Virus record (IMG/VR): IMGVR_UViG_3300022555_003222 | Span: 66,809-130,808 of that record | From: a virus | Strand: one strand, 5' to 3' | DNA length: 64,000 bases | Part shown: positions 1-64,000 of the stretch, piece by piece | Layout: each line of letters opens with the position of its first letter | Numbering within the stretch: the stretch's first letter is position 1 | The notes under the pieces: model-generated | What the model saw: only the letters and a program-made list of their open reading frames with translations | Told to the model about the DNA's origin: nothing | Database searches by the model: none | Translations under genes and position numbers: made by a program

Positions 1-962
1 ATGACTAATCCTGTTGCGATATGTTCCAACACAGGCATCCATCTAATTCGCACAACAGGAGAGCGACCGGGCGATAATCCATAAGGTTCGACACTAGCAT
101 ATACCTCGGTTGTGTGATACATGTCTTTGCCTAAAATAGGAATCCGACCCTTGCCAGGAACATCCATTATTTTAGATTTCAAATACGTATCCAAAAAATT
201 CTTTTTGGGCACCCTTTCTTTCATCTCTTGTATTTGTTTCATCCATCTAAACAAATCGTGATCTACAATTGCCATTTCTAATAAAGCGGCACTATTGCTG
301 CTAGATTTGAATTTAAGTTGCATGCCTTTTTTACCACTACCAAGCAGCGGATCGGTTATCCATGCATCAATGCCTTTTTTATCCTCCTCTACCGTGCCTA
401 ATTGAATATTATAACCACCAACGGCATTTAATCCTTTAACGACCTCTCCTTCTATTAATTTACCCAACATCATCCTGCCAGATTTGGGCATTGTATTATA
501 TTCTTTGTTCTGCCCCTGAACATATCTAAATGAATATAAACTCGTTATGGCTGAGTATACGTCTTCTAATCTGTAAACATCACTAGAAAATTCTTGTAAA
601 TCTGGTCGGTTGCTCGCTACGGGAGTTGTAGATGCCACTCTAGCTTGAGTAATAGCGGCGGCAGCAGCCTTTTCTTTTTCTAACCAAGGGAAGAACTCTT
701 CGACGTTTGGCTGTCCTTTGATGAGTATGGGCGGCATCTTTTTATCTGGCGGAATGGGCGTGCCATTTTTGACAGCATCTTTTTCCCGTGATTTAGCTCG
801 CCGGATTCGTTTCTGATCCTCAGGAGGTAGCGAAGCAATGAATTCATCTTCTGTCCAAGGCTTGCTCGGATCATGATCTTCATTGACCGGGCATATAGTC
901 ACCATCGTGGCTAGCAAATCCACGGTTTCCTGGACTAGAAAAAATCTTGAAAAATTCAGCAT
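1..962 (-). CDS. Partial CDS (runs off window); putative PD-(D/E)XK-fold nuclease
   Basis: Not in ORF track. Manual translation from ATG at 962 (MLNFSRFFLVQE...) is open to the window edge and contains GKLIEGEV...EEDKKGIDAW...MQLKFK, a GID...QxK pattern. TAAATA box 4 nt upstream. Confidence 0.55.
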   Translation of the reverse strand, partial: MLNFSRFFLVQETVDLLATMVTICPVNEDHDPSKPWTEDEFIASLPPEDQKRIRRAKSREKDAVKNGTPIPPDKKMPPILIKGQPNVEEFFPWLEKEKAAAAAITQARVASTTPVASNRPDLQEFSSDVYRLEDVYSAITSLYSFRYVQGQNKEYNTMPKSGRMMLGKLIEGEVVKGLNAVGGYNIQLGTVEEDKKGIDAWITDPLLGSGKKGMQLKFKSSSNSAALLEMAIVDHDLFRWMKQIQEMKERVPKKNFLDTYLKSKIMDVPGKGRIPILGKDMYHTTEVYASVEPYGLSPGRSPVVRIRWMPVLEHIATGLV

Positions 963-1016
963 ACACTATTTAGCGATTCTGTAGTAAAATATACCTGTAA
1001 CGCTAGATATTGAGTA

Positions 1017-1745
1017 ATGGGAAGAAAATTTATGAAATTCAGCGAATGGCTCCAAGAGCCGCTATCTAAAGGTAAATCCAAAATTGCCGTCTTTGATTTC
1101 GACGGTACGTTGGCTAATACGCCTGCCAAACCCGAAACGCCCGAAGCAATCCGTAAATCGGGTTGGGACGGAAAGGATTGGTACGGGTCAAACGTATCCA
1201 TGCCTGAAGATACGAAATTCAATGACGAAGTGGTGGCAGCATTCAAAGCCGCCAAACAAGATTCCGATACGTATGCACTTTTGCTCACGGGTCGTCGTGG
1301 AGTCATTGCACCCAAAGTTCGTAAATTGCTTCAACAAAACGATTTGATCGGCAAAAGAAAAATTGCCAGTTCAAACGCTAATGCTTTACGACATCACAAT
1401 GGCCAAGAACACCCAGCCGAAGATACTGACCCGCATTGCCATGATGAATATTACTGCGGCGATTTTGCCACGGAAGACGATTATCCGAAAACGACCAGGG
1501 GTAAATCCGATGGTAGTACCCTTGCACATAAGGTATATGTTGTCAGAAAGCTCATGCACAGTGGCATTACTCAGGTTGATTTCTGGGATGATCGTGCTGA
1601 CCATATTCCACATTTTATAAAATTAGGCATGGACCTTCAAAAAGAATGGCCAGGATTGAAATCGGTCATAATGCACAGGGTCTATCCACCTCAACATCCC
1701 GGCCAGCCAGCCTGGGTACAACATATTCCTATTAAAAACAAATAA
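1017..1745 (+). CDS. HAD-superfamily phosphatase (RNA-repair HAD-like)
   Basis: Motif I VFDFDGTL, motif II LLTGR, motif IV FWDDR. Alternative start at 1032 (MKFSEWLQE). Confidence 0.85.
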   Translation: MGRKFMKFSEWLQEPLSKGKSKIAVFDFDGTLANTPAKPETPEAIRKSGWDGKDWYGSNVSMPEDTKFNDEVVAAFKAAKQDSDTYALLLTGRRGVIAPKVRKLLQQNDLIGKRKIASSNANALRHHNGQEHPAEDTDPHCHDEYYCGDFATEDDYPKTTRGKSDGSTLAHKVYVVRKLMHSGITQVDFWDDRADHIPHFIKLGMDLQKEWPGLKSVIMHRVYPPQHPGQPAWVQHIPIKNK

Positions 1746-1763
1746 TACATACTTGGTTATTGC

Positions 1764-2597
1764 ATGGATTATATTGTTAGCATTGAAAATACCCCGTATT
1801 ATCGTTGGCAAGTAGAATTGCTGATTGAAAGTTTCAAGCTGTGTAACATGGAAGATCAATTGTTAATAGCAATTGCTTCTAGCACATCTTCATCCACATT
1901 GTACATGAAGAACTTGGCTTCTCACGACAGAAAGTTTGTGCATGATAATTATGGCGCAGCTAGAGGACATCTGCCTCTCAATAAACTATACGCTGTTTAT
2001 ACAGCATTAACATCCAATCTCTTAAAACAGCCTTTTGCAATGATTCATCCCGATATGTTGCTCCTAAATCCAATTGGAGACATTGGGGATGCCAATGTGT
2101 TGATGCACATGGAGAATTTGGAGTTAAATGCTGTCGATGCATTTATTCAACCGTATTGGGATGCAGCCGCCGCTGCTAAAGGAATTATGCAAGGGCCTTC
2201 TCAACTTAGTGTTACTGGAACTATGGTATTCCAACAGGTGCCCGCCTTGTTCTTCTTGAGAACAATAGAAAAAACACAAAATATTTTAGAATCAAATCCT
2301 GAATTAAAAGAACACGCTGTTATTGCAGCCATGCGATTTATCTTGTGTGAATATTTGGGATTGCTTCTTTATCGAGGTGCAGTAGTGGATACCTCTTTAC
2401 GATTTGAATACCAAGCTAACATGGTTCATTATCGAAATGGATTACCACCTATCTTTAGTAAAAAACATTTTCTACACAGCGATGAGACCATACCCCTTAC
2501 ACTAACTTCTAGTAGTCCATTTGAAGAAATGTTACGTCTTGAATATTCGCCACAATATCCACTTATGAAAAAAGTAATAGATTCATATCAAAAATAA
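1764..2597 (+). CDS. Putative GT-A glycosyltransferase resembling HPAT/SGT1-type protein O-glycosyltransferases
   Basis: YYRWQ, HLPLNK and IHPDMLL motifs in the order recalled for HPAT/SGT1-like enzymes. Confidence 0.45.
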   Translation: MDYIVSIENTPYYRWQVELLIESFKLCNMEDQLLIAIASSTSSSTLYMKNLASHDRKFVHDNYGAARGHLPLNKLYAVYTALTSNLLKQPFAMIHPDMLLLNPIGDIGDANVLMHMENLELNAVDAFIQPYWDAAAAAKGIMQGPSQLSVTGTMVFQQVPALFFLRTIEKTQNILESNPELKEHAVIAAMRFILCEYLGLLLYRGAVVDTSLRFEYQANMVHYRNGLPPIFSKKHFLHSDETIPLTLTSSSPFEEMLRLEYSPQYPLMKKVIDSYQK

Positions 2598-2630
2598 AAG
2601 CACCCCGGCCAACGGCCGGGGTGCTTTTTT
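2596..2630. terminator. Bidirectional intrinsic terminator
   Basis: aaaagcaccccggcc-aac-ggccggggtgctttt between convergent genes. Confidence 0.85.
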
Positions 2631-2636
2631 CAAAAA

Positions 2637-3146
2637 TTATTCCTTTTTGATTTCGATCAATCGAACTTCAGAAACGCTTGACTTTTGAGGCAATTTCCAT
2701 TTTAATATGAGCACGCCATCCTTAACAGACGCTTCGGGATCGCCTTGGTATTCCCGTAATTCATCGGGGAGTTGTACTTCCCGACTAAAAGCAGAAGATC
2801 GCAATTCCTTAACATAGTAAGATTCATCTTCGTGTCGTTCCCATTCCGCTTTACCACTGAGACGGACCCTTCCTTCGGGCAACACTTCCACTTTCAAATC
2901 TTCGGGGCTTACACCTGCGGTGGTAGCTCTGATAATGAAATGAGTGTCGTCTTTCAGGATATCCATTTTCGGATATCCCGCTTTGGCTTGAACACTGTTG
3001 AGTAATTGCCCACCGAAAGCTTGATTCCAAATGTTATTGAAATGTTGTTCAATGGGAAAAAAGAAATCTTCCCTCATGCTGGATGGGACGCTAGATGTTT
3101 CATCCCGAAAGACATTACTCAACGCATTACGCAAATTCTTAGTCAT
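2637..3146 (-). CDS. Small heat-shock protein (Hsp20/alpha-crystallin family)
   Basis: YPKMDI...AGVSPEDLKVEV...FSREVQLP...ASVKDGVL and C-terminal IEI motif; GGAGG RBS. Confidence 0.93.
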   Translation of the reverse strand: MTKNLRNALSNVFRDETSSVPSSMREDFFFPIEQHFNNIWNQAFGGQLLNSVQAKAGYPKMDILKDDTHFIIRATTAGVSPEDLKVEVLPEGRVRLSGKAEWERHEDESYYVKELRSSAFSREVQLPDELREYQGDPEASVKDGVLILKWKLPQKSSVSEVRLIEIKKE

Positions 3147-3338
3147 AAAGACCTCCTATTGGATTTTACCACGGCCTTATTACCTGTGGTACTTGGCCAG
3201 CCATCAAGGTCTGGCACTATCATATATAAGTGACTTGACTTAAAATTTTTTCTGTTGTACACTGAGATAATAGGATTAAGAACTGTAAATACGTTAGGAC
3301 TTTGTTAGAATGTTGTGACACGATTAAGGGGACATTAG

Positions 3339-4004
3339 GTGAAATACATTGCAGCACTTTATGCAAACGGCAAAGTAGTCACTGGCGGTCATCACGGAGA
3401 CGCTTTTACCAAACTCACTTTAGAAGACCAGCAAGGAGAAATCACTTCTGGCTTCATTGATTCTGAAACTGGCAAATTCATTTCTGACGAAATTGAATTC
3501 TATGCCAAAAACATAATTCTCATTCGCCACGCTCACGCTTGTGATTATTTTGATCCCGGTATTAGCGGTTTGGGATATTCTCAATGTGAGCGAGTAGTAC
3601 ACTTCTTACGTGAAACTCAAAACGTACAAGAATATCAAGGATTTGCGAGTTGTTGTAATCGCACTAGAGAAACGGCCGAATTTATATTCGGCCGTTTGGG
3701 TATTCATTATGAAGTAAGACCAGATTTTTGCGATCAACGCAACTGGGATTTACCTTGCTGGAGGGCGGCTAGCCAATGGTTTGAGTCGCCCTATTCTTTT
3801 GTGGAACGGCTCCGTTATATCCTCAATACACTTCCAGCAAATTCTATCATTATTTCCCATTGCAATTTTGTTGCCAATATGGCACAATTAGCTTCTAACA
3901 CTGAGGACATTACTGAATTGCCCGAATGGAGTGGTTCAATTCCTCATTGCAGTGTGACATGTGTCATAAATAACAAATTGTTATGTATTGGTAAAACAAT
4001 ATGA
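3339..4004 (+). CDS. Histidine phosphatase (phosphoglycerate mutase family) with N-terminal extension
   Basis: IILIRHA, RTRETA and IIISH motifs. Confidence 0.8.
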   Translation: MKYIAALYANGKVVTGGHHGDAFTKLTLEDQQGEITSGFIDSETGKFISDEIEFYAKNIILIRHAHACDYFDPGISGLGYSQCERVVHFLRETQNVQEYQGFASCCNRTRETAEFIFGRLGIHYEVRPDFCDQRNWDLPCWRAASQWFESPYSFVERLRYILNTLPANSIIISHCNFVANMAQLASNTEDITELPEWSGSIPHCSVTCVINNKLLCIGKTI

Positions 4005-4204
4005 AAGCCGTTTGGAAGATGGAGCCCGGTGATGGTACTGGATGCTCAATCGCTGATGCAATGGTTCGCAATGAAAGAGGATTGTGTTCTATACAGGGTT
4101 GTAACAACCCAATAACATCAGATGCAATTTCATATGGGCTATTTTGCAAGATGTGTCCAGATTGTGAAAATGAATTGACGAGAACATTTACAGAATTATT
4201 ATGA
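4001..4204 (+). CDS. Small Cys-rich hypothetical protein
   Basis: ATGA overlaps at both ends; CxxxxC and CxxC motifs. Confidence 0.65.
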   Translation: MKAVWKMEPGDGTGCSIADAMVRNERGLCSIQGCNNPITSDAISYGLFCKMCPDCENELTRTFTELL

Positions 4205-4809
4205 AAAAAATTTTGGATATAGATCGTCGGATCAAGGGCAAACCCATTGATCTGGTGGAAGAGCCTGTAATCATTCGAGTTCGAGACTTCAATGAAGAGT
4301 CTGCTGAGAAGTTTTCTTTGGAAATGAACAAGGCACACAATACCGGCCAACCTGTCATCCCAATCATTGTTGACTCATTTGGCGGAATGGTGTACAGTTT
4401 AATTTCCATGATGGCAGATATTGATAATGCAAAAATTCCAGTGGCCACAATTGCAATTGGCAAAGCTATGAGTTGTGGCTGTGTGTTACTTACATGTGGC
4501 GCAGAGGGTTATCGATTTATGGATGCCAATGCCACAGTAATGATGCATGACGTATCTTCCTGGGAGTGTGGCAAAATAGAAGAAATGAAAGCGGGGATTA
4601 AACAATCTGAAAAATTACATAAAAAGATATTTCAACGCATGGCCATTAATTGCGGTCACGCATCTGATTATTTTTTGAAAATAATGGATCAGAAGAAACA
4701 CGCCGAATGGTTCTTTGATGCCAAAGAAGCGAAGAAGCATAACATCGTTAATCATGTAAGAGTACCTGAATTTAAGACCAAACTGTCTGTCGAAATAACA
4801 TTTGAATAA
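4201..4809 (+). CDS. clpP: ClpP-like serine protease (peptidase S14)
   Basis: DSFGGMVY, GKAMSCG (catalytic Ser), MMHDV (His), WFFDAKEA. Confidence 0.88.
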   Translation: MKKILDIDRRIKGKPIDLVEEPVIIRVRDFNEESAEKFSLEMNKAHNTGQPVIPIIVDSFGGMVYSLISMMADIDNAKIPVATIAIGKAMSCGCVLLTCGAEGYRFMDANATVMMHDVSSWECGKIEEMKAGIKQSEKLHKKIFQRMAINCGHASDYFLKIMDQKKHAEWFFDAKEAKKHNIVNHVRVPEFKTKLSVEITFE

Positions 4810-4823
4810 CACGGAGTTTAATT

Positions 4824-5033
4824 ATGAAGACCTGTCAAGAAGTTGAGTGGTTGACTACCGAAGAATTGATTGCTGAACTAATGAGCCGTGAAACTTTTAT
4901 GGGCATTATCATCCGTCCAGCCCAAGAAATCAAAGAAGACGAAGAAATTGCCGATACATTCACTCTTTCCAGCCGAGGTTTAGCCCAAGAACACCTTGTT
5001 GAAGTTCTGCATTTAGCCATAGGATCTCTTTAG
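4824..5033 (+). CDS. Hypothetical protein
   Basis: GGAG RBS; co-directional with clpP. Confidence 0.65.
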   Translation: MKTCQEVEWLTTEELIAELMSRETFMGIIIRPAQEIKEDEEIADTFTLSSRGLAQEHLVEVLHLAIGSL

Positions 5034-5044
5034 AAAGTAAGGAT

Positions 5045-5341
5045 ATGTTGCCAATAATTGGAAGAGATAAAAATGGCGGTGCTTGGTATAAAAGCGATCA
5101 GTACATTACTGACATTTCCAAAGCTACCGAATTTTATGTAAAACATCGCTGGTTCGGATTGGGAGCATATAGCGTAATTGCAGTAACTCACTGCTATAGG
5201 AAAGATAAAGAATATCCATACGTTGAACATTTTTGGACAAAACGTAGAGAAATAGGACGATTCCGCACAGCTTTGGAAGCATCTTTTGGTCTAGAAGAAG
5301 CCATGCGATTAAAAGACATTACGCCACTTCCGTCACAATAA
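5045..5341 (+). CDS. Hypothetical protein
   Basis: AAGGA RBS; operon context. Confidence 0.65.
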   Translation: MLPIIGRDKNGGAWYKSDQYITDISKATEFYVKHRWFGLGAYSVIAVTHCYRKDKEYPYVEHFWTKRREIGRFRTALEASFGLEEAMRLKDITPLPSQ

Positions 5342-5367
5342 ATATATATAATACAGGAGGGCACATC

Positions 5368-5649
5368 ATGAATTATAAATGGTTTACTGAAACGCTCGGA
5401 AAAGGTTTGGTTTTGTTGGTTCTTCTTGCCGCCACTGGTTGGGCTATAGAAAGTGCGTATCTTTTCTATTTGGCACCAGCTAATTTCTTTATTGGTGTAA
5501 GTAAAATAGCTGGATTGATTTTGGTTGGCTCTATTGCTTCTTTTATCGTTGGACTTGTTATCCAAGGTTTGGAAAAATTGATTAGCAAAAAACCTACGCC
5601 AACACCGCCTGCTGACCCAGCTACCGATACCACCATTCCCGTAGTATAA
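5368..5649 (+). CDS. Two-TM membrane protein
   Basis: GGAGG RBS; two hydrophobic segments; Pro-rich tail. Confidence 0.7.
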   Translation: MNYKWFTETLGKGLVLLVLLAATGWAIESAYLFYLAPANFFIGVSKIAGLILVGSIASFIVGLVIQGLEKLISKKPTPTPPADPATDTTIPVV

Positions 5650-6172
5650 TATTGACCTACGACGAGCAATGTTATGAATAAAGATGAACGCATCAGAATC
5701 ATGCAGCGAATACTTGAAGCTCTAGGTTCTGGAGAACCTAAGGTTTACAATACGGAAGATTGGTGGATCATCAATCATCTGGCATATCTGCTGAGCCTGA
5801 CCATTACTCCAGATGGAGAAATTGTGTCATTATGATGGAAGAAGCTATTGGTCGAATTGTCATTATTGGTCTTATTTGGATTGTAGCTGCCTCCATTGGA
5901 TTCTGTGCTCCTGTAGTGGCAACTGCTGGACTCTTAACTACAGTCGTGGTACTGGTCTAATAGACGAAAGGATTGTCATGTCATTTTGGTTTCTAATTCC
6001 GTTTTGGTGGATCTTACCACATCTACAAGAACCACAAAAAGCAGATCTGCCTCCTCCTGGTCATCAAATGATCATGTGTGTCCAAGTGGGAAATGAAAGT
6101 CACGTTATTTTCAGAAAAGACCATCACTGGGCAGTTTATGTTAATGGCAAATTTGATTCTGAAGGCAATGAC

Positions 6173-6487
6173 TTATGAGTATTCTTGTTCTCGGAATCGT
6201 TTCGGTAGTCGCCGCATCCCAGCCCAACTAAAATCTTCAAATACTGGCTGAATCTCAATGATTTCTTCCGATGTTTCGATGATCGATGGGATGTCGGACG
6301 AGAGAATGATTATAGACGGTAATTCAGGAATCGCCACGGGTAGTGGCGGTTCAATTACCGATGGGACTTCAATAGGTTGTATTTCTACAACAGGTGTTGG
6401 AGTTTCAACCGGTGGTAGTATTTCAACAATCGGTGAAACTGGTATTATTGGTGAAACTGGTTCAACTCGGTCAATGTAAGTTCGCAT
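6173..6487 (-). CDS. Pro/Ile/Glu-rich low-complexity protein
   Basis: 104-aa ORF with PVSPI repeats. Confidence 0.5.
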   Translation of the reverse strand: MRTYIDRVEPVSPIIPVSPIVEILPPVETPTPVVEIQPIEVPSVIEPPLPVAIPELPSIIILSSDIPSIIETSEEIIEIQPVFEDFSWAGMRRLPKRFREQEYS

Positions 6488-6773
6488 GTTCTATTTATCA
6501 TCGTAGAAAGAAAATCACAGTGATAAAAATACGCAGGAAAACATTTGTTCATACGGCCTTTCACGGTGAATCCTTAAAGGAAGTGAACACTCGTAATTTT
6601 GAGAACAAACTCAAAGAGTGTATGGATTTCGTGGATAGTATTGGTTATGAACGTGTGGCTAATGTTTTAGAGTATACTGCATGTCGTTATCGCCCTGGCG
6701 ACGACGGTGTTACTAATTTCGTGGTGTGGTATTGGGAAGAAATCGAAGACCCTATTTAACAAGGAGCCAAATC

Positions 6774-7034
6774 ATGGCAGAAAATCCAATCAATCTCTCA
6801 GTGTTCATCTCGCCCATTACCTATATCATTGGGTTTATGGGCTGTATTGTCTTGCTATCCATGCTTAAAAGCTTTATTGCACATGGCGTGTCTATTGCCA
6901 TTACCGAATGGCTTCTCAATCATTCTAGCGATGCCGAACGCATGAAGGTGGTTCGCTGGTTTGCCAATGGCGATGATATTATGGATGCCCTCAAGCGAAT
7001 TGAAAAGAATACATCTGAAGTAAAAGCAGAATAA
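6774..7034 (+). CDS. Membrane protein
   Basis: AAGGAG RBS before MAENP; one TM segment. Confidence 0.65.
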   Translation: MAENPINLSVFISPITYIIGFMGCIVLLSMLKSFIAHGVSIAITEWLLNHSSDAERMKVVRWFANGDDIMDALKRIEKNTSEVKAE

Positions 7035-7527
7035 TTATGCCGCATTACACAGATATACAACATTACACAGATATGAGTCGCTGCCAATGGTGCGATGCAC
7101 CATTGGCAGCGACCACTAAAAGATTCTATTTTTACACATGTGGCCGAATCATCCTTCGTAAAGACCATACGGCAGGATTTACTTGTGTACATGAAGGTCG
7201 TAAAGATAAAACTCGTTGTTCCGCTGACAATGGTCGTCGTCCCATGCGGAGTTTTCAGGAATATTTGGAAAGTCTTATTGTGATCAAAAATAATCTTTGA
7301 TATAATAAATGACATCGATAGATTGAATCCCATTACCCCAAAGGTGAAGCTATGAAATCAGTCCAATTATCTGTAAGTTATGACGATCATCCTGAAGATG
7401 TGGTATTTAAGTTTGAGAGAGCCCTTAAAGAATTGGGTGTTGACATCGACATTGATTGGGGAGAGGATAGTCCCAAGTCACAAATTACCATTTCTAAACA
7501 AGAACATAGTTGTAAGGAACGAAGATA

Positions 7528-7728
7528 ATGGAACGACGAAATTTTTTAGCCATGCTTAGCATGAGTGCTGTTTTACCATTCTGTGGTGAAATCAAGCCGG
7601 TGCCACCACCGCCACCTAAACCCTTGCCACCAAGAGATTATCCAGATCCTAAAAAGGCCAACGGCCTATGCGAGAATAAAAAACATGAGCATCCAAGAAA
7701 TAGTAGTGCTGTCCAGGTCAAAGGCTAA
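7528..7728 (+). CDS. Small protein with Tat-like signal peptide
   Basis: MERRNFL twin-arginine motif followed by hydrophobic stretch; AAGGA RBS. Confidence 0.55.
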   Translation: MERRNFLAMLSMSAVLPFCGEIKPVPPPPPKPLPPRDYPDPKKANGLCENKKHEHPRNSSAVQVKG

Positions 7729-8119
7729 AGAGTTTACTTGCGACCGACCCTGGGCAGCTATTAGCATATCGAGTTTTGAAGGTGATTTACCGAAACTCAA
7801 TATGTGTCAACGAGTAGATCTTTTGCAATTGATTTTTGAAGATACAGAATTCAACCGATCCGATTGTTTTCAACCAGAAGACGCTAAAAGAATACTTGAA
7901 TTCGTTGAGAAAGTAAAAGATAAGATAGAAGTCTTGCTTGTGCATTGTTTCGCTGGTTGGTCTAGATCACCAGCCGTAGCAGCCGCTATTGATAAGATAT
8001 TCAACAACAAAAACGAGAAAGAGAATATGCACTATTGGACTCACTATGAGCCCAATATGCTAGTGTATAAAACTATCGTAGAGACATGGAGTGCAGGCCA
8101 TGAGGTGCCTCATTATTAA
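7685..8119 (+). CDS. Cys-based protein tyrosine/dual-specificity phosphatase
   Basis: P-loop VHCFAGWSRS (HCx5R); start placed at MSIQEIV. Confidence 0.88.
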   Translation: MSIQEIVVLSRSKAKEFTCDRPWAAISISSFEGDLPKLNMCQRVDLLQLIFEDTEFNRSDCFQPEDAKRILEFVEKVKDKIEVLLVHCFAGWSRSPAVAAAIDKIFNNKNEKENMHYWTHYEPNMLVYKTIVETWSAGHEVPHY

Positions 8120-8655
8120 AAATCTATTTCAGTGCCTTGATTAAAGTTGGTTGTAGCTAAATGATTCATGGCCTGTCCTCGATGTTCAGGCGGCAAATCC
8201 GTCCAACCATTAGCTGGTGCGCCATCTTTATAATACTCTAATCCGTTTTCAGATCTTCGATTTCCTGTTTTTACCCAACCTGTAAACTTTGGCGGAACAC
8301 TATTGGGATTGGCTGGATTTTCAGGAGAGCCCATCACCGCTTGGGGCTTAGGCTGTTGTGGAGCAGCAACGGGCTGAGGTGCTGGCTGTTGTGGAGCAGC
8401 GGCGGCAGACTTGCCTTGATACAAAGCTTTATACAAATCCTGAACTCTCTGTAGTGATTTTCCACCATAATCACTATGTCCACCCATATCGAGTTTTGCA
8501 ATCTCGTCTTCCATACCTTTAATCTGTTCTCGACTCCATCCACCCGCAGGCATTTCTGGAATGGGAGCATAACCGCTCCTTCCTCGCATTGCTGTCATTG
8601 GTCCTTCTAGTAACGCCGCTTTATCATTTAACCATTCGGTAAATCTTTTGAACAT
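8116..8655 (-). CDS. Hypothetical protein with capsid-targeting-like N-terminus
   Basis: MFKRFTEWL; directly follows the helicase gene. Confidence 0.7.
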   Translation of the reverse strand: MFKRFTEWLNDKAALLEGPMTAMRGRSGYAPIPEMPAGGWSREQIKGMEDEIAKLDMGGHSDYGGKSLQRVQDLYKALYQGKSAAAAPQQPAPQPVAAPQQPKPQAVMGSPENPANPNSVPPKFTGWVKTGNRRSENGLEYYKDGAPANGWTDLPPEHRGQAMNHLATTNFNQGTEIDF

Positions 8656-8657
8656 TA

Positions 8658-11309
8658 TTATTCCTCTGATTTGGTTGGTTTATATCCTGGTTGTCCATCC
8701 AATTCAAGGATATGTAATTCATCTTTTGCCCTAGTGATTGCCACATATTTCATATTAGCTTCCTGTGCCAAATCCTTAGGTCGCTTTGCCTTTTTATGTG
8801 GGAACAAATCGTATCTCAAGATGTAGACACGGGAAAATTCTAATCCCTTAGACTTATGTGCTGTGGTGAGAACAATTGGATTCTCTTCTTCCATTTGCTT
8901 ACGATATTCTTTGAGATCTTTTTCATTATCTTGAACCTCAAAGGAATGTTTGCCAAGTCGGTCTTGCAACCATTGCTTGTACTGTCCAATACTTGTTCTG
9001 GCACCCTTTTCATTAGCACAAGTTTGAATAGTCGTTAAAATGGCCTCCGTCGATTCCTTCAGATCTTGCAGATATCCTCGTTTAGTAGCATGATTGCCAA
9101 ACATTTCTGTTTGATCATCTAAGAATTCATTCATGCGTGACTCTAAATCGGAACAATCATGATCATCGGTAATTCCAAACTTTGCCATTACCTTCTTGAG
9201 ATGCTTCAATAAATCGCCAGTAACATCCTTCCCTAAAATAATGAACGGTATGCCATTGCCTAACAATCTAAGAGCAGCATGCACCAAAGGTTCATTAGTA
9301 CGAGCAATAAAGGCTGTTTGTTTGAATTCTCCCTTAGTATCTTTCTGCTTGAGGGCACCACTGGCATTATCTTGCTTAATGGTGCCGAAAGCATCATCAT
9401 AAGCAATCTCTTGATTGGTAACCGTACCTTCCTCTCCCTCTTTCCATTTTTTGCCAGACTTCAAATCTTTCACGTGTGTTTCGCCCTCTGAAAATTCAAG
9501 AATCTTCGGACGAGATCGGAAGTTCTTACTGATGCTATGCACAACATTATCCTTGTCGTGAGAAACATCTGTTAGCATCTTGGCAAGATTGTTAAAAGCA
9601 TCTGCATCGGCACCTATAAATCGATAAATAGCTTGATTCGGATCACCGACAGCAATAACTTTAGCACCAGCTTCGGCCAACTTCTTCAGCATGATCTTAC
9701 GAGCTTCGTTAAAATCTTGAACTTCGTCAGCCATCACAATATCATATTTTGGCCAATGAATTTCATCAGCGTGAATAGCCGGGAACCAAGCGTCGTCTAC
9801 AAAGTCACGCATTTCACCTAAATTGTAATCACGCTCTCTATGTTTGTATTTCTCATCTGTTCCGCCCGGCATTGTTTTGTTCATCATCCAAGTGGCTGCC
9901 GTTTTAATTTCTTCTTTGAAATCTTTGGCCATAAAGTTGTATCCAAGGATTTGAGCAAGATCGTGTACAATGTCATCTTTGAAATAACCACTGTATTTGT
10001 TAATTCGCTCCTTAATCTCAGAAAGCGAAGTGTCAATGGTATCGTAATCATCTAACAACGCTTCAAGACCCTCTTTTAACTTATCTGGCTTGCGAGGATC
10101 AAGAGCATATGCCTTAGCCAAACCCACTACAGTAAGAGTTGCTTCTTTGAAATTATATGTAATCGATTTAAGCAAACTCATAAGCGACACACCTGTTCGC
10201 TCATACATCTCTGAACGACAGGCATTACAGTACGTAATGTTATATCGACCACTCTTCTTTTTAGCTAATGCACCATGACAGTGTGGGCAATCTAGTTTGT
10301 CTACTAGCCCAACGGACTTCATCACCTTGGCAAAACCACTACCGTCTGCCATAATTCTAGATTTGTCCAACTTGCCATTCCCCTCACCGCCTTGTAATCG
10401 CTGATTAATTCTGTCGGTCTGACCAATCTTGGCAAGATTTGGTTGCTCTTTGAGCAAGTCTCCTAAAAAGGCATTGGTTGTCTTGACTTCCACCCATTCA
10501 CGGGGAAACGACTCTTCGGCTTCAACTCTGTTCTTAGTATTAAAGACTAAATACAACCACTTTTGTCCAGGTTTGCCATACTTCCACGCTAAATGTTTTA
10601 ACATCGTAGTCTTGCCCGTACCCGCAAGAGCGTTAATCATCATGTGTGATGCGTTTGATTCCGACATCATACGCTCAAAACGTTCGTCAATCTTCTTCTG
10701 TTCTTCACTCATATCTTCCCGATTAAGAGTTTGAGCCTTCTGGGGAGCCGCCTGTTGCTGATAATCCGGCACCTTATCTTTTAATCCCTCTGGACTGTTG
10801 GCTGTTATATACTCATCTCCATTCTTTACAGCCTGAACTAATTGTGTCACTTCTTCTTTACTGAAAATTCCATTCTTGACGCCATTGGATTGGCCACTCA
10901 ATACAACAAAATCAGAACGACCATCATCTCGTTTCGCCAAAGCAATATATTGATCTGTTTTCATCTCGCCACCATCACGAATGATCTTAGCGAAAAACCA
11001 ACGACGAACAACATCAGTTGGTGCGGCAGGAGCATTGGGAACAGCGGGAGCAGCAGGTCTATTTGCACGACCACCACGGGATCTACGATTTTCCAATTCT
11101 TGTTCTAACTCCCTTCGGAATGCAGGAGGAATAAGACGATTGTTATTAATATTCTCTAAAGCCCATTGAATGTACGGAGCAGGAATACTTCGATCAGTGT
11201 GATCTTTGCCATTGTGTTTACCAAAAGTAAATCGAGTTTCCTGTAGATTCAAACACCCTCTGAGAATAGTTTGTGCCAACCATGCTGGAAACGTTATCTG
11301 ATCACTCAT
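8658..11309 (-). CDS. UvrD/REP-like SF1 helicase
   Basis: Walker A ALAGTGKTT, LVFN, DEVQD, VGDPNQAIYRF, NFRS, TAHKSKGLEF, YVAITRAK. Confidence 0.95.
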   Translation of the reverse strand: MSDQITFPAWLAQTILRGCLNLQETRFTFGKHNGKDHTDRSIPAPYIQWALENINNNRLIPPAFRRELEQELENRRSRGGRANRPAAPAVPNAPAAPTDVVRRWFFAKIIRDGGEMKTDQYIALAKRDDGRSDFVVLSGQSNGVKNGIFSKEEVTQLVQAVKNGDEYITANSPEGLKDKVPDYQQQAAPQKAQTLNREDMSEEQKKIDERFERMMSESNASHMMINALAGTGKTTMLKHLAWKYGKPGQKWLYLVFNTKNRVEAEESFPREWVEVKTTNAFLGDLLKEQPNLAKIGQTDRINQRLQGGEGNGKLDKSRIMADGSGFAKVMKSVGLVDKLDCPHCHGALAKKKSGRYNITYCNACRSEMYERTGVSLMSLLKSITYNFKEATLTVVGLAKAYALDPRKPDKLKEGLEALLDDYDTIDTSLSEIKERINKYSGYFKDDIVHDLAQILGYNFMAKDFKEEIKTAATWMMNKTMPGGTDEKYKHRERDYNLGEMRDFVDDAWFPAIHADEIHWPKYDIVMADEVQDFNEARKIMLKKLAEAGAKVIAVGDPNQAIYRFIGADADAFNNLAKMLTDVSHDKDNVVHSISKNFRSRPKILEFSEGETHVKDLKSGKKWKEGEEGTVTNQEIAYDDAFGTIKQDNASGALKQKDTKGEFKQTAFIARTNEPLVHAALRLLGNGIPFIILGKDVTGDLLKHLKKVMAKFGITDDHDCSDLESRMNEFLDDQTEMFGNHATKRGYLQDLKESTEAILTTIQTCANEKGARTSIGQYKQWLQDRLGKHSFEVQDNEKDLKEYRKQMEEENPIVLTTAHKSKGLEFSRVYILRYDLFPHKKAKRPKDLAQEANMKYVAITRAKDELHILELDGQPGYKPTKSEE

Positions 11310-11345
11310 TATATTTCACCCATTATTGCTTGTAAACTTATTTAT

Positions 11346-12254
11346 CTATCGCTGCTGCATTTTGGCCAACCGTATCCTTTGATTAATAAAATATTCCATC
11401 AATCTATGGAATTGTTCATATCCAGATTTCAATCTCTGCTCATAAGGCTGCATGTCTAAATCTTGATTGCCTTCTTTCCAATATTTAGCCCCAATACCCA
11501 CCGGATCACTCATCCCCCATATAAATCTAGGTAACTTCCCCGCCCTATCATTAATTTTGCCTATTTTGTTAATGTCAAAAGACTCCCCAGGAAATCGCAC
11601 AGAATACATGGCCGCATATTGCTTCGCATGCGCCCGCATCTCCCCAGGATCAAGATAGTAATCCACTATCCCAGAAGTATATTGGGCCAACTTGGCGGCA
11701 TCGCCGCCAAGTTGGCCTATTTTATTACTTAAATAGAACTTCATCGGTCTAGTAAAATTAACCTGTGAAGAATGAGTGTGTGTCATCTCATGATTAATCT
11801 GAATACGCAACCTCTTGAGCATTAATTGCACCTTATCATCATTAAAATCAGATGATTGAACCAAAGGCATTGTATTCAATTTAATTTCAAGAATATATCC
11901 ATGATTTAATTGAGCACCAGTAATTTCTTGGGTGGCTGGTGTCAATTGAATGACTATTCCATTCTTGGCAGTGGCATTTGGATGTAGTTGCGTGTGTCCT
12001 AACTGTTTGGGAATATCAATATTCAATCGTTTGTCAGGAGTGGATGTTGTACCAATATTTACCACTTCTGCATTTCCACCGGCTAATTCCAACACACAAT
12101 TGGTAAATTTCTTTTGTTGTCCCTGTTGTTTGTATTCAAAAAACTTTTTGACAGCATTGGTCAATAGATCAATGGCCCAATCTGATGCCATTGTTTCATA
12201 GTCATCGGATTCGTGTTGTAGGTCTACGGCTTCTAACCAATATCTAAAGTGCAT
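11346..12254 (-). CDS. Zincin-like (HExxH) protein
   Basis: INHEMTH plus downstream EMRAHA; N-terminus MHFRYWLE. Confidence 0.6.
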   Translation of the reverse strand: MHFRYWLEAVDLQHESDDYETMASDWAIDLLTNAVKKFFEYKQQGQQKKFTNCVLELAGGNAEVVNIGTTSTPDKRLNIDIPKQLGHTQLHPNATAKNGIVIQLTPATQEITGAQLNHGYILEIKLNTMPLVQSSDFNDDKVQLMLKRLRIQINHEMTHTHSSQVNFTRPMKFYLSNKIGQLGGDAAKLAQYTSGIVDYYLDPGEMRAHAKQYAAMYSVRFPGESFDINKIGKINDRAGKLPRFIWGMSDPVGIGAKYWKEGNQDLDMQPYEQRLKSGYEQFHRLMEYFINQRIRLAKMQQR

Positions 12255-12299
12255 ATGGTATCTATTGCCATTTCAAGCAAAACATGCTAGACTACAGAC

Positions 12300-12713
12300 A
12301 TGAATCTTACAACATATACAGATCGAGAACTTGACGATCTCATCCGTGAGATCCAACAAGAAAAAGACAATCGCTGGTGGGCCAGAGTTTTGGCCGCTGC
12401 CAAGCAAGCTAAGGAAATACAAGAAGATTATTTCCAAACCGTGGCAAATGCCATGTTTTATCAATGTAGCAAATCCAGCACGCCGTCTGCGCAGGAAGCT
12501 AAAGAATTAATGCCAAAGGATGATACTGTTCGAGACATAGCTTATCATTTGGCTGAAATCGCATATGCAAAACATCAAAAACTACGTGATCAAAACGAAG
12601 AAACCCTTGCAGTTTATAGAAAACTCAAGAGTTTCTTTGATGAAGGTAACTTCGTGTTCCAACATACGCATTATGAATATTGCGATAATGGACACTATTA
12701 CAGAATGAGTTAA
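12300..12713 (+). CDS. Hypothetical protein
   Basis: 137-aa ORF with helical, protein-like composition. Confidence 0.7.
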   Translation: MNLTTYTDRELDDLIREIQQEKDNRWWARVLAAAKQAKEIQEDYFQTVANAMFYQCSKSSTPSAQEAKELMPKDDTVRDIAYHLAEIAYAKHQKLRDQNEETLAVYRKLKSFFDEGNFVFQHTHYEYCDNGHYYRMS

Positions 12714-13012
12714 ACTTTGCCTAAGCTGGAAAAGTCAAACTTTTTCTTCTTGATCGGTGGAGGTGGCTCATCGCCATCTTTATCGCCATCTTCATCACCC
12801 ATATCATCGCCTTCATCGCCATCTGGCTCATCTTCTTCATCGGGCGCATCTGCGTCAATATCATCATCGCCTTCTTCGCCATCTTCATCATCACCCATGT
12901 CGTCTTCTGGTGGCACGTCATCACTGGGTTTGCGATGTAATCGAGATAGGGGCTTTTTATCTACGTTTATATCCATCCCCATCTCTGTTAACCATTCATT
13001 AAATGTCTTCAT
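12710..13012 (-). CDS. Highly acidic protein with capsid-targeting-like N-terminus
   Basis: MKTFNEWLTE; D/E/G-rich core; AGGAG RBS; TAGATA box upstream. Confidence 0.75.
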   Translation of the reverse strand: MKTFNEWLTEMGMDINVDKKPLSRLHRKPSDDVPPEDDMGDDEDGEEGDDDIDADAPDEEDEPDGDEGDDMGDEDGDKDGDEPPPPIKKKKFDFSSLGKV

Positions 13013-13070
13013 AATGCAAATTCTCCTTCTAAGGAATTATAGTATCTAGACGTAAAAGTTAATTTTTTCC

Positions 13071-14516
13071 TTAGCTTTTACTTTTTTGCATCCTACGAAG
13101 ATGCTTGGCAAGTGCCCTTTTATGTTGTTGAAATGCAGCCGGTAATGTTGGAATTACCTCTATTGGGGTTGCCTGCGTTACAGGGGTTGGTAATTCGGCA
13201 TGTGTTTTATTTTGATATTTTTCAATTTCTCTCTGTCTTCGTAATATCGGTGGATGCAATGACCTTTCTTTTGATTGATACAAAGCGGCTTGCGGTTCTT
13301 CTATCATCTCCGTAATTACACAATCAGGTCGTACCTTCTCTAAATATGCCTCAATGGATTTCTGTTTTCTAAATGTAGGCCAATGTGTGGACTTTTCTGG
13401 TTGAGATAAAACCGTTACTTGCGGCTCCTCTATCATTTCTGTAACTACACAATCAGGTCGTACCTTCTCTAAATATGCCTCAATGGATTTCTGTTTTCTA
13501 AATGTAGGCCAATGTGTGGACTTTTCTGATTGAGATAAAGCCACCACTTGAGGCTCCTCTATCATTTCTGTAACCACACAATCAGGTCGTACCTTCTCTA
13601 AATATGCCTCAATGGATTTCTGCTTCCTCAACATCGGTTTTTGCCACGACGCCTCTTCTACAGGTTCTATAACTTCCACTTCTTGCTCAACGTGCTCTGA
13701 TGTTCGTGGTGTCGTTACACCCAACATATGGTTTCGATATATGCTTGTTAAATTTCTTCGTAAACTCTTTACAGGATCTTGTATCTGTAACGACACTATC
13801 TCTTCTGGCAATTCTTCTACCTCTACCATGCTTGTCTCTGGTAATATCTCAACAATACGACTGCCAAGCATTTTGGTACGATAAATATTACGAATGTGCC
13901 TTTGCTTCGCATCCTCATACGACATGTGTCGTACTTGTGATTGCATGAAAGATAACTGTTGCACTTGTTCTTGTTCTGTTAATGCTGCAACTTCGACTAT
14001 TTCTGTTTCATCTTGTGCTAAAATTGTTGGCACAACACAAGATTGCATATTGATTTGACGACGATCTCCCAAACTACGTTGTTGTAGTTTTTGTGGTGAT
14101 ACTTCTAACACCTGAGCCTTTAACTGAATAGCCTCCCGTGTTAATAATTGCTTCGACACATCTAGTTGCTGTAATAAATTAAACGACTGCATTGTTGTGT
14201 CGTCTTGAGGTTCGGCAAGAGTGAAAATGTATTGTTGACTTCTATATTTGTCAATGAGCACTTGCTGTTGACAAAGAGTGGCTCCCGCTACCATCGCACC
14301 ATTAATAATAATTAATGGAAGATTGCCAGTCATATCCGGTTCATCTCTACCAGGACGATGAACAACTTTACATCTAAATCCCCTAGCAACAAATCGTAAT
14401 GACTCAATAAATTCTGGAGAAAACGCATCTAAAGGCATTTCACTCCAATCGTCGGCCGTAGTGTTTACCGTCCAAAGATCTAAATCAATTTCTCTCCACA
14501 CTTCAGTTAAAGCCAT
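13071..14516 (-). CDS. Hypothetical protein with 43-aa tandem repeats
   Basis: 481-aa ORF; AAGGAG RBS. Confidence 0.8.
   Translation of the reverse strand: MALTEVWREIDLDLWTVNTTADDWSEMPLDAFSPEFIESLRFVARGFRCKVVHRPGRDEPDMTGNLPLIIINGAMVAGATLCQQQVLIDKYRSQQYIFTLAEPQDDTTMQSFNLLQQLDVSKQLLTREAIQLKAQVLEVSPQKLQQRSLGDRRQINMQSCVVPTILAQDETEIVEVAALTEQEQVQQLSFMQSQVRHMSYEDAKQRHIRNIYRTKMLGSRIVEILPETSMVEVEELPEEIVSLQIQDPVKSLRRNLTSIYRNHMLGVTTPRTSEHVEQEVEVIEPVEEASWQKPMLRKQKSIEAYLEKVRPDCVVTEMIEEPQVVALSQSEKSTHWPTFRKQKSIEAYLEKVRPDCVVTEMIEEPQVTVLSQPEKSTHWPTFRKQKSIEAYLEKVRPDCVITEMIEEPQAALYQSKERSLHPPILRRQREIEKYQNKTHAELPTPVTQATPIEVIPTLPAAFQQHKRALAKHLRRMQKSKS
13297..13635. repeat. 129-bp coding tandem repeat (about 3 copies)
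   Basis: caatcaggtcgtaccttctctaaatatgcctcaatgg at 13321, 13450 and 13579. Confidence 0.95.
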
Positions 14517-14525
14517 AACTGCTCC

Positions 14526-14771
14526 TTAATATTGCTGATCCCTTCGAGTCATGTGTCCTTCATAATACAATCGACGAGCGGGATAGAAATGAACTTCAGG
14601 CCATTCCCTGAAACTGCGCACGGGATCTGCCAGTATTTCGCCACCATTAAAATCCATTTCGGCAGGGCCTTCAAGCCCATCATTCAATAATATAGTTGTC
14701 CACCACGGATCGGTGGTAAATGTGTAAGAACTCCACTGTCCAACTGTTTTATCAATCCATCCATTAGCCAT
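14526..14771 (-). CDS. Hypothetical protein
   Basis: Start MANGWID with TATATA box 5 nt upstream. Confidence 0.65.
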   Translation of the reverse strand: MANGWIDKTVGQWSSYTFTTDPWWTTILLNDGLEGPAEMDFNGGEILADPVRSFREWPEVHFYPARRLYYEGHMTRRDQQY

Positions 14772-14798
14772 GTAATTATATACGATTCGTAAATAGAA

Positions 14799-14829
14799 AA
14801 AGCCCACTCGGCAAAGCCGAGTGGGCTTT
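14799..14829. terminator. Intrinsic terminator hairpin
   Basis: 14-bp stem, 3-nt loop, A/T tracts; downstream of frr. Confidence 0.8.
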
Positions 14830-14839
14830 ATTTTAGACG

Positions 14840-15343
14840 CTATAGTGTATTTAATTTCTTTTGCACAATCACATCCACTTCCTTAATGGCAGCATCCGTT
14901 GCTTTTTGCAAAGCCTTTTCATCCACATCATCTTTCTTGGCTTTTTTGCGAATATTACGAATCGCTACCCTCGCATCTTCCGCCGAACGACGGATGTGTG
15001 ATGAGACTTCTTCTTTCTGACCATACTTCTGTGTGCTAACCACAACCCTGTCTTTGGAAAAAACATAAGCCGTGAAACCAGCACCAGAAATAGCTTTCGC
15101 AATCCGGCCCATAATGCCAGGATCTTCTTTGAGAATAAATGGATCAAAAAGAGAAACGGAAACTTGATCTTTAATCGCTTCCGTATTTGTCAGATGTTCC
15201 AAAGGAATCATTTGGCCTTTGAAACTGACTTTGATAGATGAAATCAGATTTGGACTAATCTGACTTCCACGAATTCCTCGCAATTGCTGCGATAATACAT
15301 CGACACTTTGGGACATCTTGTTGATGGCCTCTACTAAATTCAT
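14840..15343 (-). CDS. frr: Ribosome recycling factor homolog
   Basis: LRGIRGSQISPNLISSIKV...AEDARVAIRNIRK...LQKATDAAIKEVD matches RRF signatures. Confidence 0.88.
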   Translation of the reverse strand: MNLVEAINKMSQSVDVLSQQLRGIRGSQISPNLISSIKVSFKGQMIPLEHLTNTEAIKDQVSVSLFDPFILKEDPGIMGRIAKAISGAGFTAYVFSKDRVVVSTQKYGQKEEVSSHIRRSAEDARVAIRNIRKKAKKDDVDEKALQKATDAAIKEVDVIVQKKLNTL

Positions 15344-15411
15344 TTTCTCATCTTACTTCTCCTGTAAAAAGGTGTGTCCTTATTGTAGTACAGAAGTAAG
15401 AAGATGTAAAG

Positions 15412-16461
15412 CTATCGGCTCAATTTTTCTTTGCCAAACATCCCAGCAGATATTTTTTGTAAATCTCTCATTTTTTCACCATCAGGAGCTAACATCGTAT
15501 TTTCTCCCGGCTGCCCTTGGCGATCTACCTTGTCGGTTACAATTGCCTCTAAATCATTGTCATATCCTATGTTAAACCCTACCACTCTACCCCGATGCCA
15601 ATATCTACCACTTTGAGATTGAACCATGTCTCCAATGCCAATCTTTGCTGGATTGTGCCGTGGATCAGTAATCATTATCATGATTTGACGTTGACGTTCA
15701 CTTTCTCTTTGACGACGAGCCTCGTCTTCTGCCCGTTGAGCGGCTGCCTGTTCGGCCGATTGTCTCTGCCTTCGTGCTACCTCTTCCGGTGAAGATGCAA
15801 TTCGTCTGCGTTCGTCTTCGGCTGCCCTCGCAGCTAGTCTTTCCTGCTGCTCTTTAGCCCAATGTGTTTGGAAGGCTATTGAAATGCTGGTAAACAAATC
15901 GTTTTTCCTCTCTCCAGCATCAATCGCAGGTAACCCTTGTGGTACATACTTTTTATCATACGACTCTCTGCTTATCCACCACGTTGGATAGTCTGGATTC
16001 GCTGGATCACAAGGAACGTAATGATCAGGGAACATATTCTTCTTCATCCATAAAGCATAAACCTTCTTGCGAGCATCTTTGTTTCTATCTGTGTTCTGTT
16101 TTATTGTGGGAGCCCAAGATAATTGCTTTGGCTTGTGCTGACTAATGTAATCGCTCAAAGCATACACAACGCCATTGCCTACCTGCTTTTCTACATTCGC
16201 TCCAGTAGCTTGATAAGCATCATATGATTTGTAATTTGGCTTAAATGCTACACTTACCGTATCACCCTGGTTTTGAAACGACACTTGATAACAACGCCCA
16301 CCAGTAGAATCCTTAGAAGCATCACACGCAGGATCTTCAGGTATGTTAAAATAGAAATACTTGTATGGACCACCATCTACCCATTGACCATCTTGCGGTG
16401 GAGTACCAGTTGAAAACAATTCATTTAATTCTTGTTGCTCTAAATATTCCCGAAAATTCAT
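15412..16461 (-). CDS. Hypothetical protein with capsid-targeting-like N-terminus and coiled coil
   Basis: MNFREYLEQQELNE; long ORF. Confidence 0.8.
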   Translation of the reverse strand: MNFREYLEQQELNELFSTGTPPQDGQWVDGGPYKYFYFNIPEDPACDASKDSTGGRCYQVSFQNQGDTVSVAFKPNYKSYDAYQATGANVEKQVGNGVVYALSDYISQHKPKQLSWAPTIKQNTDRNKDARKKVYALWMKKNMFPDHYVPCDPANPDYPTWWISRESYDKKYVPQGLPAIDAGERKNDLFTSISIAFQTHWAKEQQERLAARAAEDERRRIASSPEEVARRQRQSAEQAAAQRAEDEARRQRESERQRQIMIMITDPRHNPAKIGIGDMVQSQSGRYWHRGRVVGFNIGYDNDLEAIVTDKVDRQGQPGENTMLAPDGEKMRDLQKISAGMFGKEKLSR

Positions 16462-16591
16462 AATGACCATCCCCGAATTTTCATATCCCGGTTTTTATTC
16501 TATAGAAGTCCTAAATGAAATAGACCCACCCGGCGAAGCCGGGTGGGTCTTATCAATCTGCTTAAAGGGATATAACCTATCCCCCTACGCA

Positions 16592-17284
16592 CTACTTGCC
16601 CTTGCCCAAATCTCCTAACGACTTCTTCAACCCCGCTATCGCCGCCTCGTTACTCTCAAATCGCTTGATCCAATAACGACCGCCCTCTTCTATCTCCTTC
16701 ATGTGAATCTTAAAAGCACCATCGCCCTCTTGAATCTTGTCATCCATATTGTTCAAAGTCATCCGTAAAGCCACTAACCTCTGCCGATTCACCTCCATCT
16801 CCTGCTTCAATGACTCCCGATCCTCATCTATCCCTTTCTGAATAATCAGCATTTGCAAATCCATCTTCTTTTGAACAGTTAATAACTCTAACTCCAGTTT
16901 TAACTCTTTACGAAGAATCTCTATTGTCTTTTGCTGATTATCACAGATCTGTTTTAATATATCTTCGTTTAGTTTATTTTGTAATGTTTTAAGCTCTGAA
17001 CTACGCTCTACACATATCTGAGCCTCCTGCTCTTGATTTAATTGCATTTGATCAATTCTATGGCTTAATTTGGATATACGGACACCATCTATGATCGACA
17101 TCGTAAGAAAACCAACCATTAACCCAATAATGAGTGTGATTTGCCACCAATGAACCCTCATAATACGTATTTGTTCCATAACTCCCCCTATTTGCTGGCC
17201 ACAACCTTGATCTCTCGACTGTTCCTCTTGGCCCACTCTATCGTAGCCTCCATCATCGTAGTTTCCTCTGGCATCTCCTGCCAA
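16592..17284 (-). CDS. Membrane-anchored coiled-coil protein
   Basis: TM segment WWQITLIIGLMVGFLTMSII then long heptad-like region; true start may be MEQIR. Confidence 0.7.
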   Translation of the reverse strand: MAGDARGNYDDGGYDRVGQEEQSRDQGCGQQIGGVMEQIRIMRVHWWQITLIIGLMVGFLTMSIIDGVRISKLSHRIDQMQLNQEQEAQICVERSSELKTLQNKLNEDILKQICDNQQKTIEILRKELKLELELLTVQKKMDLQMLIIQKGIDEDRESLKQEMEVNRQRLVALRMTLNNMDDKIQEGDGAFKIHMKEIEEGGRYWIKRFESNEAAIAGLKKSLGDLGKGK

Positions 17285-17368
17285 ACCACCTCTACAGCAT
17301 CATAGTTCTCCGATGCCAATGTAATTATATCAAAAATTGTCATCTCTTCCATAGGGTCTCCTTATTTG

Positions 17369-17827
17369 TTAAAATGGTGACGATGGAGCCTGTTGCTTCA
17401 CCAATACTCTTTTTTCTTTTAGATACTGAGCAAGCTTAATCACATGCTTGCATACCCCGCCTCTGGCTTTCGCTCTAATAAATTGAATACAAGTACAACT
17501 TGGTTCCACATCCGTATCACGATAACCCAATCTTTCAAAATGATATTCTTTGCCGTCCGGTCCCTGGAGATGATAATCATTAGGTGACCACATGCCAGTC
17601 ATATAGGAGATGTTGCGAAACAAAAGTTTCGTGACATACATGTCTCCCTGACTACCTCGAATACGACCAGTAAACAATAAGGTCTTCGCCTGGGGATCAG
17701 GACGAGTTACTACATTGTCAACCTCTATGTTCCCAATCCTATTCAGAATGTCCGCTTGATTCTGCTGCGTCTTTTGAAAAAATCCAGCTAAATCAGTTTC
17801 AGAAAGTAACCACTGCTTGAAATTCAT
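17369..17827 (-). CDS. SWIM zinc-finger protein
   Basis: CTC...CKH motif; MNFKQWLLSE N-terminus. Confidence 0.75.
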   Translation of the reverse strand: MNFKQWLLSETDLAGFFQKTQQNQADILNRIGNIEVDNVVTRPDPQAKTLLFTGRIRGSQGDMYVTKLLFRNISYMTGMWSPNDYHLQGPDGKEYHFERLGYRDTDVEPSCTCIQFIRAKARGGVCKHVIKLAQYLKEKRVLVKQQAPSSPF

Positions 17828-17879
17828 TTTTACCCCTCTTCAGGTTCATGTTATTATCTATGAATCGATATATAATTCC

Positions 17880-18401
17880 ATGAAAACTTTTACACAATGG
17901 ATAGAAGCAATTTCGGCTCCCAACATGAGTAATTACGATGATATCAGAATTACCAAATCTGAAAAGCCTGTTTTGGATAAAGTGAAAGCCGTGCTCTCTC
18001 ATTTGAATACCGTCAAGTACGAAATCCTTGGTCACGGCATCCGAAGTGTAGCAGATCTACCAGCAATATACAAAAATGGATTATTGTTTCCAGTAGGAAG
18101 AGCAGAAAATCCAGTACCACATATAGATGGGTTTATGGGAACTACACGAACAATATTTGAGGCTGGAATTCCAATTGAAGAACAAGCAGATAAACACTTC
18201 GATGGATTACTCCAATGGAGCTACGCACATAGAAAACAAATCCTGCTCATCCAAGCCCCACCAAACGATCCACTTTCCATTATTGTAAACAATCCCCAAG
18301 AACGAACGGCAACGCATTGGAGATGGTCGCCCTATATCATTGATCCTAAATCAATGCTGGGCTATTTTGATGCTGAACAAATTAAATTCTTTCCCAAATG
18401 A
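17880..18401 (+). CDS. Hypothetical protein with capsid-targeting-like N-terminus
   Basis: MKTFTQWIEA with TATATA 5 nt upstream; HG...IYKNGL weakly resembles an ART fold. Confidence 0.7.
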   Translation: MKTFTQWIEAISAPNMSNYDDIRITKSEKPVLDKVKAVLSHLNTVKYEILGHGIRSVADLPAIYKNGLLFPVGRAENPVPHIDGFMGTTRTIFEAGIPIEEQADKHFDGLLQWSYAHRKQILLIQAPPNDPLSIIVNNPQERTATHWRWSPYIIDPKSMLGYFDAEQIKFFPK

Positions 18402-18402
18402 A

Positions 18403-18433
18403 AAACCCACTCCCGCAAAGCGGGAGTGGGTTT
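18403..18433. terminator. Bidirectional terminator
   Basis: 14-bp stem, 3-nt loop between convergent genes. Confidence 0.8.
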
Positions 18434-18442
18434 ATTAAACAA

Positions 18443-18637
18443 TTACTCTTCGTCTATCTGCTTGGCCGCATTTCTGCTGTTCTCAGGTGTGTTCTTCTTG
18501 TAAGGTGGCTTCTTGCTGTCCCTGTATCTTGGATTCCCACCCACATAACCACTCTTTCCATGATTCTGATCATTAACGTGCTTCCCTTGATAAGAATCCC
18601 GATCCTTGCCCTCCATCCACTGTGTAAATGTAATCAT
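18443..18637 (-). CDS. Small hydrophilic protein with capsid-targeting-like N-terminus
   Basis: MITFTQWMEG; AAGGAGG RBS. Confidence 0.7.
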   Translation of the reverse strand: MITFTQWMEGKDRDSYQGKHVNDQNHGKSGYVGGNPRYRDSKKPPYKKNTPENSRNAAKQIDEE

Positions 18638-18676
18638 GTTGCCTCCTTAACTATATATAATTAGAAGGAGAACAAA

Positions 18677-19021
18677 ATGAATATACTATGCGTGATGACA
18701 ATACTGATTACCTTAGGTGCTGACCCCGCTCCCGCCTACAAAGGCACCCTCAATCAACAAATACAACAAGCCTACCGAGATCAAGGTGGCCCAGCTAGAT
18801 TGCCAGCCACCAATGTCCAATTGCCCACATTTAATAACGTAGGCTACGCTCCCGTAATTGTAGTGTTGCCAGAAGGTGTCAATATGGGAGCTTCTGTATC
18901 CGTTTCAGCAGATAGAAGATATATAAGATTCAGTACAGCACCCACCATCATGTTCTCCACAATTCCACAATGGAGTACGTACAATATACAAACAGGACAA
19001 ACTATTACTCATAGACGATGA
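18677..19021 (+). CDS. Secreted protein with planctomycete secretin-like C-terminal motif
   Basis: Signal peptide; VGYAPVIVVLPEGVNMGASVSVSADRRYIR. Confidence 0.6.
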   Translation: MNILCVMTILITLGADPAPAYKGTLNQQIQQAYRDQGGPARLPATNVQLPTFNNVGYAPVIVVLPEGVNMGASVSVSADRRYIRFSTAPTIMFSTIPQWSTYNIQTGQTITHRR

Positions 19022-19404
19022 AGTATGGATATGCCAGAAAAATCTAGAATCGTATCAGAGCCAGGAGCCATTGTCACATTACATACTTTGATAGTACCAC
19101 CCTCTCCATTCTTTCTTGTTAATTTCCAATCTTCTTCTAAAGCTAAAAGCAAATCTTGTGGCATTTTCTTTTCTAGGTAAATACTGCCAAACCAAAAACT
19201 GTACCGATCTCCTCTATACGATAACACCTCTGCTTGACAACTCACTTCTTTTTCTTGAACCGTTAATGTCACAGGCTCTAAATCCGAAGATAATGTTTGC
19301 AACATCGTCCGTACCAAGGGAACCAAATCCGCCCCTCTCTTGTCAGATATGCCTTTCCACTTCAGAAAAAGCTTGTCGTCCATCGCTATGTTTAATTGCT
19401 TCAT
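19009..19404 (-). CDS. Hypothetical protein (possible ribbon-helix-helix N-terminus)
   Basis: AAGGA RBS; MKQLNIAMDDKLF. Confidence 0.6.
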   Translation of the reverse strand: MKQLNIAMDDKLFLKWKGISDKRGADLVPLVRTMLQTLSSDLEPVTLTVQEKEVSCQAEVLSYRGDRYSFWFGSIYLEKKMPQDLLLALEEDWKLTRKNGEGGTIKVCNVTMAPGSDTILDFSGISILHRL

Positions 19405-19459
19405 TGGTTATTCCTTTCTAAAAATAAACCCACCCGCCATCGGCGGGTGGGTTTCTCAA

Positions 19460-19723
19460 TTATTGCTTGAACATGGCTAGCCTTGGGGCAAAACCCATCG
19501 CCTCCATCTTCTCGCCATGACCTAAAGCCACAGCCTGCTTTAATCCAGCATCGCCAAGCTGTTGCAATACCTGTAACATCGCCTGCTCAATGCCTATCAC
19601 GCCGTCGTAACCCATGTTAGGATAGTTTACCGTCGAATTGAAAAAGTCAACCGCTGACCCATCCGTCGTAACTTCCTTGACATCCAGTACAACGCTCACA
19701 CTAAATCTCTGATTCTTATCCAT
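19460..19723 (-). CDS. Hypothetical protein
   Basis: AAGGAG RBS; followed by terminator hairpin 19426-19454. Confidence 0.75.
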   Translation of the reverse strand: MDKNQRFSVSVVLDVKEVTTDGSAVDFFNSTVNYPNMGYDGVIGIEQAMLQVLQQLGDAGLKQAVALGHGEKMEAMGFAPRLAMFKQ

Positions 19724-20005
19724 AACATCTCCTTAATAAGAAGGTCTAGAGATTATATAAGCACTAGAGAAAATATTTTATACTCAATAAGTTGCACATC
19801 AATAAACCCCTTATAAGAAAGGAGTAGGAGTCCCTAGAAGTTTTTTAGCCTTTTAGCCCCCAAACAAAAGTTCCCCTATTTCAAATTTTGAAACATCCTT
19901 TGAAAAGAAAGAACCGCCGTACTAGCTTACCCAGCCGGTGGGTGGGGAACCAAAAATAAAAACTTTTTCAAAAAATTTTTTCTATTCTTTTTTTTGTAAC
20001 ACGGT

Positions 20006-20088
20006 TGAGTGCAGATGTATAGGGGGCCAGAAGGCCGACAGGCACAGCCCACGGCTACGCCGTGGGCTGTGCTATACATCTGCACTCA
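20006..20088. repeat. 17-bp perfect inverted repeat of the array motif flanking a 14-bp hairpin
   Basis: tgagtgcagatgtatag (20006-22) / ctatacatctgcactca (20072-88); hairpin 20042-20072. Confidence 0.92.
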
Positions 20089-20197
20089 GTATGCTAGCGT
20101 GTGGTGTACTCCTGTACTGCACAGTGTACTAGCGTATGGTGTACGCCTACACAGTATAGCATACATGGTGTATGCTATACTGTAGTGTACGCATGGG

Positions 20198-20461
20198 CTA
20201 CATGCAGTCGTAGCCATAGTCGTGCCCGAACGATGGGCAGGCCACTGGTGGCCGTGGCCGCTCGGCCTCGGGCCGCACACACTTCATCAGTGTGTGGGTC
20301 GAACAGCCAGTAGCAAGCCGTGTCGCATGGTCGGCCTCGACCTCGACGAACAGATACCGATAGCCCTCGTCTATCAGGCCCATCAGTACGTCCATCCAGT
20401 TGGCCGGGGTGCAGGGGTAGGCCATGTCGTCGCCGCAACGGGAAGCAGATCGGATGTGCAT
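20198..20461 (-). CDS. Cassette hypothetical protein
   Basis: Motif 20505 and AAGGA RBS upstream. Confidence 0.6.
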   Translation of the reverse strand: MHIRSASRCGDDMAYPCTPANWMDVLMGLIDEGYRYLFVEVEADHATRLATGCSTHTLMKCVRPEAERPRPPVACPSFGHDYGYDCM

Positions 20462-20583
20462 TGTCGTGTCCTTGTGTTGGTTGTGTTGTCTCGTTACACC
20501 ACCAGTTATACATCTGCACTAAGCAGGTGTTTCTCGTCGGGGCAAGAGCCACCGGCCAGAGGCCGGTGGCTCATTCGTTAGCC

Positions 20584-20838
20584 CTATCGCTTGGGCATCC
20601 GTACACCATTCATGGCTCTGGTCAGCATGGACTGGATACGCTCCAGACTCCAGCCCGTGTGCCGTAGGCTGTCGGTGTATCGGTTCAGTTCAGGCCAATG
20701 GCCGGTGCTGAACATCTGCCGCATCGTCGCCACTTCCTCGCCCTCGACGATCTCGTTATCCATCAGTCGCTCGTCCATGCTGGCCGTGGCCGTTCGGCTC
20801 TCGTCACCCGCTTGCTGTCCTTGGTATCTTGCTCGCAT
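20584..20838 (-). CDS. Cassette hypothetical protein
   Basis: Motif 20879 and RBS upstream. Confidence 0.75.
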   Translation of the reverse strand: MRARYQGQQAGDESRTATASMDERLMDNEIVEGEEVATMRQMFSTGHWPELNRYTDSLRHTGWSLERIQSMLTRAMNGVRMPKR

Positions 20839-20931
20839 GATCGTGTCCCTTGTGGTGGTTGTTCTCGTTACACCGGCAGTTATACACCTGCACTAAGCAG
20901 GTGTTTCTCGTCGTAGTCCGGGCTGCATAAC

Positions 20932-21204
20932 CTACTCGTTCCAGCCGTTATAGTCCTCGTCCATGCCATGACCGGCAGACGACATGCCGCTGTCGAAGTC
21001 GCCGTCCATGCTCTCGTCGCAGTCGTCGAAGTCCTCGTCGTCGTCGTCCTCGTCATAGTCGTCGAAGTCGTCCATGTCCTCGTTGTCCTCCGGGCCGTAC
21101 ATCTGCTCGTACCGCTGGCTGGCCTGCTCCTCAAGCCAGACTTCGCAGCAGCAGCAGTCCTCGCCGCCGCAACCGTTGCAACGTGGTGAACCGTGGTAAG
21201 GCAT
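20932..21204 (-). CDS. Cys-rich, highly acidic small protein
   Basis: GGAG RBS; CNGCGGEDCCCC followed by D/E tract. Confidence 0.75.
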   Translation of the reverse strand: MPYHGSPRCNGCGGEDCCCCEVWLEEQASQRYEQMYGPEDNEDMDDFDDYDEDDDDEDFDDCDESMDGDFDSGMSSAGHGMDEDYNGWNE

Positions 21205-21496
21205 GATAGTCTCCGTTAGTGGTTGTGATTGGTGGTCGTGCCAACAGTTATACAACTGCACTTGCTGCAATAAAAAGACAGCACCGGCCTGGGCCGGTGC
21301 ATAGGTTTCTTAACCTAACAGACGACGACTGAACCGAACCGCCCTCGAATGTGCATAGTAGGCACGTTTCGCAGGGTCAGAACTGAAACGACGCTTCCTC
21401 GTTCCATCCGGCATGGTCATTCCTCCTTGGACAAACTAAGGGGCAGTCGGCGGAAGTCGCTGACTGCCCCCTCAGTTATACAACTGCACTCGACAC

Positions 21497-21508
21497 TTAA
21501 AACTTCAT
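21497..21508 (-). other. Minigene ATG AAG TTT TAA (MKF)
   Basis: GGAGG 5 nt upstream; own motif copy at 21550. Confidence 0.55.
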
Positions 21509-21570
21509 GTTAGCCTCCATAGGTATAGACCCTCAGCCTTGCACCCTCAGTTATACATCTGCACTCACAT

Positions 21571-21582
21571 TCAAACCTTCAT
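21571..21582 (-). other. Minigene ATG AAG GTT TGA (MKV)
   Basis: GGAGG 5 nt upstream; own motif copy at 21624. Confidence 0.55.
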
Positions 21583-21751
21583 AGTTGCCTCCATCGGTGT
21601 AGAGTGTTAGCCTTGTGCCCTCAGTTATACAACTGCACTCTCCCTTAGTGCGATCATAGTTGCTAGTGCATAGACTGATAGCTAGATCACCTAGACTACT
21701 AGACTGCGTAAAGCCCTACCCTGCTTCGCAGGGTAGGGCCGACCGGCCTAA

Positions 21752-22039
21752 TCAGGCCGCTTGTTTGACCTTGTGGACCTTGGCCTTGGGCACGGTGACC
21801 CGGACGATGGGCCGACCGGGGAACTTGGTATGGGCCACGGCCTCGGCATGGGCCACCTTCTCGTACTTACGGGGCAGCAAGATGACGACGCCGTTGCCGG
21901 TCGTGTTTCTCGCACCGATGCTGTAACGTCGCCCGTCACTGACGATAGCCAGGGCATAGACGCCGTTCAGGACGGCACGCCACGCTTGCTTACGGACGTT
22001 GTGAATGGCATTGGTCTGGATGTAGGGGGTGCTGGTCAT
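21752..22039 (-). CDS. Basic cassette protein
   Basis: Motif 22085, AAGGA RBS; ends KQAA. Confidence 0.75.
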   Translation of the reverse strand: MTSTPYIQTNAIHNVRKQAWRAVLNGVYALAIVSDGRRYSIGARNTTGNGVVILLPRKYEKVAHAEAVAHTKFPGRPIVRVTVPKAKVHKVKQAA

Positions 22040-22366
22040 GGTTTCGATTCCTTTGGGTTATGATTGGTTCTTGTTACACTGTTGGTTATACACCTGGACT
22101 AAGGTAGACTTCTCACGAATTCATACCCAACGTCGTTGATGACCAGGGTATAGCTGGGGTTGTCGTCGTGCTTGAACCACACTTCCCACTTGCCGGTGTC
22201 GATGTTTTCGACAATGGCTTCGTCGTTGTGGATACTGACTAGACGATAGCCAGCTTGTTCCAATGTTTCTCGTAATGGCATGGTTGGTTCTCCTGTGCCC
22301 TCAGTTATACATCTGGACTTGGGAGGAAAGACCTTCCCCTGCGAAGCAGGGGAAGGTCTATAGGTA

Positions 22367-22690
22367 TCAGACTCGGGCAGGTAGGCCCAGTTCGATCAGG
22401 GCTTCGGCATCCCAATTCTCGGGCATCTCGTTCTCGCACCGATAGGCATAGTCTTGGGCTGCTTCGTCGTTATCGTCGTAATAGCAAGCCACTTCGACAT
22501 ACGTTCCAAAGTCGTGGCTATTGCTCTTGATCTTCAATTGGGCCAAATCTGGCTCGGGGCCGAACTCACGCCGTAACTGGTTGATGAAGGCCCGGCACTC
22601 GGCCCTGGCCCGCTGGGGGTCATAGCTCGGTCCAAGCTGTTCGCAGTCCTCGGCTGCCGGGGTGCAACTCAGTTCCATGTAATCTCGCAT
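22367..22690 (-). CDS. Cassette hypothetical protein
   Basis: GGAG RBS, motif 22735; CTPAAEDC...NSHDFGTY. Confidence 0.8.
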   Translation of the reverse strand: MRDYMELSCTPAAEDCEQLGPSYDPQRARAECRAFINQLRREFGPEPDLAQLKIKSNSHDFGTYVEVACYYDDNDEAAQDYAYRCENEMPENWDAEALIELGLPARV

Positions 22691-23111
22691 GATCGTTCTC
22701 CGTTGTGGTTGGGTGTTGTCTCGTTACACTAGCACTTATACACCTGAACTGAAGATATATCCTGGTCTAGCATATATCCTCTGGCATGTATCCTGGTCTA
22801 GCAAGCTCCCATGATAAGCACTTCTTCGGCACCGTATACCTTATTGGCACCGCAAGCCTCGCACTCATAGCCACGGGCATCGGGTTCCACGCCTTGGGCT
22901 TCGGCACCGCAAGCCAAGCAAAAACCTACGTTATCATCGCTCTCGACCGCTTCCATCACACGCTCGATATTCAGTTTCATTGTTTCGTTCCTTGTGGTTA
23001 ATGACAAAGAGGACGCAGCTTGTACTTCGCTGCTTCACAACAAGGAAGATTGGGAGGGCTTGCCTCTTACTCTATTGTTGTGTCCTTGATGCTATTGGTT
23101 ATACAACCGGA

Positions 23112-23366
23112 CTAAGCCGCTTTTGCAAGCTGGGGCTTAGGCTGTCGCTGATGGTTCTTCAGCAGTATCGCTCGTATAGCTTGCTGCTCCAAGACGATAT
23201 GCTTCAGGACGCTCTCGACTCGGCCTGTTGCTACGGAAGTTCGCAGCAATTCTTTCAACTCGGCCAAGGTCACGATCTCGTTGTCGTACTGACGGGCTGC
23301 CAGTTCATCATCGCTATCGAACAGTTTGCCATCCGATGCTTTGATCTTAGATATACGCTGAATCAT
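23112..23366 (-). CDS. Cassette hypothetical protein
   Basis: AAGGAG RBS; TAG stop inside motif 23098; ends LAKAA. Confidence 0.75.
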   Translation of the reverse strand: MIQRISKIKASDGKLFDSDDELAARQYDNEIVTLAELKELLRTSVATGRVESVLKHIVLEQQAIRAILLKNHQRQPKPQLAKAA

Positions 23367-23563
23367 CTTTACTCCTTATGGGTCATTGCCTTAGCTGTTT
23401 GCTCGGCATCGGTCTTACTATTGGTAAAGTAATCGGCTTCTGGCATACGCTTACCATTAGCATCGTATGCTCTGACAATATATTCACCATCGTGCTTCTT
23501 GATGGTGGTACTCGTTATGTTTGTCATGGTTGGTTTCCTTGTGCCGGTAGTTATACACCTGCA

Positions 23564-23809
23564 CTAGAACGGTATTTCATCGGTGTTCGGTTTGGTCGGC
23601 TTGCCCGGAACGTCGTGTTCTAGGGACAGTTCCAGATCAGCCGTATCGTTTACATCTTCGGGATGGGGTACAGCAGGGCCGTTATAAAACGGGTTCCGTT
23701 CCCATGTATCGTAATCCGTCAGAATCCAGGCTCGATCAGGATGATCGGCTCCAACATTGGCCGCATACTCACGGCAGGCATCAGCAGGGGTAGCAAGTTG
23801 ATCGTACAT
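23564..23809 (-). CDS. Cassette hypothetical protein
   Basis: AGGAG RBS; WILTDYDTWERNPFY; stop inside motif 23550. Confidence 0.8.
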   Translation of the reverse strand: MYDQLATPADACREYAANVGADHPDRAWILTDYDTWERNPFYNGPAVPHPEDVNDTADLELSLEHDVPGKPTKPNTDEIPF

Positions 23810-25464
23810 GATTGGTTCTCCTATGCCACTACTTATACACCTGCACTTGCCGTCTTTTTCCCAAGTCGTCGTGTGCTTTTGTTGGCAACACGCTTGCCAT
23901 AGGGCTTCAAGTGCTTGGCATAGCTTCGTGCCTTCGTGCTGGTTTCGGGGTGCTTACGCATTGGTTTACTCGCTCTAGTGCTGGTCGTATTGGGACACAC
24001 AAGCAGGACAATGGTAATAAGTGCCATATCCTGCCCACCCAACGGGGAAATGGGTGCCGATAGGAATGTTCATGGCATCAGGTAAGTCGTCAACTTGCAG
24101 ATGCTCGACTTCGATCTTGATGTTCTCAGTTCGTCCTCGGCATTTACACTTCGCACAAACGATGGGCAAGTTGACGATCATCGTTGCTTTCCGAATCATA
24201 ATGTCTTTCATCGTGGTTCTCCTGTGCCATTACCTATACATCGGGACCAAGCACATTAGCCCTGAATACGCTTTGTATAGTTCTTGATCGGTTCGGCCAA
24301 GGCATCGGCAAGGTCGCTGACATGAATCAACACTTCCTCATATCCCGCACTATGCCCATGCTCCCAAGCATTGTAAGCTATGGCCGAATGAAACTCTTTA
24401 GGAAGATCGGCCAGCAGTTCAGTCTGCTTGGCCTCGAACTGCTCTTGGGTTAGTCGGGCCGGTGGTGTTGGTGTTGGCCGATCACTAAAAGGATAAATTT
24501 TATTCATCTTATACAACTGGACTTGAGAGAATAAGCGTCAGGCCGGTTCCCGGCCTGACGCAATAATTATTTGTTCACCTTGCATAAGCAAGGCGGGCCT
24601 TTGTTCTTTATTTCAATAGGGCCGTTTACTTCGTTAGTGCTAGATGGGCAGTCGTCGCTGCCCTCGTTGCTGGTCTGTTGACTTGGCTCGGCCACCGTCA
24701 ACATCACCAGTATCATGCCTAGTAGTCCGATCATAGTTCCTCGGGGGCCTTGGCCAGCCGCTCCTCGTATTGGTCTAGGTCGAAGGGTTGCATAATCAGG
24801 GCAATCGCACCGCCATCACTACGTTCCAATTTGATTGCGCTGACTGTTTGATACTCGATGCCGGGGATGCACACGCACAGGACCGTTTCATCACCCAAAG
24901 AACTGGTTGCTGCAATCTCTCGCAGTTGCTTCATGGCCTCGCTGACCGTAAGTTCGTTGCTCATTTCGTGGTTGCCTTTCGTTTGATTTTACGGCTGAAC
25001 TGCATACCACAGTGACGACATCTTAGCCACTTTAACAGGCCAAGAACGCCAAGTAACATTAGTTCGCCACCGCATAGTTTACATTGCATGGTTGGTTTCC
25101 TTCTGCTGTTGGTTATACAACTGGACTCACTAGCCATTCCAGGCCGCAGTCTCATTCAGCACGACTGACTTGCTGTAGGGCTTGTGCCCTATCATTCGCA
25201 AGTCGCTGCCTACGTTGCAGCCATAGTCGTATAACAGACGTTTAGCCACTTCCAAACCGCCACGGTGGGCTACACACGCACCGTTGACATAGATAATCCA
25301 GGGCAAGACCGAATCCCAATCAGGTTGATAGGTTGCTCGACCGTTGCCACACTTGGTTCGATAGGTTTCACCGATCTGGGGCATTGTGGTTTCCTTCTGC
25401 CATTGGTTATACAACCGGACTGCTGCGAATTAGCCCCACCCTGCTTCGCAGGGTGGGGCATGTA

Positions 25465-25965
25465 TCACCTTAGCCAAAGGTCGTCGGCCCAGGCATATTC
25501 TTCTGCTTCGTCGCCATCGACCACAAATGCCTTCTTCGGGGCATCGTGCCAAATGGGGTCAAACCCTTCCGGCAAGGCCGCAGCACCAACATAAAGCATT
25601 TTCGGTGGCTCCACAAAATACTTCAACAGGGCAGGGCATAGCCAGCCAGCCATTGGCTTGTCGGCAACCATGCCGCCGTACCAGTTGCCGATCAGCACAC
25701 TATGCTCTTTGCCATCCTTGGACTTGAAGGACAGATTGCCCTCTTGTAGCCAATGCAAAGTAACATCAGCACCATCGAATGGCTCGGCCCCGAACGTCAT
25801 GGTGAAGCCCTTGTCGGTATCCGGCAAGGCTTTCGTTTCGATGATCTTGTCGATCATTTCACTCATGCCACAGACGAACGCTTCGGCCTTCAACTCGGTT
25901 GTCGGGTCGTCAAACACCCAACACTTGCTATTGGGTTCCTTGTAAGGAAATAGTTTCATATTCAT
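25465..25965 (-). CDS. DUF6717-like protein
   Basis: WVFDD...EAFVCG...GNWY...WLCPALLKYF pattern (recalled family). Confidence 0.7.
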   Translation of the reverse strand: MNMKLFPYKEPNSKCWVFDDPTTELKAEAFVCGMSEMIDKIIETKALPDTDKGFTMTFGAEPFDGADVTLHWLQEGNLSFKSKDGKEHSVLIGNWYGGMVADKPMAGWLCPALLKYFVEPPKMLYVGAAALPEGFDPIWHDAPKKAFVVDGDEAEEYAWADDLWLR

Positions 25966-26033
25966 GTTTGGTTATCCTCATGTTGATTGTCCTTTGTTGG
26001 ACGTTGTTGGTTATACAACTGCACCAGATTGCT

Positions 26034-26381
26034 TTAGGTCACAATCTCATGCACCAGTACGTTGGGCATATCAAAGGTCGTCCAGCCCTTTTCTTCGACC
26101 AGCCAATCAAGAAACTGGCTGTCGCTGTCTGGATGCTCGACCGCTTCCTGCCACTCGGCCCACAATTCATCAAGGGCATCAGCAACGTGCATCGGCTCGT
26201 TGCTGCCCTTCGTTCTCACCCCTCGGTAGGTGTCATCAGCCTGATAAACAGGGATGCCATTGACCTTCGGTGGTTCGACTGTACCAAGGGTATAAGTCTC
26301 TTGGTCGCTGCCACTGTCTTGTCGGACATTGATCGTGACAGGACGTTGAATGTTTCGCTTACTCATTTTGTGGTTCTCCAT
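26034..26381 (-). CDS. Cassette hypothetical protein
   Basis: Lies between motifs 26010 and 26389. Confidence 0.75.
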   Translation of the reverse strand: MENHKMSKRNIQRPVTINVRQDSGSDQETYTLGTVEPPKVNGIPVYQADDTYRGVRTKGSNEPMHVADALDELWAEWQEAVEHPDSDSQFLDWLVEEKGWTTFDMPNVLVHEIVT

Positions 26382-26464
26382 GCTTGCAGTTATACAACTG
26401 CACTTAAAACATTTAGCGAAAAGACTGCCACGGCGAAGCCGTGGCAGTCCACCCTTCCCACAAC

Positions 26465-27121
26465 TTAGGCCGCAATCGCTTCGGCCTTTGTTTCCGCATA
26501 GGGGGCCAACTCGTTGACGATGTAGACCTCGCCACCGGCTCGGACTTCGACAACGTGATCCGTTCGGTACTCCTTGTAAAAGAAGTCCACCGGGTCGCTA
26601 TCGCTAACCCGCTTCGGCTTGACCCACGGGGCAAGGTCAGTCTTGCTGACTTCGTTGCCCTGCTCGTCGAAGTAGGACGTTTCGACGATGGTTTTCGCTG
26701 GCCCTTCCTTCTGCATACGCATTTCCAGATACAGTTGCCCCTTGTGTCGGATGAGGGGGGTGTTCTGGATACGCTCGCCCCACTTACGGGGTTGCAGATC
26801 GTGCTTGATCGGCCCAGCCGTTTCCAAGGCCAGGGCAGCCGCTTCATCACCAGTGGCACGGGCCGCTTCGATGGCCGCACCCCAATGACGGGCATTTTCG
26901 TTGTCTCGGCTCCGAACGTAGCTGAAACAGGTCATGGCCCGCTTGACCAAGGCCCGCTTCTGAATGTTCTGGAACGGGCACTTGACACCGGCCTTCCGGT
27001 CGCCACCTGCATTAACGTACAGGTCGGCATCGGTCAGGGCAACGATGCCCAGGGTTTCGACCGTGGCAACCCGCAACAGGATGCCTTCAAGTTCGTTCTG
27101 GCTGACATAGTGGATGGTCAT
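26465..27121 (-). CDS. Cassette hypothetical protein
   Basis: 218 aa; motif 27164 and AAGGA RBS; ends IAA. Confidence 0.85.
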   Translation of the reverse strand: MTIHYVSQNELEGILLRVATVETLGIVALTDADLYVNAGGDRKAGVKCPFQNIQKRALVKRAMTCFSYVRSRDNENARHWGAAIEAARATGDEAAALALETAGPIKHDLQPRKWGERIQNTPLIRHKGQLYLEMRMQKEGPAKTIVETSYFDEQGNEVSKTDLAPWVKPKRVSDSDPVDFFYKEYRTDHVVEVRAGGEVYIVNELAPYAETKAEAIAA

Positions 27122-27277
27122 GGTTTCGTTCCTTGTGGTTGGGTTGTTTCGTTGACGCTGCTAGTTATACACCTGGACTCGACTGCTTACTCGGTTGCCA
27201 ACACTAGCAGACCTAACATGGTTACAATTACGGTATACAATTCGATAATGTTGACCGCTTCCACTGATACACCCCTT

Positions 27278-27580
27278 CTAGGCCACGAATACGTGGCCTC
27301 CAATATGGTCCCCCGAATGGGGTTGTGCTGCCTTGGCCGCTTCGATGACTTCGGTGGGTACAACTATCTCAGTTGCCCCCAGCATCGGCATCAGGTCGAT
27401 GTTGCAAGCATAATTAGCTTTGTGCTTGCTAATCATGCCCTTGCCGGTCACCTTGTCGAACCGACAAATCCGATGGTCAGATTGAATCTGGAAGAATGAA
27501 CCGTCGCCCATATCAGGGTATACGGTCCACTCGACCGCTGAACGCATATTGCCTAGACGAGCTACAATTGAAAATCTCAT
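27278..27580 (-). CDS. Cassette hypothetical protein
   Basis: Motif 27619 and RBS. Confidence 0.8.
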   Translation of the reverse strand: MRFSIVARLGNMRSAVEWTVYPDMGDGSFFQIQSDHRICRFDKVTGKGMISKHKANYACNIDLMPMLGATEIVVPTEVIEAAKAAQPHSGDHIGGHVFVA

Positions 27581-27681
27581 GGTTTCATTCCTTGTGATTG
27601 GTTATCGTTACGCTCCTTGTTATACATCTGGACTAGAGAAGATAGCCCCACCCTGCTTCGCAGGGTGGGGCTTGTATAGAA

Positions 27682-28050
27682 CTAGGCCGGGTGTCTCCGG
27701 GCCTTGTAGTTGGCCGGTGGCTTGTACGCTTGGACGTAGACCTGGAACTGACCGGATTCGACGATGGCATAGCCATAGCCCTTGTCCAAGTCATGGGTCA
27801 ACTTCATCTTGAACCGCTGCACACTCAGGGCCGGTTCATCATCGGCTCCGAAACCGCTGGAATCGACCATGAAGGCATCGCCCACCGCCGTCCACCCTTG
27901 GGGTGCATAGTCACCCATAAAAGGCATCGGGAATGGGGGCATACGATCAATCTCGGCTTGATCGTATGGGACATAAGGGACACGCCGCTGACCAGCAGCA
28001 CGACGGGTGGCACGATCACTGGCAGACCGGATAGCTTCCAAAGACATCAT
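27682..28050 (-). CDS. Cassette hypothetical protein
   Basis: Motif 28096; start at MMSLEA. Confidence 0.8.
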   Translation of the reverse strand: MMSLEAIRSASDRATRRAAGQRRVPYVPYDQAEIDRMPPFPMPFMGDYAPQGWTAVGDAFMVDSSGFGADDEPALSVQRFKMKLTHDLDKGYGYAIVESGQFQVYVQAYKPPANYKARRHPA

Positions 28051-28123
28051 AACTAGGGTTCCTTGTGGTTGGGATAGTAACTGCGAACGGAGCCAGTTAT
28101 ACAACTGGACTTACCCGATATAT

Positions 28124-28408
28124 TTAGGCCGCACGGGCAAGGGTAGCCACTGATCGACTAGCCTCGAACGAAATGCCGCCCATACGCCGCTGGTAAGTAG
28201 GGATATATCCCTTGACTTCCAGTTCGACCAGCATAGGTGTCAAACGATACAGATAGTCGTCGGCCTTGTCGTCGTGTTCCTTGGGCCATTCCACTTCGGC
28301 AAGGTAACAATCGACTTTGCCATTCAGGGTAATCGTGGACGTTGCCACAACGACCGGCACACCCTGAACATCCATCACTTGCACACGCTCGGCAACATTG
28401 ACTTGCAT
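28124..28408 (-). CDS. Cassette hypothetical protein
   Basis: GAGG RBS; ends LARAA. Confidence 0.7.
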   Translation of the reverse strand: MQVNVAERVQVMDVQGVPVVVATSTITLNGKVDCYLAEVEWPKEHDDKADDYLYRLTPMLVELEVKGYIPTYQRRMGGISFEASRSVATLARAA

Positions 28409-28494
28409 ATAGACCTCGTTGGTTGGAAAGTAAAAGCGTTGGCTCGCCCCGGCAGGGGTGAGCATTACACCCACCCCTGCCGGTTTGATTCGTA

Positions 28495-28854
28495 TTAGGC
28501 CGCTTTCGCAGCCTTGTATTGGGCCAGAACTTCGGCCTTACGGCTGGCCTTGTTCTTGACAGCCTCAACCGCTGCCCCATATTGGGCCAGCACTTCCAGG
28601 TCTGTGCCCTGGTAGCCGTAGCACGACCGGCTGTTCTTCACGAACCGATTCGCTTGCACCAAAATGGTGGCATCGGCTCCTACGACGTTGAACAAGGCAC
28701 GATATGCCTTCGCCAGTTCCCGCTGGGCAACCAAGGCCGCACAACGTCGCTGATACGCTTCGACGTTGGCCTGGGCCTTGGCAATCTGTGCCGGGGTCTT
28801 GGCCTTCTTCGCCTTCTCCGACACAACCTTCACTCCACCCTTCGCCATGTTCAT
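28495..28854 (-). CDS. Lys/Ala-rich basic protein
   Basis: AAGGAG RBS; motif 28888; ends KAAKAA. Confidence 0.8.
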   Translation of the reverse strand: MNMAKGGVKVVSEKAKKAKTPAQIAKAQANVEAYQRRCAALVAQRELAKAYRALFNVVGADATILVQANRFVKNSRSCYGYQGTDLEVLAQYGAAVEAVKNKASRKAEVLAQYKAAKAA

Positions 28855-29517
28855 TCTCCTTGATGATGTTGACTGTTGTTGATTGAAGTTATACACCTGG
28901 ACTAAGCTGCTTTTGCAAGGGCCAAAGCAACTTTATTGTCGAACCCGCAGGCCGTATAAAATCGGCTTCGGTCGAATCGGGGGTTGTCATAGCAAGCCAC
29001 GATCATGTCGTAGCAAGCCTGGGCTTGAACACGCTGGCCGCAGTTGACCAACTCACGGATATGCCGTGCAAACTCGACAAAGTATTTCTTACTCATGGTT
29101 GATTTCCTTTCACTTGCAGTTATACACCGGCACTATGCCGCTTTAACTGCCGATGGTTGCCCGTATCGCAGCCAGTTGGCCGCTTCGTCACGGGGAATGT
29201 CATACCAAATGTCGCCGCTGGTGATCTGGCACTTACGGGTGACTACATTCACCAGCACATACCAAGGGCCAACCGAATAAATATGGTTGTGGGGTTGGTA
29301 GGTATGAAACAACTTAGTTGCTTTCTTGCCAGTCATCGTTCGGTTCCTTGTGGTTGATTGTTGAACACCGGCAGTTATACACCTGCACTCAACAGGATAA
29401 AATCAGATACACGACGTACAGAACGCTTGCCATGAACACACAGTCCACGACGTATCGGTGTGGATAGGTTAGCCACTTACGCATGATTGCTCCAAAAAAG
29501 TGATGTTAGTTCCACAG

Positions 29518-29588
29518 TATCCCATGCGGGAATCGAACCCGCAGTTCCAGATTGAAGGTCTGGCGTCATTCCGTTAGACCAATGAGAC
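29518..29588 (-). tRNA. tRNA-Glu (UUC), atypical C33, no encoded CCA
   Basis: Acceptor GTCTCAT/ATGGGAT, D arm GTC..GAC, anticodon stem CCAGA/TCTGG with loop CCTTCAA, T arm GCGGG-TTCGATT-CCCGC. Confidence 0.85.
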
Positions 29589-29860
29589 ATAAACAGGCAT
29601 CCGGCCAAAGCCCACATTTTCAACCGCCCCTATTTTAGAACCCATTCAAGGGTGACAAGGTTAGTGGGGTGTCATCCACTGGCGGCACTTGTTTCGTGCC
29701 TCATGTTATACATCTGAACTCACTAGCATTAACAAAATAAACAAGAAGTTCCGCCGTTAATTATACATCTGAACTCTGATGCTTACCTAAACTACCCGTC
29801 CACCGTGTATTACTTAGTTCCTAGTTCTTAGATCGTAGTTCTTAGTCCCTAGTCTATAAA

Positions 29861-30112
29861 GAAAAAGCCCACCCCGGCAACGCCGGGGTGGGCAACAACA
29901 CAACCAACCACGATTGTAAGAAATTATTTCAAAGAGAAGGAGACCCTCCCTCCTGCACCGCAGGAGGGAGGGCAGACAACGCAACCAACGCAACCAACCG
30001 TCTCATTGTAAGAGTGCCCGGCAGTGAGAACCACCAACACTGCCGGGCTAGCAGCAACCAACCATCACACACTGTAAGAAACCCAGCACTGCTGGGTAGC
30101 TACCAACCACCG
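29861..30112 (-). ncRNA. Candidate structured RNA: four hairpins alternating with GGUUGGU elements, ending in a terminator
   Basis: Hairpins at 29867, 29944, 30016 and 30081; caaccaacc at 29901, 29991, 30055; tgtaaga three times. Confidence 0.4.
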
Positions 30113-30115
30113 TTT

Positions 30116-30550
30116 TTATTTGAATTGCTCGTCTCGCACCAAAACCGCCGCTAACTGTTCCTCTGTGTAACCAAGCCTCGTTGGTCTCGTTACCTGATAC
30201 GCATTGTTGTAGTCCTCCAACTGGACAGGCTCAACTTCACCAGGGTGCTTCTTCTGCCACTTGGCAAACAATGGCAACTGCATGTAATCATCCACGCCGT
30301 CCAGACACTCGGCATCATACCATCGTCCATCTATCTCAATGAACACATGGGAACTGTGTGCCTGATCGACATCCGTTTCCCAATAACCTACCATGCAAGG
30401 AAAATCCGCCAGGGCTTCCAAAACCTCATAGCCCCATTCCTCACAACAACCATTGTTGACCTCATACGCCGATCCACAATCAGCAATGAAATCGCCTGTG
30501 ATCCGTTCAAGGATCGTTTGTACTTCTGCCGTTATCATCATGTTCTCCAT
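30116..30550 (-). CDS. Cassette hypothetical protein
   Basis: VNNGCCEEW...HVFIEIDGRWYDAEC (Cys...His...Asp, transglutaminase/papain-like pattern). Confidence 0.75.
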   Translation of the reverse strand: MENMMITAEVQTILERITGDFIADCGSAYEVNNGCCEEWGYEVLEALADFPCMVGYWETDVDQAHSSHVFIEIDGRWYDAECLDGVDDYMQLPLFAKWQKKHPGEVEPVQLEDYNNAYQVTRPTRLGYTEEQLAAVLVRDEQFK

Positions 30551-30588
30551 TGCCTTCCCCTGCGAAGCAGGGGAAGGCTTGTTCCACA

Positions 30589-30876
30589 TTAAATGAACGG
30601 CAAGTATTGTTCATTAGCCATCACTTCCTTGAACTTCTTGCCCAAGGTATGACTGGCTTCATTTCGACCGTCGTAACGATACTCATCGCTACCACAATGG
30701 TTCAACCAAGCAACACACATCTTGGTGAACGTCTGTTGTAGTGTTCGATGGTCCATGTCTATTTCAGACATTAGGGCCTCGATACGGGTGTTAAACCCGT
30801 AAGTGTTCAAGTAGTTGCTGATCTGCCGGGCCATCGCTTCGGCATCTTGTTTCGCTTTCAATTCTGATTCGGTCAT
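30589..30876 (-). CDS. Cassette hypothetical protein
   Basis: AAGGA RBS; HRTLQQ...DGRNEAS. Confidence 0.8.
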   Translation of the reverse strand: MTESELKAKQDAEAMARQISNYLNTYGFNTRIEALMSEIDMDHRTLQQTFTKMCVAWLNHCGSDEYRYDGRNEASHTLGKKFKEVMANEQYLPFI

Positions 30877-31460
30877 GGTTGGTTTCCTTGTGGTCTAGCA
30901 TGTATCCTGGGCATACATCCCAGGGATATATCCTACGCTTGTTATACACCGGAACTCACGCTGCTACGCTGTGATGCTCTAGTATATCTAAGTCTATCCA
31001 TCGCTTCGCAGTCTCGATGGTCACTGCTCGCTCGGGCCATCGTTGACCAAGGGGGGTTGTGACATAAAAGCCATACGCCCCTTCTTTAATGATGTAACCT
31101 TTGTATCGCATCAGTAGTTCCTCCACTGTATGTTATACACCCGGACTCACCACTCTACTCGCACCCACCTGTCGGTCTTAATCCATAGGGTATAGTGGGG
31201 CATCAGTTGTCCCGGTTTGTGATCGAATGGACCACTAATAATACCAGGGTATATTGGATCGTTGCTTATTCCAACGTAGTACATATTCATTTGTTTGCCT
31301 CTCGTTCGTCGTGTATAGCTCCACACTTACACTTCCATAGCAAGTGTTCGACCTTCACCATTCGCACTAATCCGCTGCATCGCAAACAGTACGGACAGTA
31401 GTTCGGGTCTTTCTCAGCGTTAAGTTTCATTATGCTATCCATCTGAACCTCCACGCTTTG

Positions 31461-31682
31461 TTATACACCTGGACTGGATACAAGTTCCCACTGGCAACCG
31501 TATATGTTGAAACCATATTCTTCGGCCAGGGTCATCAAAACTTTTTCATCGTTGATAATGCCGGGAATAAACCATTGTGGGTCACGGGGAGCAACGTCAA
31601 TAGTACATTCGGTAGGCAGACCACAGGCATCCAAGGTTTCGCCTTCGGTATCCCATTCAATGTTAGTACAACGTACCTGCAT
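31461..31682 (-). CDS. Small protein, paralog of adjacent gene
   Basis: IEWDTEGETLDACGLP shared with 31682-31864; ends SPGV inside the motif. Confidence 0.75.
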   Translation of the reverse strand: MQVRCTNIEWDTEGETLDACGLPTECTIDVAPRDPQWFIPGIINDEKVLMTLAEEYGFNIYGCQWELVSSPGV

Positions 31683-31864
31683 TATTGCACCTCGTATGAA
31701 AAGCCGAACACACAATAACAGTATTGGTCGCTTAGGGCATCTGCCCCTTCCTCCTCAATGTCTATGTCGTCCTCAACTTCAAGAACACACTCGGACGGTA
31801 GACCACAAGCATCCAAGGTTTCGCCTTCGGTATCCCATTCAATGTCGAAAAACTTTACTCGCAT
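31682..31864 (-). CDS. Small acidic protein, paralog of adjacent gene
   Basis: IEWDTEGETLDACGLP; AAGGA RBS. Confidence 0.75.
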   Translation of the reverse strand: MRVKFFDIEWDTEGETLDACGLPSECVLEVEDDIDIEEEGADALSDQYCYCVFGFSYEVQ

Positions 31865-31927
31865 GGTTGGTTTCCTTTCAGGTGATCGTCCCGCCAAAGG
31901 CGGGACGATCATTGTTATACACCTGGA

Positions 31928-32329
31928 CTAATCTTCAATGTTGAACATCCCAGCCACCCCAAAGTGGTCATAGGTTTCTTGCAGTAGGGTCCGTAGTTCT
32001 TGTAGGGCAACGTCGTGAAGCTCCTGGGACTTGAAAGTGAACTCAGCCCAGATGTAGTACATTCCTTTGCCAGTCAATCGGATGCCCATGATAGCATAGG
32101 TTGCCATCACCCGTGTATCGTGATTAACGATACGGGCAAACTGTGTATTGGTTAGGTATTCTTGAACATGCCGATAACTAGGATCAGCATTAAGTTCATG
32201 TTTGAACTGTTCGATCAGTTGTTCCATAGGTGATTTGTCAGGATTAAGTGCCTGGGCAAACACCGTGTCATCGCCTTGCTCACGTTGGAACTTGACGGTG
32301 AACTTATGGGGGGTTGGATAATTTTCCAT
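31928..32329 (-). CDS. Cassette hypothetical protein
   Basis: Motif 32351 and RBS; stop inside motif 31914. Confidence 0.8.
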   Translation of the reverse strand: MENYPTPHKFTVKFQREQGDDTVFAQALNPDKSPMEQLIEQFKHELNADPSYRHVQEYLTNTQFARIVNHDTRVMATYAIMGIRLTGKGMYYIWAEFTFKSQELHDVALQELRTLLQETYDHFGVAGMFNIED

Positions 32330-32365
32330 GATTGGTTCCTTCTGCTGCTTGTTATACATCGGAAC

Positions 32366-32707
32366 TCAGCTAATCAATGCTGGCAGTTCCACTGTATATT
32401 CAGTTAGCTTGTGATGCTTGTAATTGACATAGCCCGGCTTATCAATGCAGGGGATGGTTTCAATGACGTTACCACTGGCATCGACTTCAAACCCATTAGG
32501 AATCAGGACAACAAAGCCATGAACTCGCTTTGCCCGTCGTTTGGCATGACCCATGCTTCGGTATTGCTTAACGCAACCCTTCACGTTGCCAAACATGGCA
32601 AAGTCACGCCAACGATTATCATTGCACAGACGGTATCTGCCATTTTCACTGATAATCAGAATCATGCCTTGGGACTGTCTGTTGCTACCCAATGTTTGAA
32701 TGTTCAT
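32366..32707 (-). CDS. Cassette hypothetical protein
   Basis: TGA overlaps motif 32351. Confidence 0.75.
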   Translation of the reverse strand: MNIQTLGSNRQSQGMILIISENGRYRLCNDNRWRDFAMFGNVKGCVKQYRSMGHAKRRAKRVHGFVVLIPNGFEVDASGNVIETIPCIDKPGYVNYKHHKLTEYTVELPALIS

Positions 32708-33116
32708 GTTACTGATCCTGTTCGGGGAACTCTGGAACGCCTGCCCATTCCAAAAGCAGAACGTCGCCCGGCTCGATATACTCCGCTAGTGATTGTAGCT
32801 CGGATATTTCACCGTAGCTGATACATTCAGCCTCAATCTCGCCACGCAGGTATTCCAGTCGCTCTTTGATTTTCTTCTTGGTCATGGTTGGTTTCCTTTG
32901 CTGTTGGTTATACACCCGGACTCACCCACACCCACCATTGTCCAGGGGTATAATCTTGCCGCACTCCTCACAACGATATACGTCGTTGCAAGCCTGCTTG
33001 CCGATCTTGATTAGTTTGCCGCCACATTCACACTTGACTTCCTTTTCAGTATCCGCATCCCTGCACTCACAGGTGCATAACATTAGATTGCCTTTTAAGT
33101 GGTTAATGAAAACAAG

Positions 33117-33201
33117 TGGGAAATAAGGGAATCGCACCCCTTGACCTCTACCACACTTAATAGGTCAACGCATTTACAGTGCGCCGTGTGGAATATCTCC
33201 C
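33117..33201 (-). tRNA. D-armless tRNA-Tyr(GUA)-like RNA with long variable arm
   Basis: Acceptor GGGAGAT/ATTTCCC plus A; anticodon arm GCGCA-CTGTAAA-TGCGT; variable stem TGACCT/AGGTCA; T arm AGGGG-TGCGATT-CCCTT; no D stem. Confidence 0.7.
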
Positions 33202-33436
33202 TGGAATTAAATCCCTGAAACTAACTGGCCCTTCTCGTCATAACATCGTTGAATATGTTGGACAAGAACCGGCAACACTCCCATGTTTCGTAGTTCTATC
33301 GCTCGCTCCTGCTCGTTCTTGCCAACCAAGGCAAGCAAAATCTCATAAAGATTCATGGTATGGTTCCTTTGCCTTTTGTTATACAACTGCACTCAAGAGA
33401 TAGCCCCACCCTGCTTCGCAGGGTGGGGCTTGTATA

Positions 33437-33979
33437 TCAGGCCAATACCGCATGGGTATCGTGGCATAGACCTTGTTCGATCAGGGCCTTGGCTGTTCGG
33501 CCATAATGTCCTTGCAAGCTCCAGCAGGTTCCTTCGTCGATCAACTTCTGGAACCCCTCGACAGTGGCATCGTCATCAAGCTGACCACCTTCGTAGGCCA
33601 TGATGAACCCAACAACATCGAACGCATTGGGGTCAACCTCATGGGGTTGGCAAGTGGGGCATAGCCCATCAACGACGTTTTCGGCCAGGACTTCGGTAAA
33701 GCACTTGTTGCACTTCCCCTTGGCCTTCGGCTGGACCTTCCACACTTCCTTAACGACGTTCGGTGGGGCCTTGGGCCGGGCATGGGGGATTTCGTAACCA
33801 GCATTGGCAAATGCTCTTTCGGGATCACCGTCACGGACACTTACTCGGTCGCCTTCGTAATGATTGAAGTGACCGCTGGCTGCTTCACAAGCATTACCGT
33901 TAATGTCCACAAAGATGTACCCTCGCAAGCCAAAGCTGTTTGTGTTTTGGCTACGGGCAGCAACGACGTAAGTAGTCAT
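33437..33979 (-). CDS. Cassette hypothetical protein (two-domain, zinc ribbon)
   Basis: CNKC..CPTC; C-terminal FQKLIDEG..WSLQGHYGRTA. Confidence 0.8.
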   Translation of the reverse strand: MTTYVVAARSQNTNSFGLRGYIFVDINGNACEAASGHFNHYEGDRVSVRDGDPERAFANAGYEIPHARPKAPPNVVKEVWKVQPKAKGKCNKCFTEVLAENVVDGLCPTCQPHEVDPNAFDVVGFIMAYEGGQLDDDATVEGFQKLIDEGTCWSLQGHYGRTAKALIEQGLCHDTHAVLA

Positions 33980-34769
33980 AGTTTAGTTCCTTTAGGTTGG
34001 TTTCTTGAACACCGCTAGTTATACACCTGGACTAGATGGTATTTTCAGGTTCCACAGGCATATAACCGAAACGGGTTTCGTCATCTTCGGACGGTTCCCA
34101 TTCCTTACCGTTTTCGTCACGCAGTTCGGCAAGGTATTCCTTATTCAATTTGTTTACCTTGGCCTCGGCCACGTTTTCATCGGTGAAGTATCCCAGGTGA
34201 ACGCAAATGCACTCATGGGTATCATCTTCGCCATTAGTGATTGCCGGAATGTTCTCGACAATGACATAGATGGTATCTTCGTATTCTCGTTCGTTCATGG
34301 TATTGGTTCCTTCTGCTGCTTGTTATACAACTGGACTGACCAGCATTACTTGGTGGTGTGTTCTTCAAAGGTCAGGATATACCATTCCAGACCCGACCAA
34401 TCGCAATTAGTGCAAGACACAGTATAACAATACTGTTCATCGTGCATTTCGCCCTCTTGGTAGTCTAGTTGACCACCACACTCTGGGCACTTGCCTTGTT
34501 CTTGCTTAGCTTTTCGTTTGGTTTTCATTTGGTTCCCTTTCGACCTCACTTATACACCTGGACTGATTACATTAAATGGACAATAGTCACACCGGTACTT
34601 ACGTACTTGCCGACCACGAATTCAGCACATTCGTACTTTGCAATCAACGTGTATAGGTCACCGTCCTTGTGGGCCTTTGATAAGAAGGTGCCATCTTGGA
34701 GCTTTTCCCAGTCAGTATCAAAAGTCCATCCGGCACCCATCATCCGCTCGGTTAATCGCTTAATCGTAC

Positions 34770-35201
34770 TCATTCAATCTTCCCCATGATCTTGCCAGTT
34801 AGAACAAACTCGGCCACTTCTTCCCTAGTGGGAAGGAACGGAAGTGGGCACCCTTCATTTAGACAAGTGCCATTATCGTCGTCGTACAGATCGTATAGCT
34901 CCTTGTCAATTTCAGTGATGCTCACTTGACTGATGGTGCTATCCTGAAAGGGGCCTTGATACTCGGTAATATCATGTGGATAATCCTCTTCGTTGTCTTG
35001 GTCAAGCTCATCACCAATAAAACTACCCACGTACAGATTGCCGTCCTCATCAATGACGTGTCGGAAAATCGCATGTTTCTCGCCGCCATTGACCGCCCAA
35101 TATGATTTGGCCTCGGCATCCCGGAACTCGGCCGACTCGTAAGGGCCAAACAACTCGGGATCAGTACAGCCGTAAACGAATAGGAAATAATACTTGCTCA
35201 T
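34770..35201 (-). CDS. Acidic hypothetical protein
   Basis: AAGGA RBS; ATGA overlap with downstream gene. Confidence 0.75.
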   Translation of the reverse strand: MSKYYFLFVYGCTDPELFGPYESAEFRDAEAKSYWAVNGGEKHAIFRHVIDEDGNLYVGSFIGDELDQDNEEDYPHDITEYQGPFQDSTISQVSITEIDKELYDLYDDDNGTCLNEGCPLPFLPTREEVAEFVLTGKIMGKIE

Positions 35202-35210
35202 GGAATGTCC

Positions 35211-35522
35211 TTATTTGTTAAAGCTGTAATCCTCACACGGGATACGATCCGTTTCCCTAGCACCCTCAAGGTCGATGATATGGGTAGGCTCCTCATCGTT
35301 AATGTCTCCCCATACAATCAATCGCATCTTGCCTTCATGCTGCTCGATCAGAATCGGGGCATACTCGCCATCCCATACCCCATACCCCTCGGGATGTATA
35401 ACAAGGGCAAGACCGTCATTCTCCAAAATCAAATTGACCTTGGTAGTCTTGTTCTCATCCACGCCCGAACTCCCAGACATGACTTCTTTCAATTCAACAG
35501 TGTCAATACTTCTAGCTGACAT
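35211..35522 (-). CDS. Cassette hypothetical protein
   Basis: Motif 35574; VWGDINDEEPTHIIDLEGARE. Confidence 0.78.
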   Translation of the reverse strand: MSARSIDTVELKEVMSGSSGVDENKTTKVNLILENDGLALVIHPEGYGVWDGEYAPILIEQHEGKMRLIVWGDINDEEPTHIIDLEGARETDRIPCEDYSFNK

Positions 35523-35681
35523 GATTGGTTTCTCTTTCTATTGTGGCCGGTTCTTTGTCCGGTTCTAATGATGGTTATACACCTGGACTAAGGGATATAT
35601 CCTACAACTCTTGGCCGGTTCCTTGGCCGGTTAATGAGAAAAGAACTGCCCCTGCGAAGCAGGGGCAGTTCTATATGTTGC

Positions 35682-36182
35682 TTAGGCAACCTTGCCGCTC
35701 ACAACCCCCTCGCCAGGGGCCGCTTCCTCGGCTTTCAGGGCCTCGGCCTTGGGGGCAGGGGTAACCTTAACGGCCTTCGCCTTGGTCACCACAACCTTAA
35801 CCGGCTCCTGAACCTGAACCGCCTTGCCTTCGACCGTCTTCAAGGCATCCTTCAACGCCTCGACTCCGCCCGCCTGATCCGCAAGCTGGTCGATCTTGTC
35901 GATAAGGGTACAAGCCTTTTCGACACCACCCAACTCGGTGGTCAAGTCCTTCAAGCTGCCGATAATACCCAACGCCGCCACAAGGTTCAAGGACTGAACC
36001 GGGGCCTTGGCAGGACGACCACGCTTCACAGCCTTGGCCGACTTCTCAGCCTTCACAGGCTTGTCGCCCTTAGCCTTGACCGGGAACTTGGCTTCGCACT
36101 TCGGACAAACCGCAGAACGAACGCCACACACCGCACCACACTTCGGGCATTGCTTCTGCCCACGCTTCACTTTGACCGCCAT
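35682..36182 (-). CDS. Zinc-ribbon plus Lys/Ala-rich putative DNA-binding protein
   Basis: CPKC...CPKC; AT-hook-like KRGRP; AGGAG RBS. Confidence 0.75.
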   Translation of the reverse strand: MAVKVKRGQKQCPKCGAVCGVRSAVCPKCEAKFPVKAKGDKPVKAEKSAKAVKRGRPAKAPVQSLNLVAALGIIGSLKDLTTELGGVEKACTLIDKIDQLADQAGGVEALKDALKTVEGKAVQVQEPVKVVVTKAKAVKVTPAPKAEALKAEEAAPGEGVVSGKVA

Positions 36183-36292
36183 TGTTATTGGCTCCTGTTA
36201 GAAAAATGGTTACTACTCACTGAACACTTCTACTTATACACCTGGACTCAGCGGAATTGAGTTATCCGGCGAAGCCGGATAACTCTTATTGC

Positions 36293-36697
36293 CTAGTATT
36301 CACCGGGCAATAGGATCGTATAGGTGGACTCGTCCACCGGACCTACCCACAAATCAATCTCGGGAAGGTCAAAATCCGTGTACTCAATCTTCTGGGTAAT
36401 GACCGGCTTCCGGCCACTATCCTCACGACAGGTCAGAACCGCAGACTTACTGCCATTCTTCTCTGTCACCTTCAAGTTCCAGAACTGAATGTCTCGTAGC
36501 ATCTCGTTCTTCAACGCCTTCGGCTGGTGGGACGCAATCGCATCCATCAACCAAAATGCTCCCGACGTTCCACCGTTCTTGGCAACGAACATCGCACCGT
36601 CCGATAGTACCATTCGTCGGAATAGAATCGACCAACGATGATACTGCTCGGTTCCACTAAACTGGGCAAGATCATTTGTTTTGTCTGCTAGTGACAT
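36293..36697 (-). CDS. DUF6876-like protein
   Basis: LAQFSGTEQYHR...AFWLMDAIAS...IEYTDF...LLPGEY (recalled family). Confidence 0.75.
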   Translation of the reverse strand: MSLADKTNDLAQFSGTEQYHRWSILFRRMVLSDGAMFVAKNGGTSGAFWLMDAIASHQPKALKNEMLRDIQFWNLKVTEKNGSKSAVLTCREDSGRKPVITQKIEYTDFDLPEIDLWVGPVDESTYTILLPGEY

Positions 36698-37130
36698 TTT
36701 ACTTTCCTGTGGCTTGTTGGTAATCTTCTTCGTCAATCTGTTCGGCAGTTTCAACCCACTTGTCATCATCCTCATTGACAAATAGTTCCTGGGATTGGGC
36801 CTCGTCAATAATGGCATCTTCGTCGTCGTCCAAGTCGTTATCAGACTTGAACCACAAGGAATAACCATTCTTGTTTTGACCGCCGAAGTTGATGTAGATG
36901 TGGTAATAAAACATTGATCGGTTCCTTTCGCTGCTAGTTATACACCTGGACTGACCATGATTTTCTGTGTCAGGGCATGAATCTCGGCCAATACAGATTC
37001 ATAGTCCAGTTCGTATACTTCAACGTCCGTCAATGCCTCGACCTCACCATCATCCAAATTGCTGGTAAGAAAATTCAAGGCAAATTCCAAAATACGCTTC
37101 TCTCGCACGGTTAGTTGCATTGTGGTTCTC

Positions 37131-37562
37131 CTAATAGTCAAAGGTTACGCCATCAGACTCCCGCAGCTTCTTGCCATCAACCATTACATATTCATCAGTA
37201 AGGGCATCGGCATTGTCAGCATCCTCGGCATTATCTGCCATTTCAATGTCAAAACAATTCTTAGTCTTGATATTGTACTTGCAAGCCGAAGTGCAAGTAA
37301 TACTACCGTCATGTACTGACGTATAAGTTGCCGCCACTTCATTCGCCTGGGCCTTGGTGTCCAACGAACGATCCAAAGCATGTACCCACTTCCGTAGGGT
37401 ACGAACCTGAATGTTCTTCTCCCCCAAAATGTGGGTTCCGGCTTCCACCAGATCACTCGGGTCCAACTCAGACGTACACTCACTGATCGCATTTTCCAAC
37501 GCAATCATCGCAGACTCCATACGCTGCTGGATTTCCGCCGCTGTCAATTCTTTTGCCATCAT
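37131..37562 (-). CDS. Cassette hypothetical protein
   Basis: Motif 37608 with 5' hairpin. Confidence 0.75.
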   Translation of the reverse strand: MMAKELTAAEIQQRMESAMIALENAISECTSELDPSDLVEAGTHILGEKNIQVRTLRKWVHALDRSLDTKAQANEVAATYTSVHDGSITCTSACKYNIKTKNCFDIEMADNAEDADNADALTDEYVMVDGKKLRESDGVTFDY

Positions 37563-38112
37563 TCACCTTTCATTAGGGATCGTCCCGCCAGAGGCGGGAC
37601 GATCCTTGTTATACACCTGGACTGGAATGGTTTATCGACCTGAATGTTCTGGTTTCATCCACCGGATCATCATTGTAATGCTCCGCAGGTACACCGACCT
37701 GGGCCAGAATGTCATTCAAGGCTTCTTCGTTTACATCCATCCTTTCACCAATGGCATCATAAGTGCCAGGGTAAAAGTCACGCAATATATGCAGAAGATG
37801 TTGAAGATCATTCAAATCACCTGCATCCATCGTTATTCTTTTCATTGCCACGTTATGTTCCTCGATTCATTCGGGTTAGTTCCAGATCAACAAGTTCAAC
37901 CACCCATTTGGGTATACGATCATGGGTGTAGGTTGTACTGCTGCCCGGATTCGATTCGTGCCCGTGCATTTCATCAAAGGCTTCATCTTCGGTATCCGCA
38001 GGACCGTAGACCGAATAGTTACCATTGAACTCGTAATCGTATTCGTTCTGGGCAACCATACAATACCACTCATTGGGTTGCCGTTCAACGATCACACACC
38101 CTCTGGATACGC

Positions 38113-38508
38113 TCATGCTACTGCCTTCCATTCCTTCACGGGACGTTCGTTATACACGGTGAACACAGAAGCAATCTCGCCTCCGGGGAACTTGATCGTC
38201 CAATCCAGTCCATCCTGATCGTGCCGTGGGGTACGGAACGCAACCGTTTCAGCAACTTGCTTATCAACGCCTAATCGCACAAGAAGTTGCACAAGACCAC
38301 GGGGGCCTTCGCCGCCGTAACCCCAAAGCACCGAATTAAATCGAGCCGTGCCAGTCATGCCTTTGACAAATACACCCTCTTGATGAAGATACTTGCCACT
38401 CCAACGCTTGCCCTGAATCTCGACCACTTGACCGATCTTGGCAAGATGCTTTTCCATACGCTGTAGTCCAAGTCTGGTTGCACCAGAATTATCTCGGTAT
38501 CGGTACAT
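38113..38508 (-). CDS. Cassette hypothetical protein
   Basis: WGYGGEGPRGL; motif 38544 and RBS. Confidence 0.8.
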   Translation of the reverse strand: MYRYRDNSGATRLGLQRMEKHLAKIGQVVEIQGKRWSGKYLHQEGVFVKGMTGTARFNSVLWGYGGEGPRGLVQLLVRLGVDKQVAETVAFRTPRHDQDGLDWTIKFPGGEIASVFTVYNERPVKEWKAVA

Positions 38509-39296
38509 GATTTGGTTCCTTGGTTAGTAGTAGAACGCTGCTAGTTATACACCCGGACTGGGAACATAATATCCCAGTCGAATTACTCCAAGTTCTCGGT
38601 GAATACCAAGAACCTCTGCCCACTTCGTTCCCTCAACAGTTCGTATGTCCGTATAATGGGACCACGCCTGCTTGTGATCCTCGAACTCGGCAATACACAA
38701 ATTTGTAGTGTTGTGCATTACCAAGAACTTAATGTAAGGGTTGTCCATCACTCATGCCCCGATACAGGAAAGTATTCGTCACAGTAAACACCTGGTCAAT
38801 TAACTTTTGATTCCTAGCCGGTGGATCAGGACGACAAAAATCCTTGGGATCAACACACAACTCATCTTCAAATACCGCCCACTCCACACCATCGGCAAAT
38901 CGTACCTTGTAGCAAAAAACATCTGCTGCATCCGCACGTTCGGCAAGGGTCCGAAAACACAAACCCTCACACTCGGATACACCAATCACTTCAACCTGCT
39001 GATGACTGTGCATCCAGGCTTCTACATCAGATGAATCCCACCCCTCGTAACAATGGTATTCAAACCAATACTTACTACCAATGGGGGCTAAGTCTCGAAC
39101 GACCTCTCCATTGATCGTGGCAGAATAAAATCCGTCACGCTGCTTACGCATCGGTCCCTTGAGGGCCTTTGCCATCTGCTTGTTCGATATGGGATTCTTG
39201 ATCTCTTTCATTCCGCCACCTATACAACTGGACTCGTTTGAATTAAGCCCTTCCGCCAAAGGCGGAAGGGCTTTTTATACATCTGAACTTCGTTGC

Positions 39297-39779
39297 CTAT
39301 TCCTCAGACCAACAACCCGGCTCTCCAATCCCACAAACGTCTGTATTGTGAACTGTGGGACAGTTCATTCGACAACTATCACACTGTTGGGTTACAATTC
39401 GTAAAGTGTAATAATCGGTACTGCCAGGGTAACTTGTAAAGTCGGCTTGGCACACACCTTGAAAGTTGTCCCAATCTTCGGGATCACCCCAATACACTCG
39501 TTCACCGCATGTTGGACAATTCCAAGCATGAAAATTGCCACGAATGTAAAGTTGAGCCAATAGGATTTTGTCGTCATCGTCAACCACAACAGCATTGAAC
39601 CATTGTGTCAAATCTTCTTTGGCCTGTTGGGGAAGTGCCTCCCAATCTGATGGACCTTCATCGTTCTCACAGAAAACATGACCGCAGTTGGCACACTCGC
39701 CACCATCCACCATATCATCGGGAATGGGATCACCACAATCAGGACACTCGCCTTCGTCGTAATTGTCTTTAATGCTCAT
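39297..39779 (-). CDS. Multi-CxxC zinc-binding protein
   Basis: Start MSIKDN with AAGGA RBS; four CxxC pairs. Confidence 0.75.
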   Translation of the reverse strand: MSIKDNYDEGECPDCGDPIPDDMVDGGECANCGHVFCENDEGPSDWEALPQQAKEDLTQWFNAVVVDDDDKILLAQLYIRGNFHAWNCPTCGERVYWGDPEDWDNFQGVCQADFTSYPGSTDYYTLRIVTQQCDSCRMNCPTVHNTDVCGIGEPGCWSEE

Positions 39780-39787
39780 GGTTTGGT

Positions 39788-39910
39788 TCCTTCTGTCTCT
39801 TGTTATACACCTGAACTGAACCATCCGGCTTCGCCGGATGGTTCTTGTCCTTCTGTCTCTTGTTATACACCTGAACTGAACCATCCGGCTTCGCCGGATG
39901 GTTCTTGTCC
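39788..39910. repeat. Exact 60-bp tandem duplication of motif plus hairpin plus RBS
   Basis: 39788-39850 equals 39848-39910. Confidence 0.97.
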
Positions 39911-41840
39911 ATCTGGAATCTTTTCAATCAAATTAGGAAAAGTTTTCAAGTTCGTGGAATCCTTTCACTCGCATTTATTCTACAATTTCGCTTGCGAGGA
40001 AAGCATTTCAATGGAGTCACCCTGCGAAGCAGGGTGACTCTGTTCGCCTGCGTATGCGTGTTCAACATACCTGTGTCGAACACGGCGCAGGTACTAACCA
40101 CCCAGACAACTCTTATTACTAATTTGAATCAATCGTATGCCATATATCTGGCATTATTATTGATTGACGGAGCGCATTTGAGGTATTTTGGGTTCATTTC
40201 CCACCATTTAATCCCATTTTAATTAGGATTGTGGGCAGGATTCCCACAAAGTTGTTTGAATCTGCCTCCCCCGGCGTTGCCGGGGGAGGCTTATCAATGG
40301 TTTGTCAATGGTTTGTCAATGGCTGATCCATGTTTCATCAGTTATCAACGGGTTGTATCTTTAATCCAATGGTGGATAAAGATTGCTATTTTGTTCAACC
40401 TGGGACAACTTAATATACGGTTGCAGGGTTTATTAACTGCTTCGTAAGCTATGTTATACAGGGTGAACTGCCGTAATTTCCAGGGCCAGGGATATATCCT
40501 TAGTATGTATCCTGGGGATATATCCCGGTCGCATACACGGGTGGGATATATCCTAGCTTAATAACTTATTATTCACCATCAAGTTGCATATCTTCCCATT
40601 CATCACGGGTATAGACGACTTTCACGCCTCGTTTTGTTAGTTCGGCATCCAATTCATCGGCCAAGTCACGGGCAACATTCAGGTTCCTTTGTTCGGTTCC
40701 GTAGATGCCACCGATTGTGCCGTGGGATATTTCTACTTCAAGGTCGTAATGGTCATCAATCAACTGAACGGAAATGTAACAGACCTTTGGTAGTTCGTGG
40801 GGCCATGCTCGACCGATCCACTCACGAATACCGATAGTGTGTGTAAAACTCATTATAGCCACTCCACTTTAATAACGTATTCGTCGCCTTCGTAGGTTTC
40901 GACTTCGTTAAGGGTGTCGATTGATTCCCAAGTTTCGGAATAGACTTCTTCATCATCTTCGATGATCGTACAACCGGCATAATAATTTTGTTGCCCGCTG
41001 GACAATTCGATAATGACTCTTGCTCCGTTGTTGGCTTGAGCCTCAACGGAACGGTTGTCGTCGTAATAGGGTTTGGGATCGTCGTTGGTTTGCCGGTTGT
41101 TACTGGCATCCAGAACTTCAACGATTTTCCTATTGATACGGGCAGTCAGTTCGCCCTTATCGTTTCGTTCTTGGAAGTTTATGCCGACAAGTTTATGCCA
41201 GCATTTTGGTAGCTGAATGGTTACTGTGTTAGACATGGTTCTTTTTGGTTGGTGGTTGATTAGGGATGTATCCTGCGAAGCAGGATACATCCCTTGTTAT
41301 ACATCGGGACTTACTTTAGATTCCAGGGAATCCAATGTTTCGCATATTTCAGATCGGGATGCCGGTTATGGTTTTCATCCCATACTGGTTTACCGTCAAG
41401 GAACAGGGCAAGCAAAGCACCTTTGTCGCCATTGGATGCTGCTGCCCACACAACTTGCATAGCCATATCATCGCCGGTCAGTTGTGCATCGCCTTCTTTG
41501 CCATCATTGGCGGCATCATCAATCTTTTGGATACGGATAGTTTCATCCCTTGTATCTTGGAACAGGGACCATCCTTGTATCTTGGCTTGTCGGTCGTAAT
41601 GTTTCGTCCATTCGGCCAGGGTGATTTCGCTTTTGGGGTGGCTCATTTTGAATCGGTGACCTCCCAATCCTTGATTTCGGTATCGACAATATCGGCATTG
41701 TCGGTTTGGGAAGTAAAGTTATAGTCCATATTCTCTAGGACTTCGGTTACTTCTACATCTTCCTCGGCTTCGATAATAAGCCGGGTGGTGACATTGACAT
41801 AAATCTTACGGGACATGATTGGTTTCCTTTCTGCTTCTTG

Positions 41841-42284
41841 TTATACACCGGGACTGACGATGCTATTAACCAGTTTTTTAATTTCGTCATCACCCCCAGG
41901 AGGGGCAAAGATCAATGGTCTGCCGTGTGTGGTGGCATAATTGATTTCTTCATCTGTACCATCGGCGGGGATACCGGGTGGTGTTAGGACGATTACGAAG
42001 TCACTGGCACGGATTGCCGCATTATTGATTTCCTGCAAACGCTCATTCCATCGGCCTTGGATTGCTCGGTGGGGGCTATAAACTGCCACGCCTGCTTTGA
42101 CCAGGGCCACACGCACGGCATCCCGCCAGTGGGTGTATTCTTTATGTCGTGGGCTATCCCATTCATTCCACCAGACTTTAATTGGTCCTGCCAATATAAC
42201 GATTGGTGGAACTTTATCGGGGGAGGCATCGACTTGAACTGCACCGTTGCCTTCCTTTGCCAGCAGATCAACAAGGGTATTCAT
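41841..42284 (-). CDS. Nucleoside 2-deoxyribosyltransferase-like protein
   Basis: VILAGPI...VYSPH...IRASDFVIV...GTDEEINYA. Confidence 0.65.
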   Translation of the reverse strand: MNTLVDLLAKEGNGAVQVDASPDKVPPIVILAGPIKVWWNEWDSPRHKEYTHWRDAVRVALVKAGVAVYSPHRAIQGRWNERLQEINNAAIRASDFVIVLTPPGIPADGTDEEINYATTHGRPLIFAPPGGDDEIKKLVNSIVSPGV

Positions 42285-43548
42285 TTTAATTCCTTTTAGA
42301 TCGTTCCGCCTTTGGCGGAACGATCTTTGTTATACACCGGAACTGCGACGACTGGTTATTCACCATAAACTATAATCGCCCTTGTATAATCTTCCGACCA
42401 TACAAGTTCCACAAGCCGAAGTTTACACCGCAGCAAGGGTCACGAAAATCAGGAGTCGAACCTGATCTGCCAGTCTTGGACTACTCTGTTGATTTCAGGG
42501 GCAGCACTTCAAAATCTTGCCTTGGGGCATTGATTTTTTCTCGGAAGTGTTCTGCCCACTGGTTAGCCTCTGCCGCCGTGGCAAAGGGGCCATAGGCATC
42601 AAAATGATATTTGTCAATGACGATGAACATAATTACTCCGGTTGTTGCATGTTGAAGGGTAGGTATGCTTCCTGGCCGTCAACTTCCAACAGATCGCTAT
42701 CGACCGTTTCGCCATTTTCATCTTCGTAATCGCACCCGTCACCGGCAATAAAGTCTTGGTTGACGAACTTGCCTAGTTCGGTATCAAAGGTCTGGATAAC
42801 GAATCCAGTGGTGATTTTCTTGACTAGCATTTTGGTTCTCCTTGTGTTTCTTGTTATACACCTGGACTAGCCACGTTGTCTAGTTTGTCTGATGACTTTA
42901 CGAATGATCTTTTCTGCCGCTTCTTCGGGGGTCATATATTCATTACCCGCATAAGAATATGGCACGTTCCTTGTCACTCGCAGCACTTGGCAGATTTCTA
43001 CCGCAGCCGCTTTGATCGCTTCGTTGCCATCAAGTCTTTTTGGCACTTGTGACATTTGCTTTCTTTCGCTTTCAATGTCTTGTTATACACCGGGACTCAA
43101 TCCGGTTTATTAACCGGGTTATCCACGCTGGTCAGATACTCGCCGCTGACACCCGTTTTATGACCTTCGACAAACACCACTACTTCATCGCCTTCGTGCC
43201 TTGGTCCGTGATATTTCGTAACCGTGTAAATGCCAGGGTCCAGGGGGCAACGTGGGCTAGTGGGTGTAACCCTCTCGCCTATATCGAATACCTTGTACTG
43301 GACTTCGTAAATTACCTTTTCCCATCGCATGATTGTTTCTCCAAAAAAAATGAACAGAAGGGCTATAGGTCGGTATATCTTGCAATCTAACCCGGACATG
43401 CAAGACTCTTGGATGTTGTAAAATCCCTCGCCGCCCGTTGTACGGCACTACGGGAACCCCGCTCTAAGTTCTTCCCAAAAGGGAATCGAGGCTTCGCATA
43501 TCGACCATCCCAAGTAATGCCCTTCTGCTCAATGTTATACACCTGGAC

Positions 43549-44013
43549 TCAATAGACTTCGGCTAATGGCTTATCGCCAGTGAAGTCTACTTTGAATCGG
43601 AAACGGGTTGTCGCTTCTGCCGTACCATTTTCACGCAGATAGATAACGCAACTGGTGATATTTGGTTCTTGACTATCCCATTCCCAACCATCACCATCTT
43701 CAAACGTATCGGAGCCGAAGTCGTATTCGCAAAGCAACTGCTCGGCAGTCTGTCGTATGTAATCCCGCCGATCTTCCATCAGCTTAACACTGGCAGATAC
43801 AGGGTTTGGATCAGGCTTATAGCCTTCGCCGTAGGACTCCACAGGAAACCGCTTTGCCCTGCTGTTAGGCCGGGTTAGCTTCGCCGTCATGGTGAAAATG
43901 CCAAAACGATCACCACTAAGATGGTGAATAATCTTACCCTCCTCAAACAACTTCTTTTCCAAAGGGGTCAAGGTCAAAATGCCCTCGCCTTGTTCGTTGC
44001 TGCTGTAATTCAT
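43549..44013 (-). CDS. Cassette hypothetical protein
   Basis: TGA overlaps motif 43534; ATGA overlap upstream. Confidence 0.75.
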   Translation of the reverse strand: MNYSSNEQGEGILTLTPLEKKLFEEGKIIHHLSGDRFGIFTMTAKLTRPNSRAKRFPVESYGEGYKPDPNPVSASVKLMEDRRDYIRQTAEQLLCEYDFGSDTFEDGDGWEWDSQEPNITSCVIYLRENGTAEATTRFRFKVDFTGDKPLAEVY

Positions 44014-44191
44014 TTGTCATCTTTCCAATCAGGGGGCAGGGTGACTCGATCATTAGCCATCCTGACGTTATCGGTGATGTATGTCTGACCCTCGGCTTTC
44101 AGACACTCGTACAGAATGTCAAACGCTTCCAGGGGCAGACCGTGTTCGTCCTGTAATGCCAGGACCGCAAAATCGTGTAGTTCTTGGCCGC

Positions 44192-44680
44192 TCATTCGTC
44201 ATCTTCCTCCGTAGTGATGTTATACACCTGAACTAACCCGTTCAACTCCTCGGTATAGCCAGTTAGTTCAAGGGTTTCTGACTGCAATTGTTCTTTCAAC
44301 TTAGTCAACTCTTGTTCCTTGGTAAGAATCCTGCTTCGCAAGTGCTTGACTTGCGCCTTTATCAGCAATTCAGGATGCAAGGCCGCATATTCAGTCCACG
44401 CCGTAGTAACCGCTTCCTTCATGGCACGAATTGCCACTGGGGTAGGTTCGGGGGTACGCTGCATTTGATTTCGACTGACATAGCAATCATAGGATTGCTT
44501 CGTTTGCCACACTCCATCTACCAAATACAGATGAAGATGGACATAGTAAAAGTTGCCACGATAGACCAACTGCTGTTCGGGCTTGCCGTGATCGCCAGTT
44601 GACAGGGAAACATGGTCGCCCTGGGTAATCGCATACCCGATATTGCCAAGTCTGGTTGTGATGTTGCCTTCGATAAACAT
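44192..44680 (-). CDS. Cassette hypothetical protein with coiled-coil C-terminus
   Basis: Start MFIEG; reads through an internal motif copy at 44219. Confidence 0.75.
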   Translation of the reverse strand: MFIEGNITTRLGNIGYAITQGDHVSLSTGDHGKPEQQLVYRGNFYYVHLHLYLVDGVWQTKQSYDCYVSRNQMQRTPEPTPVAIRAMKEAVTTAWTEYAALHPELLIKAQVKHLRSRILTKEQELTKLKEQLQSETLELTGYTEELNGLVQVYNITTEEDDE

Positions 44681-44955
44681 GATAGTTCCTTGGGGTTGGA
44701 TCGTTCCGCCTTCGGCGGAACGATCCTTGTTATACACCGGGACTTAGGTTGATTCCCAGGTGGATTCAACGCACTCGTCACCTTCGTATTCGGTCAGATT
44801 ATCTTCGCTGCCGTCAACGTCAAAGTCACGCACAACGATCTGTATATCTTCGGGAATATCGCAGATGTTTTGAATGACACCACCTTCGACAACAACTGTA
44901 ATGACTCGCTTTTCCATGATTGGTTTCCTTTCTGTTCCTTGTTATACACCTGGAC

Positions 44956-45504
44956 TCACTTGGCATCCCAGCATTGTTGATCTAAGATGCCATTGTGAAT
45001 GTCGGGCCGATATTCTTTCAGCCACGCCATCGCTGAATCTTTGTCTACATGGCACTCAAATCCTATGCCTTCTTTTGCTTCAACATAGTTGAACAACTGG
45101 GAAACTTTTTCGTCACTGTCGGCAACATATTCGGCCACAACATCGGCCTCATAATCGCCGCCCCAATCGTAGTTTGCCAGGGCCATGATTTCGTCATAGT
45201 TTGCCTGTTGGAACCAGGGCAAGGCATCAAAATCGACTTCATAAACACAATCGTCACTATGAACTTCTGCCTTAATGACAACTGTTTTCTCTCCTGGATT
45301 GAAATGATTGACGTATGCCTGGGCCATTTCTTGGCTAGGCAAATCAATATCTACCTGATCGAACTTAACGCCTTGGTCAGTCAATTCCTTCCAACCGTGT
45401 GGGTAGGGATGTTCTGCACCACGATAGTCTTTGGCATCAACGCAACCCACGATCTTGAAGTTGCTAAGGGCAACGATGATACTGCTGGATACTTGTTTAC
45501 TCAT
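44956..45504 (-). CDS. Cassette hypothetical protein
   Basis: Start MSKQV; DWGGDYEAD..GFECHVD; TGA overlaps motif 44941. Confidence 0.75.
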   Translation of the reverse strand: MSKQVSSSIIVALSNFKIVGCVDAKDYRGAEHPYPHGWKELTDQGVKFDQVDIDLPSQEMAQAYVNHFNPGEKTVVIKAEVHSDDCVYEVDFDALPWFQQANYDEIMALANYDWGGDYEADVVAEYVADSDEKVSQLFNYVEAKEGIGFECHVDKDSAMAWLKEYRPDIHNGILDQQCWDAK

Positions 45505-46454
45505 GGCCTTACCACTTCCCTTGTTTGATAAATGGTTGTAAATTAACCAACTGGTCAACGTGATCGTCTAGTTGACGACAATAATACGAATCGGATATAA
45601 TCCCTTCCGTATGATTGCATTTATGCCCTTCCATTGATCCAGTTAAAGCAATCAACTGCATCAGAGGAGTGGGTTGTCGCCAACGTGAGTCTTTGTTGTT
45701 CATGGTTATACACCGGGACTAACAGAAAAAGTAATGTATATCTTCGTCTTGATCGTACATCCAGCAAACACCGTAGTTTTCCCCAAAGGATATATCCTGT
45801 TTATCCAGTAGGTGCTGTAACGATTCGGGAACCACGCACTTCTCGCAAAACTCTTGTCGGGTAATTTCGGTGGCTTCGCCGTTTTCTTCGTCCACCATTT
45901 GTTCTAGCATGGTTGCATCGGACGCAACTCTGTCTAGGAAATCTTCGTTATCCAGACAATCAATGCAATTACAAATATAGTAGTACATGGTTTTAATTGG
46001 GGGTTAGGTGGACGGTTCAAAGTCAAAGATTTCGATGTTATCATCATCGCAATCTACGTTAGCAAGCAGATCGGCAAGGCTGACGAACAGATTGCCTTCC
46101 TGCAAGTCTTTGGTCAATTGCTTGGCATCCATTTGGCTAACGTCGATGATCTTGCCGTCATTATCAGTGGCCTTGGTCAATTCGACTCCACGCATCCAAC
46201 CAGAAAAACACAGATCAATCTTGGGCATTTTAGTTTCCTTTGTCAACAGTGGTAATTTCTTCCAACAGATCGGCCACGGGTTCTTTCAGTAGGACTGCCA
46301 GAAACTCGGCCACACCTTCGCTGAATCCTTCCAAGAAGTCGCTGGACAATTCCCAGGCATCTTCATCCCGGTCAATAATGACTTGCTTGGCTTGTTCGAT
46401 CAACTGGATACGTTTCATTGTGATTCCCTTTCGATCCTTGTTATACACCCGGAC

Positions 46455-46931
46455 TCACTTACGCAGGCCCAGGCCAATGCTGGTGAACTCGGTCAATACG
46501 TCCTGCTTGTCCAAGGTTTTGTCGGCAAGCAACTTGTCCAACTTAGCCAAAGTTGCATTTTTGTTGCCGTAGACCTTCAACAGTTCTTCTCGGAACAGAT
46601 TGTCGCCGCCTTTGAACTCATACCGACCACGCTCAATTGCTTCACCGAAACTCTCAAAATCGACGGGTTTCGGCAGAGGCAACTCCATTACAAGTTGCTT
46701 GGCAAAACGGGTTTCGGATTGCAGTTTTTGACCCTTGGAAGGTTGCATATCGTCGCCCTCCCAACAGGTGACCCACTGATCTTCGGGCAGAATAATATCC
46801 AGACTGCCCTCGTACATTACATCAGCATTGGACGGACGACACTGGATGGTCAACCGCTTCCCGCCATCAAATTCAAGTACAACATCGCAATCGTGCTTGG
46901 GCACTTTGATTACTTTTTCAGTGAACTTCAT
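46455..46931 (-). CDS. Cassette hypothetical protein
   Basis: Motif 46956, AAGGA RBS; stop in motif 46440. Confidence 0.78.
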   Translation of the reverse strand: MKFTEKVIKVPKHDCDVVLEFDGGKRLTIQCRPSNADVMYEGSLDIILPEDQWVTCWEGDDMQPSKGQKLQSETRFAKQLVMELPLPKPVDFESFGEAIERGRYEFKGGDNLFREELLKVYGNKNATLAKLDKLLADKTLDKQDVLTEFTSIGLGLRK

Positions 46932-47962
46932 AGTTCTTTCCTTCGGTTGGTTATGATTATACACCTGAACTTACAGGTGATCTTCGTCATCTGGAATATC
47001 CAGCTTGATACCCTTATCGTAGGGACTGTAAACGGCTCCTACATCTTGTTCAAGATATGAACCGTCGATGCCGACCATTGCGCCGGTATCCAGCTTACGA
47101 ATTTCGATTTCCACTTCGCCGCCCGTATCGGGATCGGTGACAGTGATGCACTTGACAAACTTCGTATTGATCTTTGACATGGTTTCTTTCCTTTCAATGA
47201 CCACACTTGGGGCAATAGCCCGGCCATTCCTCTTGGGATGTTTCCTCGCCGCATTTTGGACAACCCATTACGTTCTCGATTTCAACGGGATCGCAGATGG
47301 TATCAATAGTTTCCCATTCGTTGCCCATTTCGCTAACACCATCGCCGTTCTTGAATTTGAACTCGGCCTTGGCTTTAGCTTCATCAGGGGTATCGGCATC
47401 CACGATAAACGTGCATTGGCCTTTGTAAATGACTGGTACTTCGTATTGCATGATTTCTGTTATACACCGGGACTCGGCGCACATTCCTTGCAGTAGGGTG
47501 ATTCGTCTACGATTACAGAACAATCAGGACAAACATGCTTGCCACATCCGGTACAAACATCATATTCCCTTACGTCGGGAAGGTCTGATGTTGACTCAAA
47601 AATTACGGTTACTCCGCAATCTGCACAGTGTTCTAGGTCCATTATGACACACCTTCCATCTTGCACAGTTCATCAGCACGTTCATCGGCAACAGTATAAC
47701 ACCATTCCCATGAATCGGACTGTTCGACCTTGCCATCAAAAGATGCCAGCAAACCCTTTGCCAATAATTTCTTGGCAAAAGGGACGGTGCAAATACCGTT
47801 AAAGTCGCCATCTTCGGTTGTCAATCGAGCAAATGAATACTTACGCATGATTTTCCTTTTTGTTTCCAACATCACCCCCGCTACGAGCGGGGGTGATGTT
47901 TATTCCTGTTGGGCAACAGGCTAATGATTCATGTCTCTGGTTATACACCTGGACTCACTTGC

Positions 47963-48352
47963 TTAGTATTGCAAGTAGTCATCTTTATTTTCGACATACT
48001 TGCCTTTCTTGGCCTTGATCCACACGACAATCTTACTGGTCAATTTTTCCAAGTGACGTTCGTACTCTTGTCTGTTATGGGCCACACGAAGTTCCTCAAT
48101 AGTACGACTGATGCCAACGGGCAGATCAGACCTTTGCAAGAAGGTGCAAGCACTTTGGACAGCACCACCTTTCATTCGCACACTATCGCCGTCATTGTAA
48201 TAACGGTAATAAATCTTGCTCACAGCCCGAAGAATCTCACCTTCGTGAGTATCGGCAGGACCGCTATCGGGCACAAGGTTTTTCAGCTTATCGTAGGCAG
48301 TCTGATGTTTGCCCTGACTGTTCCAATAAGTCTTTTGAACTTTTGTTTTCAT
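47963..48352 (-). CDS. Cassette hypothetical protein
   Basis: AGGAG RBS; GEILRAVSKIYYRYYNDGD. Confidence 0.8.
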   Translation of the reverse strand: MKTKVQKTYWNSQGKHQTAYDKLKNLVPDSGPADTHEGEILRAVSKIYYRYYNDGDSVRMKGGAVQSACTFLQRSDLPVGISRTIEELRVAHNRQEYERHLEKLTSKIVVWIKAKKGKYVENKDDYLQY

Positions 48353-48763
48353 TATTGAATCTCCTGTTGCCTCTTGTTATACACCGGGACTCACTTACTT
48401 GTGAATCAAGTAAATGGTGGGTTGTGGTTCCGGTGGTTTGGTGTAATACTTGGCAGTTACCAATTCTTCGTTATCCGTTCCCACTTCCAAAACCACTCGG
48501 CATACTGCCAAGGACTCTTTGGGAATCTCTTGCAACCACTCCAATAGTTGTAGACCGTTCATGTTATGCCGCCTCCATTTCAACGTGACTTGCACCATTT
48601 TGGACAATTTCAATATGGCCCAAAATCTGCAATCGGGCCAAAGCACGATCATAGGTCGTTTTGTTTTCACACACCCACACAGTTGGGGTGGGATTTTCAA
48701 AAGACCTATTCAAAAAAGTAATTGTAAGACAGGCATTAAACGGATGGACTTCAATTACTCGGT

Positions 48764-49195
48764 TCATGTTGACACCTTTTCCAACTCGGCACAATGCTTG
48801 TACCATGCTTGGGTTTCCAACGCATCTTGGGTTCCCACCGCAAGACCGACCTGGGAAATCCAGGCTTTTGGAGCATGAAGGTACGCCACTTCAACGTGGC
48901 TGGGAAAGTCGTAATGATCTTCGGCATCGGCCTGGGTACAACCCATAATGCCACGATAGCCACAGACATACGCCGAACGGTATTCATCTTCAATTTCGCT
49001 ACCGCTGATAATGGGCAGCTTTGTGCCGGATGCTCGGACCAAAGCATTAAGACGATCTTCGACGTATTCGCACTCAAGATCAAAACTCTCAACCGCAACC
49101 GCCAATTCAACGAACTGGGATCGCATAGTATCTCGCAACTCCTTCAAACTAAAATTTGAAGCTGAACGCAAATTCAAAACTGCTGCAAGGGACAT
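48764..49195 (-). CDS. Cassette hypothetical protein
   Basis: Motif 49222 and AAGGA RBS. Confidence 0.75.
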   Translation of the reverse strand: MSLAAVLNLRSASNFSLKELRDTMRSQFVELAVAVESFDLECEYVEDRLNALVRASGTKLPIISGSEIEDEYRSAYVCGYRGIMGCTQADAEDHYDFPSHVEVAYLHAPKAWISQVGLAVGTQDALETQAWYKHCAELEKVST

Positions 49196-49222
49196 AATTG
49201 GTTTCCTTTCTGATGCCGATTG

Positions 49223-49702
49223 TTATACAACCGGACTCGGCTTAATTCGTCTGCCCAATGGGACTGAATAGGCCCAATGATATTTTGTATTGTCGTCACA
49301 ATCGCCCAGATACTCGGCCACAACGTCAATGATGTTGTCGCTTTTCTTAGTGGGACCGGCATAAATCTTTGCCAGGATTTTTCTTTCTTTGACAATCACA
49401 CAACCATGTTCGATCTTGCCGTGTTCACCATGATGATGAAAAGTATGAAGCATGATACCATTGTTGGCATCGGCATACTTTTTGGCAATCTGCCGAATGT
49501 AATCGGGAATGTCACTAAACCAACTGTAAAGATCGTAATGCTGGCCGGATTCGCTTTCACTGATCGACCTTACCACGCCGCTGAATTGCGCTGCGCCCAT
49601 CGCAGCACAGGATGAAACGTCTACACAGTGTCTATCAAATTCACGATGTCCGGTATGAATATCCAATTTCATACCCTTCTTAACATATACTTTTTGTCGC
49701 AT
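49223..49702 (-). CDS. Cassette hypothetical protein
   Basis: Start MRQKV; ends SPVV in motif 49222. Confidence 0.7.
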   Translation of the reverse strand: MRQKVYVKKGMKLDIHTGHREFDRHCVDVSSCAAMGAAQFSGVVRSISESESGQHYDLYSWFSDIPDYIRQIAKKYADANNGIMLHTFHHHGEHGKIEHGCVIVKERKILAKIYAGPTKKSDNIIDVVAEYLGDCDDNTKYHWAYSVPLGRRIKPSPVV

Positions 49703-49703
49703 G

Positions 49704-50003
49704 TTAGTATCCCATTGTATCGTTGTATGCCTCAACACCACCCATCATGCCAGCCTGCATGGCAATTTCCCGCTTCCAATCGTCGTCGGATGTATCCTGG
49801 TCAGGCACAAAGTCGGGATTCTTCCGGTATTCTTCGTGATCGGGACCGACCAGGGAAACATACATGGTGCTAGTGTGGTAATACTCGTCCACAGGTGCAT
49901 TGAAGGCAACTAATGCCTCCTCCAAGGTTTCATAGTCCGATCCAGTCCAACAATCGTCGTTTCCTTCGTTGGGATGACTGCCCCAATAGTTGACTTCAAA
50001 CAT
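49704..50003 (-). CDS. Cassette hypothetical protein
   Basis: WGSHPNEGNDDCWTG; motif 50027 and RBS. Confidence 0.8.
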   Translation of the reverse strand: MFEVNYWGSHPNEGNDDCWTGSDYETLEEALVAFNAPVDEYYHTSTMYVSLVGPDHEEYRKNPDFVPDQDTSDDDWKREIAMQAGMMGGVEAYNDTMGY

Positions 50004-50421
50004 GATTGGTTTCCTTTCTGCCTTGTGTTATACACCGGCACTCAACAGATGGTTTTGTAGCAGAATGTCAACTGCCTGAATAGGATTGGGTGGGGCATCC
50101 ATGTCGGACATGGCAACCAGGGTTCTTATCAAATTGTCCCTCGCCTTTGTTCCCAATCGGGGATACGACTTGCCAGTACGAAGAACGTACTCGCAGGATA
50201 TATCTCGTCGCCAATTGTTGTATTCAGGATTGTCCACTATGATTTTCCTTGTCGGGGATTACCGTGTGTACCAGTCGCATCAGACCAGATATACAATTCG
50301 CCGTCACTGTAATAAACAGCACCGCACTTGTTGCACACTAATCGAATACGGTGGGCAAACACGCCCTTGTTGATTTCGCCCTTACAATCTTTTACCTTGC
50401 AAGGGAATGGTAATTTTGGTT

Positions 50422-50733
50422 TCATGCTTTGTAAAATCCTAATGCCCAGGCATACAACATTTGAAAGTAATAACCGTGCTTTTCGCACAATGTACGCAAT
50501 TCTGTATCCGCCTTCCATCCATCTTCGCCGTAGTTCAGACAGACGTATAGTGGACTCTCCTCGATGATAAGAACACCACCCACAGCATGATCGCCGTAAG
50601 GTTCGCCCCGTTCCCTCCATGCCTTCATGGTGTACCACTTGGAATGGTCTTTACCATATTTCCGTTTGATCCACCTATTGATGGCATCCCGCAAAACGGC
50701 AGGAGCAGTTGGCTTGTTAAGAATCTTTGTCAT
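50422..50733 (-). CDS. Cassette hypothetical protein
   Basis: Motif 50755 and GGAGG RBS. Confidence 0.78.
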   Translation of the reverse strand: MTKILNKPTAPAVLRDAINRWIKRKYGKDHSKWYTMKAWRERGEPYGDHAVGGVLIIEESPLYVCLNYGEDGWKADTELRTLCEKHGYYFQMLYAWALGFYKA

Positions 50734-51860
50734 GGTTCATTTCCTCCGCTGATGGTTATACACCGGGACTAACCGAATATAATCTTTTCAGCTTTCTTGA
50801 TTTCCCGTTGATTGCCCTCGACCTCTACGCCAGTATGTCCGACATAGATGGAAGTGCAAGGCTTGGCTTTAATCCCTGCTGATCGCAATTGAATCAGGGC
50901 CATTTTCTGACCCTTGCCACCCTCGGTCGCTTTCAAAATAGAAAAGACTTGAAGCACAGTAATTCCTTTCGCATGGTTATACATCGGGACTAGATACGAT
51001 TAGTTCTTGGGGTCAAGTCTAATGGTTTCAAGCCTGGGTTACATAGGGACAAGATTTCAACGTCCAAAGCATCGTACTCGTCCAACAGTTCTCTTTGTCG
51101 CTTCGCAATTTCCGCTATGCGAGGCGATTCGTATTCCCTATCAGTTGGCAGACTCAAGCCACGTTCAGACCTTAGCCGCCACGCCATTTCGTTAGAAATT
51201 GCCATTGACGTACTCCAATAATTGTTCGTATGGTTTGCCATCCTTAATCATCTTCACAAGAATGGCATCTTCAATCAACAATGCTGGCATAACGCTGGTT
51301 TCCCCGGCAAGTTGATTGATTGTAATTTCCCAAGATTTCATGGTATTGCCTTTCGCTTAGTCGTCGCCGTAGGTGGTTTTGATTTCGGCAGGGGTCAATT
51401 CGGTTAGCCCTTCGATATTCACTTCAACGCTTTGGATACCGCAGGGATCGCCTTCGGATTCATTATCCCAATCGACCTGTAGTGCTTCGTTCAGGTACTC
51501 TTTCAGTTCCTCAACGGTGACTTGTCCTGCAAGTTCGCCACGTTGTTCATTGGCAACCGCTTCATCTTCGTCTATTGCTACCAAAAAAGTAGCTTTGAAC
51601 GCTCGTAACGCCATGATAGTTTCCTTTCAATACAAATCGGCTCGAAGGTTTTCGGCAACAGTACGCAGATCATTAGGATCAATCTGTTCGTCTGAAACCT
51701 CTGTGTCGTAAGGTAGATTTTCGCCTGCTTCTGCCGCTTCGTCAATGACAACGGCCAGTGAATTAACTACGGCACGAACACCGTGCTTTTTCACCAAATC
51801 AATCAAAATTTCAAAATTCATCATTTCCTCTGCTGGTTGTTATACACCGGGACTAAAGAT

Positions 51861-52256
51861 TCATTCAAAATCTTCCGGTCTGGATTCATCTGCACAGCTA
51901 TTCAGCTTGCCGGATGTATCCCGAAAGTAAATGTCAAAATCTTCACCACACTCACGACTGAATTGCCGGTAGGCATCGTCGGCATTACGACAATCTTCTG
52001 CCGGGGCATAGCCGATTTCCTTGTTGGTTCCAGCCTTGGTAAACACCCAACCCCTCGGCTTCCGCCTCTTAGTCTTGGCATCACACCGACACTTGTTAGC
52101 AAATAGACCAACACTGGTTTCACCATGCTGGTCAGCAAATGCCAAAGCCGCTTCTTGACTAACACAACTTCGGGCCTTGCTCCACTCTACCCAAGTTCCA
52201 TTAGAACTAAGGTAAAGACCCTCTAGGCCACACTTACGGATTCTATATCGCACCAT
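51861..52256 (-). CDS. Cassette hypothetical protein
   Basis: Motif 52280 and AAGGA RBS. Confidence 0.72.
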   Translation of the reverse strand: MVRYRIRKCGLEGLYLSSNGTWVEWSKARSCVSQEAALAFADQHGETSVGLFANKCRCDAKTKRRKPRGWVFTKAGTNKEIGYAPAEDCRNADDAYRQFSRECGEDFDIYFRDTSGKLNSCADESRPEDFE

Positions 52257-52294
52257 GATTGTTCCTTTCAATGTTCCTTGTTATACGCCGGAAC

Positions 52295-52615
52295 TCAAGT
52301 GTATTTCAGCAACTCAGTTTCCATCTTTGCCAATTCAGTTTTGGCACGTTCGATCTTGCCTTGCAATTCCTTGGCAATCACTTCGGGAGCAATCGCTTTG
52401 AACCTGAATGTATTGCCCATGCCGGTAGTGATCGTGATAACACCATCTTTCTTGGTGATCCGCTTTTTGATGAAGGTCACCGATTGGCCGCACTCTGGAC
52501 TAAACCAGTTGTCGCCGTCAGTCAAATGGATTTCTCCACGTTCGCCAATAATATCGGCAAATTCCTCTTGATCGCCCTGGACTTCAAACAGTCTGGCCTT
52601 GATTACTCGGTGCAT
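52295..52615 (-). CDS. Cassette hypothetical protein
   Basis: GAGGAGG RBS; TGA overlaps motif 52280. Confidence 0.78.
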   Translation of the reverse strand: MHRVIKARLFEVQGDQEEFADIIGERGEIHLTDGDNWFSPECGQSVTFIKKRITKKDGVITITTGMGNTFRFKAIAPEVIAKELQGKIERAKTELAKMETELLKYT

Positions 52616-52806
52616 GGTTCCTCCTCGTCAAGCAAAGATTGAAGATACATCTTAGATGCTTCGATTTCGTCCAGTTCTTTCTTCAATCCCTCAACAGAAT
52701 AATGTTCGTACAAAATGTTGTCCACCGTCGAATAATAAGACGACAAATGGACAATCGCCGTTTCGATTTTATCCCTGTCCAATTGCATTGGGTCAGTTCC
52801 TCCCGT

Positions 52807-52996
52807 GTTATACACCCATACTAAGGGTTGTTTGGTAAGATAGACAAGCCCCACCCGGCACGCCGGGTGGGGCTTCTAAAAAATTGGCGCAGCATCGCCA
52901 TAGCGGCCCATGCTATACATCCGTACTAAGGGTTCTTTGGTAAGATGGGTAAGATAGGTCGATGCTATACAACTGCACTTGGGGTTCTTTGGTAAG
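52807..52996 (-). repeat. Three 33-bp extended motif copies at the upstream end of the array
   Basis: Motif plus (t/g)(a/g)(a/g)gggtt(g/c)tttggtaag at 52807, 52912 and 52964. Confidence 0.9.
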
Positions 52997-54104
52997 CTGG
53001 GCAATCATGCCAAATTTGTATCCATTGGATAGATTTGTAGTCCTTAGATTTCATTTCTTAGATGTTTGTACTTACAAAGACGTTAGTTTCTTAGATGGTT
53101 ATAACTTACAAAACTGCTAGTTTCCTAGTTAGGTGATTCTTCTATTCCCCTGCCCGCCTAGAACATTAACATTATTTGCCCATCTTGCGTAGGCTGCTGT
53201 CGATCTTGCACGTTGACCAGGGTTTTTCTTTGCCCATTTTGCTGCACAAGAATGTTCTACATTTTCATGGCCGCAACATTCTAGGCATCGCTTGCATCGG
53301 GAGCATTGGCCCTCGCCTTCACCCCACTTACGACCGCAACCTGGGCATCCTTCTTTTAAGGTCATCTTAGCCATCAAATTTCTCCTTCTGGGAGAACTTA
53401 TACACACCGAACTTACATTAGTTTGGTGGAGCAGGTAGTTCTAGTGGTAAAACTGCGAGACTTTTGCATGGCAAACTCTATCCAAGATATGTTGACCATT
53501 TCCCATGTAGATCGGTCGCTATGAAAGTTTTGTACTGGCTCCAATATGCCGTCCATCTGAATGACATCGAAGTTTCGTTCAGACTCCTTGCGATTTAGAT
53601 TGTTATTGGGACTACGACCGTACTGAGTGGTGAAGAAAAGGATATTCATTTTCCTGTTATGCTTTGTGCGTAGCACAAAAGTTTGTGCATGATACCCGAA
53701 CGATAGCGTGAAGAAGAAAAGGATCGACTGGTTTTATTCAACCATGTCCGTCTTGCAAAAAACATGAATTTCATTTGTTTATTACACTTCAAAATGAGTG
53801 CGATCAGGGATTGCTTTACGTGGGAATATGCTAGATTCCTCCTTTATTATACGCCAGTTTTGACCATTTGTGAAAGGAATCATGGATTAAGTGTCAGTTT
53901 TGACACCTTATTGTTTACTAATTTGATAATGGATCTTATCATGTCGAATATAATGCGATACAATACATTGAATTAAATGATATAAATTTAGATCAAATCG
54001 GTCCAGAACGAAGTTCTGGACCGATTGTTAATTCAGACCTATTAGAATTGATTTATGGAGGTCTGGGAAGGTATTTGAAGGTCTGAACGGGTGTTTGAAA
54101 GGTG

Positions 54105-54406
54105 GGATATATCCTGGGGATATATGCCCGAAGATATATCCTAGCATGTATCCCAGGCGATATGGGATATATCCTATGCGGGGATATATCCTAGCCTATG
54201 TGGGTATACGGGCGGGATATATCCTGACGGATATGTAGACTTGTCTGGTAAAACTATATGAGTATTGAGTGGCGATGCCCATGTGCTTACAAGAATGTGG
54301 AGGGATAGTAGATTGCCATACACAATACGGTCGTATGTGCCAATAGGATTGGCGTCTATTCGAGAGGACAATTAAAGCGTGGTGCATGAACATCAGGGAT
54401 ATATCC
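54105..54406. repeat. Cluster of GGATATATCC palindromes
   Basis: Perfect copies at 54105, 54165, 54182, 54215 and 54397, plus degenerate ones. Confidence 0.9.
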
Positions 54407-55477
54407 TGACTGATAGGTAGAGATGAAGTAGGCCACCAAATGAATGGGTAGAACTAATGTTGGGATGTTTGCACGAATGGTCCAGCCATATTTGTTTACG
54501 AGATATAAAACATGGAACTGGTCGAGGCATCCAACAGCAATGTCTATTTGTTTGACAAGCTACAAATTGCATTAACATGGGATATATCTTAAACGAAATT
54601 TGTGAACAACCAATAGGAACTAGAGGAAAACCGAAGGTTCATACTAAATGGTAGTGGCATTTCCCAACTGTGTGACATTCTAAAGAAGAGTGGTATGGTA
54701 TTCGCTTCTATTGATGCTGGCACATGCCATGATTTCATTTGTTTTCTTAGGATCATTTTCATTTGTCTGAGGTGTGCTTGCCTTCTCCCCAACATCGTGA
54801 ACTTTGACTAAAGAGAATGGAATTGCGTTGTGATCTTCTTTTGTAATGCGATAACACACGACTTGAGTATTGCATGTTATTGTTCCATGCTTTCACACGA
54901 TGCGTGAATCCAACACCGGGATTGAGTGTGAGTTTCATCTACTGGTCTTTTGAGAGAAGAACATTCCTCTACGTCCACAGCAACTAGCTAATCGTTCTAC
55001 GCTAAAACATTGCGATTTGATTAAGGAGCCAGATTCTATATTCGTATGTTTAGTACAACACCATCCGCTTCTTGCAAAAGCGTGAGTTGCATATGGAACA
55101 AACCAAATAATGAACCAGAATGTTTTCAATGGTATGCCGATCCTATAATAAATGATCTGGATTGCCCTAGCAAAGTATGTTGGCTTTTGGCCTGTGTCAT
55201 TAGATGTCTTTCTTGATGAACAGATGCAAGCCAAGACATCCTCCACGCTTTTGATCTCCTACGTGACCAAGGTATATTCAGGGCTATTGCAGTTCTAATC
55301 TGAATAAGTTTCATTGTTTATTCCGACTGACGGTATCAATGTGACGCCAACAAAATGACCATGAGGCAAACATTCTGCCTGACACCAATAGATGGCTGGT
55401 CCATGTGCGACATGATGTAAACGGACAAGTTTGCCATCCACGACAAACAGTATTTTGAATTGCGGTGCGAAGCATTT

Positions 55478-56245
55478 TCATTTTGTCACCAGTTCTCCAA
55501 CCTTCAACCCCTGTCGCTTTTCAATTGTTCTTACAAATTCGGCCGCTTCAAGGAGTGCATCTGGTGTACCCGTATCGAGCCAAGCATAGCCAAGACCAAG
55601 AACCTCTACGTTCAATTGATCCTGTTTGAGATACACCTTATTGACATCAGTGATTTCTAATTCGCCACGGGCAGATGGCTTGAGATTCTTGGCAATGTGA
55701 ACGACTTGATTATCATAGAAATAGATGCCGGGGATAGCATAATTGCTTTTTGGCTTCTTTGGCTTCTCTTCAAGCGATATAGCCTTGCCATCTACAAACT
55801 CTACGATGCCATATCGTTCAGGATCGGACACCTGATACGCACAGATGGTTGCTCCAATGTTTTGATTGGCTCGTTTGAACAATTGTGGCAGATCACTTCC
55901 ATAGAAAAGATTATCGCCCAGGATTAAAATGCTGGAGTCATTGCCAATGAATTGTTCGCCAATAATAAACGCTTCGGCAATACCTTTTGGTGCAGTTTGA
56001 ACTGCATAACTGATATGTAGCCCCCACTGATTTCCATCTTTGAGAAGTTTTTGGAAGAGTGGTAAACTTTCTTGATCGGTGATAAGCAGAATGTCCTTGA
56101 TCCCTGCCATTTGTAGAACAGATAGGGGATAATAGATCATCGGCTTATTGTAAATAGGTAATAACTGTTTAGTCATTACCAAAGTCATAGGGTGGAGTCT
56201 TGTACCAGCCCCGCCAGCGAGTATAATGCCTTTTCTTTTTCTCAT
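55478..56245 (-). CDS. rmlA: Glucose-1-phosphate thymidylyltransferase
   Basis: [58 protein letters not shown]. Confidence 0.96.
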
Positions 56246-58870
56246 ATTCCTACCCTAAAATCCCAACTATGAATGTGACCCCTTGACCAATTAGAACACC
56301 AAGAATCATTTGCCACCCATGCGGCACTAATAGACCAGTATGATTAACTGCATTTTCCAACTGTGAAATTTATTCTCATCCCATGCGACTCCTACGACTG
56401 CTATGGCCTCTTCCATATCTGGATGTCATTAGTAGATTACTCCAAAGTGCGGAATACGGAAGACTAATGCTCCAATAGGTACACCAAAATGTTCCACCTG
56501 ACAATATACACCAATGGCGTGCCCTTGTCCAACAAACCGCTTGCGTTGTTGATTGCAGAGAGCTTTTTTGAATAATTTTCATCTTCTGCGATTCCTACTG
56601 CTGCAACATCCCCTTGTCCAAAGTGTAGAACATGGGAAATTGCAATTCCAACACATACACCAAAATGTTCCGCATGACAATAGACACCATTCTCTCGATC
56701 TAGTCCCACAGATTGATCGTTGGGTAATCAATGAGCTTTTATGAATTATTTTCATTGTTTTTTGCTATGCCACATTACCACCCACATAGACCAAGTTACT
56801 CTACGATTGCAACTCCAATATATTCCTGTAGTCCAACCGTTCGACCAACAATTACCCCATGCAAAAGCAGCTTTTCTACAAAGAACCAATGAACTTCTGT
56901 TAATTATTTTCATCTGTAACTCATGTGATGGCTCATATCCCAAACGTGCCAAGCACATCGACCTCCCTTAGTCGCCCAACTGCATCCTATTGTCCAGCCA
57001 GCCGACCAACCATATCGACATGAAAAAGCAAGTGTTACACTGTGCATGCCTCTAAAAGTTATTTTCATATTGAAGACAATTTAGCTATTAAATCTTCTAC
57101 CGTAATTATTGTACGCATTTGCTCTGTAGTCAACGCTCTTATCTCTGCATTGCGTTTCATGTTTTGCAGATCAGCGGAACTTAGTGTGGGATCTCTGGTT
57201 TCAATATAATTTTTCCGCATATACAGAGCTTGTATAATAAGGTTTCGCTCATCGACTGTTAAATTCATAATTTTGTCCTTTCAATATGTGAAAATGATTT
57301 TTCATCTGTTGTGTGACCAAGAGTTAAATGTACGATTACATGACCAGCCTTGTTGATTGCGATTGCCCCAATAATGACTTTGCCCCACCACTCCTCTCAC
57401 TATTGACTGTTTCCAAAAACAAGCCGACATATTATATTTGTGTTTTCTTTTTAATGTTCGACGTGATGATGGATGGCCAACCCACTGCTCTAGTTGTGGA
57501 CCAAATGTTCTAAAGATGAATTTCATGGGAAATACTTTCTAGCCCATGAAGAGCTTCCAAAAGCAGCAGACCAATATAATCGTCTGCTCATATGTAAAGC
57601 AACAAAAGACGTAGACCATCCAGCCGCCATTTGGCGGCTGGATGTCCAACAATCTGATTTAAGATTTTGTCGAATTGTCCACTTAGTTTTCAAAATCTGT
57701 AACTTTTTGAAAACATTAAATTAAAGTGCAATGACGATCTGAATCGTTGATTTGTAAAGGCGTAACTGATGTAGCCGAACAATCCTCTTTGACGACTTGA
57801 TAGCATGTTGTGAATTGCTATAAAGCGACGAAATTTCATCTGTACGATCCCAAGTTTAATTCTACATTGCGTCGTTGACCTTTACCGCTATGGTCAATAC
57901 TATGAATTGCACGAAACATACAGCATTGAAAACAAGCACTGTGTCTATCTAAAATACGATGAAGTTTGAATGTAAATCTCATTTTCTTCTCAACTTGCTT
58001 TGTCCAAAACAATCCACCCCAGTCCAATGACTTTTGCCTATAGCGTAACGGGATATTCTAGCACTCTTCATCATCAGTGTAAAGCAGACTGATTTCTTGT
58101 AATGCGGTCTGAGTCGAGTTGCGGTGCGAATCATTTTCATGTAAAACGCCTTGTCCTTCCTCTTCTGGCCGATTGATCCACAATAAAAGGCCAATTGGTT
58201 CCAAATCGCCTACCATCTGCCCAGCAAGCAGTAGCCCAATTCCATTGTGAGAATGCACGACAACGATCAGGTGGAAATCGCAAACGACGAAATGGAGTTT
58301 TCATTTTCTACCTTGCCATGATCTGCTGTAGCTATGACCAAAGCCTCTACCTGGAATGCGTATTTTACACAAATGAAATGAACGCAGATATCTTTTGCTA
58401 AATCCCCTGCTAATTGGATCAATACGTCCACGTTGTAGAATCATCTTGATAATGGCCTTCTATGAAATGATCGCAGATCAGATTTGAAACAACCATATGT
58501 TCCAAGAGACTCATTAAATCCATGTTCTGATTCATCTCGCCAGAAACCCCAGGTGGTGGCAAAGAAACTTTGTCCTACAACACCACGTTGCGATAAGGGA
58601 GTGTTATTTCCCCATCGGGAAACAGCCCAACGATTCCAAAGACTAGAATAGGTGGTCAAAGAGATCGAAGATTTGAATTTCATTTTAATGTGCTTCTAAC
58701 CAGTGTCGAAACTTAGAACTACAAATCGAGGCAATGGCTGTAGTGATTAATGCAACTGCTAGCAGTGGAAATAACAAGAATCTAATCACTAATGCTAACA
58801 ATGGCAAGCAAATGATGATTACCGGAAGCAGGAATACCCAAATTAAAATTTTCATGGATCGCCCTCCAAC

Positions 58871-59329
58871 CTATGTATCATACCCCAATCGTTTTAATGT
58901 TCTGTCTACTTTTTCTTCAACGCCATCTTCTTGTAACTTTTTATGATTCCTATACTGCTGATAATGAATTACCTCATGCATAGTTGTCCAAATCAATGCC
59001 ATCCATGATGGATGTTTTTTATCCCACAAATAAGGTAAACGACCGGGTAATATAATTTGACAATCACATCCGTCTATCCAAGCTAGACCAAAATGTTTTT
59101 TACTCTTTTTAGGTATGAACAAACCAGCAATGGCTTTGTTCATCTTCCTTTTTGATAATGTTTTGACTTCGGCATTAGAATGACTTAACACATAGCTATT
59201 CAAAATCAATACGCCGACCCGATGCCGGATCGGCGTGTCTTTCTGAATTTGTTTCAATAATTTTGCAATTATGTCAACGGATTGTGCTGAAGGCTTCCCC
59301 TCGATCTGAATCATGAATCCTGGTTTCAT
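58871..59329 (-). CDS. HExxH metallopeptidase-like protein
   Basis: TMHEVIHYQQY...QEDGVE. Confidence 0.65.
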   Translation of the reverse strand: MKPGFMIQIEGKPSAQSVDIIAKLLKQIQKDTPIRHRVGVLILNSYVLSHSNAEVKTLSKRKMNKAIAGLFIPKKSKKHFGLAWIDGCDCQIILPGRLPYLWDKKHPSWMALIWTTMHEVIHYQQYRNHKKLQEDGVEEKVDRTLKRLGYDT

Positions 59330-60615
59330 TATTGGTCCCTAGTGCTATTGCAATTGAATATGACAGCCCTTGCATATAACAACAGGATACCAAATTTTTT
59401 GAAAAAAGCCAAGAGGAATGTGTGCGACCTAGCAACCGTCCACGATTTTCGTGGTAACGAATTAACTCCCACCCATGATTCCGGTGGGATCGACCCAATA
59501 TCGAAACGTCAGGTGGAAGGAATTTCATCTACGGCTCGCAGGTACGGCAACGTGAAAATTGTGAGAAAGAGTAAACACAGTATATGTGCTTTGTGGAAGC
59601 CAAGAAAACATCATTCTCCCGAAACAGCTTGTAAATCGCCGGGGAACCGGATGGTATTGATTGGGGTAAATTCGACGAAATAGTATTTTCATGATTTACT
59701 TACGACTCACTGGTATGACAATATGGAAACCAAGAGAATTAGTTGCAAAAGTATATTGACTTTGTGGATGCCAAGAAAGTATGGCTGTCCTAAAATAACT
59801 TGTGTATGGTCTAGGAAGATGAGATTGATTGGGGTAAATCCGATTAAACAGTATTTTCATGATTTCATTCCATACGGCGAATTTATAGTAAATCCATAAG
59901 AACATCGAGAAAAGCGAGAATAGCTTTGTGGGTAAGGACAATGTTCTAGCCTGGAAAAATAGCTTGCATCTTTTCCGTTGTGTCGCTCATACCACAAAAA
60001 CACAGTTCTAACAAATCTCATGTGCTAAATTCCTCCATGTGAGCAAACGCCCAACAAATACCATTTTGCTCAATGTGGCCTGTAGCAAAAAACCAACCCG
60101 GTCGCCACGCAGAAACATAATATCTCTGATGGCCGTGTGAAAAGGCAGAAAAATAACGAGTGGTTGCTCCAAAACTACGTGCATTTGGACGATGGTGGCT
60201 AAATCTCATATTTTGAAACTTCCTGTGTTGCCAGCGGCAAAGGCGACACCACTATACCATTGGAAAGGTCGTGTGCGACTAAAAGTTACACGCTCTGCAA
60301 AACTCCAAGCCCAATAACCCAGCATGCTTTGGCTACGAGTACAGCGAGCCTTGCTAAAGCAGCAAGTGATGTCATAACTAGAACGGACACAATTGAATCT
60401 CATGGTCTTACTTTATAGCTTTTATAGCCACCCCCTGCAAATGCCGTCGTGCCATACGTTGTTGTACGCCTTGACCAAATAGTATAACAACCGTGAGTAA
60501 AATTCAAAGACCAAAATGCATGGTCTATCCAACCAGATCCGCCCAAACCTCTCCCAAAGCATTGTGCGGCCCTATATTCAGAGTATATGCGAACGATTGA
60601 TGGTTTCATAATTTT

Positions 60616-61983
60616 GCGGTCAGGAAACCTCCATATTTTTGCGTAGCAAAAATACTGCCGAAGGCAGCCCTTGTGGTGGGGGAGGAATGACCGCCTCCTA
60701 AAAATAATTTTGGAATAATTGTTAAAAATTTTGCATCAGCACTACTATATATAGTGGGTATATGATGAAGACAAGAACCATTAAAGTGCAATTGAAAGTA
60801 GATAAAAACCTGTTTAAGCCAACAATTCAGGCTTACACAGATGCTTTTAATTCTGTTTGCACTACCGCTTGGGACAACCAAGAGTTCAACGGAGTGAGGT
60901 TGCATCACCTTACCTATCACAACATTAGAGAAACAACTGGATTGAAAAGCCAACTTGCTATTTCTGCAAGAGTTAAAGCAACAGAGGCACTTACTTCTGT
61001 TCAAGCACTTAAAAAGAAAGGCAAAAAAGTTTCTTGTCCTCAAAGTAAATGTTGTGCAATTAGGTATGATGAACGGAGTTTGACTATTGATTTTGCCAAC
61101 AAAACAATCAACATTCTTACGCTTGGTGGAAGAATTAGATTGCCATTGTTTGTGCCGAAGTATTTCCAACAATATCTTTCTTGGAAAAAGTGTTCGGCTG
61201 ATTTGTTTCAAGTTAAAGGAAAAACTTATCTTCACATTGTTTTTGAAAAAGAAAGTGAAGATGTTCAACCAAACGGTAGTTATGTTGGAATTGATAGAGG
61301 AATAAAGAAACTCGCAGTAATTAGTGATAATAGATTTTTTGGTGGTGGAAGAATTAAACAATTGAGTGAACGATATGAAAGATTGAGGAGACAACTTCAA
61401 AGCAAGAAGTCTCGCTCCGCAAAGATACATTTGTTGAAAATCAAGAAATGCGAACGACTTATGCGGAAAGACATCAATCATTGTATTACTAAAAAAATTG
61501 TTGGAACATTGAAAGCAGGAACAACTATTGTTCTTGAAAAATTGACTGGCATTCGTGGTGGAGCAAGAAAACTTACTCTTGAAGAAAGACAAAATAAAGT
61601 TAAAACATTGCGTAAGCCACAAAGAAAAGAAGTCAATAAGTGGAATTTCTTTCAATTTGAACAATTTCTTACTTACAAAGCACAAGCAAAAGGTTGCAAT
61701 GTTGTATATGTTGACGCTCGTTATACTTCGCAAAGGTGTAGCAAGTGTGGACATATTAAAAAAGCCAATAGAAAGAACCAAAGTATCTTCAAATGTAGAT
61801 TGTGTGGCTTTCAACATAATGCTGACCTTAATGCTTCTAAAAATATCGTTCTCAAATATCTGGACGCTACAGGCTATCCAGATTGGGCAACTGTCAATTT
61901 GCCTAACAGCGGTTTAACAACTGCTAATGTTCCCGTCTAAAACGGTGCAACAAGCCCCTCCCCTTGCGGGAGGGGTAATTGAC
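60616..61983 (+). mobile_element. Non-autonomous IS200/IS605-type (tnpB-only) element
   Basis: Structured left end gcggtca...tgaccgc; right end aagcccctccc..ggaggggtaattgac; no TSD; removal restores the flanking ORF. Confidence 0.8.
60762..61940 (+). CDS. tnpB: RNA-guided endonuclease TnpB
   Basis: RuvC GIDRG / VLEKL / NADLNAS; Zn finger CSKC...CRLC. Confidence 0.95.
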   Translation: MMKTRTIKVQLKVDKNLFKPTIQAYTDAFNSVCTTAWDNQEFNGVRLHHLTYHNIRETTGLKSQLAISARVKATEALTSVQALKKKGKKVSCPQSKCCAIRYDERSLTIDFANKTINILTLGGRIRLPLFVPKYFQQYLSWKKCSADLFQVKGKTYLHIVFEKESEDVQPNGSYVGIDRGIKKLAVISDNRFFGGGRIKQLSERYERLRRQLQSKKSRSAKIHLLKIKKCERLMRKDINHCITKKIVGTLKAGTTIVLEKLTGIRGGARKLTLEERQNKVKTLRKPQRKEVNKWNFFQFEQFLTYKAQAKGCNVVYVDARYTSQRCSKCGHIKKANRKNQSIFKCRLCGFQHNADLNASKNIVLKYLDATGYPDWATVNLPNSGLTTANVPV

Positions 61984-62711
61984 CTTATTACATGCCGTTG
62001 AAATTTCATGCTTTTACAGTCTCCATAAGCAAAAGCAATAGATGCTACTGTATCACTAGGCTGCAATACACTATATGGCCCGCAATTCGCTGCCGAGCAC
62101 CAAAATTGATTATTCGTAAATGCAAAGCAATTTTTGTGTGTAAATTCAAAAGTTCGGCACTCTGCGAATGATGTTTTAATAAATTTCATCTGGCAACCCG
62201 GTGGTATCCTCGATAATCAAGCCTTGCAAATGCTGCACTGGCCCAAGATCGTTGCGTTGATAATATAACACTAAATGCAAATGGTGTTCTTGTAATGCTC
62301 ATGGTGCATCTTAAAGCATACAAGATCGAATTGCGACAGTCGTGCCGGAAGGCACGACTGTCGCCAAATGTTGTAGCTGTAATGATTTTCATATGCTTTT
62401 ACTTCCTCCTCTACGAAAGGAAACCATTGCCCAAGCGTTGTATGCATTCGTCATTCTACTATAACCGTAACCAGTGATCCAAGCGCACCAAAACATTCCT
62501 GCACTACGATAATTAGCTCCATAGTCGTGAGATAAACTAAAGTTTTTAGATTCAGGAAATGATTTAATGAAAAATCTCATCCCCATGTGCTCCTATCGAT
62601 TGTTTGGTTTGTCCAGGCAGATGCCCAGCGGCGTGATCGACTTTTGAAGTTAATACTGTATCCATACATGCCAAACAATGTGGTGTGCCATACACACCAA
62701 TATTTACGGGG

Positions 62712-64000
62712 GCGGCGTAAAGCCCCTACATTCCAAAGGAATGTTTGCTCTGTGAGTGAGGAAGTGAGGCGTAGCCGAACGACCGCATGAACAGGGCGAA
62801 CCTCTTTAGGGTAGTGGGATGTAAGCCGCATAATAAAAATAATTTTGGAATTGTTTATAATTTTTACGATTGTAATACTATATAAGAGTGATGGATAGAA
62901 TCACTCAATTAAAAATCACTAGAGAAAAACGAAAATCACAAACTTGTAAAGTATATGAAGCCAAGATTGATTATTCACATTTATCTAAATCTGTCAAGAG
63001 TCATTTCAGTGGTTTGTTTCGTGAAGCCAAGTGGTTCTATAATTATTGTCTTTCCCATGATAATGTCAATGATGCTGATACAACCATTCGCACTGTTCCA
63101 GTCAAAGTAAATGATGAATATGAAGATCGTAAATTATCCATTCTTTCATCTCAAGCAAAGCAAGGAATTAAAACAAGATTGTTCGGTAGTTTATCTTCGC
63201 TTCATTCTTTGAAAAACAATGGACATAAGGTAGGACGACTCAAATTCAAAAGTCAAATCAACTCAATACCACTCAAGCAGTTCAACAATTCTTATTATAT
63301 TCGTAATGGAAAACTAAGGATTCAAGGAATGAAACAATGGTTGCGAATCAATGGACTTGAGCAAATACCAAAGGACGCTGAAATTGCTTGTGCAACTTTG
63401 ATAAGGAAAAGTGGTGATTATTATATTCACATTACGACTTATGTTGAAAAACAAGAACAAGTAATTCCTGAAGCAATAATTGGTATTGATTTTGGTTGCG
63501 AAACACAATTAACTTTCAGTAATGGAATTAAAGTTCAATTTCAAGTTTCGCCATCTAAGCGTTTGCGTAAACTTGATCGCAAGATAATGAGAAATAAAAG
63601 AGCAAAGTCCAACAACAAAATCAAAGATCAAGTAAAAAGACAAAAAGAGTATGAGTATTTAACTAATAAGAAAAAGGACATTAGACATAAGATTATAAGT
63701 GCTATCACAAAAAACCATAAGTATGTTTGCTTTCAAGATGAAAGCATTCACGCTTGGACAATGAGTGGGCATGGAAAGAAAATTCAACATTCAGGTATTG
63801 GTGGAATAATTAGCGATTTGAAGCACAAATCATGTACGCCACTTGAAGTTGATAAGTTCTTTCCATCAACCAAACTTTGTCCAAATTGTAGAAATAAAAA
63901 CATACTTTTAATTAGTGATAGAGTTTATGAGTGCGAGTGCGGTTTTAGTATGGATAGAGACATTAAATCTGCATTTTGTATTCAAGAAGAAGGTTTGAAA
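62712..64000 (+). mobile_element. Second tnpB-only IS200/IS605-type element (right end outside window)
   Basis: Left end gcggcgtaaagcccc...gggatgtaagccgc followed by tnpB. Confidence 0.75.
62891..64000 (+). CDS. tnpB: RNA-guided endonuclease TnpB (partial, runs off window)
   Basis: Not in ORF track. MDRITQLK..RKSQTCKVYE; GIDFG; FQDE; FPSTKLCPNC...CECG..DRDIKSA. Confidence 0.92.
   Translation, partial: MDRITQLKITREKRKSQTCKVYEAKIDYSHLSKSVKSHFSGLFREAKWFYNYCLSHDNVNDADTTIRTVPVKVNDEYEDRKLSILSSQAKQGIKTRLFGSLSSLHSLKNNGHKVGRLKFKSQINSIPLKQFNNSYYIRNGKLRIQGMKQWLRINGLEQIPKDAEIACATLIRKSGDYYIHITTYVEKQEQVIPEAIIGIDFGCETQLTFSNGIKVQFQVSPSKRLRKLDRKIMRNKRAKSNNKIKDQVKRQKEYEYLTNKKKDIRHKIISAITKNHKYVCFQDESIHAWTMSGHGKKIQHSGIGGIISDLKHKSCTPLEVDKFFPSTKLCPNCRNKNILLISDRVYECECGFSMDRDIKSAFCIQEEGLK

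Follow-up and report, generated by a model that had tools for sequence, protein, structure and literature searches.

Why does one 16-nt sequence recur about 70 times in front of small genes in a 33-kb region of a phage genome, and does it act as a promoter, as a joint for gene exchange, or as both? The question is raised by the window analysed here, a stretch of 64,000 nucleotides corresponding to positions 66,809 to 130,808 of the IMG/VR record IMGVR_UViG_3300022555_003222. Almost all knowledge about huge phages comes from metagenomes, and to our knowledge the timing of their gene expression is little understood. The source record comprises 130,808 bp, with a CheckV completeness estimate of 26%, and is a fragment of a huge T4-related phage. 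Profile and homology searches revealed the T4-type markers Gp23, Portal_T4, prohead protease, gp25 and T4-type terminase, and the closest complete relative is LR756511.1 (595 kb), with an amino acid identity of 70% in the MCP. The phage is very large, uncultured, T4-related and of lake or freshwater origin. The repeat-bearing region is best explained as a hyperplastic, non-structural gene region of this phage, and its GC content is higher than that of the remaining genome. The initial annotation reported no recombinase in the window, and this stands; a TnpB-like ORF at 62888-64000 is the sole transposon-related gene seen.

About 70 copies of the motif had been announced for the array, in agreement with our counts. 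Exact matches to AGTNCNGNTGTATAAC were found 54 times in the window, all 54 on the minus strand; shuffled sequences gave an expectation of 0.00. When up to two mismatches were allowed, 70 matches were obtained compared with 1.15 expected, 69 of them on the minus strand (20071-52979) and one on the plus strand (20008-20023). The earlier statement that the motif always lies on the minus strand therefore holds for all 69 array copies, with this single inverted copy as the exception. The whole 130,808-bp record contains 0 forward and 54 reverse exact matches, every one within the array, which upholds the absence of the motif elsewhere in the window; the core TGTATAAC gives 59 reverse-strand matches in the record, 58 of them in the array. 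Distances between motifs range from 52 to 1434 nt (median 458, six gaps below 100 nt), so that of the range of 0.05-1.2 kb given previously the lower end is correct and the upper end is extended.

The array proper (20071-52979, minus strand) holds 69 motif copies, ~93 small ORFs, 27 perfect hairpins and one tRNA gene. The end point of 53413 proposed before takes in one more upstream ORF, the last motif being located at 52979. Each copy is 16 nt long, and given by minus-strand 5' ends, copies 1-23 are positioned at 52979, 52927, 52822, 52295, 51854, 50991, 50770, 50042, 49237, 48391, 47955, 47474, 46971, 46455, 45720, 44956, 44744, 44234, 43549, 43097, 42868, 42344 and 41855. Copies 24-46 follow at 41311, 39877, 39817, 39289, 39234, 38559, 37623, 36952, 36248, 35589, 34564, 34337, 34033, 33393, 32922, 32366, 31929, 31475, 31147, 30956, 29775, 29720 and 29389, and copies 47-69 at 29134, 28903, 28111, 27634, 27179, 26404, 26025, 25421, 25127, 24523, 23847, 23565, 23113, 22750, 22319, 22100, 21639, 21565, 21490, 21262, 20894, 20520 and 20086. 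At the array terminus (20008-20086), two degenerate copies (TATAGG and TATAGC variants) face each other, with a 14-bp hairpin between them.

Units of the array follow a common order, composed of the block, a short A-rich leader, a ribosome site and one or two mutually unrelated ORFan genes. In the alignment of 69 copies, information content is limited to block positions 0-15 and is near zero from -30 to -3, in line with the previous remark that no conserved -35 is present. An ORF of at least 30 aa starts within 110 nt after the motif in 56 of the 69 units. The leader has a median length of 22.5 nt (10th-90th percentile 7-45) and consists of 40% A, 24% C, 23% G and 13% T; it had been described as a 15-45-nt, A/C-rich segment, and its composition is A-rich and T-poor and not strictly A/C-rich. 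The stop codon of the upstream ORF overlaps the motif at 41 of 69 copies. This is illustrated by the copy at 36937-36952 (minus strand), in which a TAA within the motif ends the upstream gene and is followed by leader, ribosome site and ATG. At a few copies (24523, 45720, 47474), ORFs begin only 0-7 nt after the block.

Empty and duplicated units exist, as noted before: 13 of 69 lack an ORF of 30 aa or more in the 110 nt downstream, and motif copies form five tandem groups (39877/39817, 21639/21565/21490, 29775/29720, 52979/52927 and 39289/39234). The empty unit at 39802-39904 (minus strand) is a 60-nt tandem duplication comprising a hairpin, the motif and the start of the leader. In the triplet at 21475-21639 (minus strand), three copies follow one another at ~75 nt, and the intervals contain no ORF as long as 30 aa. 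A tRNA-Glu gene (anticodon TTC; 29517-29588, minus strand; Rfam tRNA, 57.5 bits) follows the tandem motifs 29775 and 29720 at a distance of about 120 nt. Perfect hairpins number 27 in the array and 19 in the remainder of the record, and are exemplified by one at 33402-33430, of the 12-15-bp type with a 3-nt loop, just upstream of a motif. A hairpin is found within 45 nt upstream of 10 of the 69 motifs and within 45 nt downstream of nine. Those located between units are, by their structure, likely terminators or attenuators.

A rough gene call gave 93 minus-strand ORFs in the array, or ~1.35 genes per motif. Coding DNA occupies ~25.2 kb of the 33 kb and intergenic DNA about a quarter; the motif with 12-nt flanks makes up about a third of the latter. 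Only one paralogous pair was detected among the 93 ORFs, which argues against gene duplication as the origin of the repeat. Matches were obtained for six of 93 ORFs in Pfam (87 without family) and nine of 93 in PHROGs, none with a clear function, and for 0 of 93 in PADLOC and NCBIfam. Homologues of only two of the 93 cassette proteins were found in LR756511.1. As far as these comparisons tell, turnover of cassette genes is high.

The block is most likely the phage's own promoter, as suggested by its sequence context. Between 25001 and 45000, sigma70-type sites number 26 compared with 24.2 +/- 5.8 expected, and none is at a motif; since such sites are at chance level, the block is the only candidate promoter. 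A hairpin upstream of 10 of 69 copies, together with the unit heading a tRNA gene, indicates that re-initiation of transcription is needed and not translation signals. The phage-specific promoter proposed in the initial annotation is consistent with the position and strand of the motif, its leader and ribosome site, restart after putative terminators, the tRNA gene so headed and an analogous motif in the relative described below. In genes of two metagenome relatives, L069 and L085, synonymous sites are saturated with respect to the window (pS 0.55-0.88, pN 0.16-0.33), and three of the four motif copies keep all 13 fixed positions, the copy L085:1057 differing at one. Strong purifying selection on the block is evident from this comparison.

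The complete relative LR756511.1 has the same architecture, with a differently spelled motif, AGCTGTAC, found only in the non-structural half of its genome. On the plus strand, 55 copies are located in 0.6-19.2 kb (~8 expected per strand). The minus strand carries 77 copies, 31 in 19-46 kb, 19 in 46-110 kb, 23 in 110-300 kb and two in 300-600 kb; none was found in the structural module. AGCTGTAC stands in front of convergent blocks of genes on both strands and lies ahead of the genes that open runs. Another metagenome relative, L097, has two genes behind window-type motifs whose homologues are present in LR756511.1, one of these directly behind AGCTGTAC. The sequence comparison thus shows that the relative has an analogous motif, spelled differently.

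Metagenome relatives that share the motif of the window differ by single-gene swaps, insertions and deletions of units, and reordered cassettes. Directly behind the motif 36952, the window has a 71-aa ORF (36699-36914, minus strand). In L069 this slot contains a different gene, a homologue (58% aa identity) of the 65-aa cassette gene found in the window at 42633-42830 (minus strand, behind motif 42868); the flanking genes have 41-79% aa identity. The 5' breakpoint of this single-ORF swap is in the motif or leader and the 3' breakpoint at a stop/start junction. The homologue of the 65-aa gene also occupies another slot in a strain from sequencing run X5, contigs of which join 36598 to 42788. 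L085 is without two window units, comprising three genes, and L097 and L137 have cassette homologues in changed order and unchanged orientation.

Breakpoints were tallied in four lake/freshwater runs, from 15 of 29 joints, 10 further table rows and 24 of 110 loose ends. Among the endpoints listed, 33 of 67 are within 12 nt from a motif, compared with 8% of positions, and 19 of 67 within 2 nt, compared with 4% of positions; 11 of the 15 listed joints have at least one motif-proximal end. One loose end (X7, 27183) we take to resemble sequencing adapter. The listed breakpoints are concentrated at the block. The motif had been proposed as a junction for gain, loss and shuffling of genes, and the pile-up of breakpoints at it in relatives and co-occurring strains supports this role indirectly. 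Inspection by eye of two contigs from run X3 revealed that each leaves the window sequence at a motif and continues with the DNA upstream of a different copy, at a distance of 2.3 kb in one case and 10.5 kb in the other. The two sites share only 14-20 nt there, less than the assembler word, presumably 31 nt. Back-joints in X3 are equally compatible with circles, with tandem duplications and with a reordered strain.

We consider it probable that the array is a lineage-specific, non-sigma70 set of private promoters which works like the cassettes of T4-type phages through short-homology recombination. A rather unlikely alternative is that the block is a promoter only. Ordinary illegitimate or homologous recombination would then occur anywhere, and the block would stand out because only events that leave genes whole persist and because alignment ends are drawn to a conserved sequence. 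Consistent with this, eight of the 15 listed joints have a short side of 21-28 nt, which may represent the motif aligned to a different copy of itself; among listed joints with a side of at least 30 nt, four of seven have an end within 12 nt from a motif. Some well-supported events have filler or an end away from the motif: the joint 38559 to 43359, present in two runs, contains 13 filler letters and has one end 175 nt from the nearest motif, and 1021 letters are inserted in the joint 30889 to 31303. The stop/start junction at the 3' end of the L069 swap can be read in the same way. Moreover, in so densely coding a region neutral breakpoints would be confined to the small intergenic fraction, and since the motif with its flanks is about a third of that fraction, selection for intact genes alone would give part of the enrichment. 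However, the 19 of 67 listed ends within 2 nt exceed the roughly one in six that a uniform intergenic spread would give, and the two X3 contigs match the window up to the motif and then carry the flank of another copy. In addition, motif variants and leaders are more alike among neighbours than among distant copies (a value not reached in any of 1000 permutations), a pattern that exchange between near copies would produce.

It is improbable that the block acts in RNA and not in DNA, as a punctuation or cleavage site where a nuclease of phage or host origin would cut long transcripts into single-gene mRNAs. Such a site predicts the same distribution, between genes, on one strand and just before ribosome sites. 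The upstream ORFs entering the block at 41 of 69 copies imply that it is transcribed in upstream messages unless a terminator intervenes, and cutting would, like initiation, give leaderless messages from ORFs 0-7 nt after the block. Against this reading, the hairpins of the array, 10 of them close upstream of a block, mean that downstream genes need new starts, and sigma70-type promoters for a long precursor are not above chance. Furthermore, the analogous motif of LR756511.1 occurs at the head of convergent blocks and before first genes, and the block has no match to any Rfam family.

An integron-like system, the gene library put forward in the initial annotation, is very improbable; in such a system a dedicated site-specific recombinase, its gene lying outside the recovered part of the genome, would capture and excise cassettes and use the block as its attachment site. 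A long one-directional array whose small, unrelated cassettes are gained and lost in relatives and populations resembles integrons, the GC3 gradient (0.64 to 0.47) could reflect addition at one end and the record holds only about a quarter of the genome, but the block is no imperfect palindrome of the attC type, every unit has its own promoter-like block, with terminator-like hairpins inside the array, in place of promoterless cassettes and a common Pc promoter, breakpoints are scattered over block, leader and gene junctions with no one fixed position and look like short-homology events, and a search confined to tyrosine integrases (Phage_integrase, PF00589) gave 0 matches in the record (~26% complete) and in LR756511.1, with the control positive in 14 of 14 genomes.

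The closest known counterparts are the PeSLs, promoter-early stem-loops of the T4-type phages RB49/phi1, PST/T4 and nt-1/KVP40. According to two reports (PMC2839356, PMC4122927), the promoters of PeSLs conform to the E. coli sigma70 consensus and have an AT-rich upstream part, conservation extends over ~100 bp, and homologous exchange between copies is proposed as the mechanism. PeSLs and the units of the array are alike in being repeated composite signals in hyperplastic regions of T4-related phages, just upstream of ORFans, with an upstream stop at the 5' end and a ribosome site and start codon at the 3' end. Stem-loops occur on either side of the promoter, in the array at some copies, and the elements mark the limits of insertions, deletions and replacements between relatives. 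Exchange between neighbouring PeSLs would also form mini-circles, and back-joints compatible with circles or duplications are seen for the array. By comparison with PeSLs, conservation in the array is restricted to a single 16-nt block with no -35, sigma70-type sites are at chance level with none at the motif, and the spelling changes in a relative whose capsid protein is 70% identical. PeSLs number ~50 per genome, whereas the array has 69 copies in one 33-kb single-strand run, only 19 of which adjoin a hairpin. The array further differs in blocks overlapping stop codons and in being GC-richer than the remaining genome.

T7-like phages have contiguous promoters, and class-specific promoters are read by phage sigma factors or phage RNA polymerases. 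The array shares with them a contiguous, conserved, phage-private block directly before one expression class, with spelling that varies between related phages; cassette shuffling and such a density of copies are not known as features of those systems. Profile searches detected no multisubunit polymerase gene in the record or in LR756511.1 (Rpb1_2 and Rpb2_6 in the latter), and the T7-type RNA_pol profile (PF00940) gave 0 matches in both, in a search whose control matched nowhere and with Pfam expected to miss divergent phage polymerases. Early-promoter motifs are reported from giant eukaryotic viruses (PMC5294985). These viruses belong to a different virus realm and have their own RNA polymerase; the likeness, by analogy only, is that of a short private motif repeated before much of the gene set in a virus of very large size.

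In the private-promoter reading that we favour, the promoter would be a single contiguous element with no -35/-10 pair, which the core enzyme of the host RNA polymerase probably reads under the direction of a specificity factor encoded by the phage. The leading candidate would be a sigma-like protein. Pfam profiles matched no sigma gene in the 130.8 kb of the record, ~26% complete; LR756511.1 has three Sigma70_r2 matches, one of them itself behind AGCTGTAC, and encodes RecA (E 1e-116). Initiation would take place at the 3' end of the block or immediately behind it. In many cases the block also provides the previous gene's stop codon. Being repeated about 70 times in one orientation, block and leader are also a source of short homology. 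At the ~14-40 nt so provided, the phage recombination system would delete, duplicate, swap and reorder whole genes, with orientation kept. Promoter activity, the start site, the reading factor, the timing of expression and the causation of rearrangements by homology are what we infer here.

Taken jointly, these observations may, tentatively, describe a clade of huge T4-related lake phages which would run the whole non-structural half of the genome from a contiguous private promoter without a polymerase of its own. The spelling would be determined by a factor of the phage, perhaps a sigma, and would have been changed across whole genomes between lineages, related genes included. As a portable joint, the module of promoter and leader would let any gene with the right spelling be inserted into the array, excised from it or moved along it, and be exchanged among phages sharing a spelling, and the GC3 gradient would record a one-sided influx from GC-richer donors.

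One 16-nt signal marks about 70 inferred transcription units in this phage, and a different signal about 130 in its 595-kb relative. As no phage RNA polymerase was found by the profile searches, the question becomes which phage protein redirects the host enzyme, and how its specificity is rewritten between lineages. The PeSL idea of regulatory repeats as gene-shuffling joints is extended from sigma70-type promoters of cultured coliphages to the putative private promoters of uncultured giants, backed by strain-level evidence from several lakes. The motif also offers a practical handle on the accessory-gene pool of the clade in metagenomes.

The 16-nt block that heads the small-gene units of the array, AGTNCNGNTGTATAAC, occurs in 54 exact copies in the window, all 54 on the minus strand and none expected from shuffles, which confirms the repeat array described in the initial annotation. 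With up to two mismatches allowed, 70 copies are found, 69 on the minus strand (20071-52979) and one inverted at 20008; no further copy occurs anywhere else in the 130,808-bp record, of which the window is the final 64 kb. Spacing from copy to copy has a median of 458 nt and ranges from 52 to 1434 nt. Variants of the block are ordered along the array, from AGTGCAG at ~20-24 kb through AGTCCAG in its central part to AGTCCCG at 41-52 kb, and adjacent copies are more similar than those far apart, the observed value being reached in 0 of 1000 permutations. Base-paired structure within the block, involving positions 3 and 7, was considered and dropped because variants at these positions do not covary. 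At the array end (20008-20086), two degenerate motif copies on opposite strands point toward each other from either side of a perfect 14-bp hairpin, forming a palindrome-like structure that could be a bidirectional stop or an inversion scar.

The GC content of the array falls from 57% to 43%, compared with ~41% in the flanks, and GC3 of the cassette genes declines as well, with values of 0.64 at the end near 20 kb and 0.47 at that near 53 kb (rho -0.51, p 2e-7). The motif variants shift along the same axis, and metagenomic contigs carrying the spelling of the window have 51-61% GC. The gradient may reflect one-sided growth of the array by cassettes of donors richer in GC, biased gene conversion, or adaptation of codon usage in early genes.

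The rest of the record, estimated by CheckV to be 26% complete, contains T4-type capsid, portal (with an intein), prohead protease, baseplate, and terminase genes. The intein splicing domain lies in the portal gene (L031:7358-9898, record 7355-9898), and a LAGLIDADG endonuclease match was found among the large ORFs of the record. The 42 large ORFs outside the window (record 1-66808) include family matches to a Volactin/MreB-like actin, a CCA-adding enzyme, a 2'-5' RNA ligase-like protein, and Acb1 (anti-CBASS). A TnpB-like ORF on the plus strand (62888-64000), open at the window end, matches OrfB_IS605 and a Cas12f1-like TNB domain. The nearest phage in GenBank is the complete, uncultured, T4-related LR756511.1 (595,163 bp), with 70% amino acid identity in the capsid protein; its segment 523.5-585.2 kb is collinear with the first 71.6 kb of the record. 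Megablast of segments 8000-20000 and 30000-50000 against GenBank phages gave no match, and neither did a search for related loci with a helicase query.

The motif of the window is absent from LR756511.1, which has its own motif, AGCTGTAC, arranged as in the window. On the plus strand, 55 copies are located within 0.6-19.2 kb, a stretch of 49-52% GC in a genome of ~41%, and behind each of them a leader, a ribosome site, and a small gene follow. The core of the motif is present on the minus strand in 77 copies, while ~8 per strand are expected; 31 of these are in 19-46 kb, 19 in 46-110 kb, and 23 in 110-300 kb, and only two in the structural gene region (300-600 kb). Because of this distribution, the motif marks one expression class over half of the LR756511.1 genome, beyond a cassette array. 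The two spellings have only G-N-TGTA in common. In the metagenomic locus L097, the spelling of the window is found ahead of larger genes, including one for a primase-helicase-like protein. For two L097 genes behind window-type motifs, LR756511.1 has homologues, of which one is directly behind AGCTGTAC. The spelling ahead of related genes thus differs between lineages, and this pattern points to a trans-acting factor that would co-evolve with the motif.

With regard to the reader of the motif, searches with the Pfam models Rpb1_2, Rpb2_6, and Phage_integrase gave no match in the record or in complete LR756511.1; the model of T7-type polymerases, RNA_pol, gave none in either as well, although its control search was also silent. 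LR756511.1 has three matches to Sigma70_r2, in ORFs of 165, 186, and 333 aa (299966-300178, 464536-464706, and 153144-153323), and a RecA match at E 1e-116. The gene for the 333-aa sigma-like protein is itself behind AGCTGTAC, and a search for related loci with this protein gave no match. A seemingly ordinary -35/-10 promoter precedes the 165-aa ORF. Our best guess is that the candidate reader would be the host core polymerase together with a phage specificity factor; the motif may alternatively be read by a divergent polymerase.

In the aligned units, only the 16 nt of the block carry sequence information; it is close to zero at positions -30 to -3, which indicates the lack of a -35 element. 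The block is followed by a leader with a median length of 22.5 nt (A 40%, T 13%), and then by a strong ribosome site and ATG; an ORF of at least 30 aa begins within 110 nt behind 56 of the 69 copies. The stop codon of the upstream ORF overlaps the block at 41 of 69 copies, as TAA or TAG inside the block (15), TAG across its first base (12), or TGA or TAA ending on its first base (14). In three cases (24523, 45720, and 47474; numbers denote the minus-strand 5' end of a copy) ORFs begin 0-7 nt behind the block, without a ribosome site, and at copy 52822 the ribosome site is only 2-3 nt behind it. If the block is a promoter, transcription would therefore start at or just after its 3' end. A reading of TATAAC within the block as a -10 box of the sigma70 type is argued against, though not decisively, by the last base of the hexamer, by the missing -35, and by the same closely placed ribosome site and ORF starts. 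A consensus scan of 25001-45000 detected 26 sigma70-type sites, a number at chance level (24.2 +/- 5.8), and none of them at the motif.

Perfect hairpins with stems of 10-17 bp (12-15 bp within the array) were found 46 times in the record, 27 times in the array and 19 times elsewhere, as illustrated by window positions 2596-2628, 14799-14829, and 19426-19454. The loop is 3 nt long in 37 of the 46, and many hairpins have A and T runs on both flanks, as in bidirectional terminators. Because 19 of the 46 are outside the array, the hairpins are a general terminator-like signal of this phage. Within 45 nt of the block, a hairpin is present upstream of 10 and downstream of 9 of the 69 copies. The array also includes a tRNA-Glu gene (anticodon TTC; 29517-29588), identified by ARAGORN and Rfam behind two tandem motif copies, and Rfam revealed nothing else in the window.

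A rough gene call gave 93 ORFs in the array, all on the minus strand. Pfam matches were obtained for six of them (DUFs and zinc ribbons) and PHROGs matches for nine, and none of the 93 was matched by PADLOC or NCBIfam. The ORFs are real genes, because in six gene pairs common to the window and the metagenomic loci L069 and L085 pN is 0.16-0.33 and pS 0.55-0.88. Roles in host takeover and anti-defence, proposed in the initial annotation, are guesses. Only one pair among the 93 is paralogous: two tandemly duplicated genes at 31461-31864, of 60 and 73 aa with 40% identity, for which L085 has one copy. A search using an alignment of one cassette protein disclosed 10 distant loci, none with a repeated intergenic motif; repeated CCACCTGTA words in L189, L190, and L192 were rejected as such a motif, being within a repetitive coding stretch.

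Scanning of metagenomes for the motif gave at least 115 loci. Among the matches listed, only L069, L085, L097, L122, and L137 are true relatives, and all five have the spelling of the window. L129 was rejected as a coding repeat, L087 as a hairpin, and L026, L071, L075, L079, L081, L111, L115, L123, L124, and L156 as chance matches. When IMG/VR was scanned for exact copies of the motif, 22 loci with a single match apiece were obtained; these were likewise rejected as chance matches because none carries array homologues.

Comparison with these relatives reveals shuffling of genes and units. In L069, genes flanking motif 36952 are kept on both sides (41-79% amino acid identity), while the 71-aa ORF directly behind it in the window (36699-36914) is replaced by a different one, 58% identical to the window gene 42633-42830, which is located behind motif 42868. 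On its 5' side this swap breaks within the motif or leader, and on its 3' side at a stop/start junction. In L085, the homologue of the gene pair at 31461-31864 is followed by one motif and the homologue of the gene at 30589-30876, so that L085 is without two units of the window, comprising three genes, and without one member of the paralogous pair. Cassette homologues are reordered in L097 and L137, always in the orientation of the motif. A batch scan, with matches pooled over ORFs, indicated that L097 and L137 together encode a primase-helicase-like protein, a RuvB-like ATPase, and an ArdC-like anti-restriction protein.

Part of the array was found in 15 metagenomic runs (freshwater, lake, and sediment), all of DNA and none of RNA. 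Contigs of four runs from four studies were aligned to 25001-45000; the endpoints analysed are those listed, comprising 15 of 29 joints, 10 further table rows, and 24 of 110 loose ends, one of which resembles a sequencing adapter. Among the 67 distinct endpoints listed, 33 are within 12 nt of the motif, compared with 8% of positions (binomial p 6e-19), and 19 are within 2 nt, compared with 4% of positions. The endpoints 25127, 31475, 34033, and 38559 each coincide exactly with the 5' edge of a motif copy. At least one end is at the motif in 11 of the 15 listed joints, and both ends in three. The short side is 21-28 nt in eight of the 15, and these sides may represent the motif aligned to another copy; where sides are at least 30 nt (n=7), an end is at the motif in four. 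In a comparison by eye, two contigs of run X3 are identical to the window as far as motifs 25421 and 34033, beyond which they carry the sequence that lies upstream of motifs 23113 and 23565. Identity shared at these joints is only 14-20 nt, shorter than the word length of the assembler, which we take to be 31 nt, so the joined molecules should be genuine recombinants, and tandem duplications, circles, or a strain with reordered units could each explain them. Some events with good support have an end away from the motif or carry filler letters, as does the joint from 38559 to 43359, which was seen in two of the runs. The excess of breakpoints at the block is real. Selection for intact genes alone would concentrate the breakpoints that survive in intergenic DNA, a small part of the array, and homology at the block is the likely, though unproven, cause of the rearrangements.

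Within the literature searched, no paper describes the motif or such arrays in huge phages. The integron likeness proposed initially does not hold, because the array has no Phage_integrase match (record and LR756511.1) and no attC-like palindrome, and because a promoter-like block stands at the head of every unit and terminators occur within the array. In T4-type phages (PMC2839356; PMC4122927), PeSLs are repeated modules of an early promoter and a stem-loop, ~100 bp long, bounded by the stop codon of the preceding gene and the start codon of the next, concentrated upstream of ORFans in hyperplastic regions, and shown to bound indels and form mini-circles. PeSL is the closest known system and works alike, but the array departs from one of its defining features in that the putative promoter is not sigma70-type. 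The array is also denser and strictly one-directional, its spelling is lineage-specific, and it overlaps stop codons. Of the original proposal, the part that is retained is a block that would serve this phage as a promoter and double as a recombination joint, which is plausible.

Follow-up and report, generated by a model that had tools for sequence, protein, structure and literature searches.

The repeated motif AGTnCnGnTGTATAA(C) supplies the stop codons of the genes that precede it in a 33-kb array of a very large freshwater phage. Of 28 long open reading frames (ORFs) that reach a motif copy out of frame, 26 stop on a codon that straddles the AGT of the motif (12 TAG-T and 14 TGA/TAA-GT). 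ORFs that reach the motif in frame end on its TAA and gain a four-residue tail. The motif is probably the core of a phage-specific promoter-leader cassette, as predicted from its anatomy, with the surrounding array packed maximally tight. The array looks like extreme genome packing together with gene-cassette shuffling, not a new mechanism, and the stop-codon finding by itself reveals none. It is a clean, countable case of a transcription-type signal that shares bases with coding sequence.

The motif array

The phage fragment is IMGVR_UViG_3300022555_003222, a record of 130,808 bp that is approximately 26% complete. The window analyzed here is the 64,000-nucleotide stretch from position 66,809 to 130,808 of that record, and all coordinates are those of the window. 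The phage carries head, portal, terminase, and baseplate genes that are distantly T4-like. The array contains roughly 110 small minus-strand ORFs, and every motif copy is followed by a short leader that contains a Shine-Dalgarno sequence (SD) and an ATG. Its GC content is 46-57%, compared to ~40% in the flanks. Pfam families above the cut-off were matched by 3 of 88 small array proteins, and a PHROG match was found for 3 of 51 array proteins.

Motif copies were searched for with the query AGTCCAGGTGTATAA on both strands of the window, allowing up to three mismatches. This yielded 70 matches, 68 on the minus strand (20072-52979) and two on the plus strand, whereas shuffled sequences gave a mean of 1.37 and at most 7. 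The exact form AGTNCNGNTGTATAAC occurs 54 times in the whole 130,808-bp record, always on the reverse strand and inside the 33-kb array, and the same record read backwards contains 0. Neighboring copies resemble one another: their variable positions agree in 114 of 207 cases, against 89.3 +/- 6.0 after shuffling, and 1 of 5000 shuffles reaches 114. The features discussed below are collected in Table 1.

Table 1. Positions of the array, genes, junctions, and variant sites in the window
Feature	Position	Strand	Remarks
Motif array, AGTnCnGnTGTATAA(C)	20072..52979	-	~70 same-strand copies
TAG-T example, gene 22099-22281	22086..22281	-	stop is T plus AG of motif 22086-22100
TAG-T gene 23564-23809 (81 aa, phrog_36991)	23551..23809	-	used for homolog alignment
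GC-rich terminator-like hairpin example, family CCCTGCGAAGCAGGGTGGGGC	27644..27672	-	between a stop and the next motif
Two tandem motif copies, then tRNA-Glu 29517-29588	29517..29775	-	motifs 29761-29775 and 29706-29720
Adjacent paralog pair	31461..31864	-	40% identical
Motif copy with 5' edge as variant breakpoint	38545..38559	-	contigs of X3, X5, X11
147-aa gene	41841..42284	-	in frame into motif 41841-41855; ends ...LVNSI, then VSPGV and stop
Only clear read-through exception, gene	44192..44680	-	crosses motif 44220-44234 in third frame
TGA-GT example, gene 44956-45504 (182 aa)	44942..45504	-	stop is TG plus A of motif 44942-44956
One unit (leader, gene 47963-48352, spacer)	47951..48386	-	between motifs 47941-47955 and 48377-48391

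Stop codons at the motif

Stops were counted mechanically for frames with an open length of 165 nt or more. ORFs that arrive one base out of frame use TAG-T in 12 of 13 cases, and those that arrive two bases out of frame use TGA-GT or TAA-GT in 14 of 15. Three of the 26 genes with AGT stops are doubtful (20520, 33393, 20086). An initial annotation of the same DNA had proposed that the motif supplies stop codons and that at least 20 upstream genes stop on the AGT, and the count bears out both statements. A crude minus-strand gene call also recovers the nine AGT stops it named (22099, 23112, 28902, 31928, 34032, 42867, 43549, 46455, and 52295) and its nine read-throughs to the TAA (23833, 31461, 36938, 37609, 38545, 41841, 47460, 49223, and 50028). 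With 20880-21056, the in-frame ORFs that end on the TAA and gain S[PA][GV]V number ten; an eleventh, 29375-29476 (33 aa), is doubtful. The exceptional gene 44192-44680 stops 40 nt past the motif start, on the TGA of an ATGA overlap.

The letters that complete these stops are at chance level where no long ORF arrives in the frame concerned. A stop-forming T at -1 is present in 9 of 57 such copies (expected fraction, 0.229), and a stop-forming TG or TA in 10 of 55 (expected fraction, 0.129).

Approximately 36 of 70 junctions have zero spacer. Stops lie at offset 1 upstream of the motif in 12 cases, at offset 2 in 14, at offsets 3-4 in none, at 5-11 in 11, and at 15-50 in 16. A single geometric fit predicts 7.0 stops at offsets 1-2, compared to the 26 observed (P = 3.7e-10), and 6.1 at offsets 3-4, compared to 0 observed (P = 0.0016). 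The single geometric spacing model is rejected, and thus simple deletion-driven compaction, which the initial annotation had set against its own reading, does not fit the distances alone. Compaction therefore needs an added assumption, such as slippage or selection. Packing is general in the array, since gene-to-gene junctions that lack the motif are just as close: of 25, 19 leave 2 nt or less, and 9 are ATGA overlaps.

Protein C-termini

The SPGV-type tails are motif-encoded add-ons and are non-homologous. Among the 37 aligned homologs of the 41841-42284 protein, which has a weak nucleoside 2-deoxyribosyltransferase-like match, SPGV is never the C-terminus, and conserved sequence extends only to ...LVNSI. 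For the 49223 protein, the alignment with its sole homolog ends at residue 136 of 159. The initial annotation had singled out the adjacent paralogs, of which only one is tailed. Gene 31461-31682 takes its stop from the TAA of motif 31461-31475 and ends WELVSSPGV, whereas 31682-31864 ends YEVQ on its own TAA, overlapping the next ATG. The alignment pairs WEL with YEV, after which one protein continues VSSPGV and its twin ends with Q and no tail.

The tail follows the motif that is locally present. On contig L117, an 80%-identical ortholog ends FPVH, and so does an unrelated ORF; in both, the tail is encoded by the contig's own, different motif, the repeat TTTTCCTGTACATTA(A/G). Because tails differ with the local motif in orthologs (SPGV vs FPVH), they could mark the array where a gene now resides. 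Five other contigs have only the 41841-42284 gene in common with the phage; the similarity runs from its ATG (42284) to 41859, four bases short of the motif. For the annotation of phage ORFans, unrelated proteins gain the same four-residue tail, and such C-termini are not domains.

Genes that stop on the AGT have native C-termini in the two tested. The C-terminus of gene 44956-45504 coincides with that of its homolog P0083, and for gene 23564-23809, six of the best 150 homologs align through the last residue of both proteins. As these genes share the C-termini of their homologs, gene ends were neither truncated nor replaced at the joints.

Anatomy of the predicted cassette

The distance from the motif end to the SD and ATG is 18-27 nt in 28 of 55 junctions and 36-51 nt in 14 more, and the SD is an element separate from the motif. 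Upstream of the AGT, W is found at -10 in 62 of 70 copies, A at -9 in 41 of 70, and Y at -2 in 64 of 70. This conservation is weak, extends into unrelated coding tails, and is seen in every class, the 34 copies without an abutting gene among them. The AGT is therefore not a sharp 5' edge, and the contiguous conserved element spans -10 to +16. Among the 70 copies, no conservation is observed at -13 to -40 before the AGT and no -35 box is present. The -10-like box is TATAAC, with a C in place of the last T of the hexamer. A sigma-70 consensus scan found 25 sites against 23.8 expected, none of them at the motif.

Two types of hairpin accompany some copies. Approximately nine junctions have a GC-rich hairpin 46-50 nt upstream of the motif, and eight leaders have strong ~13-bp stems that start directly after TATAAC. 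The majority of copies have neither. At the tRNA-Glu locus, where a strong terminator hairpin (29867-29893) precedes the two tandem copies, the motif heads a non-coding gene.

In the mechanism proposed, the cassette would consist of a promoter of ~26 nt (W at -10, A at -9, Y at -2, then AGTnCnGnTGTATAAC), followed by an 18-27 nt leader with an SD and ATG, and would head every transcription unit of the 33-kb array of small accessory genes. When two genes lie on one transcript, the upstream stop would overlap the next start. When a promoter lies between them, the upstream coding sequence would enter the weakly constrained 5' part of the promoter and end on whatever stop the strongly constrained part permits. 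For a gene arriving in frame, this would be the invariant TAA, adding Ser-Pro/Ala-Gly/Val-Val. A frame shifted by one base would combine a T with the invariant AG, and one shifted by two would use the preferred T at -2, a purine, and the invariant A. Zero spacing may have been reached by deletion or slippage. Slippage that contracts TAG-AGT or TAA-AGT to the overlapped stops would be one addition to compaction, and selection another. In a genome of several hundred kb, the few bases spared at each gene seem to be a weak selective force.

We infer promoter activity, and a polymerase that reads the motif, from this anatomy. Transcript starts are predicted downstream of each TATAAC, and the cognate polymerase or sigma factor is predicted in the missing three quarters of the genome. 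Searches of the 130-kb fragment (~26% complete) gave no match to an RNA polymerase or sigma factor, and the RNA_pol control matched no genome. The stretch is present in no RNA run.

Variation among related strains

Variants were taken from metagenome contigs of related strains, which are low-depth short-read contigs. They contain unit-sized indels and replacements that break at motif copies. The unit 47951-48386 is missing from the X11 contig, with the joint inside the motif (8 shared letters, 150 on the shorter side). In the X3 and X5 contigs, 13 other letters link 38559 to 43359, and loose ends occur at 38559 in X11. One replacement variant exchanges a 413-nt stretch for 1021 nt. Among the loose ends listed, 13 of 24 fall within -45 to +6 of a motif edge, an interval that covers 9.1% of bases. 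Another 54 loose ends and 11 joints lie outside the set listed.

Judging from these contigs, recombination also appears to occur at the motif cassettes. The repeated cassettes would act as homology patches where related phages gain, lose, and swap single-gene units, and a gene with its stop on or before the motif would stay intact wherever it lands. Cassette indels, and possibly circles, are predicted to form at the motif.

Alternative explanations

The initial annotation took the motif for a crossover or insertion point rather than a promoter. The part that stands is that the tails are motif-encoded and that variants break at the motif. The rejection of a promoter does not fit the SD-ATG spacing, the downstream tRNA gene, the upstream conservation, the native C-termini, or the tight motif-free junctions. 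Given promoter-like anatomy and recombination at the same cassettes, "crossover rather than promoter" is a false choice.

Spelled out, the crossover explanation is a dedicated site-specific site, similar to attC, at whose 5' edge a recombinase inserts cassettes and whose promoter role is secondary or absent. Integron attC sites are imperfect inverted repeats that fold into a hairpin, with the IntI tyrosine recombinase encoded adjacent, and integron cassettes are promoterless and read from one common promoter. The array is similar in that single genes follow one another in one orientation, a repeated site marks their borders, and the ORFs are packed right against it. Single-gene modules, such as the one shared by the five contigs (41859-42284), are expected of such a site, as are breakpoints exactly on motif edges (e.g., 38559, 31147, and 31475), the same gene butt-joined to different motifs on different contigs, and the rejected geometric model. 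However, the core lacks an inverted repeat, and no hairpin is observed; the mean DNA folding energy from -12 to +20 is -1.75 kcal/mol across 70 copies, compared to -1.30 for shuffled sequence. Tyrosine and serine recombinases (PF00589 and PF00239) have no match in the 130,808-bp record (~26% complete), and the controls matched 14 and 12 of 14 genomes. Conservation runs 10 nt past the supposed edge into unrelated coding tails, the motif keeps a fixed spacing to the SD and ATG and precedes a tRNA gene, and each unit has its own promoter-like motif, leader, and SD. The AGT-stop genes keep native C-termini, and the joint of the cleanest indel falls within the motif, as expected from homologous exchange, and not at its edge. 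A dedicated crossover site is unlikely.

It is equally improbable that the motif is a promoter whose butt joints come from homologous or microhomology recombination between cassettes instead of compaction, with zero spacing left by repeated exchange. Unit-sized variants that break at cassettes, repeated ~40-65 nt units (motif, leader, and ATG) with homology ending near the AGT, and motif variants clustered between neighboring copies all suit this explanation, and the promoter-early stem-loop (PeSL) cassettes of T4-type phages, as far as the excerpts of the two reports go, offer a precedent (Arbiol, Comeau et al. 2010, PMC2839356; Comeau et al. 2014, PMC4122927). Yet exchange inside the motif keeps each gene end on the 5' part of its own motif, and no new junction is possible. 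Motif-free junctions are as tight, and the joints lie at native C-termini.

A motif that acts in RNA, as a processing site or a termination-initiation coupling signal at which stops are placed for that purpose, is very unlikely. Strand specificity, the single-base precision of stop placement, and hairpins at a minority of junctions only, with most units likely read through, agree with it. Against it, about half of the copies lack an abutting ORF and keep both the motif and the upstream W/A/Y, and one pair of copies heads a tRNA gene, for which translation plays no part. Nor is the stop position constant relative to the motif, as genes of the read-through class stop 12 nt later, and cleavage at the edge of the AGT would abolish both the TAG-T and the TRA-GT stops.

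The promoter-leader reading has an extended version that is rather unlikely. One ~26-nt element would serve as both promoter and exchange site, and stop-less genes would move between motif dialects to be completed by the local motif. If so, SPGV here and FPVH on L117 would be scars from which the movement of genes between phage lineages could be read.

Relation to known systems

PeSL cassettes are among the closest known systems. In the excerpts of the reports, they pair a sigma-70-like promoter (-35 and -10 boxes) with a stem-loop that is a terminator or attenuator (PMC2839356), and begin with upstream stop codons in AT-rich regions (Fig. 2 legend, PMC2839356). Promoter and terminator activity has been measured, and mini-circles are described (PMC2839356, PMC4122927). 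As with PeSLs in these excerpts, the cassettes here lie between small ORFans of a variable region and extend from an upstream stop to a downstream ATG, some copies have terminator-like stem-loops, and the indels and replacements among the variants listed break in cassettes. The T4-like structural genes of this phage are a further likeness. Unlike PeSLs, as excerpted, the motif is not sigma-70-like (no -35; TATAAC), and a single 33-kb array contains its ~70 copies, which share one strand and a nearly invariant 15-16-mer sequence. A stem-loop is absent from most of them, and the motif's bases form ORF stops, butt joints that the excerpted PeSL descriptions do not include.

The SAS of Cluster K mycobacteriophages is a 13-bp sequence that contains the SD core and lies 3-7 bp before the start codon, with a proposed role in translation initiation (Pope et al. 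2011, PMC3203893, in excerpt). In both systems, so far as the excerpt describes SAS, many non-structural genes from unrelated families are preceded by a repeat in one orientation. The motif here differs in ending 18-27 nt before the ATG, being separate from the SD, and also preceding a tRNA gene.

Promoters of the single-subunit RNA polymerases of T7, T3, and SP6 are contiguous elements of ~20-26 nt that have a TATA stretch near the 3' end, reach to the transcription start, and are repeated before many genes; the cognate polymerase gene is in the same genome. The -10 to +16 element is likewise contiguous, has its TATA near the 3' end, and is repeated before many genes, and related elements have motif dialects, here the phage motif and that of L117. 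Its AT-rich positions upstream are more distant from the TATA than those of T7 promoters. PF00940 (single-subunit RNA polymerase) had no match in the fragment, in a search whose control matched no genome either.

ATGA and TAATG stop/start overlaps occur in operons. There, as at the motif, some bases belong both to the signal that ends one gene and to a signal that starts the next, and 9 of the 25 motif-free junctions are of this kind. At the motif, the partner is a transcription-type signal, not a start codon.

Gene ends and the motif

The motif array comprises about 70 copies of AGTCCAGGTGTATAA, numbered here from the A of the AGT at its 5' edge (position 1), with upstream positions negative. 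Genes end on this motif, as the initial annotation had observed, and do so far more often than chance allows; a crude call of 113 minus-strand ORFs recovers all 18 gene-end coordinates named there. Under a mechanical rule that counts any frame reaching the motif after 165 nt or more without a stop, 12 of 13 frames one base out of register end as T+AG(T). Frames two bases out of register end as TG+A(GT) or TA+A(GT) in 14 of 15 cases. Three of the genes with these 26 straddling stops are doubtful (20520, 33393, and 20086). Ten in-register frames run to the TAA of the motif and acquire SPGV, SAGV, or SPVV; an eleventh, a doubtful ORF of 33 aa, is left outside this count. A single clear exception, gene 44192-44680, passes through a motif copy and terminates 40 nt on, at an ATGA overlap.

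The control was the set of motif copies and frames reached by no long ORF. Here, T is found at -1 in 9/57 (expected fraction, 0.229) and TG or TA in 10/55 (expected, 0.129). Since these values are near expectation, the stop-forming bases appear only where a gene arrives, and neither T at -1 nor TG/TA is a component of the motif.

Upstream stops lie at offsets of 1 (12 stops), 2 (14), 5-11 (11), and 15-50 (16), with none at 3-4. At offsets of 46-50, the gap is occupied by a conserved GC-rich hairpin. As a compaction-only null, a single geometric model of the spacing predicts 7.0 stops at offsets 1-2, where 26 are observed (P = 3.7e-10), and 6.1 at offsets 3-4, where none is (P = 0.0016). The zero-spacer pile-up is thus beyond a one-parameter deletion model. 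We infer that the excess may come from easy slippage collapse of TAG-AGT, TAA-AGT, and TGA-AGT into overlapped forms, or from selection.

Composition of the array

With up to three mismatches, AGTCCAGGTGTATAA occurs 70 times, 68 of them on the minus strand at 20072-52979, while shuffles give a mean of 1.37 and a maximum of 7. Exact AGTNCNGNTGTATAAC is found 54 times in the whole record, all on one strand within the same stretch, and its backwards control is not found at all. Chance as an explanation is rejected by the shuffles and the stop-base controls. Counted by position over the 70 copies, A1, G2, T3, C5, G7, T9, G10, T11, A12, T13, A14, A15, and C16 are invariant or nearly so, and positions 4, 6, and 8 are variable. 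The variable positions match between neighboring copies in 114/207 comparisons, as opposed to 89.3 +/- 6.0 in shuffles, only 1 of 5000 of which reached that value.

Weaker conservation extends upstream of the AGT, with W at -10 in 62/70 copies (G once), A at -9 in 41/70, and Y at -2 in 64/70; positions -13 to -40 show none across the 70 copies. These upstream positions are kept in all copy classes, including the 34 copies abutted by no gene. Y at -2, which is T in 45/70, is part of the element, and the motif therefore helps form TGA and TAA stops. Unrelated coding tails contain these same W, A, and Y positions, so the element overlaps coding sequence and has no sharp edge.

A candidate transcription signal

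That the motif is a transcription signal is suggested by several features: a single orientation, a place in front of nearly every unit, and a fixed distance to a Shine-Dalgarno sequence and ATG. Self-comparison identifies the repeated DNA as a unit of ~40-65 nt made up of motif, leader, and ATG. The motif end lies 18-27 nt upstream of the ATG in 28/55 junctions, with an AAGGAA-type Shine-Dalgarno sequence, and 36-51 nt upstream of it in another 14/55. The longer leaders often have a strong stem of ~13 bp that begins directly after TATAAC. The leader stem-loop family of five units (see the table) could act as 5' mRNA stabilizers or attenuators. A pair of motif copies lies between a terminator hairpin and tRNA-Glu, which counts against a purely translational signal.

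The element does not resemble a sigma-70 promoter. It has no -35 and carries C at the last position of its -10-like box; a consensus scan gave 25 matches where 23.8 are expected, none at the motif. In being a contiguous element of ~26 nt that has TATA close to the 3' end, it resembles promoters of phage-encoded polymerases. No polymerase or sigma-factor gene was found in the 130-kb fragment; the polymerase control search was uninformative. Promoter activity of the motif is thus a prediction from its sequence and placement.

Positions of features in and around the motif array
Feature	Position	Description
Hsp20-like protein	2637-3146	Phage flank
ClpP-like protein	4201-4809	Phage flank
Ribosome-recycling-factor-like protein	14840-15343	Phage flank
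UvrD-like helicase		Window flank
Inverted pair of motif-like copies	20008-20086	Array 3' end; AGTGCAGATGTATAG on each strand; flanks a hairpin with a 13-bp stem; A/T-rich tract next
Tandem duplications of motif and leader	39788-39915 and 21465-21640	60-nt unit repeated at 98.5% identity; 75-nt unit x3
tRNA-Glu (anticodon TTC) in small-gene array, with upstream elements	29517-29893	tRNA preceded by a strong terminator hairpin and by two motif copies in tandem
Leader stem-loop family	44698-44729, 42299-42329, 37577-37608, 31884-31914, 41262-41296	GATCGTnCCGCC...GGCGGnACGATC, plus one variant; begins 3-4 nt past TATAAC in five units
Two TnpB-like ORFs	60762-61940, 62888-64000	Phage flank; OrfB_IS605 and Cas12f1-like TNB domains
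T4-like major head protein, prohead protease, portal, large terminase, baseplate wedge proteins, primase		Non-window half of record

Tails and native C-termini

The 147-aa protein encoded at 41841-42284 has 79 database relatives, and 38 sequences picked among the near-full-length matches were aligned. The family is conserved to ...LVNSI, after which each member has its own short tail; similarity stops before SPGV, and none of the 37 other sequences ends in SPGV. Just one relative matches the 49223 protein, and their alignment ends at residue 136/159. The only paralogue pair of the array aligns to WEL/YEV, then continues as VSSPGV and a stop in one and as Q and a stop in the other, as the initial annotation had it.

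An 80%-identical orthologue of the 147-aa protein on metagenome contig L117 ends in ...ISVI followed by FPVH and a stop. FPVH and this stop are encoded by a distinct repeat of that contig, TTTTCCTGTACATTA(A/G), which has five copies on one strand and two to three on the other, lying 6-16 nt upstream of start codons. A second, unrelated ORF of L117 likewise ends in FPVH. As these endings come from a different repeat, the phenomenon of motif-encoded tails recurs with another motif. At L117:690-735, the first motif copy directly follows what we take to be the 3' end of a putative tRNA gene (T-arm, acceptor stem, CCA).

The IMG/VR contig L116 also carries a homologue of the 41841-42284 gene, and its intergenic repeats are different once more (TTAACAnCTGTTAACA and GGGTTTTTAC). 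An in-frame TAG is present in this homologue at 4030-4045, at the conserved Gln of the family (GAVQVD), and this phage may read TAG as Gln.

Genes that stop on the AGT are not truncated in the two cases tested. In alignment, the 182-aa protein (44956-45504) and its relative P0083 end at one and the same position. The 81-aa protein (23564-23809) has 722 relatives, and for six of the best 150 of these, the alignment reaches the C-terminal residue of both partners.

Packing and exchange

The initial annotation read the motif as a crossover or insertion point rather than a free-standing promoter. Half of this reading stands: related genomes show whole-unit differences at motif copies, and the tails are encoded by the motif. 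In a variant survey, low-depth short-read contigs from four metagenome runs of four studies were compared with 30000-49999. One contig from run X11 lacks exactly the unit between the motifs at 47941-47955 and 48377-48391; its joint lies inside the motif, with 8 shared letters and 150 letters on the shorter side. A second X11 contig has 413 nt replaced by 1021 other letters, and in runs X3 and X5, the 5' edge of motif 38545-38559 is joined to 43359 via 13 other letters. Among the 24 loose ends listed (54 further loose ends and 11 joints fall outside this listing), 13 are found at -45 to +6 relative to a motif edge, an interval that covers 9.1% of bases, and 8 at -14 to +6, which covers 3.7%. 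Joints whose shorter side has under 30 letters were disregarded because the cassettes resemble each other and cross-matches are possible. Contigs L116-L120 have only the 41859-42284 gene in common with this genome, as does L138, which is cut off at the contig end; in L117-L120, similarity stops four bases before the motif.

The other half, crossover in place of a promoter, is not supported. When an exchange falls inside the motif, each gene end stays tied to the 5' part of its own motif; such an exchange can move units and cannot make butt joints. A dedicated edge-acting enzyme is unsupported, since the core has no hairpin potential on folding, which also rejects an attC-like structure, and no recombinase is present in the 130-kb fragment. 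Tight packing is general: motif-free gene junctions have stop-to-start distances of at most 2 nt in 19/25 cases, with ATGA overlaps in nine. The evidence favors a maximally packed array built on a promoter-leader cassette, with the repeats doubling as recombination substrates.

Two known systems are closest. According to passages on the promoter-early stem-loop (PeSL) cassettes of T4-type phages, these span the upstream stop to the downstream ATG and mediate modular shuffling (PMC2839356, PMC4122927). For the start-associated sequences (SAS) of Cluster K mycobacteriophages, the legend of Fig. 14 marks upstream termination codons inside the repeat (PMC3203893). What sets the present case apart is a motif that is non-sigma-70 and a scale of ~70 copies within a single array of a very large phage. 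Single-base butt-joining of genes to the motif also differs from what those passages and that legend describe.

Genome setting and relatives

The record is 130,808 bp, with ~26% completeness (CheckV), and the window is its final 64 kb. Judged by capsid protein, its nearest named relative is the uncultured phage LR756511.1 (595,163 bp; 69.9% identity), which implies that the record is part of a very large phage. Freshwater and lake metagenomes from several studies contain the stretch; none of the 15 runs listed as containing it is an RNA run.

Among the sequences compared, which are fragments or distant relatives, none with the same motif array was found. Scans for AGTCCNGGTGTATAAC gave 22 loci in IMG/VR and at least 120 in prokaryote genomes, each with a single match. 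LR756511.1 has 4 matches to GNTGTATAAC and 1 to the backwards control, and in five large IMG/VR capsid relatives, motif matches are no better than the control. Single-protein locus searches of IMG/VR with the 41844-42284 protein and with P0083 found nothing.

A 403-aa ORF runs antisense to the first TnpB-like ORF. G+C content rises from ~40% to 46-57% at ~20-53 kb. Within the array, it declines steadily from 57% at 20-22 kb to ~45% at 50-52 kb, the remaining phage being ~40%. The motif variants shift in step, from AGTGCAG... to AGTCCAGG... and then AGTCCCGG..., and the two parallel changes suggest blocks that differ in age or origin.

Follow-up and report, generated by a model that had tools for sequence, protein, structure and literature searches.

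The minus strand of the window (the whole 64,000-nt stretch of viral DNA analysed here) carries, at positions 33117-33201, an 85-nt gene whose sequence reads as a tRNA-Tyr(GUA) without a D hairpin (Table 1). The strand had been left unstated in the first-pass annotation of this DNA. The acceptor (GGGAGAU/AUUUCCC, with one G-U among the pairs) has the G1-C72 pair and is followed by A73, as had been described, but it is not the 7-bp stem reported at the time: A8 pairs too, with the U that precedes the acceptor 3' strand, and does so in 78 of 78 members of the family described below; therefore, the acceptor is 8 bp long, the T stem 4 bp (canonical T stems have 5) and the connector 9 nt. The earlier count of just 10 nt (AUUCCACACG) at the place of the D arm is correct for a 7-bp acceptor, and at 9-10 nt the interval between the acceptor and the anticodon stem has no room for a local D stem. 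Also as first described, the GUA anticodon, read in the minus-strand sequence, lies in a CU-GUA-AA loop, in which U33 and the purine at position 37 are kept, and a long variable arm and a T arm are both present. The variable hairpin has a 6-bp stem and a 14-nt loop, and the T loop (UGCGAUU) keeps U54, C56, G57 and A58, with G at position 55 instead of the usual U55. No CCA is encoded, A73 being followed by CUU, and every helix of this copy is intact. The bacterial TyrRS identity set consists of G1-C72, A73, G34-U35 and a long variable arm, and this set is complete in the window element.

Six bases of the connector, CCACAC (strand A), are perfectly complementary to GUGUGG (strand B) within the 14-nt variable loop, a match that the first-pass annotation had pointed out. 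Strand A lies where a D stem would have its 3' strand, and it joins the anticodon stem directly via G17 (33185). G17 faces A45, and the seventh pseudoknot pair, which is formed in 70 of 121 family members, is thus absent from the window element. Two stretches of 10 and 14 nt share a perfect 6-bp Watson-Crick match by chance with a probability of 0.009 at the composition of the element and of 0.047 when only the variable loop is shuffled, and the fold energy is unexceptional (z -1.62). By itself the match is no more than suggestive; what decides the matter is the evidence from relatives of the element.

Table 1. Features of the tRNA-Tyr-like gene and of the cassette around it (positions in the window).
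Feature	Position	Strand	Remark
Whole rewired tRNA-Tyr(GUA) gene	33117..33201	-	G1 = 33201, discriminator A73-equivalent = 33117; 85 nt
Acceptor stem 5' strand GGGAGAUA, positions 1-8	33194..33201	-	8/8 pairs with 33118-33125
Acceptor stem 3' strand UAUUUCCC	33118..33125	-	partner of 33194-33201
Connector U9-U10	33192..33193	-	
Pseudoknot strand A CCACAC, positions 11-16	33186..33191	-	perfect complement of 33151-33156
Anticodon arm, 5-bp stem GCGCA/UGCGU, loop CUGUAAA	33168..33184	-	anticodon GUA 33175-33177
Variable-arm stem 5' strand UGACCU	33162..33167	-	6 bp with 33142-33147
A/U-rich linker AUUAA, variable stem to strand B	33157..33161	-	
Pseudoknot strand B GUGUGG, positions 46-51, in variable loop	33151..33156	-	equivalent of D-stem 5' strand
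Triplet UAG after strand B	33148..33150	-	would correspond to D-loop positions 18 and 19
Variable-arm stem 3' strand AGGUCA	33142..33147	-	pairs with 33162-33167
T arm, 4-bp stem GGGG/CCCU, loop UGCGAUU	33126..33140	-	
Upstream small ORF, 61 aa	33207..33392	-	stop 5 nt before tRNA; no family match
Downstream small Cys-rich ORF, 53 aa from ATG 33083	32922..33083	-	no family match
~500-bp cassette: two small ORFs and tRNA	32900..33402	.	skipped or replaced in some lake-metagenome contigs
G+C-rich hairpin	33402-33430		upstream border of cassette

The window copy stands apart from any tRNA cluster: the one tRNA gene in its neighbourhood, on the same strand, is tRNA-Glu, 3.5 kb away. The cassette that contains it has joints at 32899>33403 and 32925>33401 in lake contigs; some related populations are without the cassette, and the window copy is therefore dispensable to them. 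No RNA run is listed as containing the stretch; of four sequencing runs compared (DNA contigs), one covers the element, without differences, and a promoter scan near the element found no promoter-like site. The upstream 180-aa protein is matched at three loci over just its C-terminal DUF7417 domain, and neither a tRNA nor the element lies there. The window phage also carries an RNA-repair-type gene (HAD_SAK_1/polynucleotide kinase) at 1017-1745.

Pattern scans and covariance models together yielded at least 121 distinct relatives that are all built in the same way. The 8-bp acceptor leads to a 9-nt connector (U-Y-C-C-N5) that runs straight into the anticodon stem; the anticodon arm is followed by a variable hairpin whose loop holds the complement of the connector and then a GG-type triplet, after which come the 4-bp T stem and A73. 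The window element conforms to the connector pattern. A covariance model built from the window sequence alone (R1) matched L049 at 60.2 bits (E 2e-17), L008/L023/L045 at 44.1 bits and a further member at 41 bits, and a family model (R2, 78 training rows) gives the window element 72.9 bits, though the element is itself one of those 78 rows. A layout-specific pattern returned 98 stretches from IMG/VR, 96 of which parse with the 8-bp acceptor and the anticodon stem. Because the anticodon loop and the greater part of the T loop (and, in some scans, U9-Y10-C11-C12 as well) were fixed in the search patterns, the conservation of these positions in the family, the T-loop motif included, is partly by construction; pseudoknot pairing was not a criterion for selecting relatives. 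Where scans left position 9 unconstrained, all 12 distinct sequences obtained have U9; one cultured-phage member has A there. G1-C72 is present in 120 of the 121 relatives, A73 in 119 and an encoded CCA in 67; the acceptor/T branch comprises 8+4 = 12 bp, and the A/U linker is mostly 5-9 nt long (88% A/U). UCU or CCU anticodons occur on the same fold in 6 of 57 distinct sequences.

The window copy is 81% and 78% identical to its nearest relatives, and its differences from them are compensatory in the acceptor, anticodon, variable and T stems. Its connector string, UUCCACACG, recurs in tRNA-array genes of Pirellulaceae and at loci L307/L351, and strand A, strand B, the UAG triplet, G55 and the CUU trailer are all common to the window copy and the Pirellulaceae array genes. 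An exact 23-mer of the element had no match in IMG/VR, and blastn against cultured phages gave no match for the 2.5 kb around the element or for two other family members. Two cultured phages, RHph_N3_2 of Rhizobium (R. phaseoli) and Rembedalsseter of Pseudomonas (P. trivialis), carry unannotated members (75.7 and 66.9 bits) that are solitary, without a tRNA cluster, and that have perfect 6-bp pseudoknots and T loops outside the search patterns; the presence of copies in cultured phages makes the question directly testable.

A metagenome scan produced at least 118 stretches, mostly chance matches: among the first 80 loci, scored with R1, four pass E 0.1 and L080 is the only clear member, and L154 was added as a member by a later script run over all loci. 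Candidates L018/L104 and L143 (23.3 bits) were dropped because they have no member parse by eye, and L249/L259 was dropped as a false parse across two tRNAs. In the genome scan, 32 of 79 stretches were left unparsed, most of them tmRNA 3' ends of Alcaligenaceae and relatives.

The first-pass annotation had proposed a non-canonical fold with a pseudoknot in place of the D arm and had named covariation of the 6-bp pairing as the check; covariation across the relatives supports this fold. In pair counts from 78 distinct sequences, uncorrected for phylogeny, 95% of the cells in the pseudoknot columns (11-17/50-56) are paired and all seven pairs have double, two-sided changes; in the acceptor helix (1-8/87-94) pairing reaches 99.8% and each of the eight pairs has double changes, pair 8:87 forming in 78 of 78 with covariation, and the anticodon stem is 99.7% paired. 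The covariation of the pseudoknot helix is thus as strong as that of the acceptor stem. Pair 14:53, for example, is UA in 28 sequences, GU in 19, CG in 18, AU in 7 and GC in 5. The observed pseudoknot values were reached by 0 of 500 shuffles, and slid registers pair at 41-52% versus 91%. Across the family, all six pairs form in 111 of 121 distinct sequences and five of six in the other 10, with 39 distinct strand-A hexamers; when strand A was set against the variable region of another member, six of six pairs formed in 11% of trials, versus 111 of 121 for true partners.

The triplet that follows strand B is coupled to the T loop. Its middle base is G in 111 of 111 U55 members and A in 10 of 10 G55 members, and a switch between the two combinations occurs within the close Pirellulaceae group. 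The window element, with UAG and G55, matches this coupling. In AAG-type G55 members (L049 and L080, by eye), U10 and U9 are alternative pairing partners for the two A's of the triplet, and in the window UAG such pairing is possible with U9 alone. The coupling with position 55 could thus mark the loss of an elbow contact and not an A:G contact.

Standard annotation tools overlook the element, as had been anticipated. ARAGORN leaves it uncalled in the window, and Rfam reports no family for it at the gathering threshold: RF00005 has no match, and the best match is to tRNA-Sec, at a sub-threshold 20.8 bits (gathering 47; E 0.18). Elsewhere in the family, ARAGORN called the rewired element in 1 of 113 loci and in neither of the two cultured-phage loci, and no Rfam family reached gathering at any of eight loci tested, tRNA-Sec (RF01852) being the sole Rfam model to match at all (~33.5 bits for two of the eight relatives).

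The family is found mainly among tRNA genes. Other tRNAs called by ARAGORN flank 94 of 113 loci, all 346 of these neighbours lying on the same strand, and 66 of 77 distinct sequences have tRNA neighbours. Each of four tRNA arrays examined (25-29 genes each, from three Planctomycetota genomes) has no canonical Tyr gene and carries the rewired gene in its slot; the canonical tRNA-Tyr of planctomycetes lies in a Thr-Tyr-Gly-Thr cluster. In some phage contigs (L374, L271/L363, L321/L343/L364 and L291), a canonical-looking tRNA-Tyr lies beside the rewired one, and the jobs of the two may therefore differ. Together with the UCU/CCU anticodons, this adjacency weakens a purely Tyr-specific replacement story.

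The sequence anatomy, the covariation of all helices including the pseudoknot, the coupling to T-loop position 55 and the tRNA-cluster context are established, and we conclude that the window element is probably an intact gene for a structurally rewired, functional tRNA-Tyr that belongs to a large family. In the fold that we propose, the 8-bp acceptor would stack on the 4-bp T stem, retaining the usual 12-bp branch, and CCACAC, six of the nine connector bases, would take the place of the D-stem 3' strand by pairing with GUGUGG of the variable hairpin loop. The pseudoknot helix could then stack, like a D stem, on the anticodon stem, and the triplet that follows strand B (most members have UGG, the window element UAG) would act as G18-G19 and dock on the T loop to form the elbow. 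We infer that the rewired tRNA is transcribed, processed, aminoacylated, used in decoding and resistant to nucleases. The RNA would be excised from a polycistronic transcript before CCA is added, host TyrRS would charge it via G1-C72, A73, GUA and the long variable arm, and it would decode UAY codons for the phage. A likely, if speculative, benefit is that host nucleases directed at tRNA-Tyr could cleave it poorly on account of its altered variable arm and D region.

The element could instead be a decaying pseudogene, a class II tRNA-Tyr from which most of the D arm was deleted and in which CCACAC and GUGUGG match by chance. The match alone is only moderately unlikely, the fold energy is unremarkable, and the window copy is solitary, lacks CCA, has an odd G55 T loop and lies in a variable cassette. 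The first-pass annotation had reasoned, however, that a simple deletion pseudogene would show neither covariation nor a processed RNA, and on the side of covariation the compensatory changes in the pseudoknot contradict that explanation; the same "deleted" layout, with identical connector length, occurs in 121 distinct sequences from phages, metagenomes and bacterial arrays, the UAG triplet matches G55 as in all 10 G55 members, and no helix of the window copy has decayed. We consider a pseudogene very improbable, and more improbable still a structured RNA that looks like a tRNA but serves as a recombination or attachment site, or as a processing signal, of the variable cassette. Integrases often target tRNA genes, and the ~500-bp cassette is swapped or absent in related lake populations; however, the cassette joints (32899/32925 and 33401/33403) fall outside the element, its relatives lie within ordinary tRNA clusters, and there is no integrase among the neighbouring ORFs searched.

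It is also unlikely, in our estimation, that the element specifies a non-decoding tRNA mimic, one that is produced to soak up, as a decoy or inhibitor, a host nuclease directed at tRNA-Tyr (or TyrRS) and so to shield the tRNA-Tyr of host or phage. The canonical-looking tRNA-Tyr genes that adjoin the rewired one in some phage contigs are consistent with such a role, the RNA-repair-type genes of the window phage fit a conflict over tRNA, and host tRNA-Tyr gains partial protection from Septu when phage tRNA-Tyr is overexpressed, the latter being discussed as a potential decoy or supplement (PMC13096335, in the text available). By contrast, the rewired gene is the sole Tyr gene of near-complete sets in four of four planctomycete arrays, and the conserved 12-bp branch, A73, G1-C72 and encoded CCA represent charging and EF-Tu/ribosome constraints beyond what a decoy needs. 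Between a decoy and a decoding tRNA, the genomic context and the conserved identity elements speak for the latter.

Beyond the conclusion that the window probably carries a functional tRNA-Tyr gene, we tentatively raise a broader one, which we think possible though short of probable: that the family represents a widespread new tRNA topology, in which the D stem is formed as a pseudoknot from the 5' connector and the variable loop and the G18-G19 elbow element has moved to the variable loop, used by phages and mobile tRNA arrays for Tyr and, more rarely, with UCU/CCU anticodons, as a fully functional decoder that PtuAB/Septu-type nucleases would not recognise or cut. In largely open-access main texts on pseudoknotted or D-armless phage and bacterial tRNAs, we found no description of such a fold; Supplementary Figures S2-S3 of PMC5389517, on phage tRNA clusters, might show such genes. 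If true, this broader reading would be at odds with the current statement that bacterial tRNAs are without exception cloverleaves. As a working tRNA, the family would be a natural counter-example with a different strand topology and a class of tRNA genes systematically overlooked by standard annotators, and it would account for "missing" tRNA-Tyr genes in phage clusters and in tRNA arrays, where Tyr is among the rarest isotypes according to the available part of one survey (PMC4758250). It would also offer a natural, maybe orthogonal, scaffold for synthetic biology, a concrete way to probe the tolerance of TyrRS, RNase P, EF-Tu and the ribosome for a rebuilt tRNA core, and a candidate structural route for phage escape from tRNA-cutting defences.

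The variable arm is where tRNA-Tyr is cut by Septu and retron-Eco7 PtuAB, and the tRNA-Tyr of phage T5 is said to resist cutting owing to its distinct variable loop (PMC13096335, as far as its accessible text goes). The counter-defence tRNA-Tyr species of T5 and T6 resemble the rewired family in being phage-encoded, with a variable arm unlike that of the host; they are, however, ordinary cloverleaves (PMC11555353 and PMC13096335, both available in part), and any link of the rewired family to a nuclease is speculative. Canonical class II tRNA-Tyr shares G1-C72, A73, the CU-GUA-AA loop, the long variable arm and the T-loop core with the rewired form, but it has a D hairpin and a 7/5 branch where the rewired form has no D hairpin and an 8/4 branch, and its variable loop is smaller than the rewired one, which holds the D-stem partner strand and the GG-type triplet. 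Bacterial tRNA-Sec (RF01852) likewise has an 8-bp acceptor, a 6-bp D helix and a long variable arm, but it combines a UCA anticodon with a D hairpin and a 5-bp T stem, in contrast to the GUA anticodon, missing D hairpin and 4-bp T stem of the window element. The tRNA-like structures at the 3' ends of plant RNA viruses are mimics that fold via a pseudoknot, and some are tyrosylated; their pseudoknot builds the acceptor arm, and they are non-decoding parts of the genomic RNA. The (8/4) tRNAs and allo-tRNAs, described as Ser, His, Cys and Sec-like species (Mukai et al. 2016, PMC5389517), share with the rewired family the 8+4 branch, the long variable arm, a D helix of ~6 bp and an occurrence in phage tRNA clusters, but theirs is a contiguous D hairpin with a long stem and a tetraloop, whereas the rewired D helix is formed from two distant strands. 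Measured against the allo-tRNA definition (an 8/4 or 9/3 branch plus a contiguous long D stem with a tetraloop), the window element has the 8/4 branch and no D hairpin, and the accessible text of PMC5389517 includes neither a Tyr species nor a pseudoknot ("tyr" appears once, in the reference list, and "pseudoknot" not at all). Mitochondrial D-armless tRNAs such as tRNA-Ser(AGY) have a short connector and no D hairpin, like the rewired family, but whereas they have lost both the D arm and the D/T elbow contact, to go by the available portions of PMC7609411 and PMC11551756, the rewired family appears to keep a D-like helix and a GG-type elbow element, supplied from the variable loop.

The first-pass annotation had described a tRNA-Tyr(GUA)-like gene that lacks a D arm and carries instead a short stretch complementary to its variable loop, and every part of this fold could be read in the sequence (see the table). 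CCACAC in the stretch following the acceptor stem (strand A, in what we call the connector) and GUGUGG in the variable loop (strand B) are perfect complements. The element lies in the gap between two small minus-strand open reading frames (ORFs). Its folding z-score is -1.62, and a 6-bp match would arise by chance in a single element with a probability that ranges from 0.009 to 0.047 with the choice of null model. The window sequence by itself provides modest support for a rewired fold.

Parts of the tRNA-Tyr-like element, other window features, and relatives at named loci
Feature	Position	Strand	Details
tRNA-Tyr-like element	33201 to 33117	-	85 nt
Acceptor stem		-	GGGAGAU/AUUUCCC; 8 bp once the A8-U pair is counted
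Short stretch after acceptor stem		-	AUUCCACACG; contains CCACAC
Anticodon arm		-	5-bp stem; loop CUGUAAA; anticodon GUA
Variable arm		-	6-bp stem; 14-nt loop AUUAAGUGUGGUAG
T arm		-	loop UGCGAUU (G at position 55)
Element 3' end		-	discriminator A, then CUU instead of CCA
Small ORF	33207-33392	-	
Cys-rich ORF, 53 aa	32922-33083	-	several CxC/CxxC motifs; immediately downstream of the tRNA; no family match
Cassette, ~500 bp	32900-33402		two small ORFs and the tRNA
G+C-rich hairpin	33402-33430		upstream edge of the cassette; sub-threshold NsiR1 match (26.9 bits vs 39)
tRNA-Glu	29517-29588		
HAD domain of 'Swiss Army Knife' RNA repair proteins	1017-1745	+	also matches polynucleotide kinase in PHROGs
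Histidine phosphatase	3339-4004	+	
Dual-specificity-phosphatase-like protein	7565-8119	+	score under Pfam cutoff
Ribosome recycling factor homolog, phage-encoded	14840-15343	-	Pfam RRF 49.8 bits, cutoff 29.7
TnpB/IS605 OrfB-like protein	62888-64000, past window end	+	Cas12f1-like TNB domain 36 bits; OrfB_IS605 match below cutoff
Rhizobium phage RHph_N3_2 member (MN988526.1)	L622:1492-1577		R2 66.9 bits
Pseudomonas phage Rembedalsseter member (PQ464593.1)	L623:513-597		R2 75.7 bits
tRNA arrays	L489-L492		Lacipirellula limnantheis; Novipirellula sp. SH528 (two arrays); Novipirellula herctigrandis
UCU members	L624-L628		IMG/VR records reached from L509, L510, L519, L564 and L569

A pattern specifying only a Tyr anticodon loop and the T loop of the window element yielded a first set of 59 IMG/VR loci. 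Within it, a covariance model with the window element as its only training sequence (R1) found the same missing D hairpin at L049 (60.2 bits) and at L008, L023 and L045 (44.1 bits each), the last three flanked by tRNA-Ser and tRNA-Leu. Additional members came from a scan with a relaxed T loop (at least 119 stretches) and from the matches listed in a metagenome scan; a layout-specific pattern matched 98 IMG/VR stretches, 96 of which parse. The gap between the acceptor stem (counted as 7 bp) and the anticodon stem is exactly 10 nt in every real member, all connector lengths having been tested, and 18-25 nt in ordinary class II tRNA-Tyr genes. In GTDB genomes, the layout pattern matched 79 stretches, of which 47 parse as members, mostly from Planctomycetota (Rhodopirellula, Novipirellula, Rubripirellula, Neorhodopirellula, Lacipirellula, Fuerstiella, Phycisphaerae and other MAGs) with a few from Alphaproteobacteria and other bins; the remaining stretches, mostly tmRNA 3' ends, did not parse. 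With the genome scan included, the family comprises at least 121 distinct sequences of 81-94 nt.

Pairs were counted after 78 distinct sequences had been aligned with MAFFT: the 8-bp acceptor helix is 99.8% paired, the anticodon stem is 99.7% paired and the T stem is effectively 4 bp. The eighth acceptor pair (8:87) is GC in 50 sequences, UG in 11, AU in 9 and UA in 8, and is unpaired in none. The first-pass suggestion that a pseudoknot takes the place of the D arm is supported by covariation, the test that the annotation itself had named: the helix between connector and variable loop (columns 11-17 with 50-56) is 95% paired and has changes on both sides in all seven of its pairs, including 14:53 (UA 28, GU 19, CG 18, AU 7, GC 5) and 15:52 (AU 33, CG 22, GC 9, UA 9, UG 3). 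None of 500 column shuffles equaled any observed measure of this helix, and sliding the partner by 1-3 columns lowered pairing from 91% to 41-52%; the pairing was not among the criteria used to gather the sequences. Strand A occurs as 39 different hexamers among the 121 sequences, pairing with its own loop at six of six positions in 111 and at five of six in 10, and a hexamer matched to another member's loop forms all six pairs in 11% of trials. The variable stem is 4-7 bp long in 108 of the 121 sequences, the linker 5' of strand B usually has 5-9 nt, with an A/U content of 88%, and 3-5 nt follow strand B.

In the structure we propose, the strand adjoining the anticodon stem would occupy the position of the D-stem 3' strand, its partner and the GG element that normally lie 5' of it would have moved to the variable loop, and the acceptor/T branch would remain 12 bp long, as 8+4. 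In this model the D arm has thus been rewired as a pseudoknot, not deleted.

Directly 3' of strand B comes a triplet, most often UGG (101 sequences) and occasionally CGG or AGG. In its middle position, all 111 members with U55 have G, and all 10 members with G55, the window element among them, have A. The switch occurs within a close Pirellulaceae group, in which CGG accompanies the T loop UUCGAUU, and UAG or AAG accompanies UGCGAUU. The D-loop bases G18 and G19 of an ordinary tRNA touch T-loop positions 55 and 56, and because of these contacts and the coupling of the triplet to position 55 we interpret the triplet as a relocated G18-G19. Alternatively, the A's of an AAG triplet could pair with U10 and U9 and not serve a G18-G19 role, and such pairing was traced by eye in two AAG-type members (L049 and L080). 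The relocated G18-G19 reading agrees with the D loops of D-armed phage class II tRNA-Tyr genes that have the same unusual G55 T loop (L005-L063, e.g., L016, L027 and L012); most of these D loops resemble UAAAGUAG and have no GG at their center. Whichever reading of the triplet holds, the variable loop and T loop are coupled.

That standard annotators may miss the gene, as first suspected, was borne out. ARAGORN makes no call at the element and Rfam gives no match to it at the gathering threshold, the same tRNA-Glu being the only report of either in the window; at relaxed thresholds the best Rfam match is tRNA-Sec, whose 20.8 bits fall short of the gathering score of 47. ARAGORN called the rewired gene itself in one of 113 family loci, some of which are one contig fetched twice, and no Rfam family reached its gathering score on the eight family loci tested, two of which have sub-threshold tRNA-Sec matches. 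Several of the D-armed G55 tRNA-Tyr genes are also overlooked by ARAGORN.

Other tRNA genes were found by ARAGORN in the flanks of 94 of the 113 loci (66 of 77 when counted per distinct sequence), and all 346 neighboring tRNAs lie on the same strand as the rewired gene. Three planctomycete genomes have, on their chromosomes, four arrays that each pack 25-29 tRNA genes into 5-11 kb; canonical tRNA-Tyr is missing from all four, the rewired gene occupies the Tyr slot, and one array contains all isotypes but Cys. A canonical housekeeping tRNA-Tyr is located elsewhere, in a Thr-Tyr-Gly-Thr cluster (by ARAGORN in two genomes and by pattern match in a third). Because a covariance model of the family (R2) finds the element, under strict filters, in 6 of 151 sampled Planctomycetota genomes, the rewired gene behaves in this phylum as a sporadic, mobile trait and not as a core gene. 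Members are also present in two cultured phages, RHph_N3_2 and Rembedalsseter; both are solitary and have a perfect 6-bp pseudoknot, their T loops differ from those in the search patterns, and neither site has an annotation or an ARAGORN call. These phages are convenient systems for experiments.

The nearest relatives of the window element are two IMG/VR sequences (81% identity) and a Pirellulaceae array gene (78%). The array gene and the window element have in common the connector UUCCACACG, strand B with the UAG that follows, the G55 T loop, A73 and the CUU trailer; their differences in the acceptor, anticodon, variable and T stems are paired and leave every helix intact. Since paired changes keep every helix, the window copy appears to be under selection on structure and not decaying. 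The comparison with the array gene also hints at a planctomycete host for the window phage. The window copy differs from the bulk of the family in being solitary, and no second copy was found in the 130.8-kb IMG/VR virus record of which the window forms bases 66809-130808. That record is listed as a provirus, its completeness put at 26% by CheckV.

Recognized genes in the window include a UvrD-type helicase, a Clp protease and Hsp20. From ~20 to 54 kb (34 kb), G+C is 0.46-0.57, versus ~0.40 in the flanks, and small ORFs without PHROG or Pfam matches are dense and mostly on the minus strand; positions 20000-54000 look like a hypervariable cassette region. Near-identical DNA is present in freshwater and lake metagenomes from several studies, and in no RNA run among the sequencing runs searched. 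Contigs of two runs fuse 32899/32925 to 33401/33403, indicating that the cassette containing the tRNA is absent or replaced in some populations; in related lake-population contigs it is skipped or swapped for 1193 other letters.

Among the 121 sequences, G1-C72 is present in 120, A73 in 119 and an encoded CCA in 67. Together with the 12-bp branch, the GUA anticodon (which was fixed by the search patterns), the tRNA operons and the Tyr slot of the arrays, these conserved features are those that would be expected of a charged, decoding tRNA-Tyr, and, judged from sequence, the window element is quite probably a working tRNA-Tyr. The explanation we favor is that it belongs, intact, to a widespread family of tRNAs that have a rewired D arm and that annotators do not see.

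A strictly Tyr-specific story is complicated by adjoining canonical-looking tRNA-Tyr genes and by Arg-type members. Canonical-looking tRNA-Tyr(GUA) genes lie ~20-160 nt from the rewired gene at L374, L271/L363, L321/L343/L364 and L291; one of them seems to begin with C1. An anticodon-free scan (at least 120 stretches) gave at least 57 distinct parsing members, and among the 57 listed the loops are CUGUAAA (29), CUGUAAC (22), CUUCUAA (5) and CUCCUAA (1), the last two (six members) corresponding to the Arg-type anticodons UCU and CCU (L541). These six keep the rewired fold, with an 8-bp acceptor, a UUCC connector, a 6/6 pseudoknot and GGUGG in the variable loop, and each of the five UCU members examined is part of a co-oriented tRNA cluster in a phage and has no ARAGORN call.

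Two published reports describe cleavage of tRNA-Tyr in the variable arm by Septu and retron-Eco7 PtuAB, phage tRNA-Tyr genes that counter this cleavage, and a T5 tRNA-Tyr said to be resistant owing to its variable loop (PMC13096335, PMC11555353). A variable arm locked in a pseudoknot might allow escape from nucleases that cut tRNA-Tyr, and genes of the RNA-repair type are present in the window phage. Nuclease evasion is a plausible reason for the rebuilt core, a hypothesis much less certain than that the element is a working tRNA-Tyr.

Full-text searches, which covered main texts and few subscription journals, turned up no account of a tRNA from bacteria or phages whose D arm is built as a pseudoknot, and a 2024 paper states that every known bacterial tRNA is a cloverleaf (PMC11551756). 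The nearest described molecules are the (8/4) and allo-tRNAs, which were reported from bacteria and phage clusters as Ser, His, Cys and Sec-like species and retain a contiguous D hairpin (PMC5389517). Mitochondrial D-armless tRNAs are simply without the arm (PMC7609411, PMC11551756).

Follow-up and report, generated by a model that had tools for sequence, protein, structure and literature searches.

The T4 internal proteins IPI-III are encoded at a polymorphic locus and are small and basic, with a short common N-terminus and otherwise divergent sequences. T4-type phages also contain hyperplastic regions in which ORFan cassettes are shuffled via promoter/terminator motifs called PeSL (Arbiol et al. 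2010, PMC2839356; Comeau et al. 2014, PMC4122927), with an early promoter and a stem-loop terminator bounding every cassette. Termination-reinitiation at AUGA couples the translation of overlapping genes (reviewed in PMC12548453), with a 4-nt ATGA overlap and often no Shine-Dalgarno sequence for the downstream gene.

The locus described here combines features of these systems. It lies in a window of 64,000 nucleotides from a genome record of 130.8 kb that is estimated to be 26% complete. Judging from its sequence, the record comes from an uncultured T4-type phage with a very large genome, of which it is a fragment: it encodes a T4-type prohead protease (Peptidase_S77, 95.6 bits, E 1.7e-28), and its nearest record is a 595-kb phage. 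We read the region, with a probability of roughly 0.55, as one long translationally coupled minus-strand operon of lineage-specific basic microproteins that would bind nucleic acids or other polyanions.

As in the PeSL cassettes, small genes without homologues are clustered in a T4-type phage, and close relatives differ by the gain or loss of whole cassettes at a short conserved boundary sequence. Unlike those cassettes, the units here abut without spacers, with neither promoter nor stem-loop between them: they share a 4-nt start/stop overlap, and the repeated sequence is the junction itself. Between 53000 and 64000 there are 43 promoter-like sites, where 32.6±6.1 would be expected, and 15 that resemble terminators, where the expectation is 9.1±3.3. 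The products also differ from the mixed bag of PeSL ORFans in forming one physico-chemical class, basic and aromatic-rich. Compared with the AUGA-coupled genes covered in PMC12548453, the difference is one of scale: the chain has up to eight junctions in an uninterrupted run and packs about 27 units into 8 kb.

A chain of overlapping small ORFs

At least 27 microproteins of 47-91 aa are encoded on the minus strand at 54589-62831, among rmlA and three ordinary small genes (Table 1). An earlier note, made from the sequence alone, had described about 30 peptides joined by ATGA overlaps. All 23 of the coordinates that it named carry a minus-strand ATGA in which the upstream stop overlaps the downstream start, and a TTGA at 57690 adds one more junction. 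The count was less exact: it comprises 27 odd peptides together with rmlA, one doubtful ORF that starts with GTG, and three small genes of ordinary appearance. Of the 23 ATGA junctions, 22 lead into an ORF of 47-91 codons, the exception being 56376, which is followed by an ORF of 11 codons. Every unit sits one frame behind its predecessor.

Table 1 Features of the array and of the genes and elements in and beside it.
Feature	Position	Strand	Remarks
Second TnpB element	62888..64000	(+)	Unrelated to the first; cut by contig end
Chain unit, 84 aa (MRLTSH...)	62577..62831	(-)	First unit present; start abuts left end of second TnpB element
Chain unit, 63 aa (MRFFIKSF...)	62389..62580	(-)	ATGA coupling at both ends; one residue different in public variant P0007
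Chain unit, 68 aa (MKIITATT...)	62186..62392	(-)	ATGA junction
Chain unit, 91 aa (MKFIKTSF...)	61914..62189	(-)	3' part enters right end of inserted TnpB element
IS200/605-type element with TnpB (60762-61940)	60680..61988 (borders approximate)	(+)	Pfam OrfB_IS605 and Cas12f1-like_TNB; extent from similarity to L035
Chain unit, 69 aa (MKPSIVRIY...)	60400..60609	(-)	ATGA junction
Chain unit, 65 aa (MRFNCVRS...)	60206..60403	(-)	ATGA junction
Chain unit, 63 aa	60018..60209	(-)	Intact in L001; 33 substitutions, 19 at codon position 3
Chain unit, 54 aa	59857..60021	(-)	L001 copy identical
Chain unit, 54 aa (MKILFNRIYPNQ...)	59696..59860	(-)	Paralogue of unit 59525..59692
Chain unit, 55 aa (MKILFRRIYPNQ...)	59525..59692	(-)	Tandem duplicate; single hybrid copy in L001 (171-nt gap)
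Chain unit, 84 aa	59274..59528	(-)	56-nt overlap with start of 152-aa gene
152-aa gene, ordinary composition	58871..59329	(-)	HEVIH motif; embedded in chain
Hydrophobic (membrane-type) small gene, 56 aa	58685..58855	(-)	Embedded in chain
Chain unit, 80 aa	58441..58683	(-)	Intact in L001
Chain unit, 47 aa	58301..58444	(-)	Intact in L001
Chain unit, 55 aa	58137..58304	(-)	Intact in L001
Chain unit, 53 aa (MKMIRTAT...)	57979..58140	(-)	L001 comparison
Chain unit, 48 aa (MRFTFKL...)	57836..57982	(-)	L001 comparison
Chain unit, 49 aa	57690..57839	(-)	Intact in L001
Chain unit, 56 aa	57523..57693	(-)	TTG start within TTGA overlap, kept in L001
Chain unit, 74 aa	57302..57526	(-)	9 substitutions against L001, 8 at position 3
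67-aa gene, ordinary composition	57065..57268	(-)	In chain; weak ALTTAQ-repeat match, under Pfam cut-off
Chain unit, 52 aa (MKITFRGM...)	56910..57068	(-)	Paralogue comparison
Chain unit, 53 aa (MKIINRSS...)	56752..56913	(-)	Paralogue comparison
Chain unit, 58 aa	56579..56755	(-)	9 Cys, 4 Trp
Chain unit, 68 aa	56376..56582	(-)	52% identity to unit 56579..56755
rmlA-type glucose-1-phosphate thymidylyltransferase, 255 aa	55478..56245	(-)	Pfam NTP_transferase E 1.7e-71; ATGA-coupled to next chain unit
Chain unit, 56 aa	55311..55481	(-)	ATGA junction
Chain unit, 62 aa	55126..55314	(-)	ATGA junction
Uncertain unit	54935..55246	(-)	Frame ends in ATGA at 54935; GTG start only; about 120-nt overlap with unit 55126..55314
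Chain unit, 59 aa	54759..54938	(-)	ATGA junction
Last chain unit, 57 aa (MKMILRK...)	54589..54762	(-)	ATGA junction

This tiling is far above chance. In the segment from 56246 to 60609, ORFs that begin with ATG and reach 40 aa or more occupy 92% of the minus strand and 29% of the plus strand, while 300 dinucleotide shuffles of the segment give a coverage of 32% (sd 9, maximum 58%); twelve ATGA junctions are observed where 0.07 are expected, and the shuffles never yielded more than one. Across the whole 130.8-kb record, five or more consecutive coupled small ORFs occur only in the chain region. The longest coupled run elsewhere in the same genome is four, as it also is in the 595-kb related phage, which has an rmlA homologue too.

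The chain is interrupted by the IS200/605-type insertion, and its upstream end is hidden by the second TnpB element and the contig end; the array promoter and the true 5' end would lie beyond the contig. A Shine-Dalgarno-like 4-mer precedes 9 of the 27 chain starts, compared with 20 of the 33 long genes. The ribosome would terminate at UGA and re-initiate at the overlapping AUG. Since two thirds of the units (18 of 27) have no Shine-Dalgarno-like motif, the whole set would come from a promoter upstream of the contig end.

Selection and cassette turnover

Selection was assessed against a single metagenome relative, L001, which is 2,957 bp long, 94.5% identical and covers 13 of the 27 units; the case for units outside 57302-60209 rests on the tiling and two near-identical public variants. 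All 13 chain ORFs common to the window and L001 are intact in the latter, with indels of 3, 3 and 171 nt within ORFs, and the junction tetramer is kept at each of the ten junctions checked. The 117 substitutions across 12 units and 2,099 sites fall mostly at the third codon position (28, 21 and 68 at positions 1, 2 and 3; chi-square p 7e-8). Comparing the window with L001 over the same 12 units gives a dN/dS of 0.22 for the chain frame (Fisher p 5e-15), as opposed to 1.36 and 1.52 for the alternative frames. An ordinary gene at the same locus, the 152-aa gene, has an equally low pN/pS of about 0.22. Purifying selection thus acts in precisely the frames proposed in the earlier note, whose claim of undescribed peptide genes is upheld, and the chain ORFs are very probably real translated genes.

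Two further proposals of that note fared differently. It had called the peptides a diversifying library, but the low orthologue dN/dS argues against ongoing mutagenesis of the DGR type. Searches of the 130.8-kb record (about 26% complete) found no reverse transcriptase match (RVT_1) and, by translated similarity between the array region and the rest of the record, no template repeat. Its alternative, a region selected for continuous translation itself, is rejected because avoidance of stop codons alone would give a dN/dS near 1 in the chain frame.

The larger differences from L001 involve entire cassettes, whose gain or loss occurs precisely at junctions, where short direct repeats of the junction sequence flank the cassette. 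L001 carries an additional 42-aa ORF just upstream of unit 57302..57526, with ATGA on both sides; this extra cassette measures 125 nt and lies between 17-24-nt direct repeats. The 171-nt difference reflects one copy of a unit in L001 and two tandem copies in the window. In both cases the indel falls at the conserved boundary motif, as with PeSL cassettes.

Composition of the peptides and relations between units

All 27 peptides carry a net charge of +3 to +13, with a median pI of 10.6 and 19% aromatic residues; the 55 neighbouring early small ORFs used for comparison have a median net charge of -4 and a median pI of 4.7. The chain peptides are rich in Arg, Ser, Trp, Phe and Cys, and also in Gly, and Asp and Glu are almost absent. 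The peptide at 56579-56755 contains a single Glu beside the Cys and Trp residues that the earlier note had counted in it. The start described there, M-K/R plus a hydrophobic residue, is likewise borne out: Lys or Arg stands at position 2 in 26 of 27 peptides and Phe, Ile, Leu or Met at position 3 in 24 of 27. It may partly mirror A/T-rich junction DNA required for re-initiation and recombination.

Conservation across the peptides is limited to positions 1-4, with a mean column identity of 11%. The units had been called barely alignable, which holds for most pairs but not within three small, clear paralogue groups. When the two best of these groups were compared with hhalign, the match extended over only seven columns with 3% probability, and common ancestry of all units is not supported. 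No relatives from outside the lineage, known unrelated families included, turned up in Pfam, PHROGs or PADLOC or when 1.84 billion proteins were searched with profiles, and eight of ten chain peptides looked up by exact sequence were absent from a collection of 15 billion proteins. AlphaFold2 gave a pLDDT of 52 and no confident fold, and a protein language model scored the peptide at 57305-57526 (unit 57302..57526) within the range of shuffled sequences. Amino-acid composition resembles off-frame translation of ordinary genes; third-position base composition is that of the phage's long genes. The weak fold and language-model signals and the off-frame-like composition are also what disordered or very young genes would show.

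Possible roles of the products

Inside the infected cell these small, polycationic products, rich in aromatic residues, would bind nucleic acids or other polyanions, with a possible role in host take-over or in RNA or DNA handling. That they act by such binding is a tentative proposal, at rather less than even odds, drawn from charge and composition. A more elaborate version is on the unlikely side: the array would supply a whole battery of such microproteins, making up a new class of effectors with a relationship to putative Sm-like/Ser-X modules, and these would bind, condense or sequester host or phage RNA or DNA. In this version the array would renew itself as cassettes are exchanged at the junctions, each junction sequence being stop, start and recombination site in one. 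We also consider it unlikely that the array descends, in an extreme form without repeats, from a putative phage module that pairs an Sm-like protein with a basic (Ser-X)n microprotein, and that the peptides work with an Sm-fold RNA-binding partner encoded upstream. Charge, richness in Ser, Arg, Trp and Gly, coupling and copy-number change would all suit such a descent, but the Ser-X periodicity is absent (20 Ser pairs at lag 2, 22.8±4.2 in shuffles) and just one S-x run of three pairs occurs among the 27 peptides. Neither an LSM/Hfq match in the 130.8 kb, where the chain's upstream end is cut off, nor a look-alike stretch among the other DNA windows scanned was found. It is improbable, moreover, that the array is a gene nursery of young or selfish cassettes, which spread by recombination at the junction repeats and do little or nothing for the phage. 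Their off-frame-like composition, the lack of relatives and fold, the low language-model recognition and the cassette turnover between close relatives all agree with this, yet the units are as constrained as the 152-aa gene, and L001 preserves their frames along with the start and stop codons. The +1 frame contains 64 stops, the number expected under codon shuffling (64.4±5.9), and hence bears no trace of an older frame.

The likeness to T4 IPI-III, which the chain peptides resemble in being small and basic with a short common N-terminus and a divergent remainder, raises the question of whether they are internal proteins packaged in the virion, loaded into the prohead by an N-terminal targeting tag and neutralising or protecting a very large genome. 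The prohead protease, the 'MK + hydrophobic' start and a T4-like tag pattern in 13 ORFs elsewhere in the genome are compatible with this, but none of the 27 chain peptides fits the pattern of those 13 ORFs, and a loose hydrophobic-x-Glu site near the N-terminus occurs in only four; packaging is very improbable. We give hardly any credence to secreted or modified products, whether RiPP precursors, as the earlier note had suggested, toxins or membrane-active Arg/Trp peptides. Small size, hypervariability from unit to unit, Cys and Trp richness, and the HExxH-motif gene and membrane peptide within the array could be taken in their favour. Against them, the common leader amounts to three or four residues rather than a conserved leader before a variable core, and the 130.8-kb record (about 26% complete) yielded no match to radical-SAM, YcaO or LanC genes. 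Translations read by eye show no long hydrophobic stretch of the signal-peptide kind (median GRAVY -0.36), Cys positions are not conserved between paralogues, and neither a family nor a solved structure matched the HExxH protein. Extremely improbable, finally, is a misreading of the frames, with TGA as a sense codon, a -1 slippage at each junction that creates long fusions, or openness kept for continuous translation only. A public 186-aa gene call (P0010) does read the frame of the first unit through two TGA codons as Trp, and the regular step of one frame between units would suit slippage. However, TAA and TAG occur often in every frame, the junctions show no conserved slippery sequence, and the off-frame dN/dS of 1.36-1.52 means that sequence read past TGA is not under protein constraint; openness alone is excluded by the chain-frame value. 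The RiPP, DGR and capsid-tag readings of the array found no support.

On our preferred reading as a coupled operon of basic microproteins, the chain genes have been missed almost entirely by gene callers and databases, yet are conserved like ordinary genes. The locus offers an example of how a 4-nt start/stop overlap with an A/T-rich flank can bound modular gene gain and loss, and the array supplies about 27 defined small proteins that could be screened for toxicity, for binding to nucleic acids and for a part in host take-over. Should such arrays prove widespread among large uncultured phages, annotation would be missing for a sizeable part of the phage proteome, and for one that is physico-chemically coherent.

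Tiling and coding of the chain

The earlier note had described small minus-strand ORFs tiling the region through ATGA overlaps, and the 23 overlaps that it listed are all ATGA on that strand. All but one open an ORF of 47-91 codons (22/23), the exception at 56376 leading into an ORF of 11 codons, and an additional junction, TTGA, is found at 57690. In nearly all units the ATG sits 1-5 codons past the preceding in-frame stop. The rate of tiling is well above chance: between 56246 and 60609, 92% of the minus strand lies in ATG ORFs of 40 aa or more, compared with 29% for the plus strand and 32±9% (maximum 58%) in 300 dinucleotide-preserving shuffles, and there are 12 ATGA junctions versus 0.07 expected. 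Two smaller chain segments behaved the same way in the shuffle test. A chain detector applied to the whole 130.8-kb record returned runs of at least 5 coupled small ORFs only in the chain and on its strand, where the longest uninterrupted series has 8 junctions. These observations confirm that the coupled microprotein array is real.

A 2,957-bp metagenome relative, L001, aligns to window positions 60219-57221 at 94.5% identity and allowed the comparison with a relative that the earlier note had suggested. The 13 chain ORFs that the two have in common are all intact in L001 and start and stop at the same places; the overlapping stop/start is conserved too, the junction tetramers being identical in 10/10 cases. 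The selection test used 12 chain units trimmed to junction starts (2,099 aligned sites, 117 substitutions); the two ordinary genes, the stretch shared with the 152-aa gene and the one unit that L001 lacks were excluded. Substitutions are distributed 28/21/68 over codon positions 1/2/3 (chi-square p 7e-8; one window-L001 pair), and dN/dS in the chain frame is 0.22 (Nei-Gojobori; Fisher p 5e-15) in this single pairwise comparison, which covers 13 of the 27 units. The chain units are as constrained as the ordinary 152-aa gene at the same locus (pN/pS ~0.22). Their third-position base composition (A.31, C.17, G.19, T.34) is that of the phage's long genes, and between chain paralogues substitutions number 30/30/44 by codon position, a weak signal. 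The open frames are under selection with constraint at the protein level, and the alignment confirms, as far as sequence can, that they are coding and that the chain ORFs are real genes.

In composition the peptides are similar to ordinary genes read in the +2 off-frame, and a motif, 'DEN', recurs when the junctions are read through in another frame; these features prompted a reading of the ORFs as wrong-frame, pseudogene or decayed-gene sequence. We reject it because dN/dS in the other two frames is 1.36 and 1.52, the +1 frame has the predicted number of stops (64 vs 64.4±5.9 under codon shuffling) and codon log-odds do not separate the frames. As a separate observation, the +2 frame of the chain ORFs contains 100 stops vs 123±8 in codon-shuffled controls, 0.2% of shuffles being as low. 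Selection for continuous translation itself, one of the possibilities in the earlier note, does not hold either: because dN/dS is 0.22 in the chain frame, the region is not kept open for translation alone. Stop-codon reassignment is rejected, as every stop type is present in every frame. P0010, a public 186-aa 'protein' on a 1,383-bp contig that corresponds to window 62271-62831, follows the first unit's frame through two TGA read as Trp and seems to be an artefact of gene calling with TGA=W. Neither a reverse transcriptase nor a template repeat of a diversity-generating kind (DGR) was found in the 130.8 kb of the record, estimated at 26% completeness, and searches for radical-SAM, YcaO and LanC genes were negative in this sequence, from which three quarters of the genome are missing; the peptides have only 3-4 N-terminal residues in common. 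The DGR and RiPP-like readings are therefore without support. A T4-like N-terminal tag pattern occurs in 13 ORFs elsewhere in the genome and in 0/27 chain peptides.

Peptide composition and searches for relatives

With lengths of 47-91 aa (median 58), the 27 peptides all carry a net positive charge (+3 to +13, median +8; median pI 10.6), whereas 55 small ORFs in the early array next to the chain have a median net charge of -4 and a median pI of 4.7. Aromatic residues make up 19% of their composition, with R 10.7%, S 11.7%, W 4.7%, C 3.5%, D 1.6% and E 1.7%; serine-X periodicity is absent. Position 2 is K/R in 26/27 and position 3 is F/I/L/M in 24/27, versus 18% for each among the comparators.

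Relatedness within the chain, for which the earlier note had proposed profile alignment, is partial. Three paralogue groups were found: 56376/56579/56752/56910 and 62389/61914/60400/60206 are clear, as is 59525/59696, which 59857 joins weakly. Descent of all units from a single family was not upheld: the weak link between two groups that iterated HMMs gave in a set of 29 sequences (E 1e-3 to 5e-3) was not confirmed by hhalign (3% probability).

No chain peptide has a match in Pfam, PHROGs or PADLOC, and a search of 50,697 phage records with the DNA matched nothing but rmlA. IMG/VR returned no match for two proteins or for a 34-nt pattern. A profile of 10 peptides retrieved only self or near-self matches (1.84 billion representatives; word-indexed 5.8-billion set), and the exact sequences of 8/10 peptides are absent from a 15-billion-protein collection. 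For one peptide, the ESM Atlas gave no usable match and a language-model look-up showed low recognition. Structure prediction with AlphaFold2 reached pLDDT 52 for one peptide and pLDDT 36.6 for the product of the 152-aa gene, both models being too poor for a fold search, and a PDB sequence search with the latter returned nothing. No Rfam families were found; nor was an LSM or Hfq match in the 130.8 kb, which do not include the chain's upstream end, hidden by a TnpB element and the end of the contig. The literature searched yielded no published account of such arrays.

Genomic surroundings and cassette exchange

The window is the terminal 64 kb of one 130,808-bp virus record, which carries a gene for a prohead protease of T4 type (Peptidase_S77, E 1.7e-28). 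Among the 50,697 phage genomes its closest record is LR756511.1, an uncultured phage of 595 kb whose protease is 60% identical in amino-acid sequence; the window is therefore probably part of a very large phage of the T4 type. The record is labelled 'provirus' in IMG/VR at a CheckV completeness estimate of 26%; despite that label, it most probably represents part of a huge phage of lytic type, not a prophage. The contig end falls within a TnpB gene, and a 173,892-bp contig elsewhere carries identical proteins. The chain (~40% GC) adjoins the GC-richer, mostly acidic early array on its upstream side in the direction of transcription. A reading of the chain region as host flank is rejected, since its strand is that of the early array and its GC content that of the phage's structural half; the presence of rmlA in the 595-kb relative and the lack of any match for one chain peptide in 185,579 species genomes also disfavour it.

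Features of the chain and its surroundings (window positions)
Feature	Position	Remarks
Early array	20-53 kb	minus strand; ordinary small genes
34-nt tandem repeat	53054-53128	2.2 copies, 83% match; between early array and palindrome cluster
Palindrome cluster	54105-54589	8 copies, directly 3' of last chain unit
rmlA	55478-56245	embedded ordinary gene
152-aa gene	58871-59329	embedded ordinary gene; HEVIH motif
First TnpB element	60680-61988	IS200/605-type
18-nt stretch, first copy	60699-60716	just upstream of tnpB
Second TnpB element	62832-64000	IS200/605-type; unrelated to the first
18-nt stretch, second copy	62834-62851	just upstream of tnpB

Two different TnpB insertion elements interrupt the chain (see table); identity between them is limited to the 18-nt stretch. 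The closest relative of the first (78%) is on L035, a contig of 3.5 kb that was binned into an Altiarchaeales MAG. By eye, unit 61914-62189 has an in-frame 'MKF' start motif (…KSMKFQRH…) at 61990-62040, where its paralogues have an ATGA junction, and looks as if two units had been fused through a small deletion before the IS insertion. The window has 24 copies of the palindrome GGATATATCC (at most 1 mismatch) vs 2.0±1.5 expected; those outside the cluster are scattered over 22-52 kb, and none lies inside the chain (54590-64000). The early array may have a regulatory boundary at this cluster.

Cassettes are gained and lost at junction repeats. Indels within ORFs between the window and L001 are of 3, 3 and 171 nt, the last being exactly one of the tandem paralogues 59525-59692 and 59696-59860 (56% identical), of which L001 keeps a hybrid single copy. 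In L001, in turn, 125 additional bases lie precisely at junction 57527 and form a 42-aa ORF with ATGA at both boundaries, flanked by 17-24-nt direct repeats of junction sequence. Divergence is mosaic, with 33 substitutions in the 192-nt unit 60018-60209 and 0 in the neighbouring 165-nt unit 59857-60021, a pattern that suggests recombination between lineages at unit boundaries. P0008, a variant of 56910-57068 on a 3,242-bp contig, has the same first 51 residues and a different 12-residue tail replacing the junction; the next cassette on that contig is probably different or missing.

Expression and place among phage gene arrays

SD-like 4-mers are present at 9/27 chain starts vs 20/33 long genes (background 9.4%), and promoter-like and terminator-like sites show no clear enrichment, so termination-reinitiation on a single long transcript would most likely account for translation of the units. 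The A/T-rich junction may both serve initiation and supply microhomology for cassette exchange. Coupling of neighbouring genes through ATGA is nothing unusual, but a series of ~27 such units is: elsewhere in the genome no run exceeds 4, and the 595-kb relative, which has no comparable chain, likewise reaches 4. The ORFs of that run are of normal composition, and bins of the 595-kb phage rich in odd ORFs are off-frame ORFs within GC-rich ordinary genes.

The chain can be regarded as a variant of the phage ORFan small-gene array. Among published concepts the nearest is that of the hyperplastic regions of T4-type phages, where ORFan cassettes are shuffled modularly via conserved PeSL boundary motifs (PMC2839356; PMC4122927). 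As described there, the PeSL cassettes are bounded by a promoter/terminator, whereas the chain's boundary is a 4-nt overlap plus flank; and, unlike those cassettes, the chain products fall in one compositional class. The ORFs are genes for strongly basic microproteins of an undescribed class. The uniformly high positive charge and many aromatics of these products, together with the absence of any visible hydrophobic stretch in the translations, point, on physico-chemical grounds alone, to a predicted intracellular binding of nucleic acids or other polyanions.
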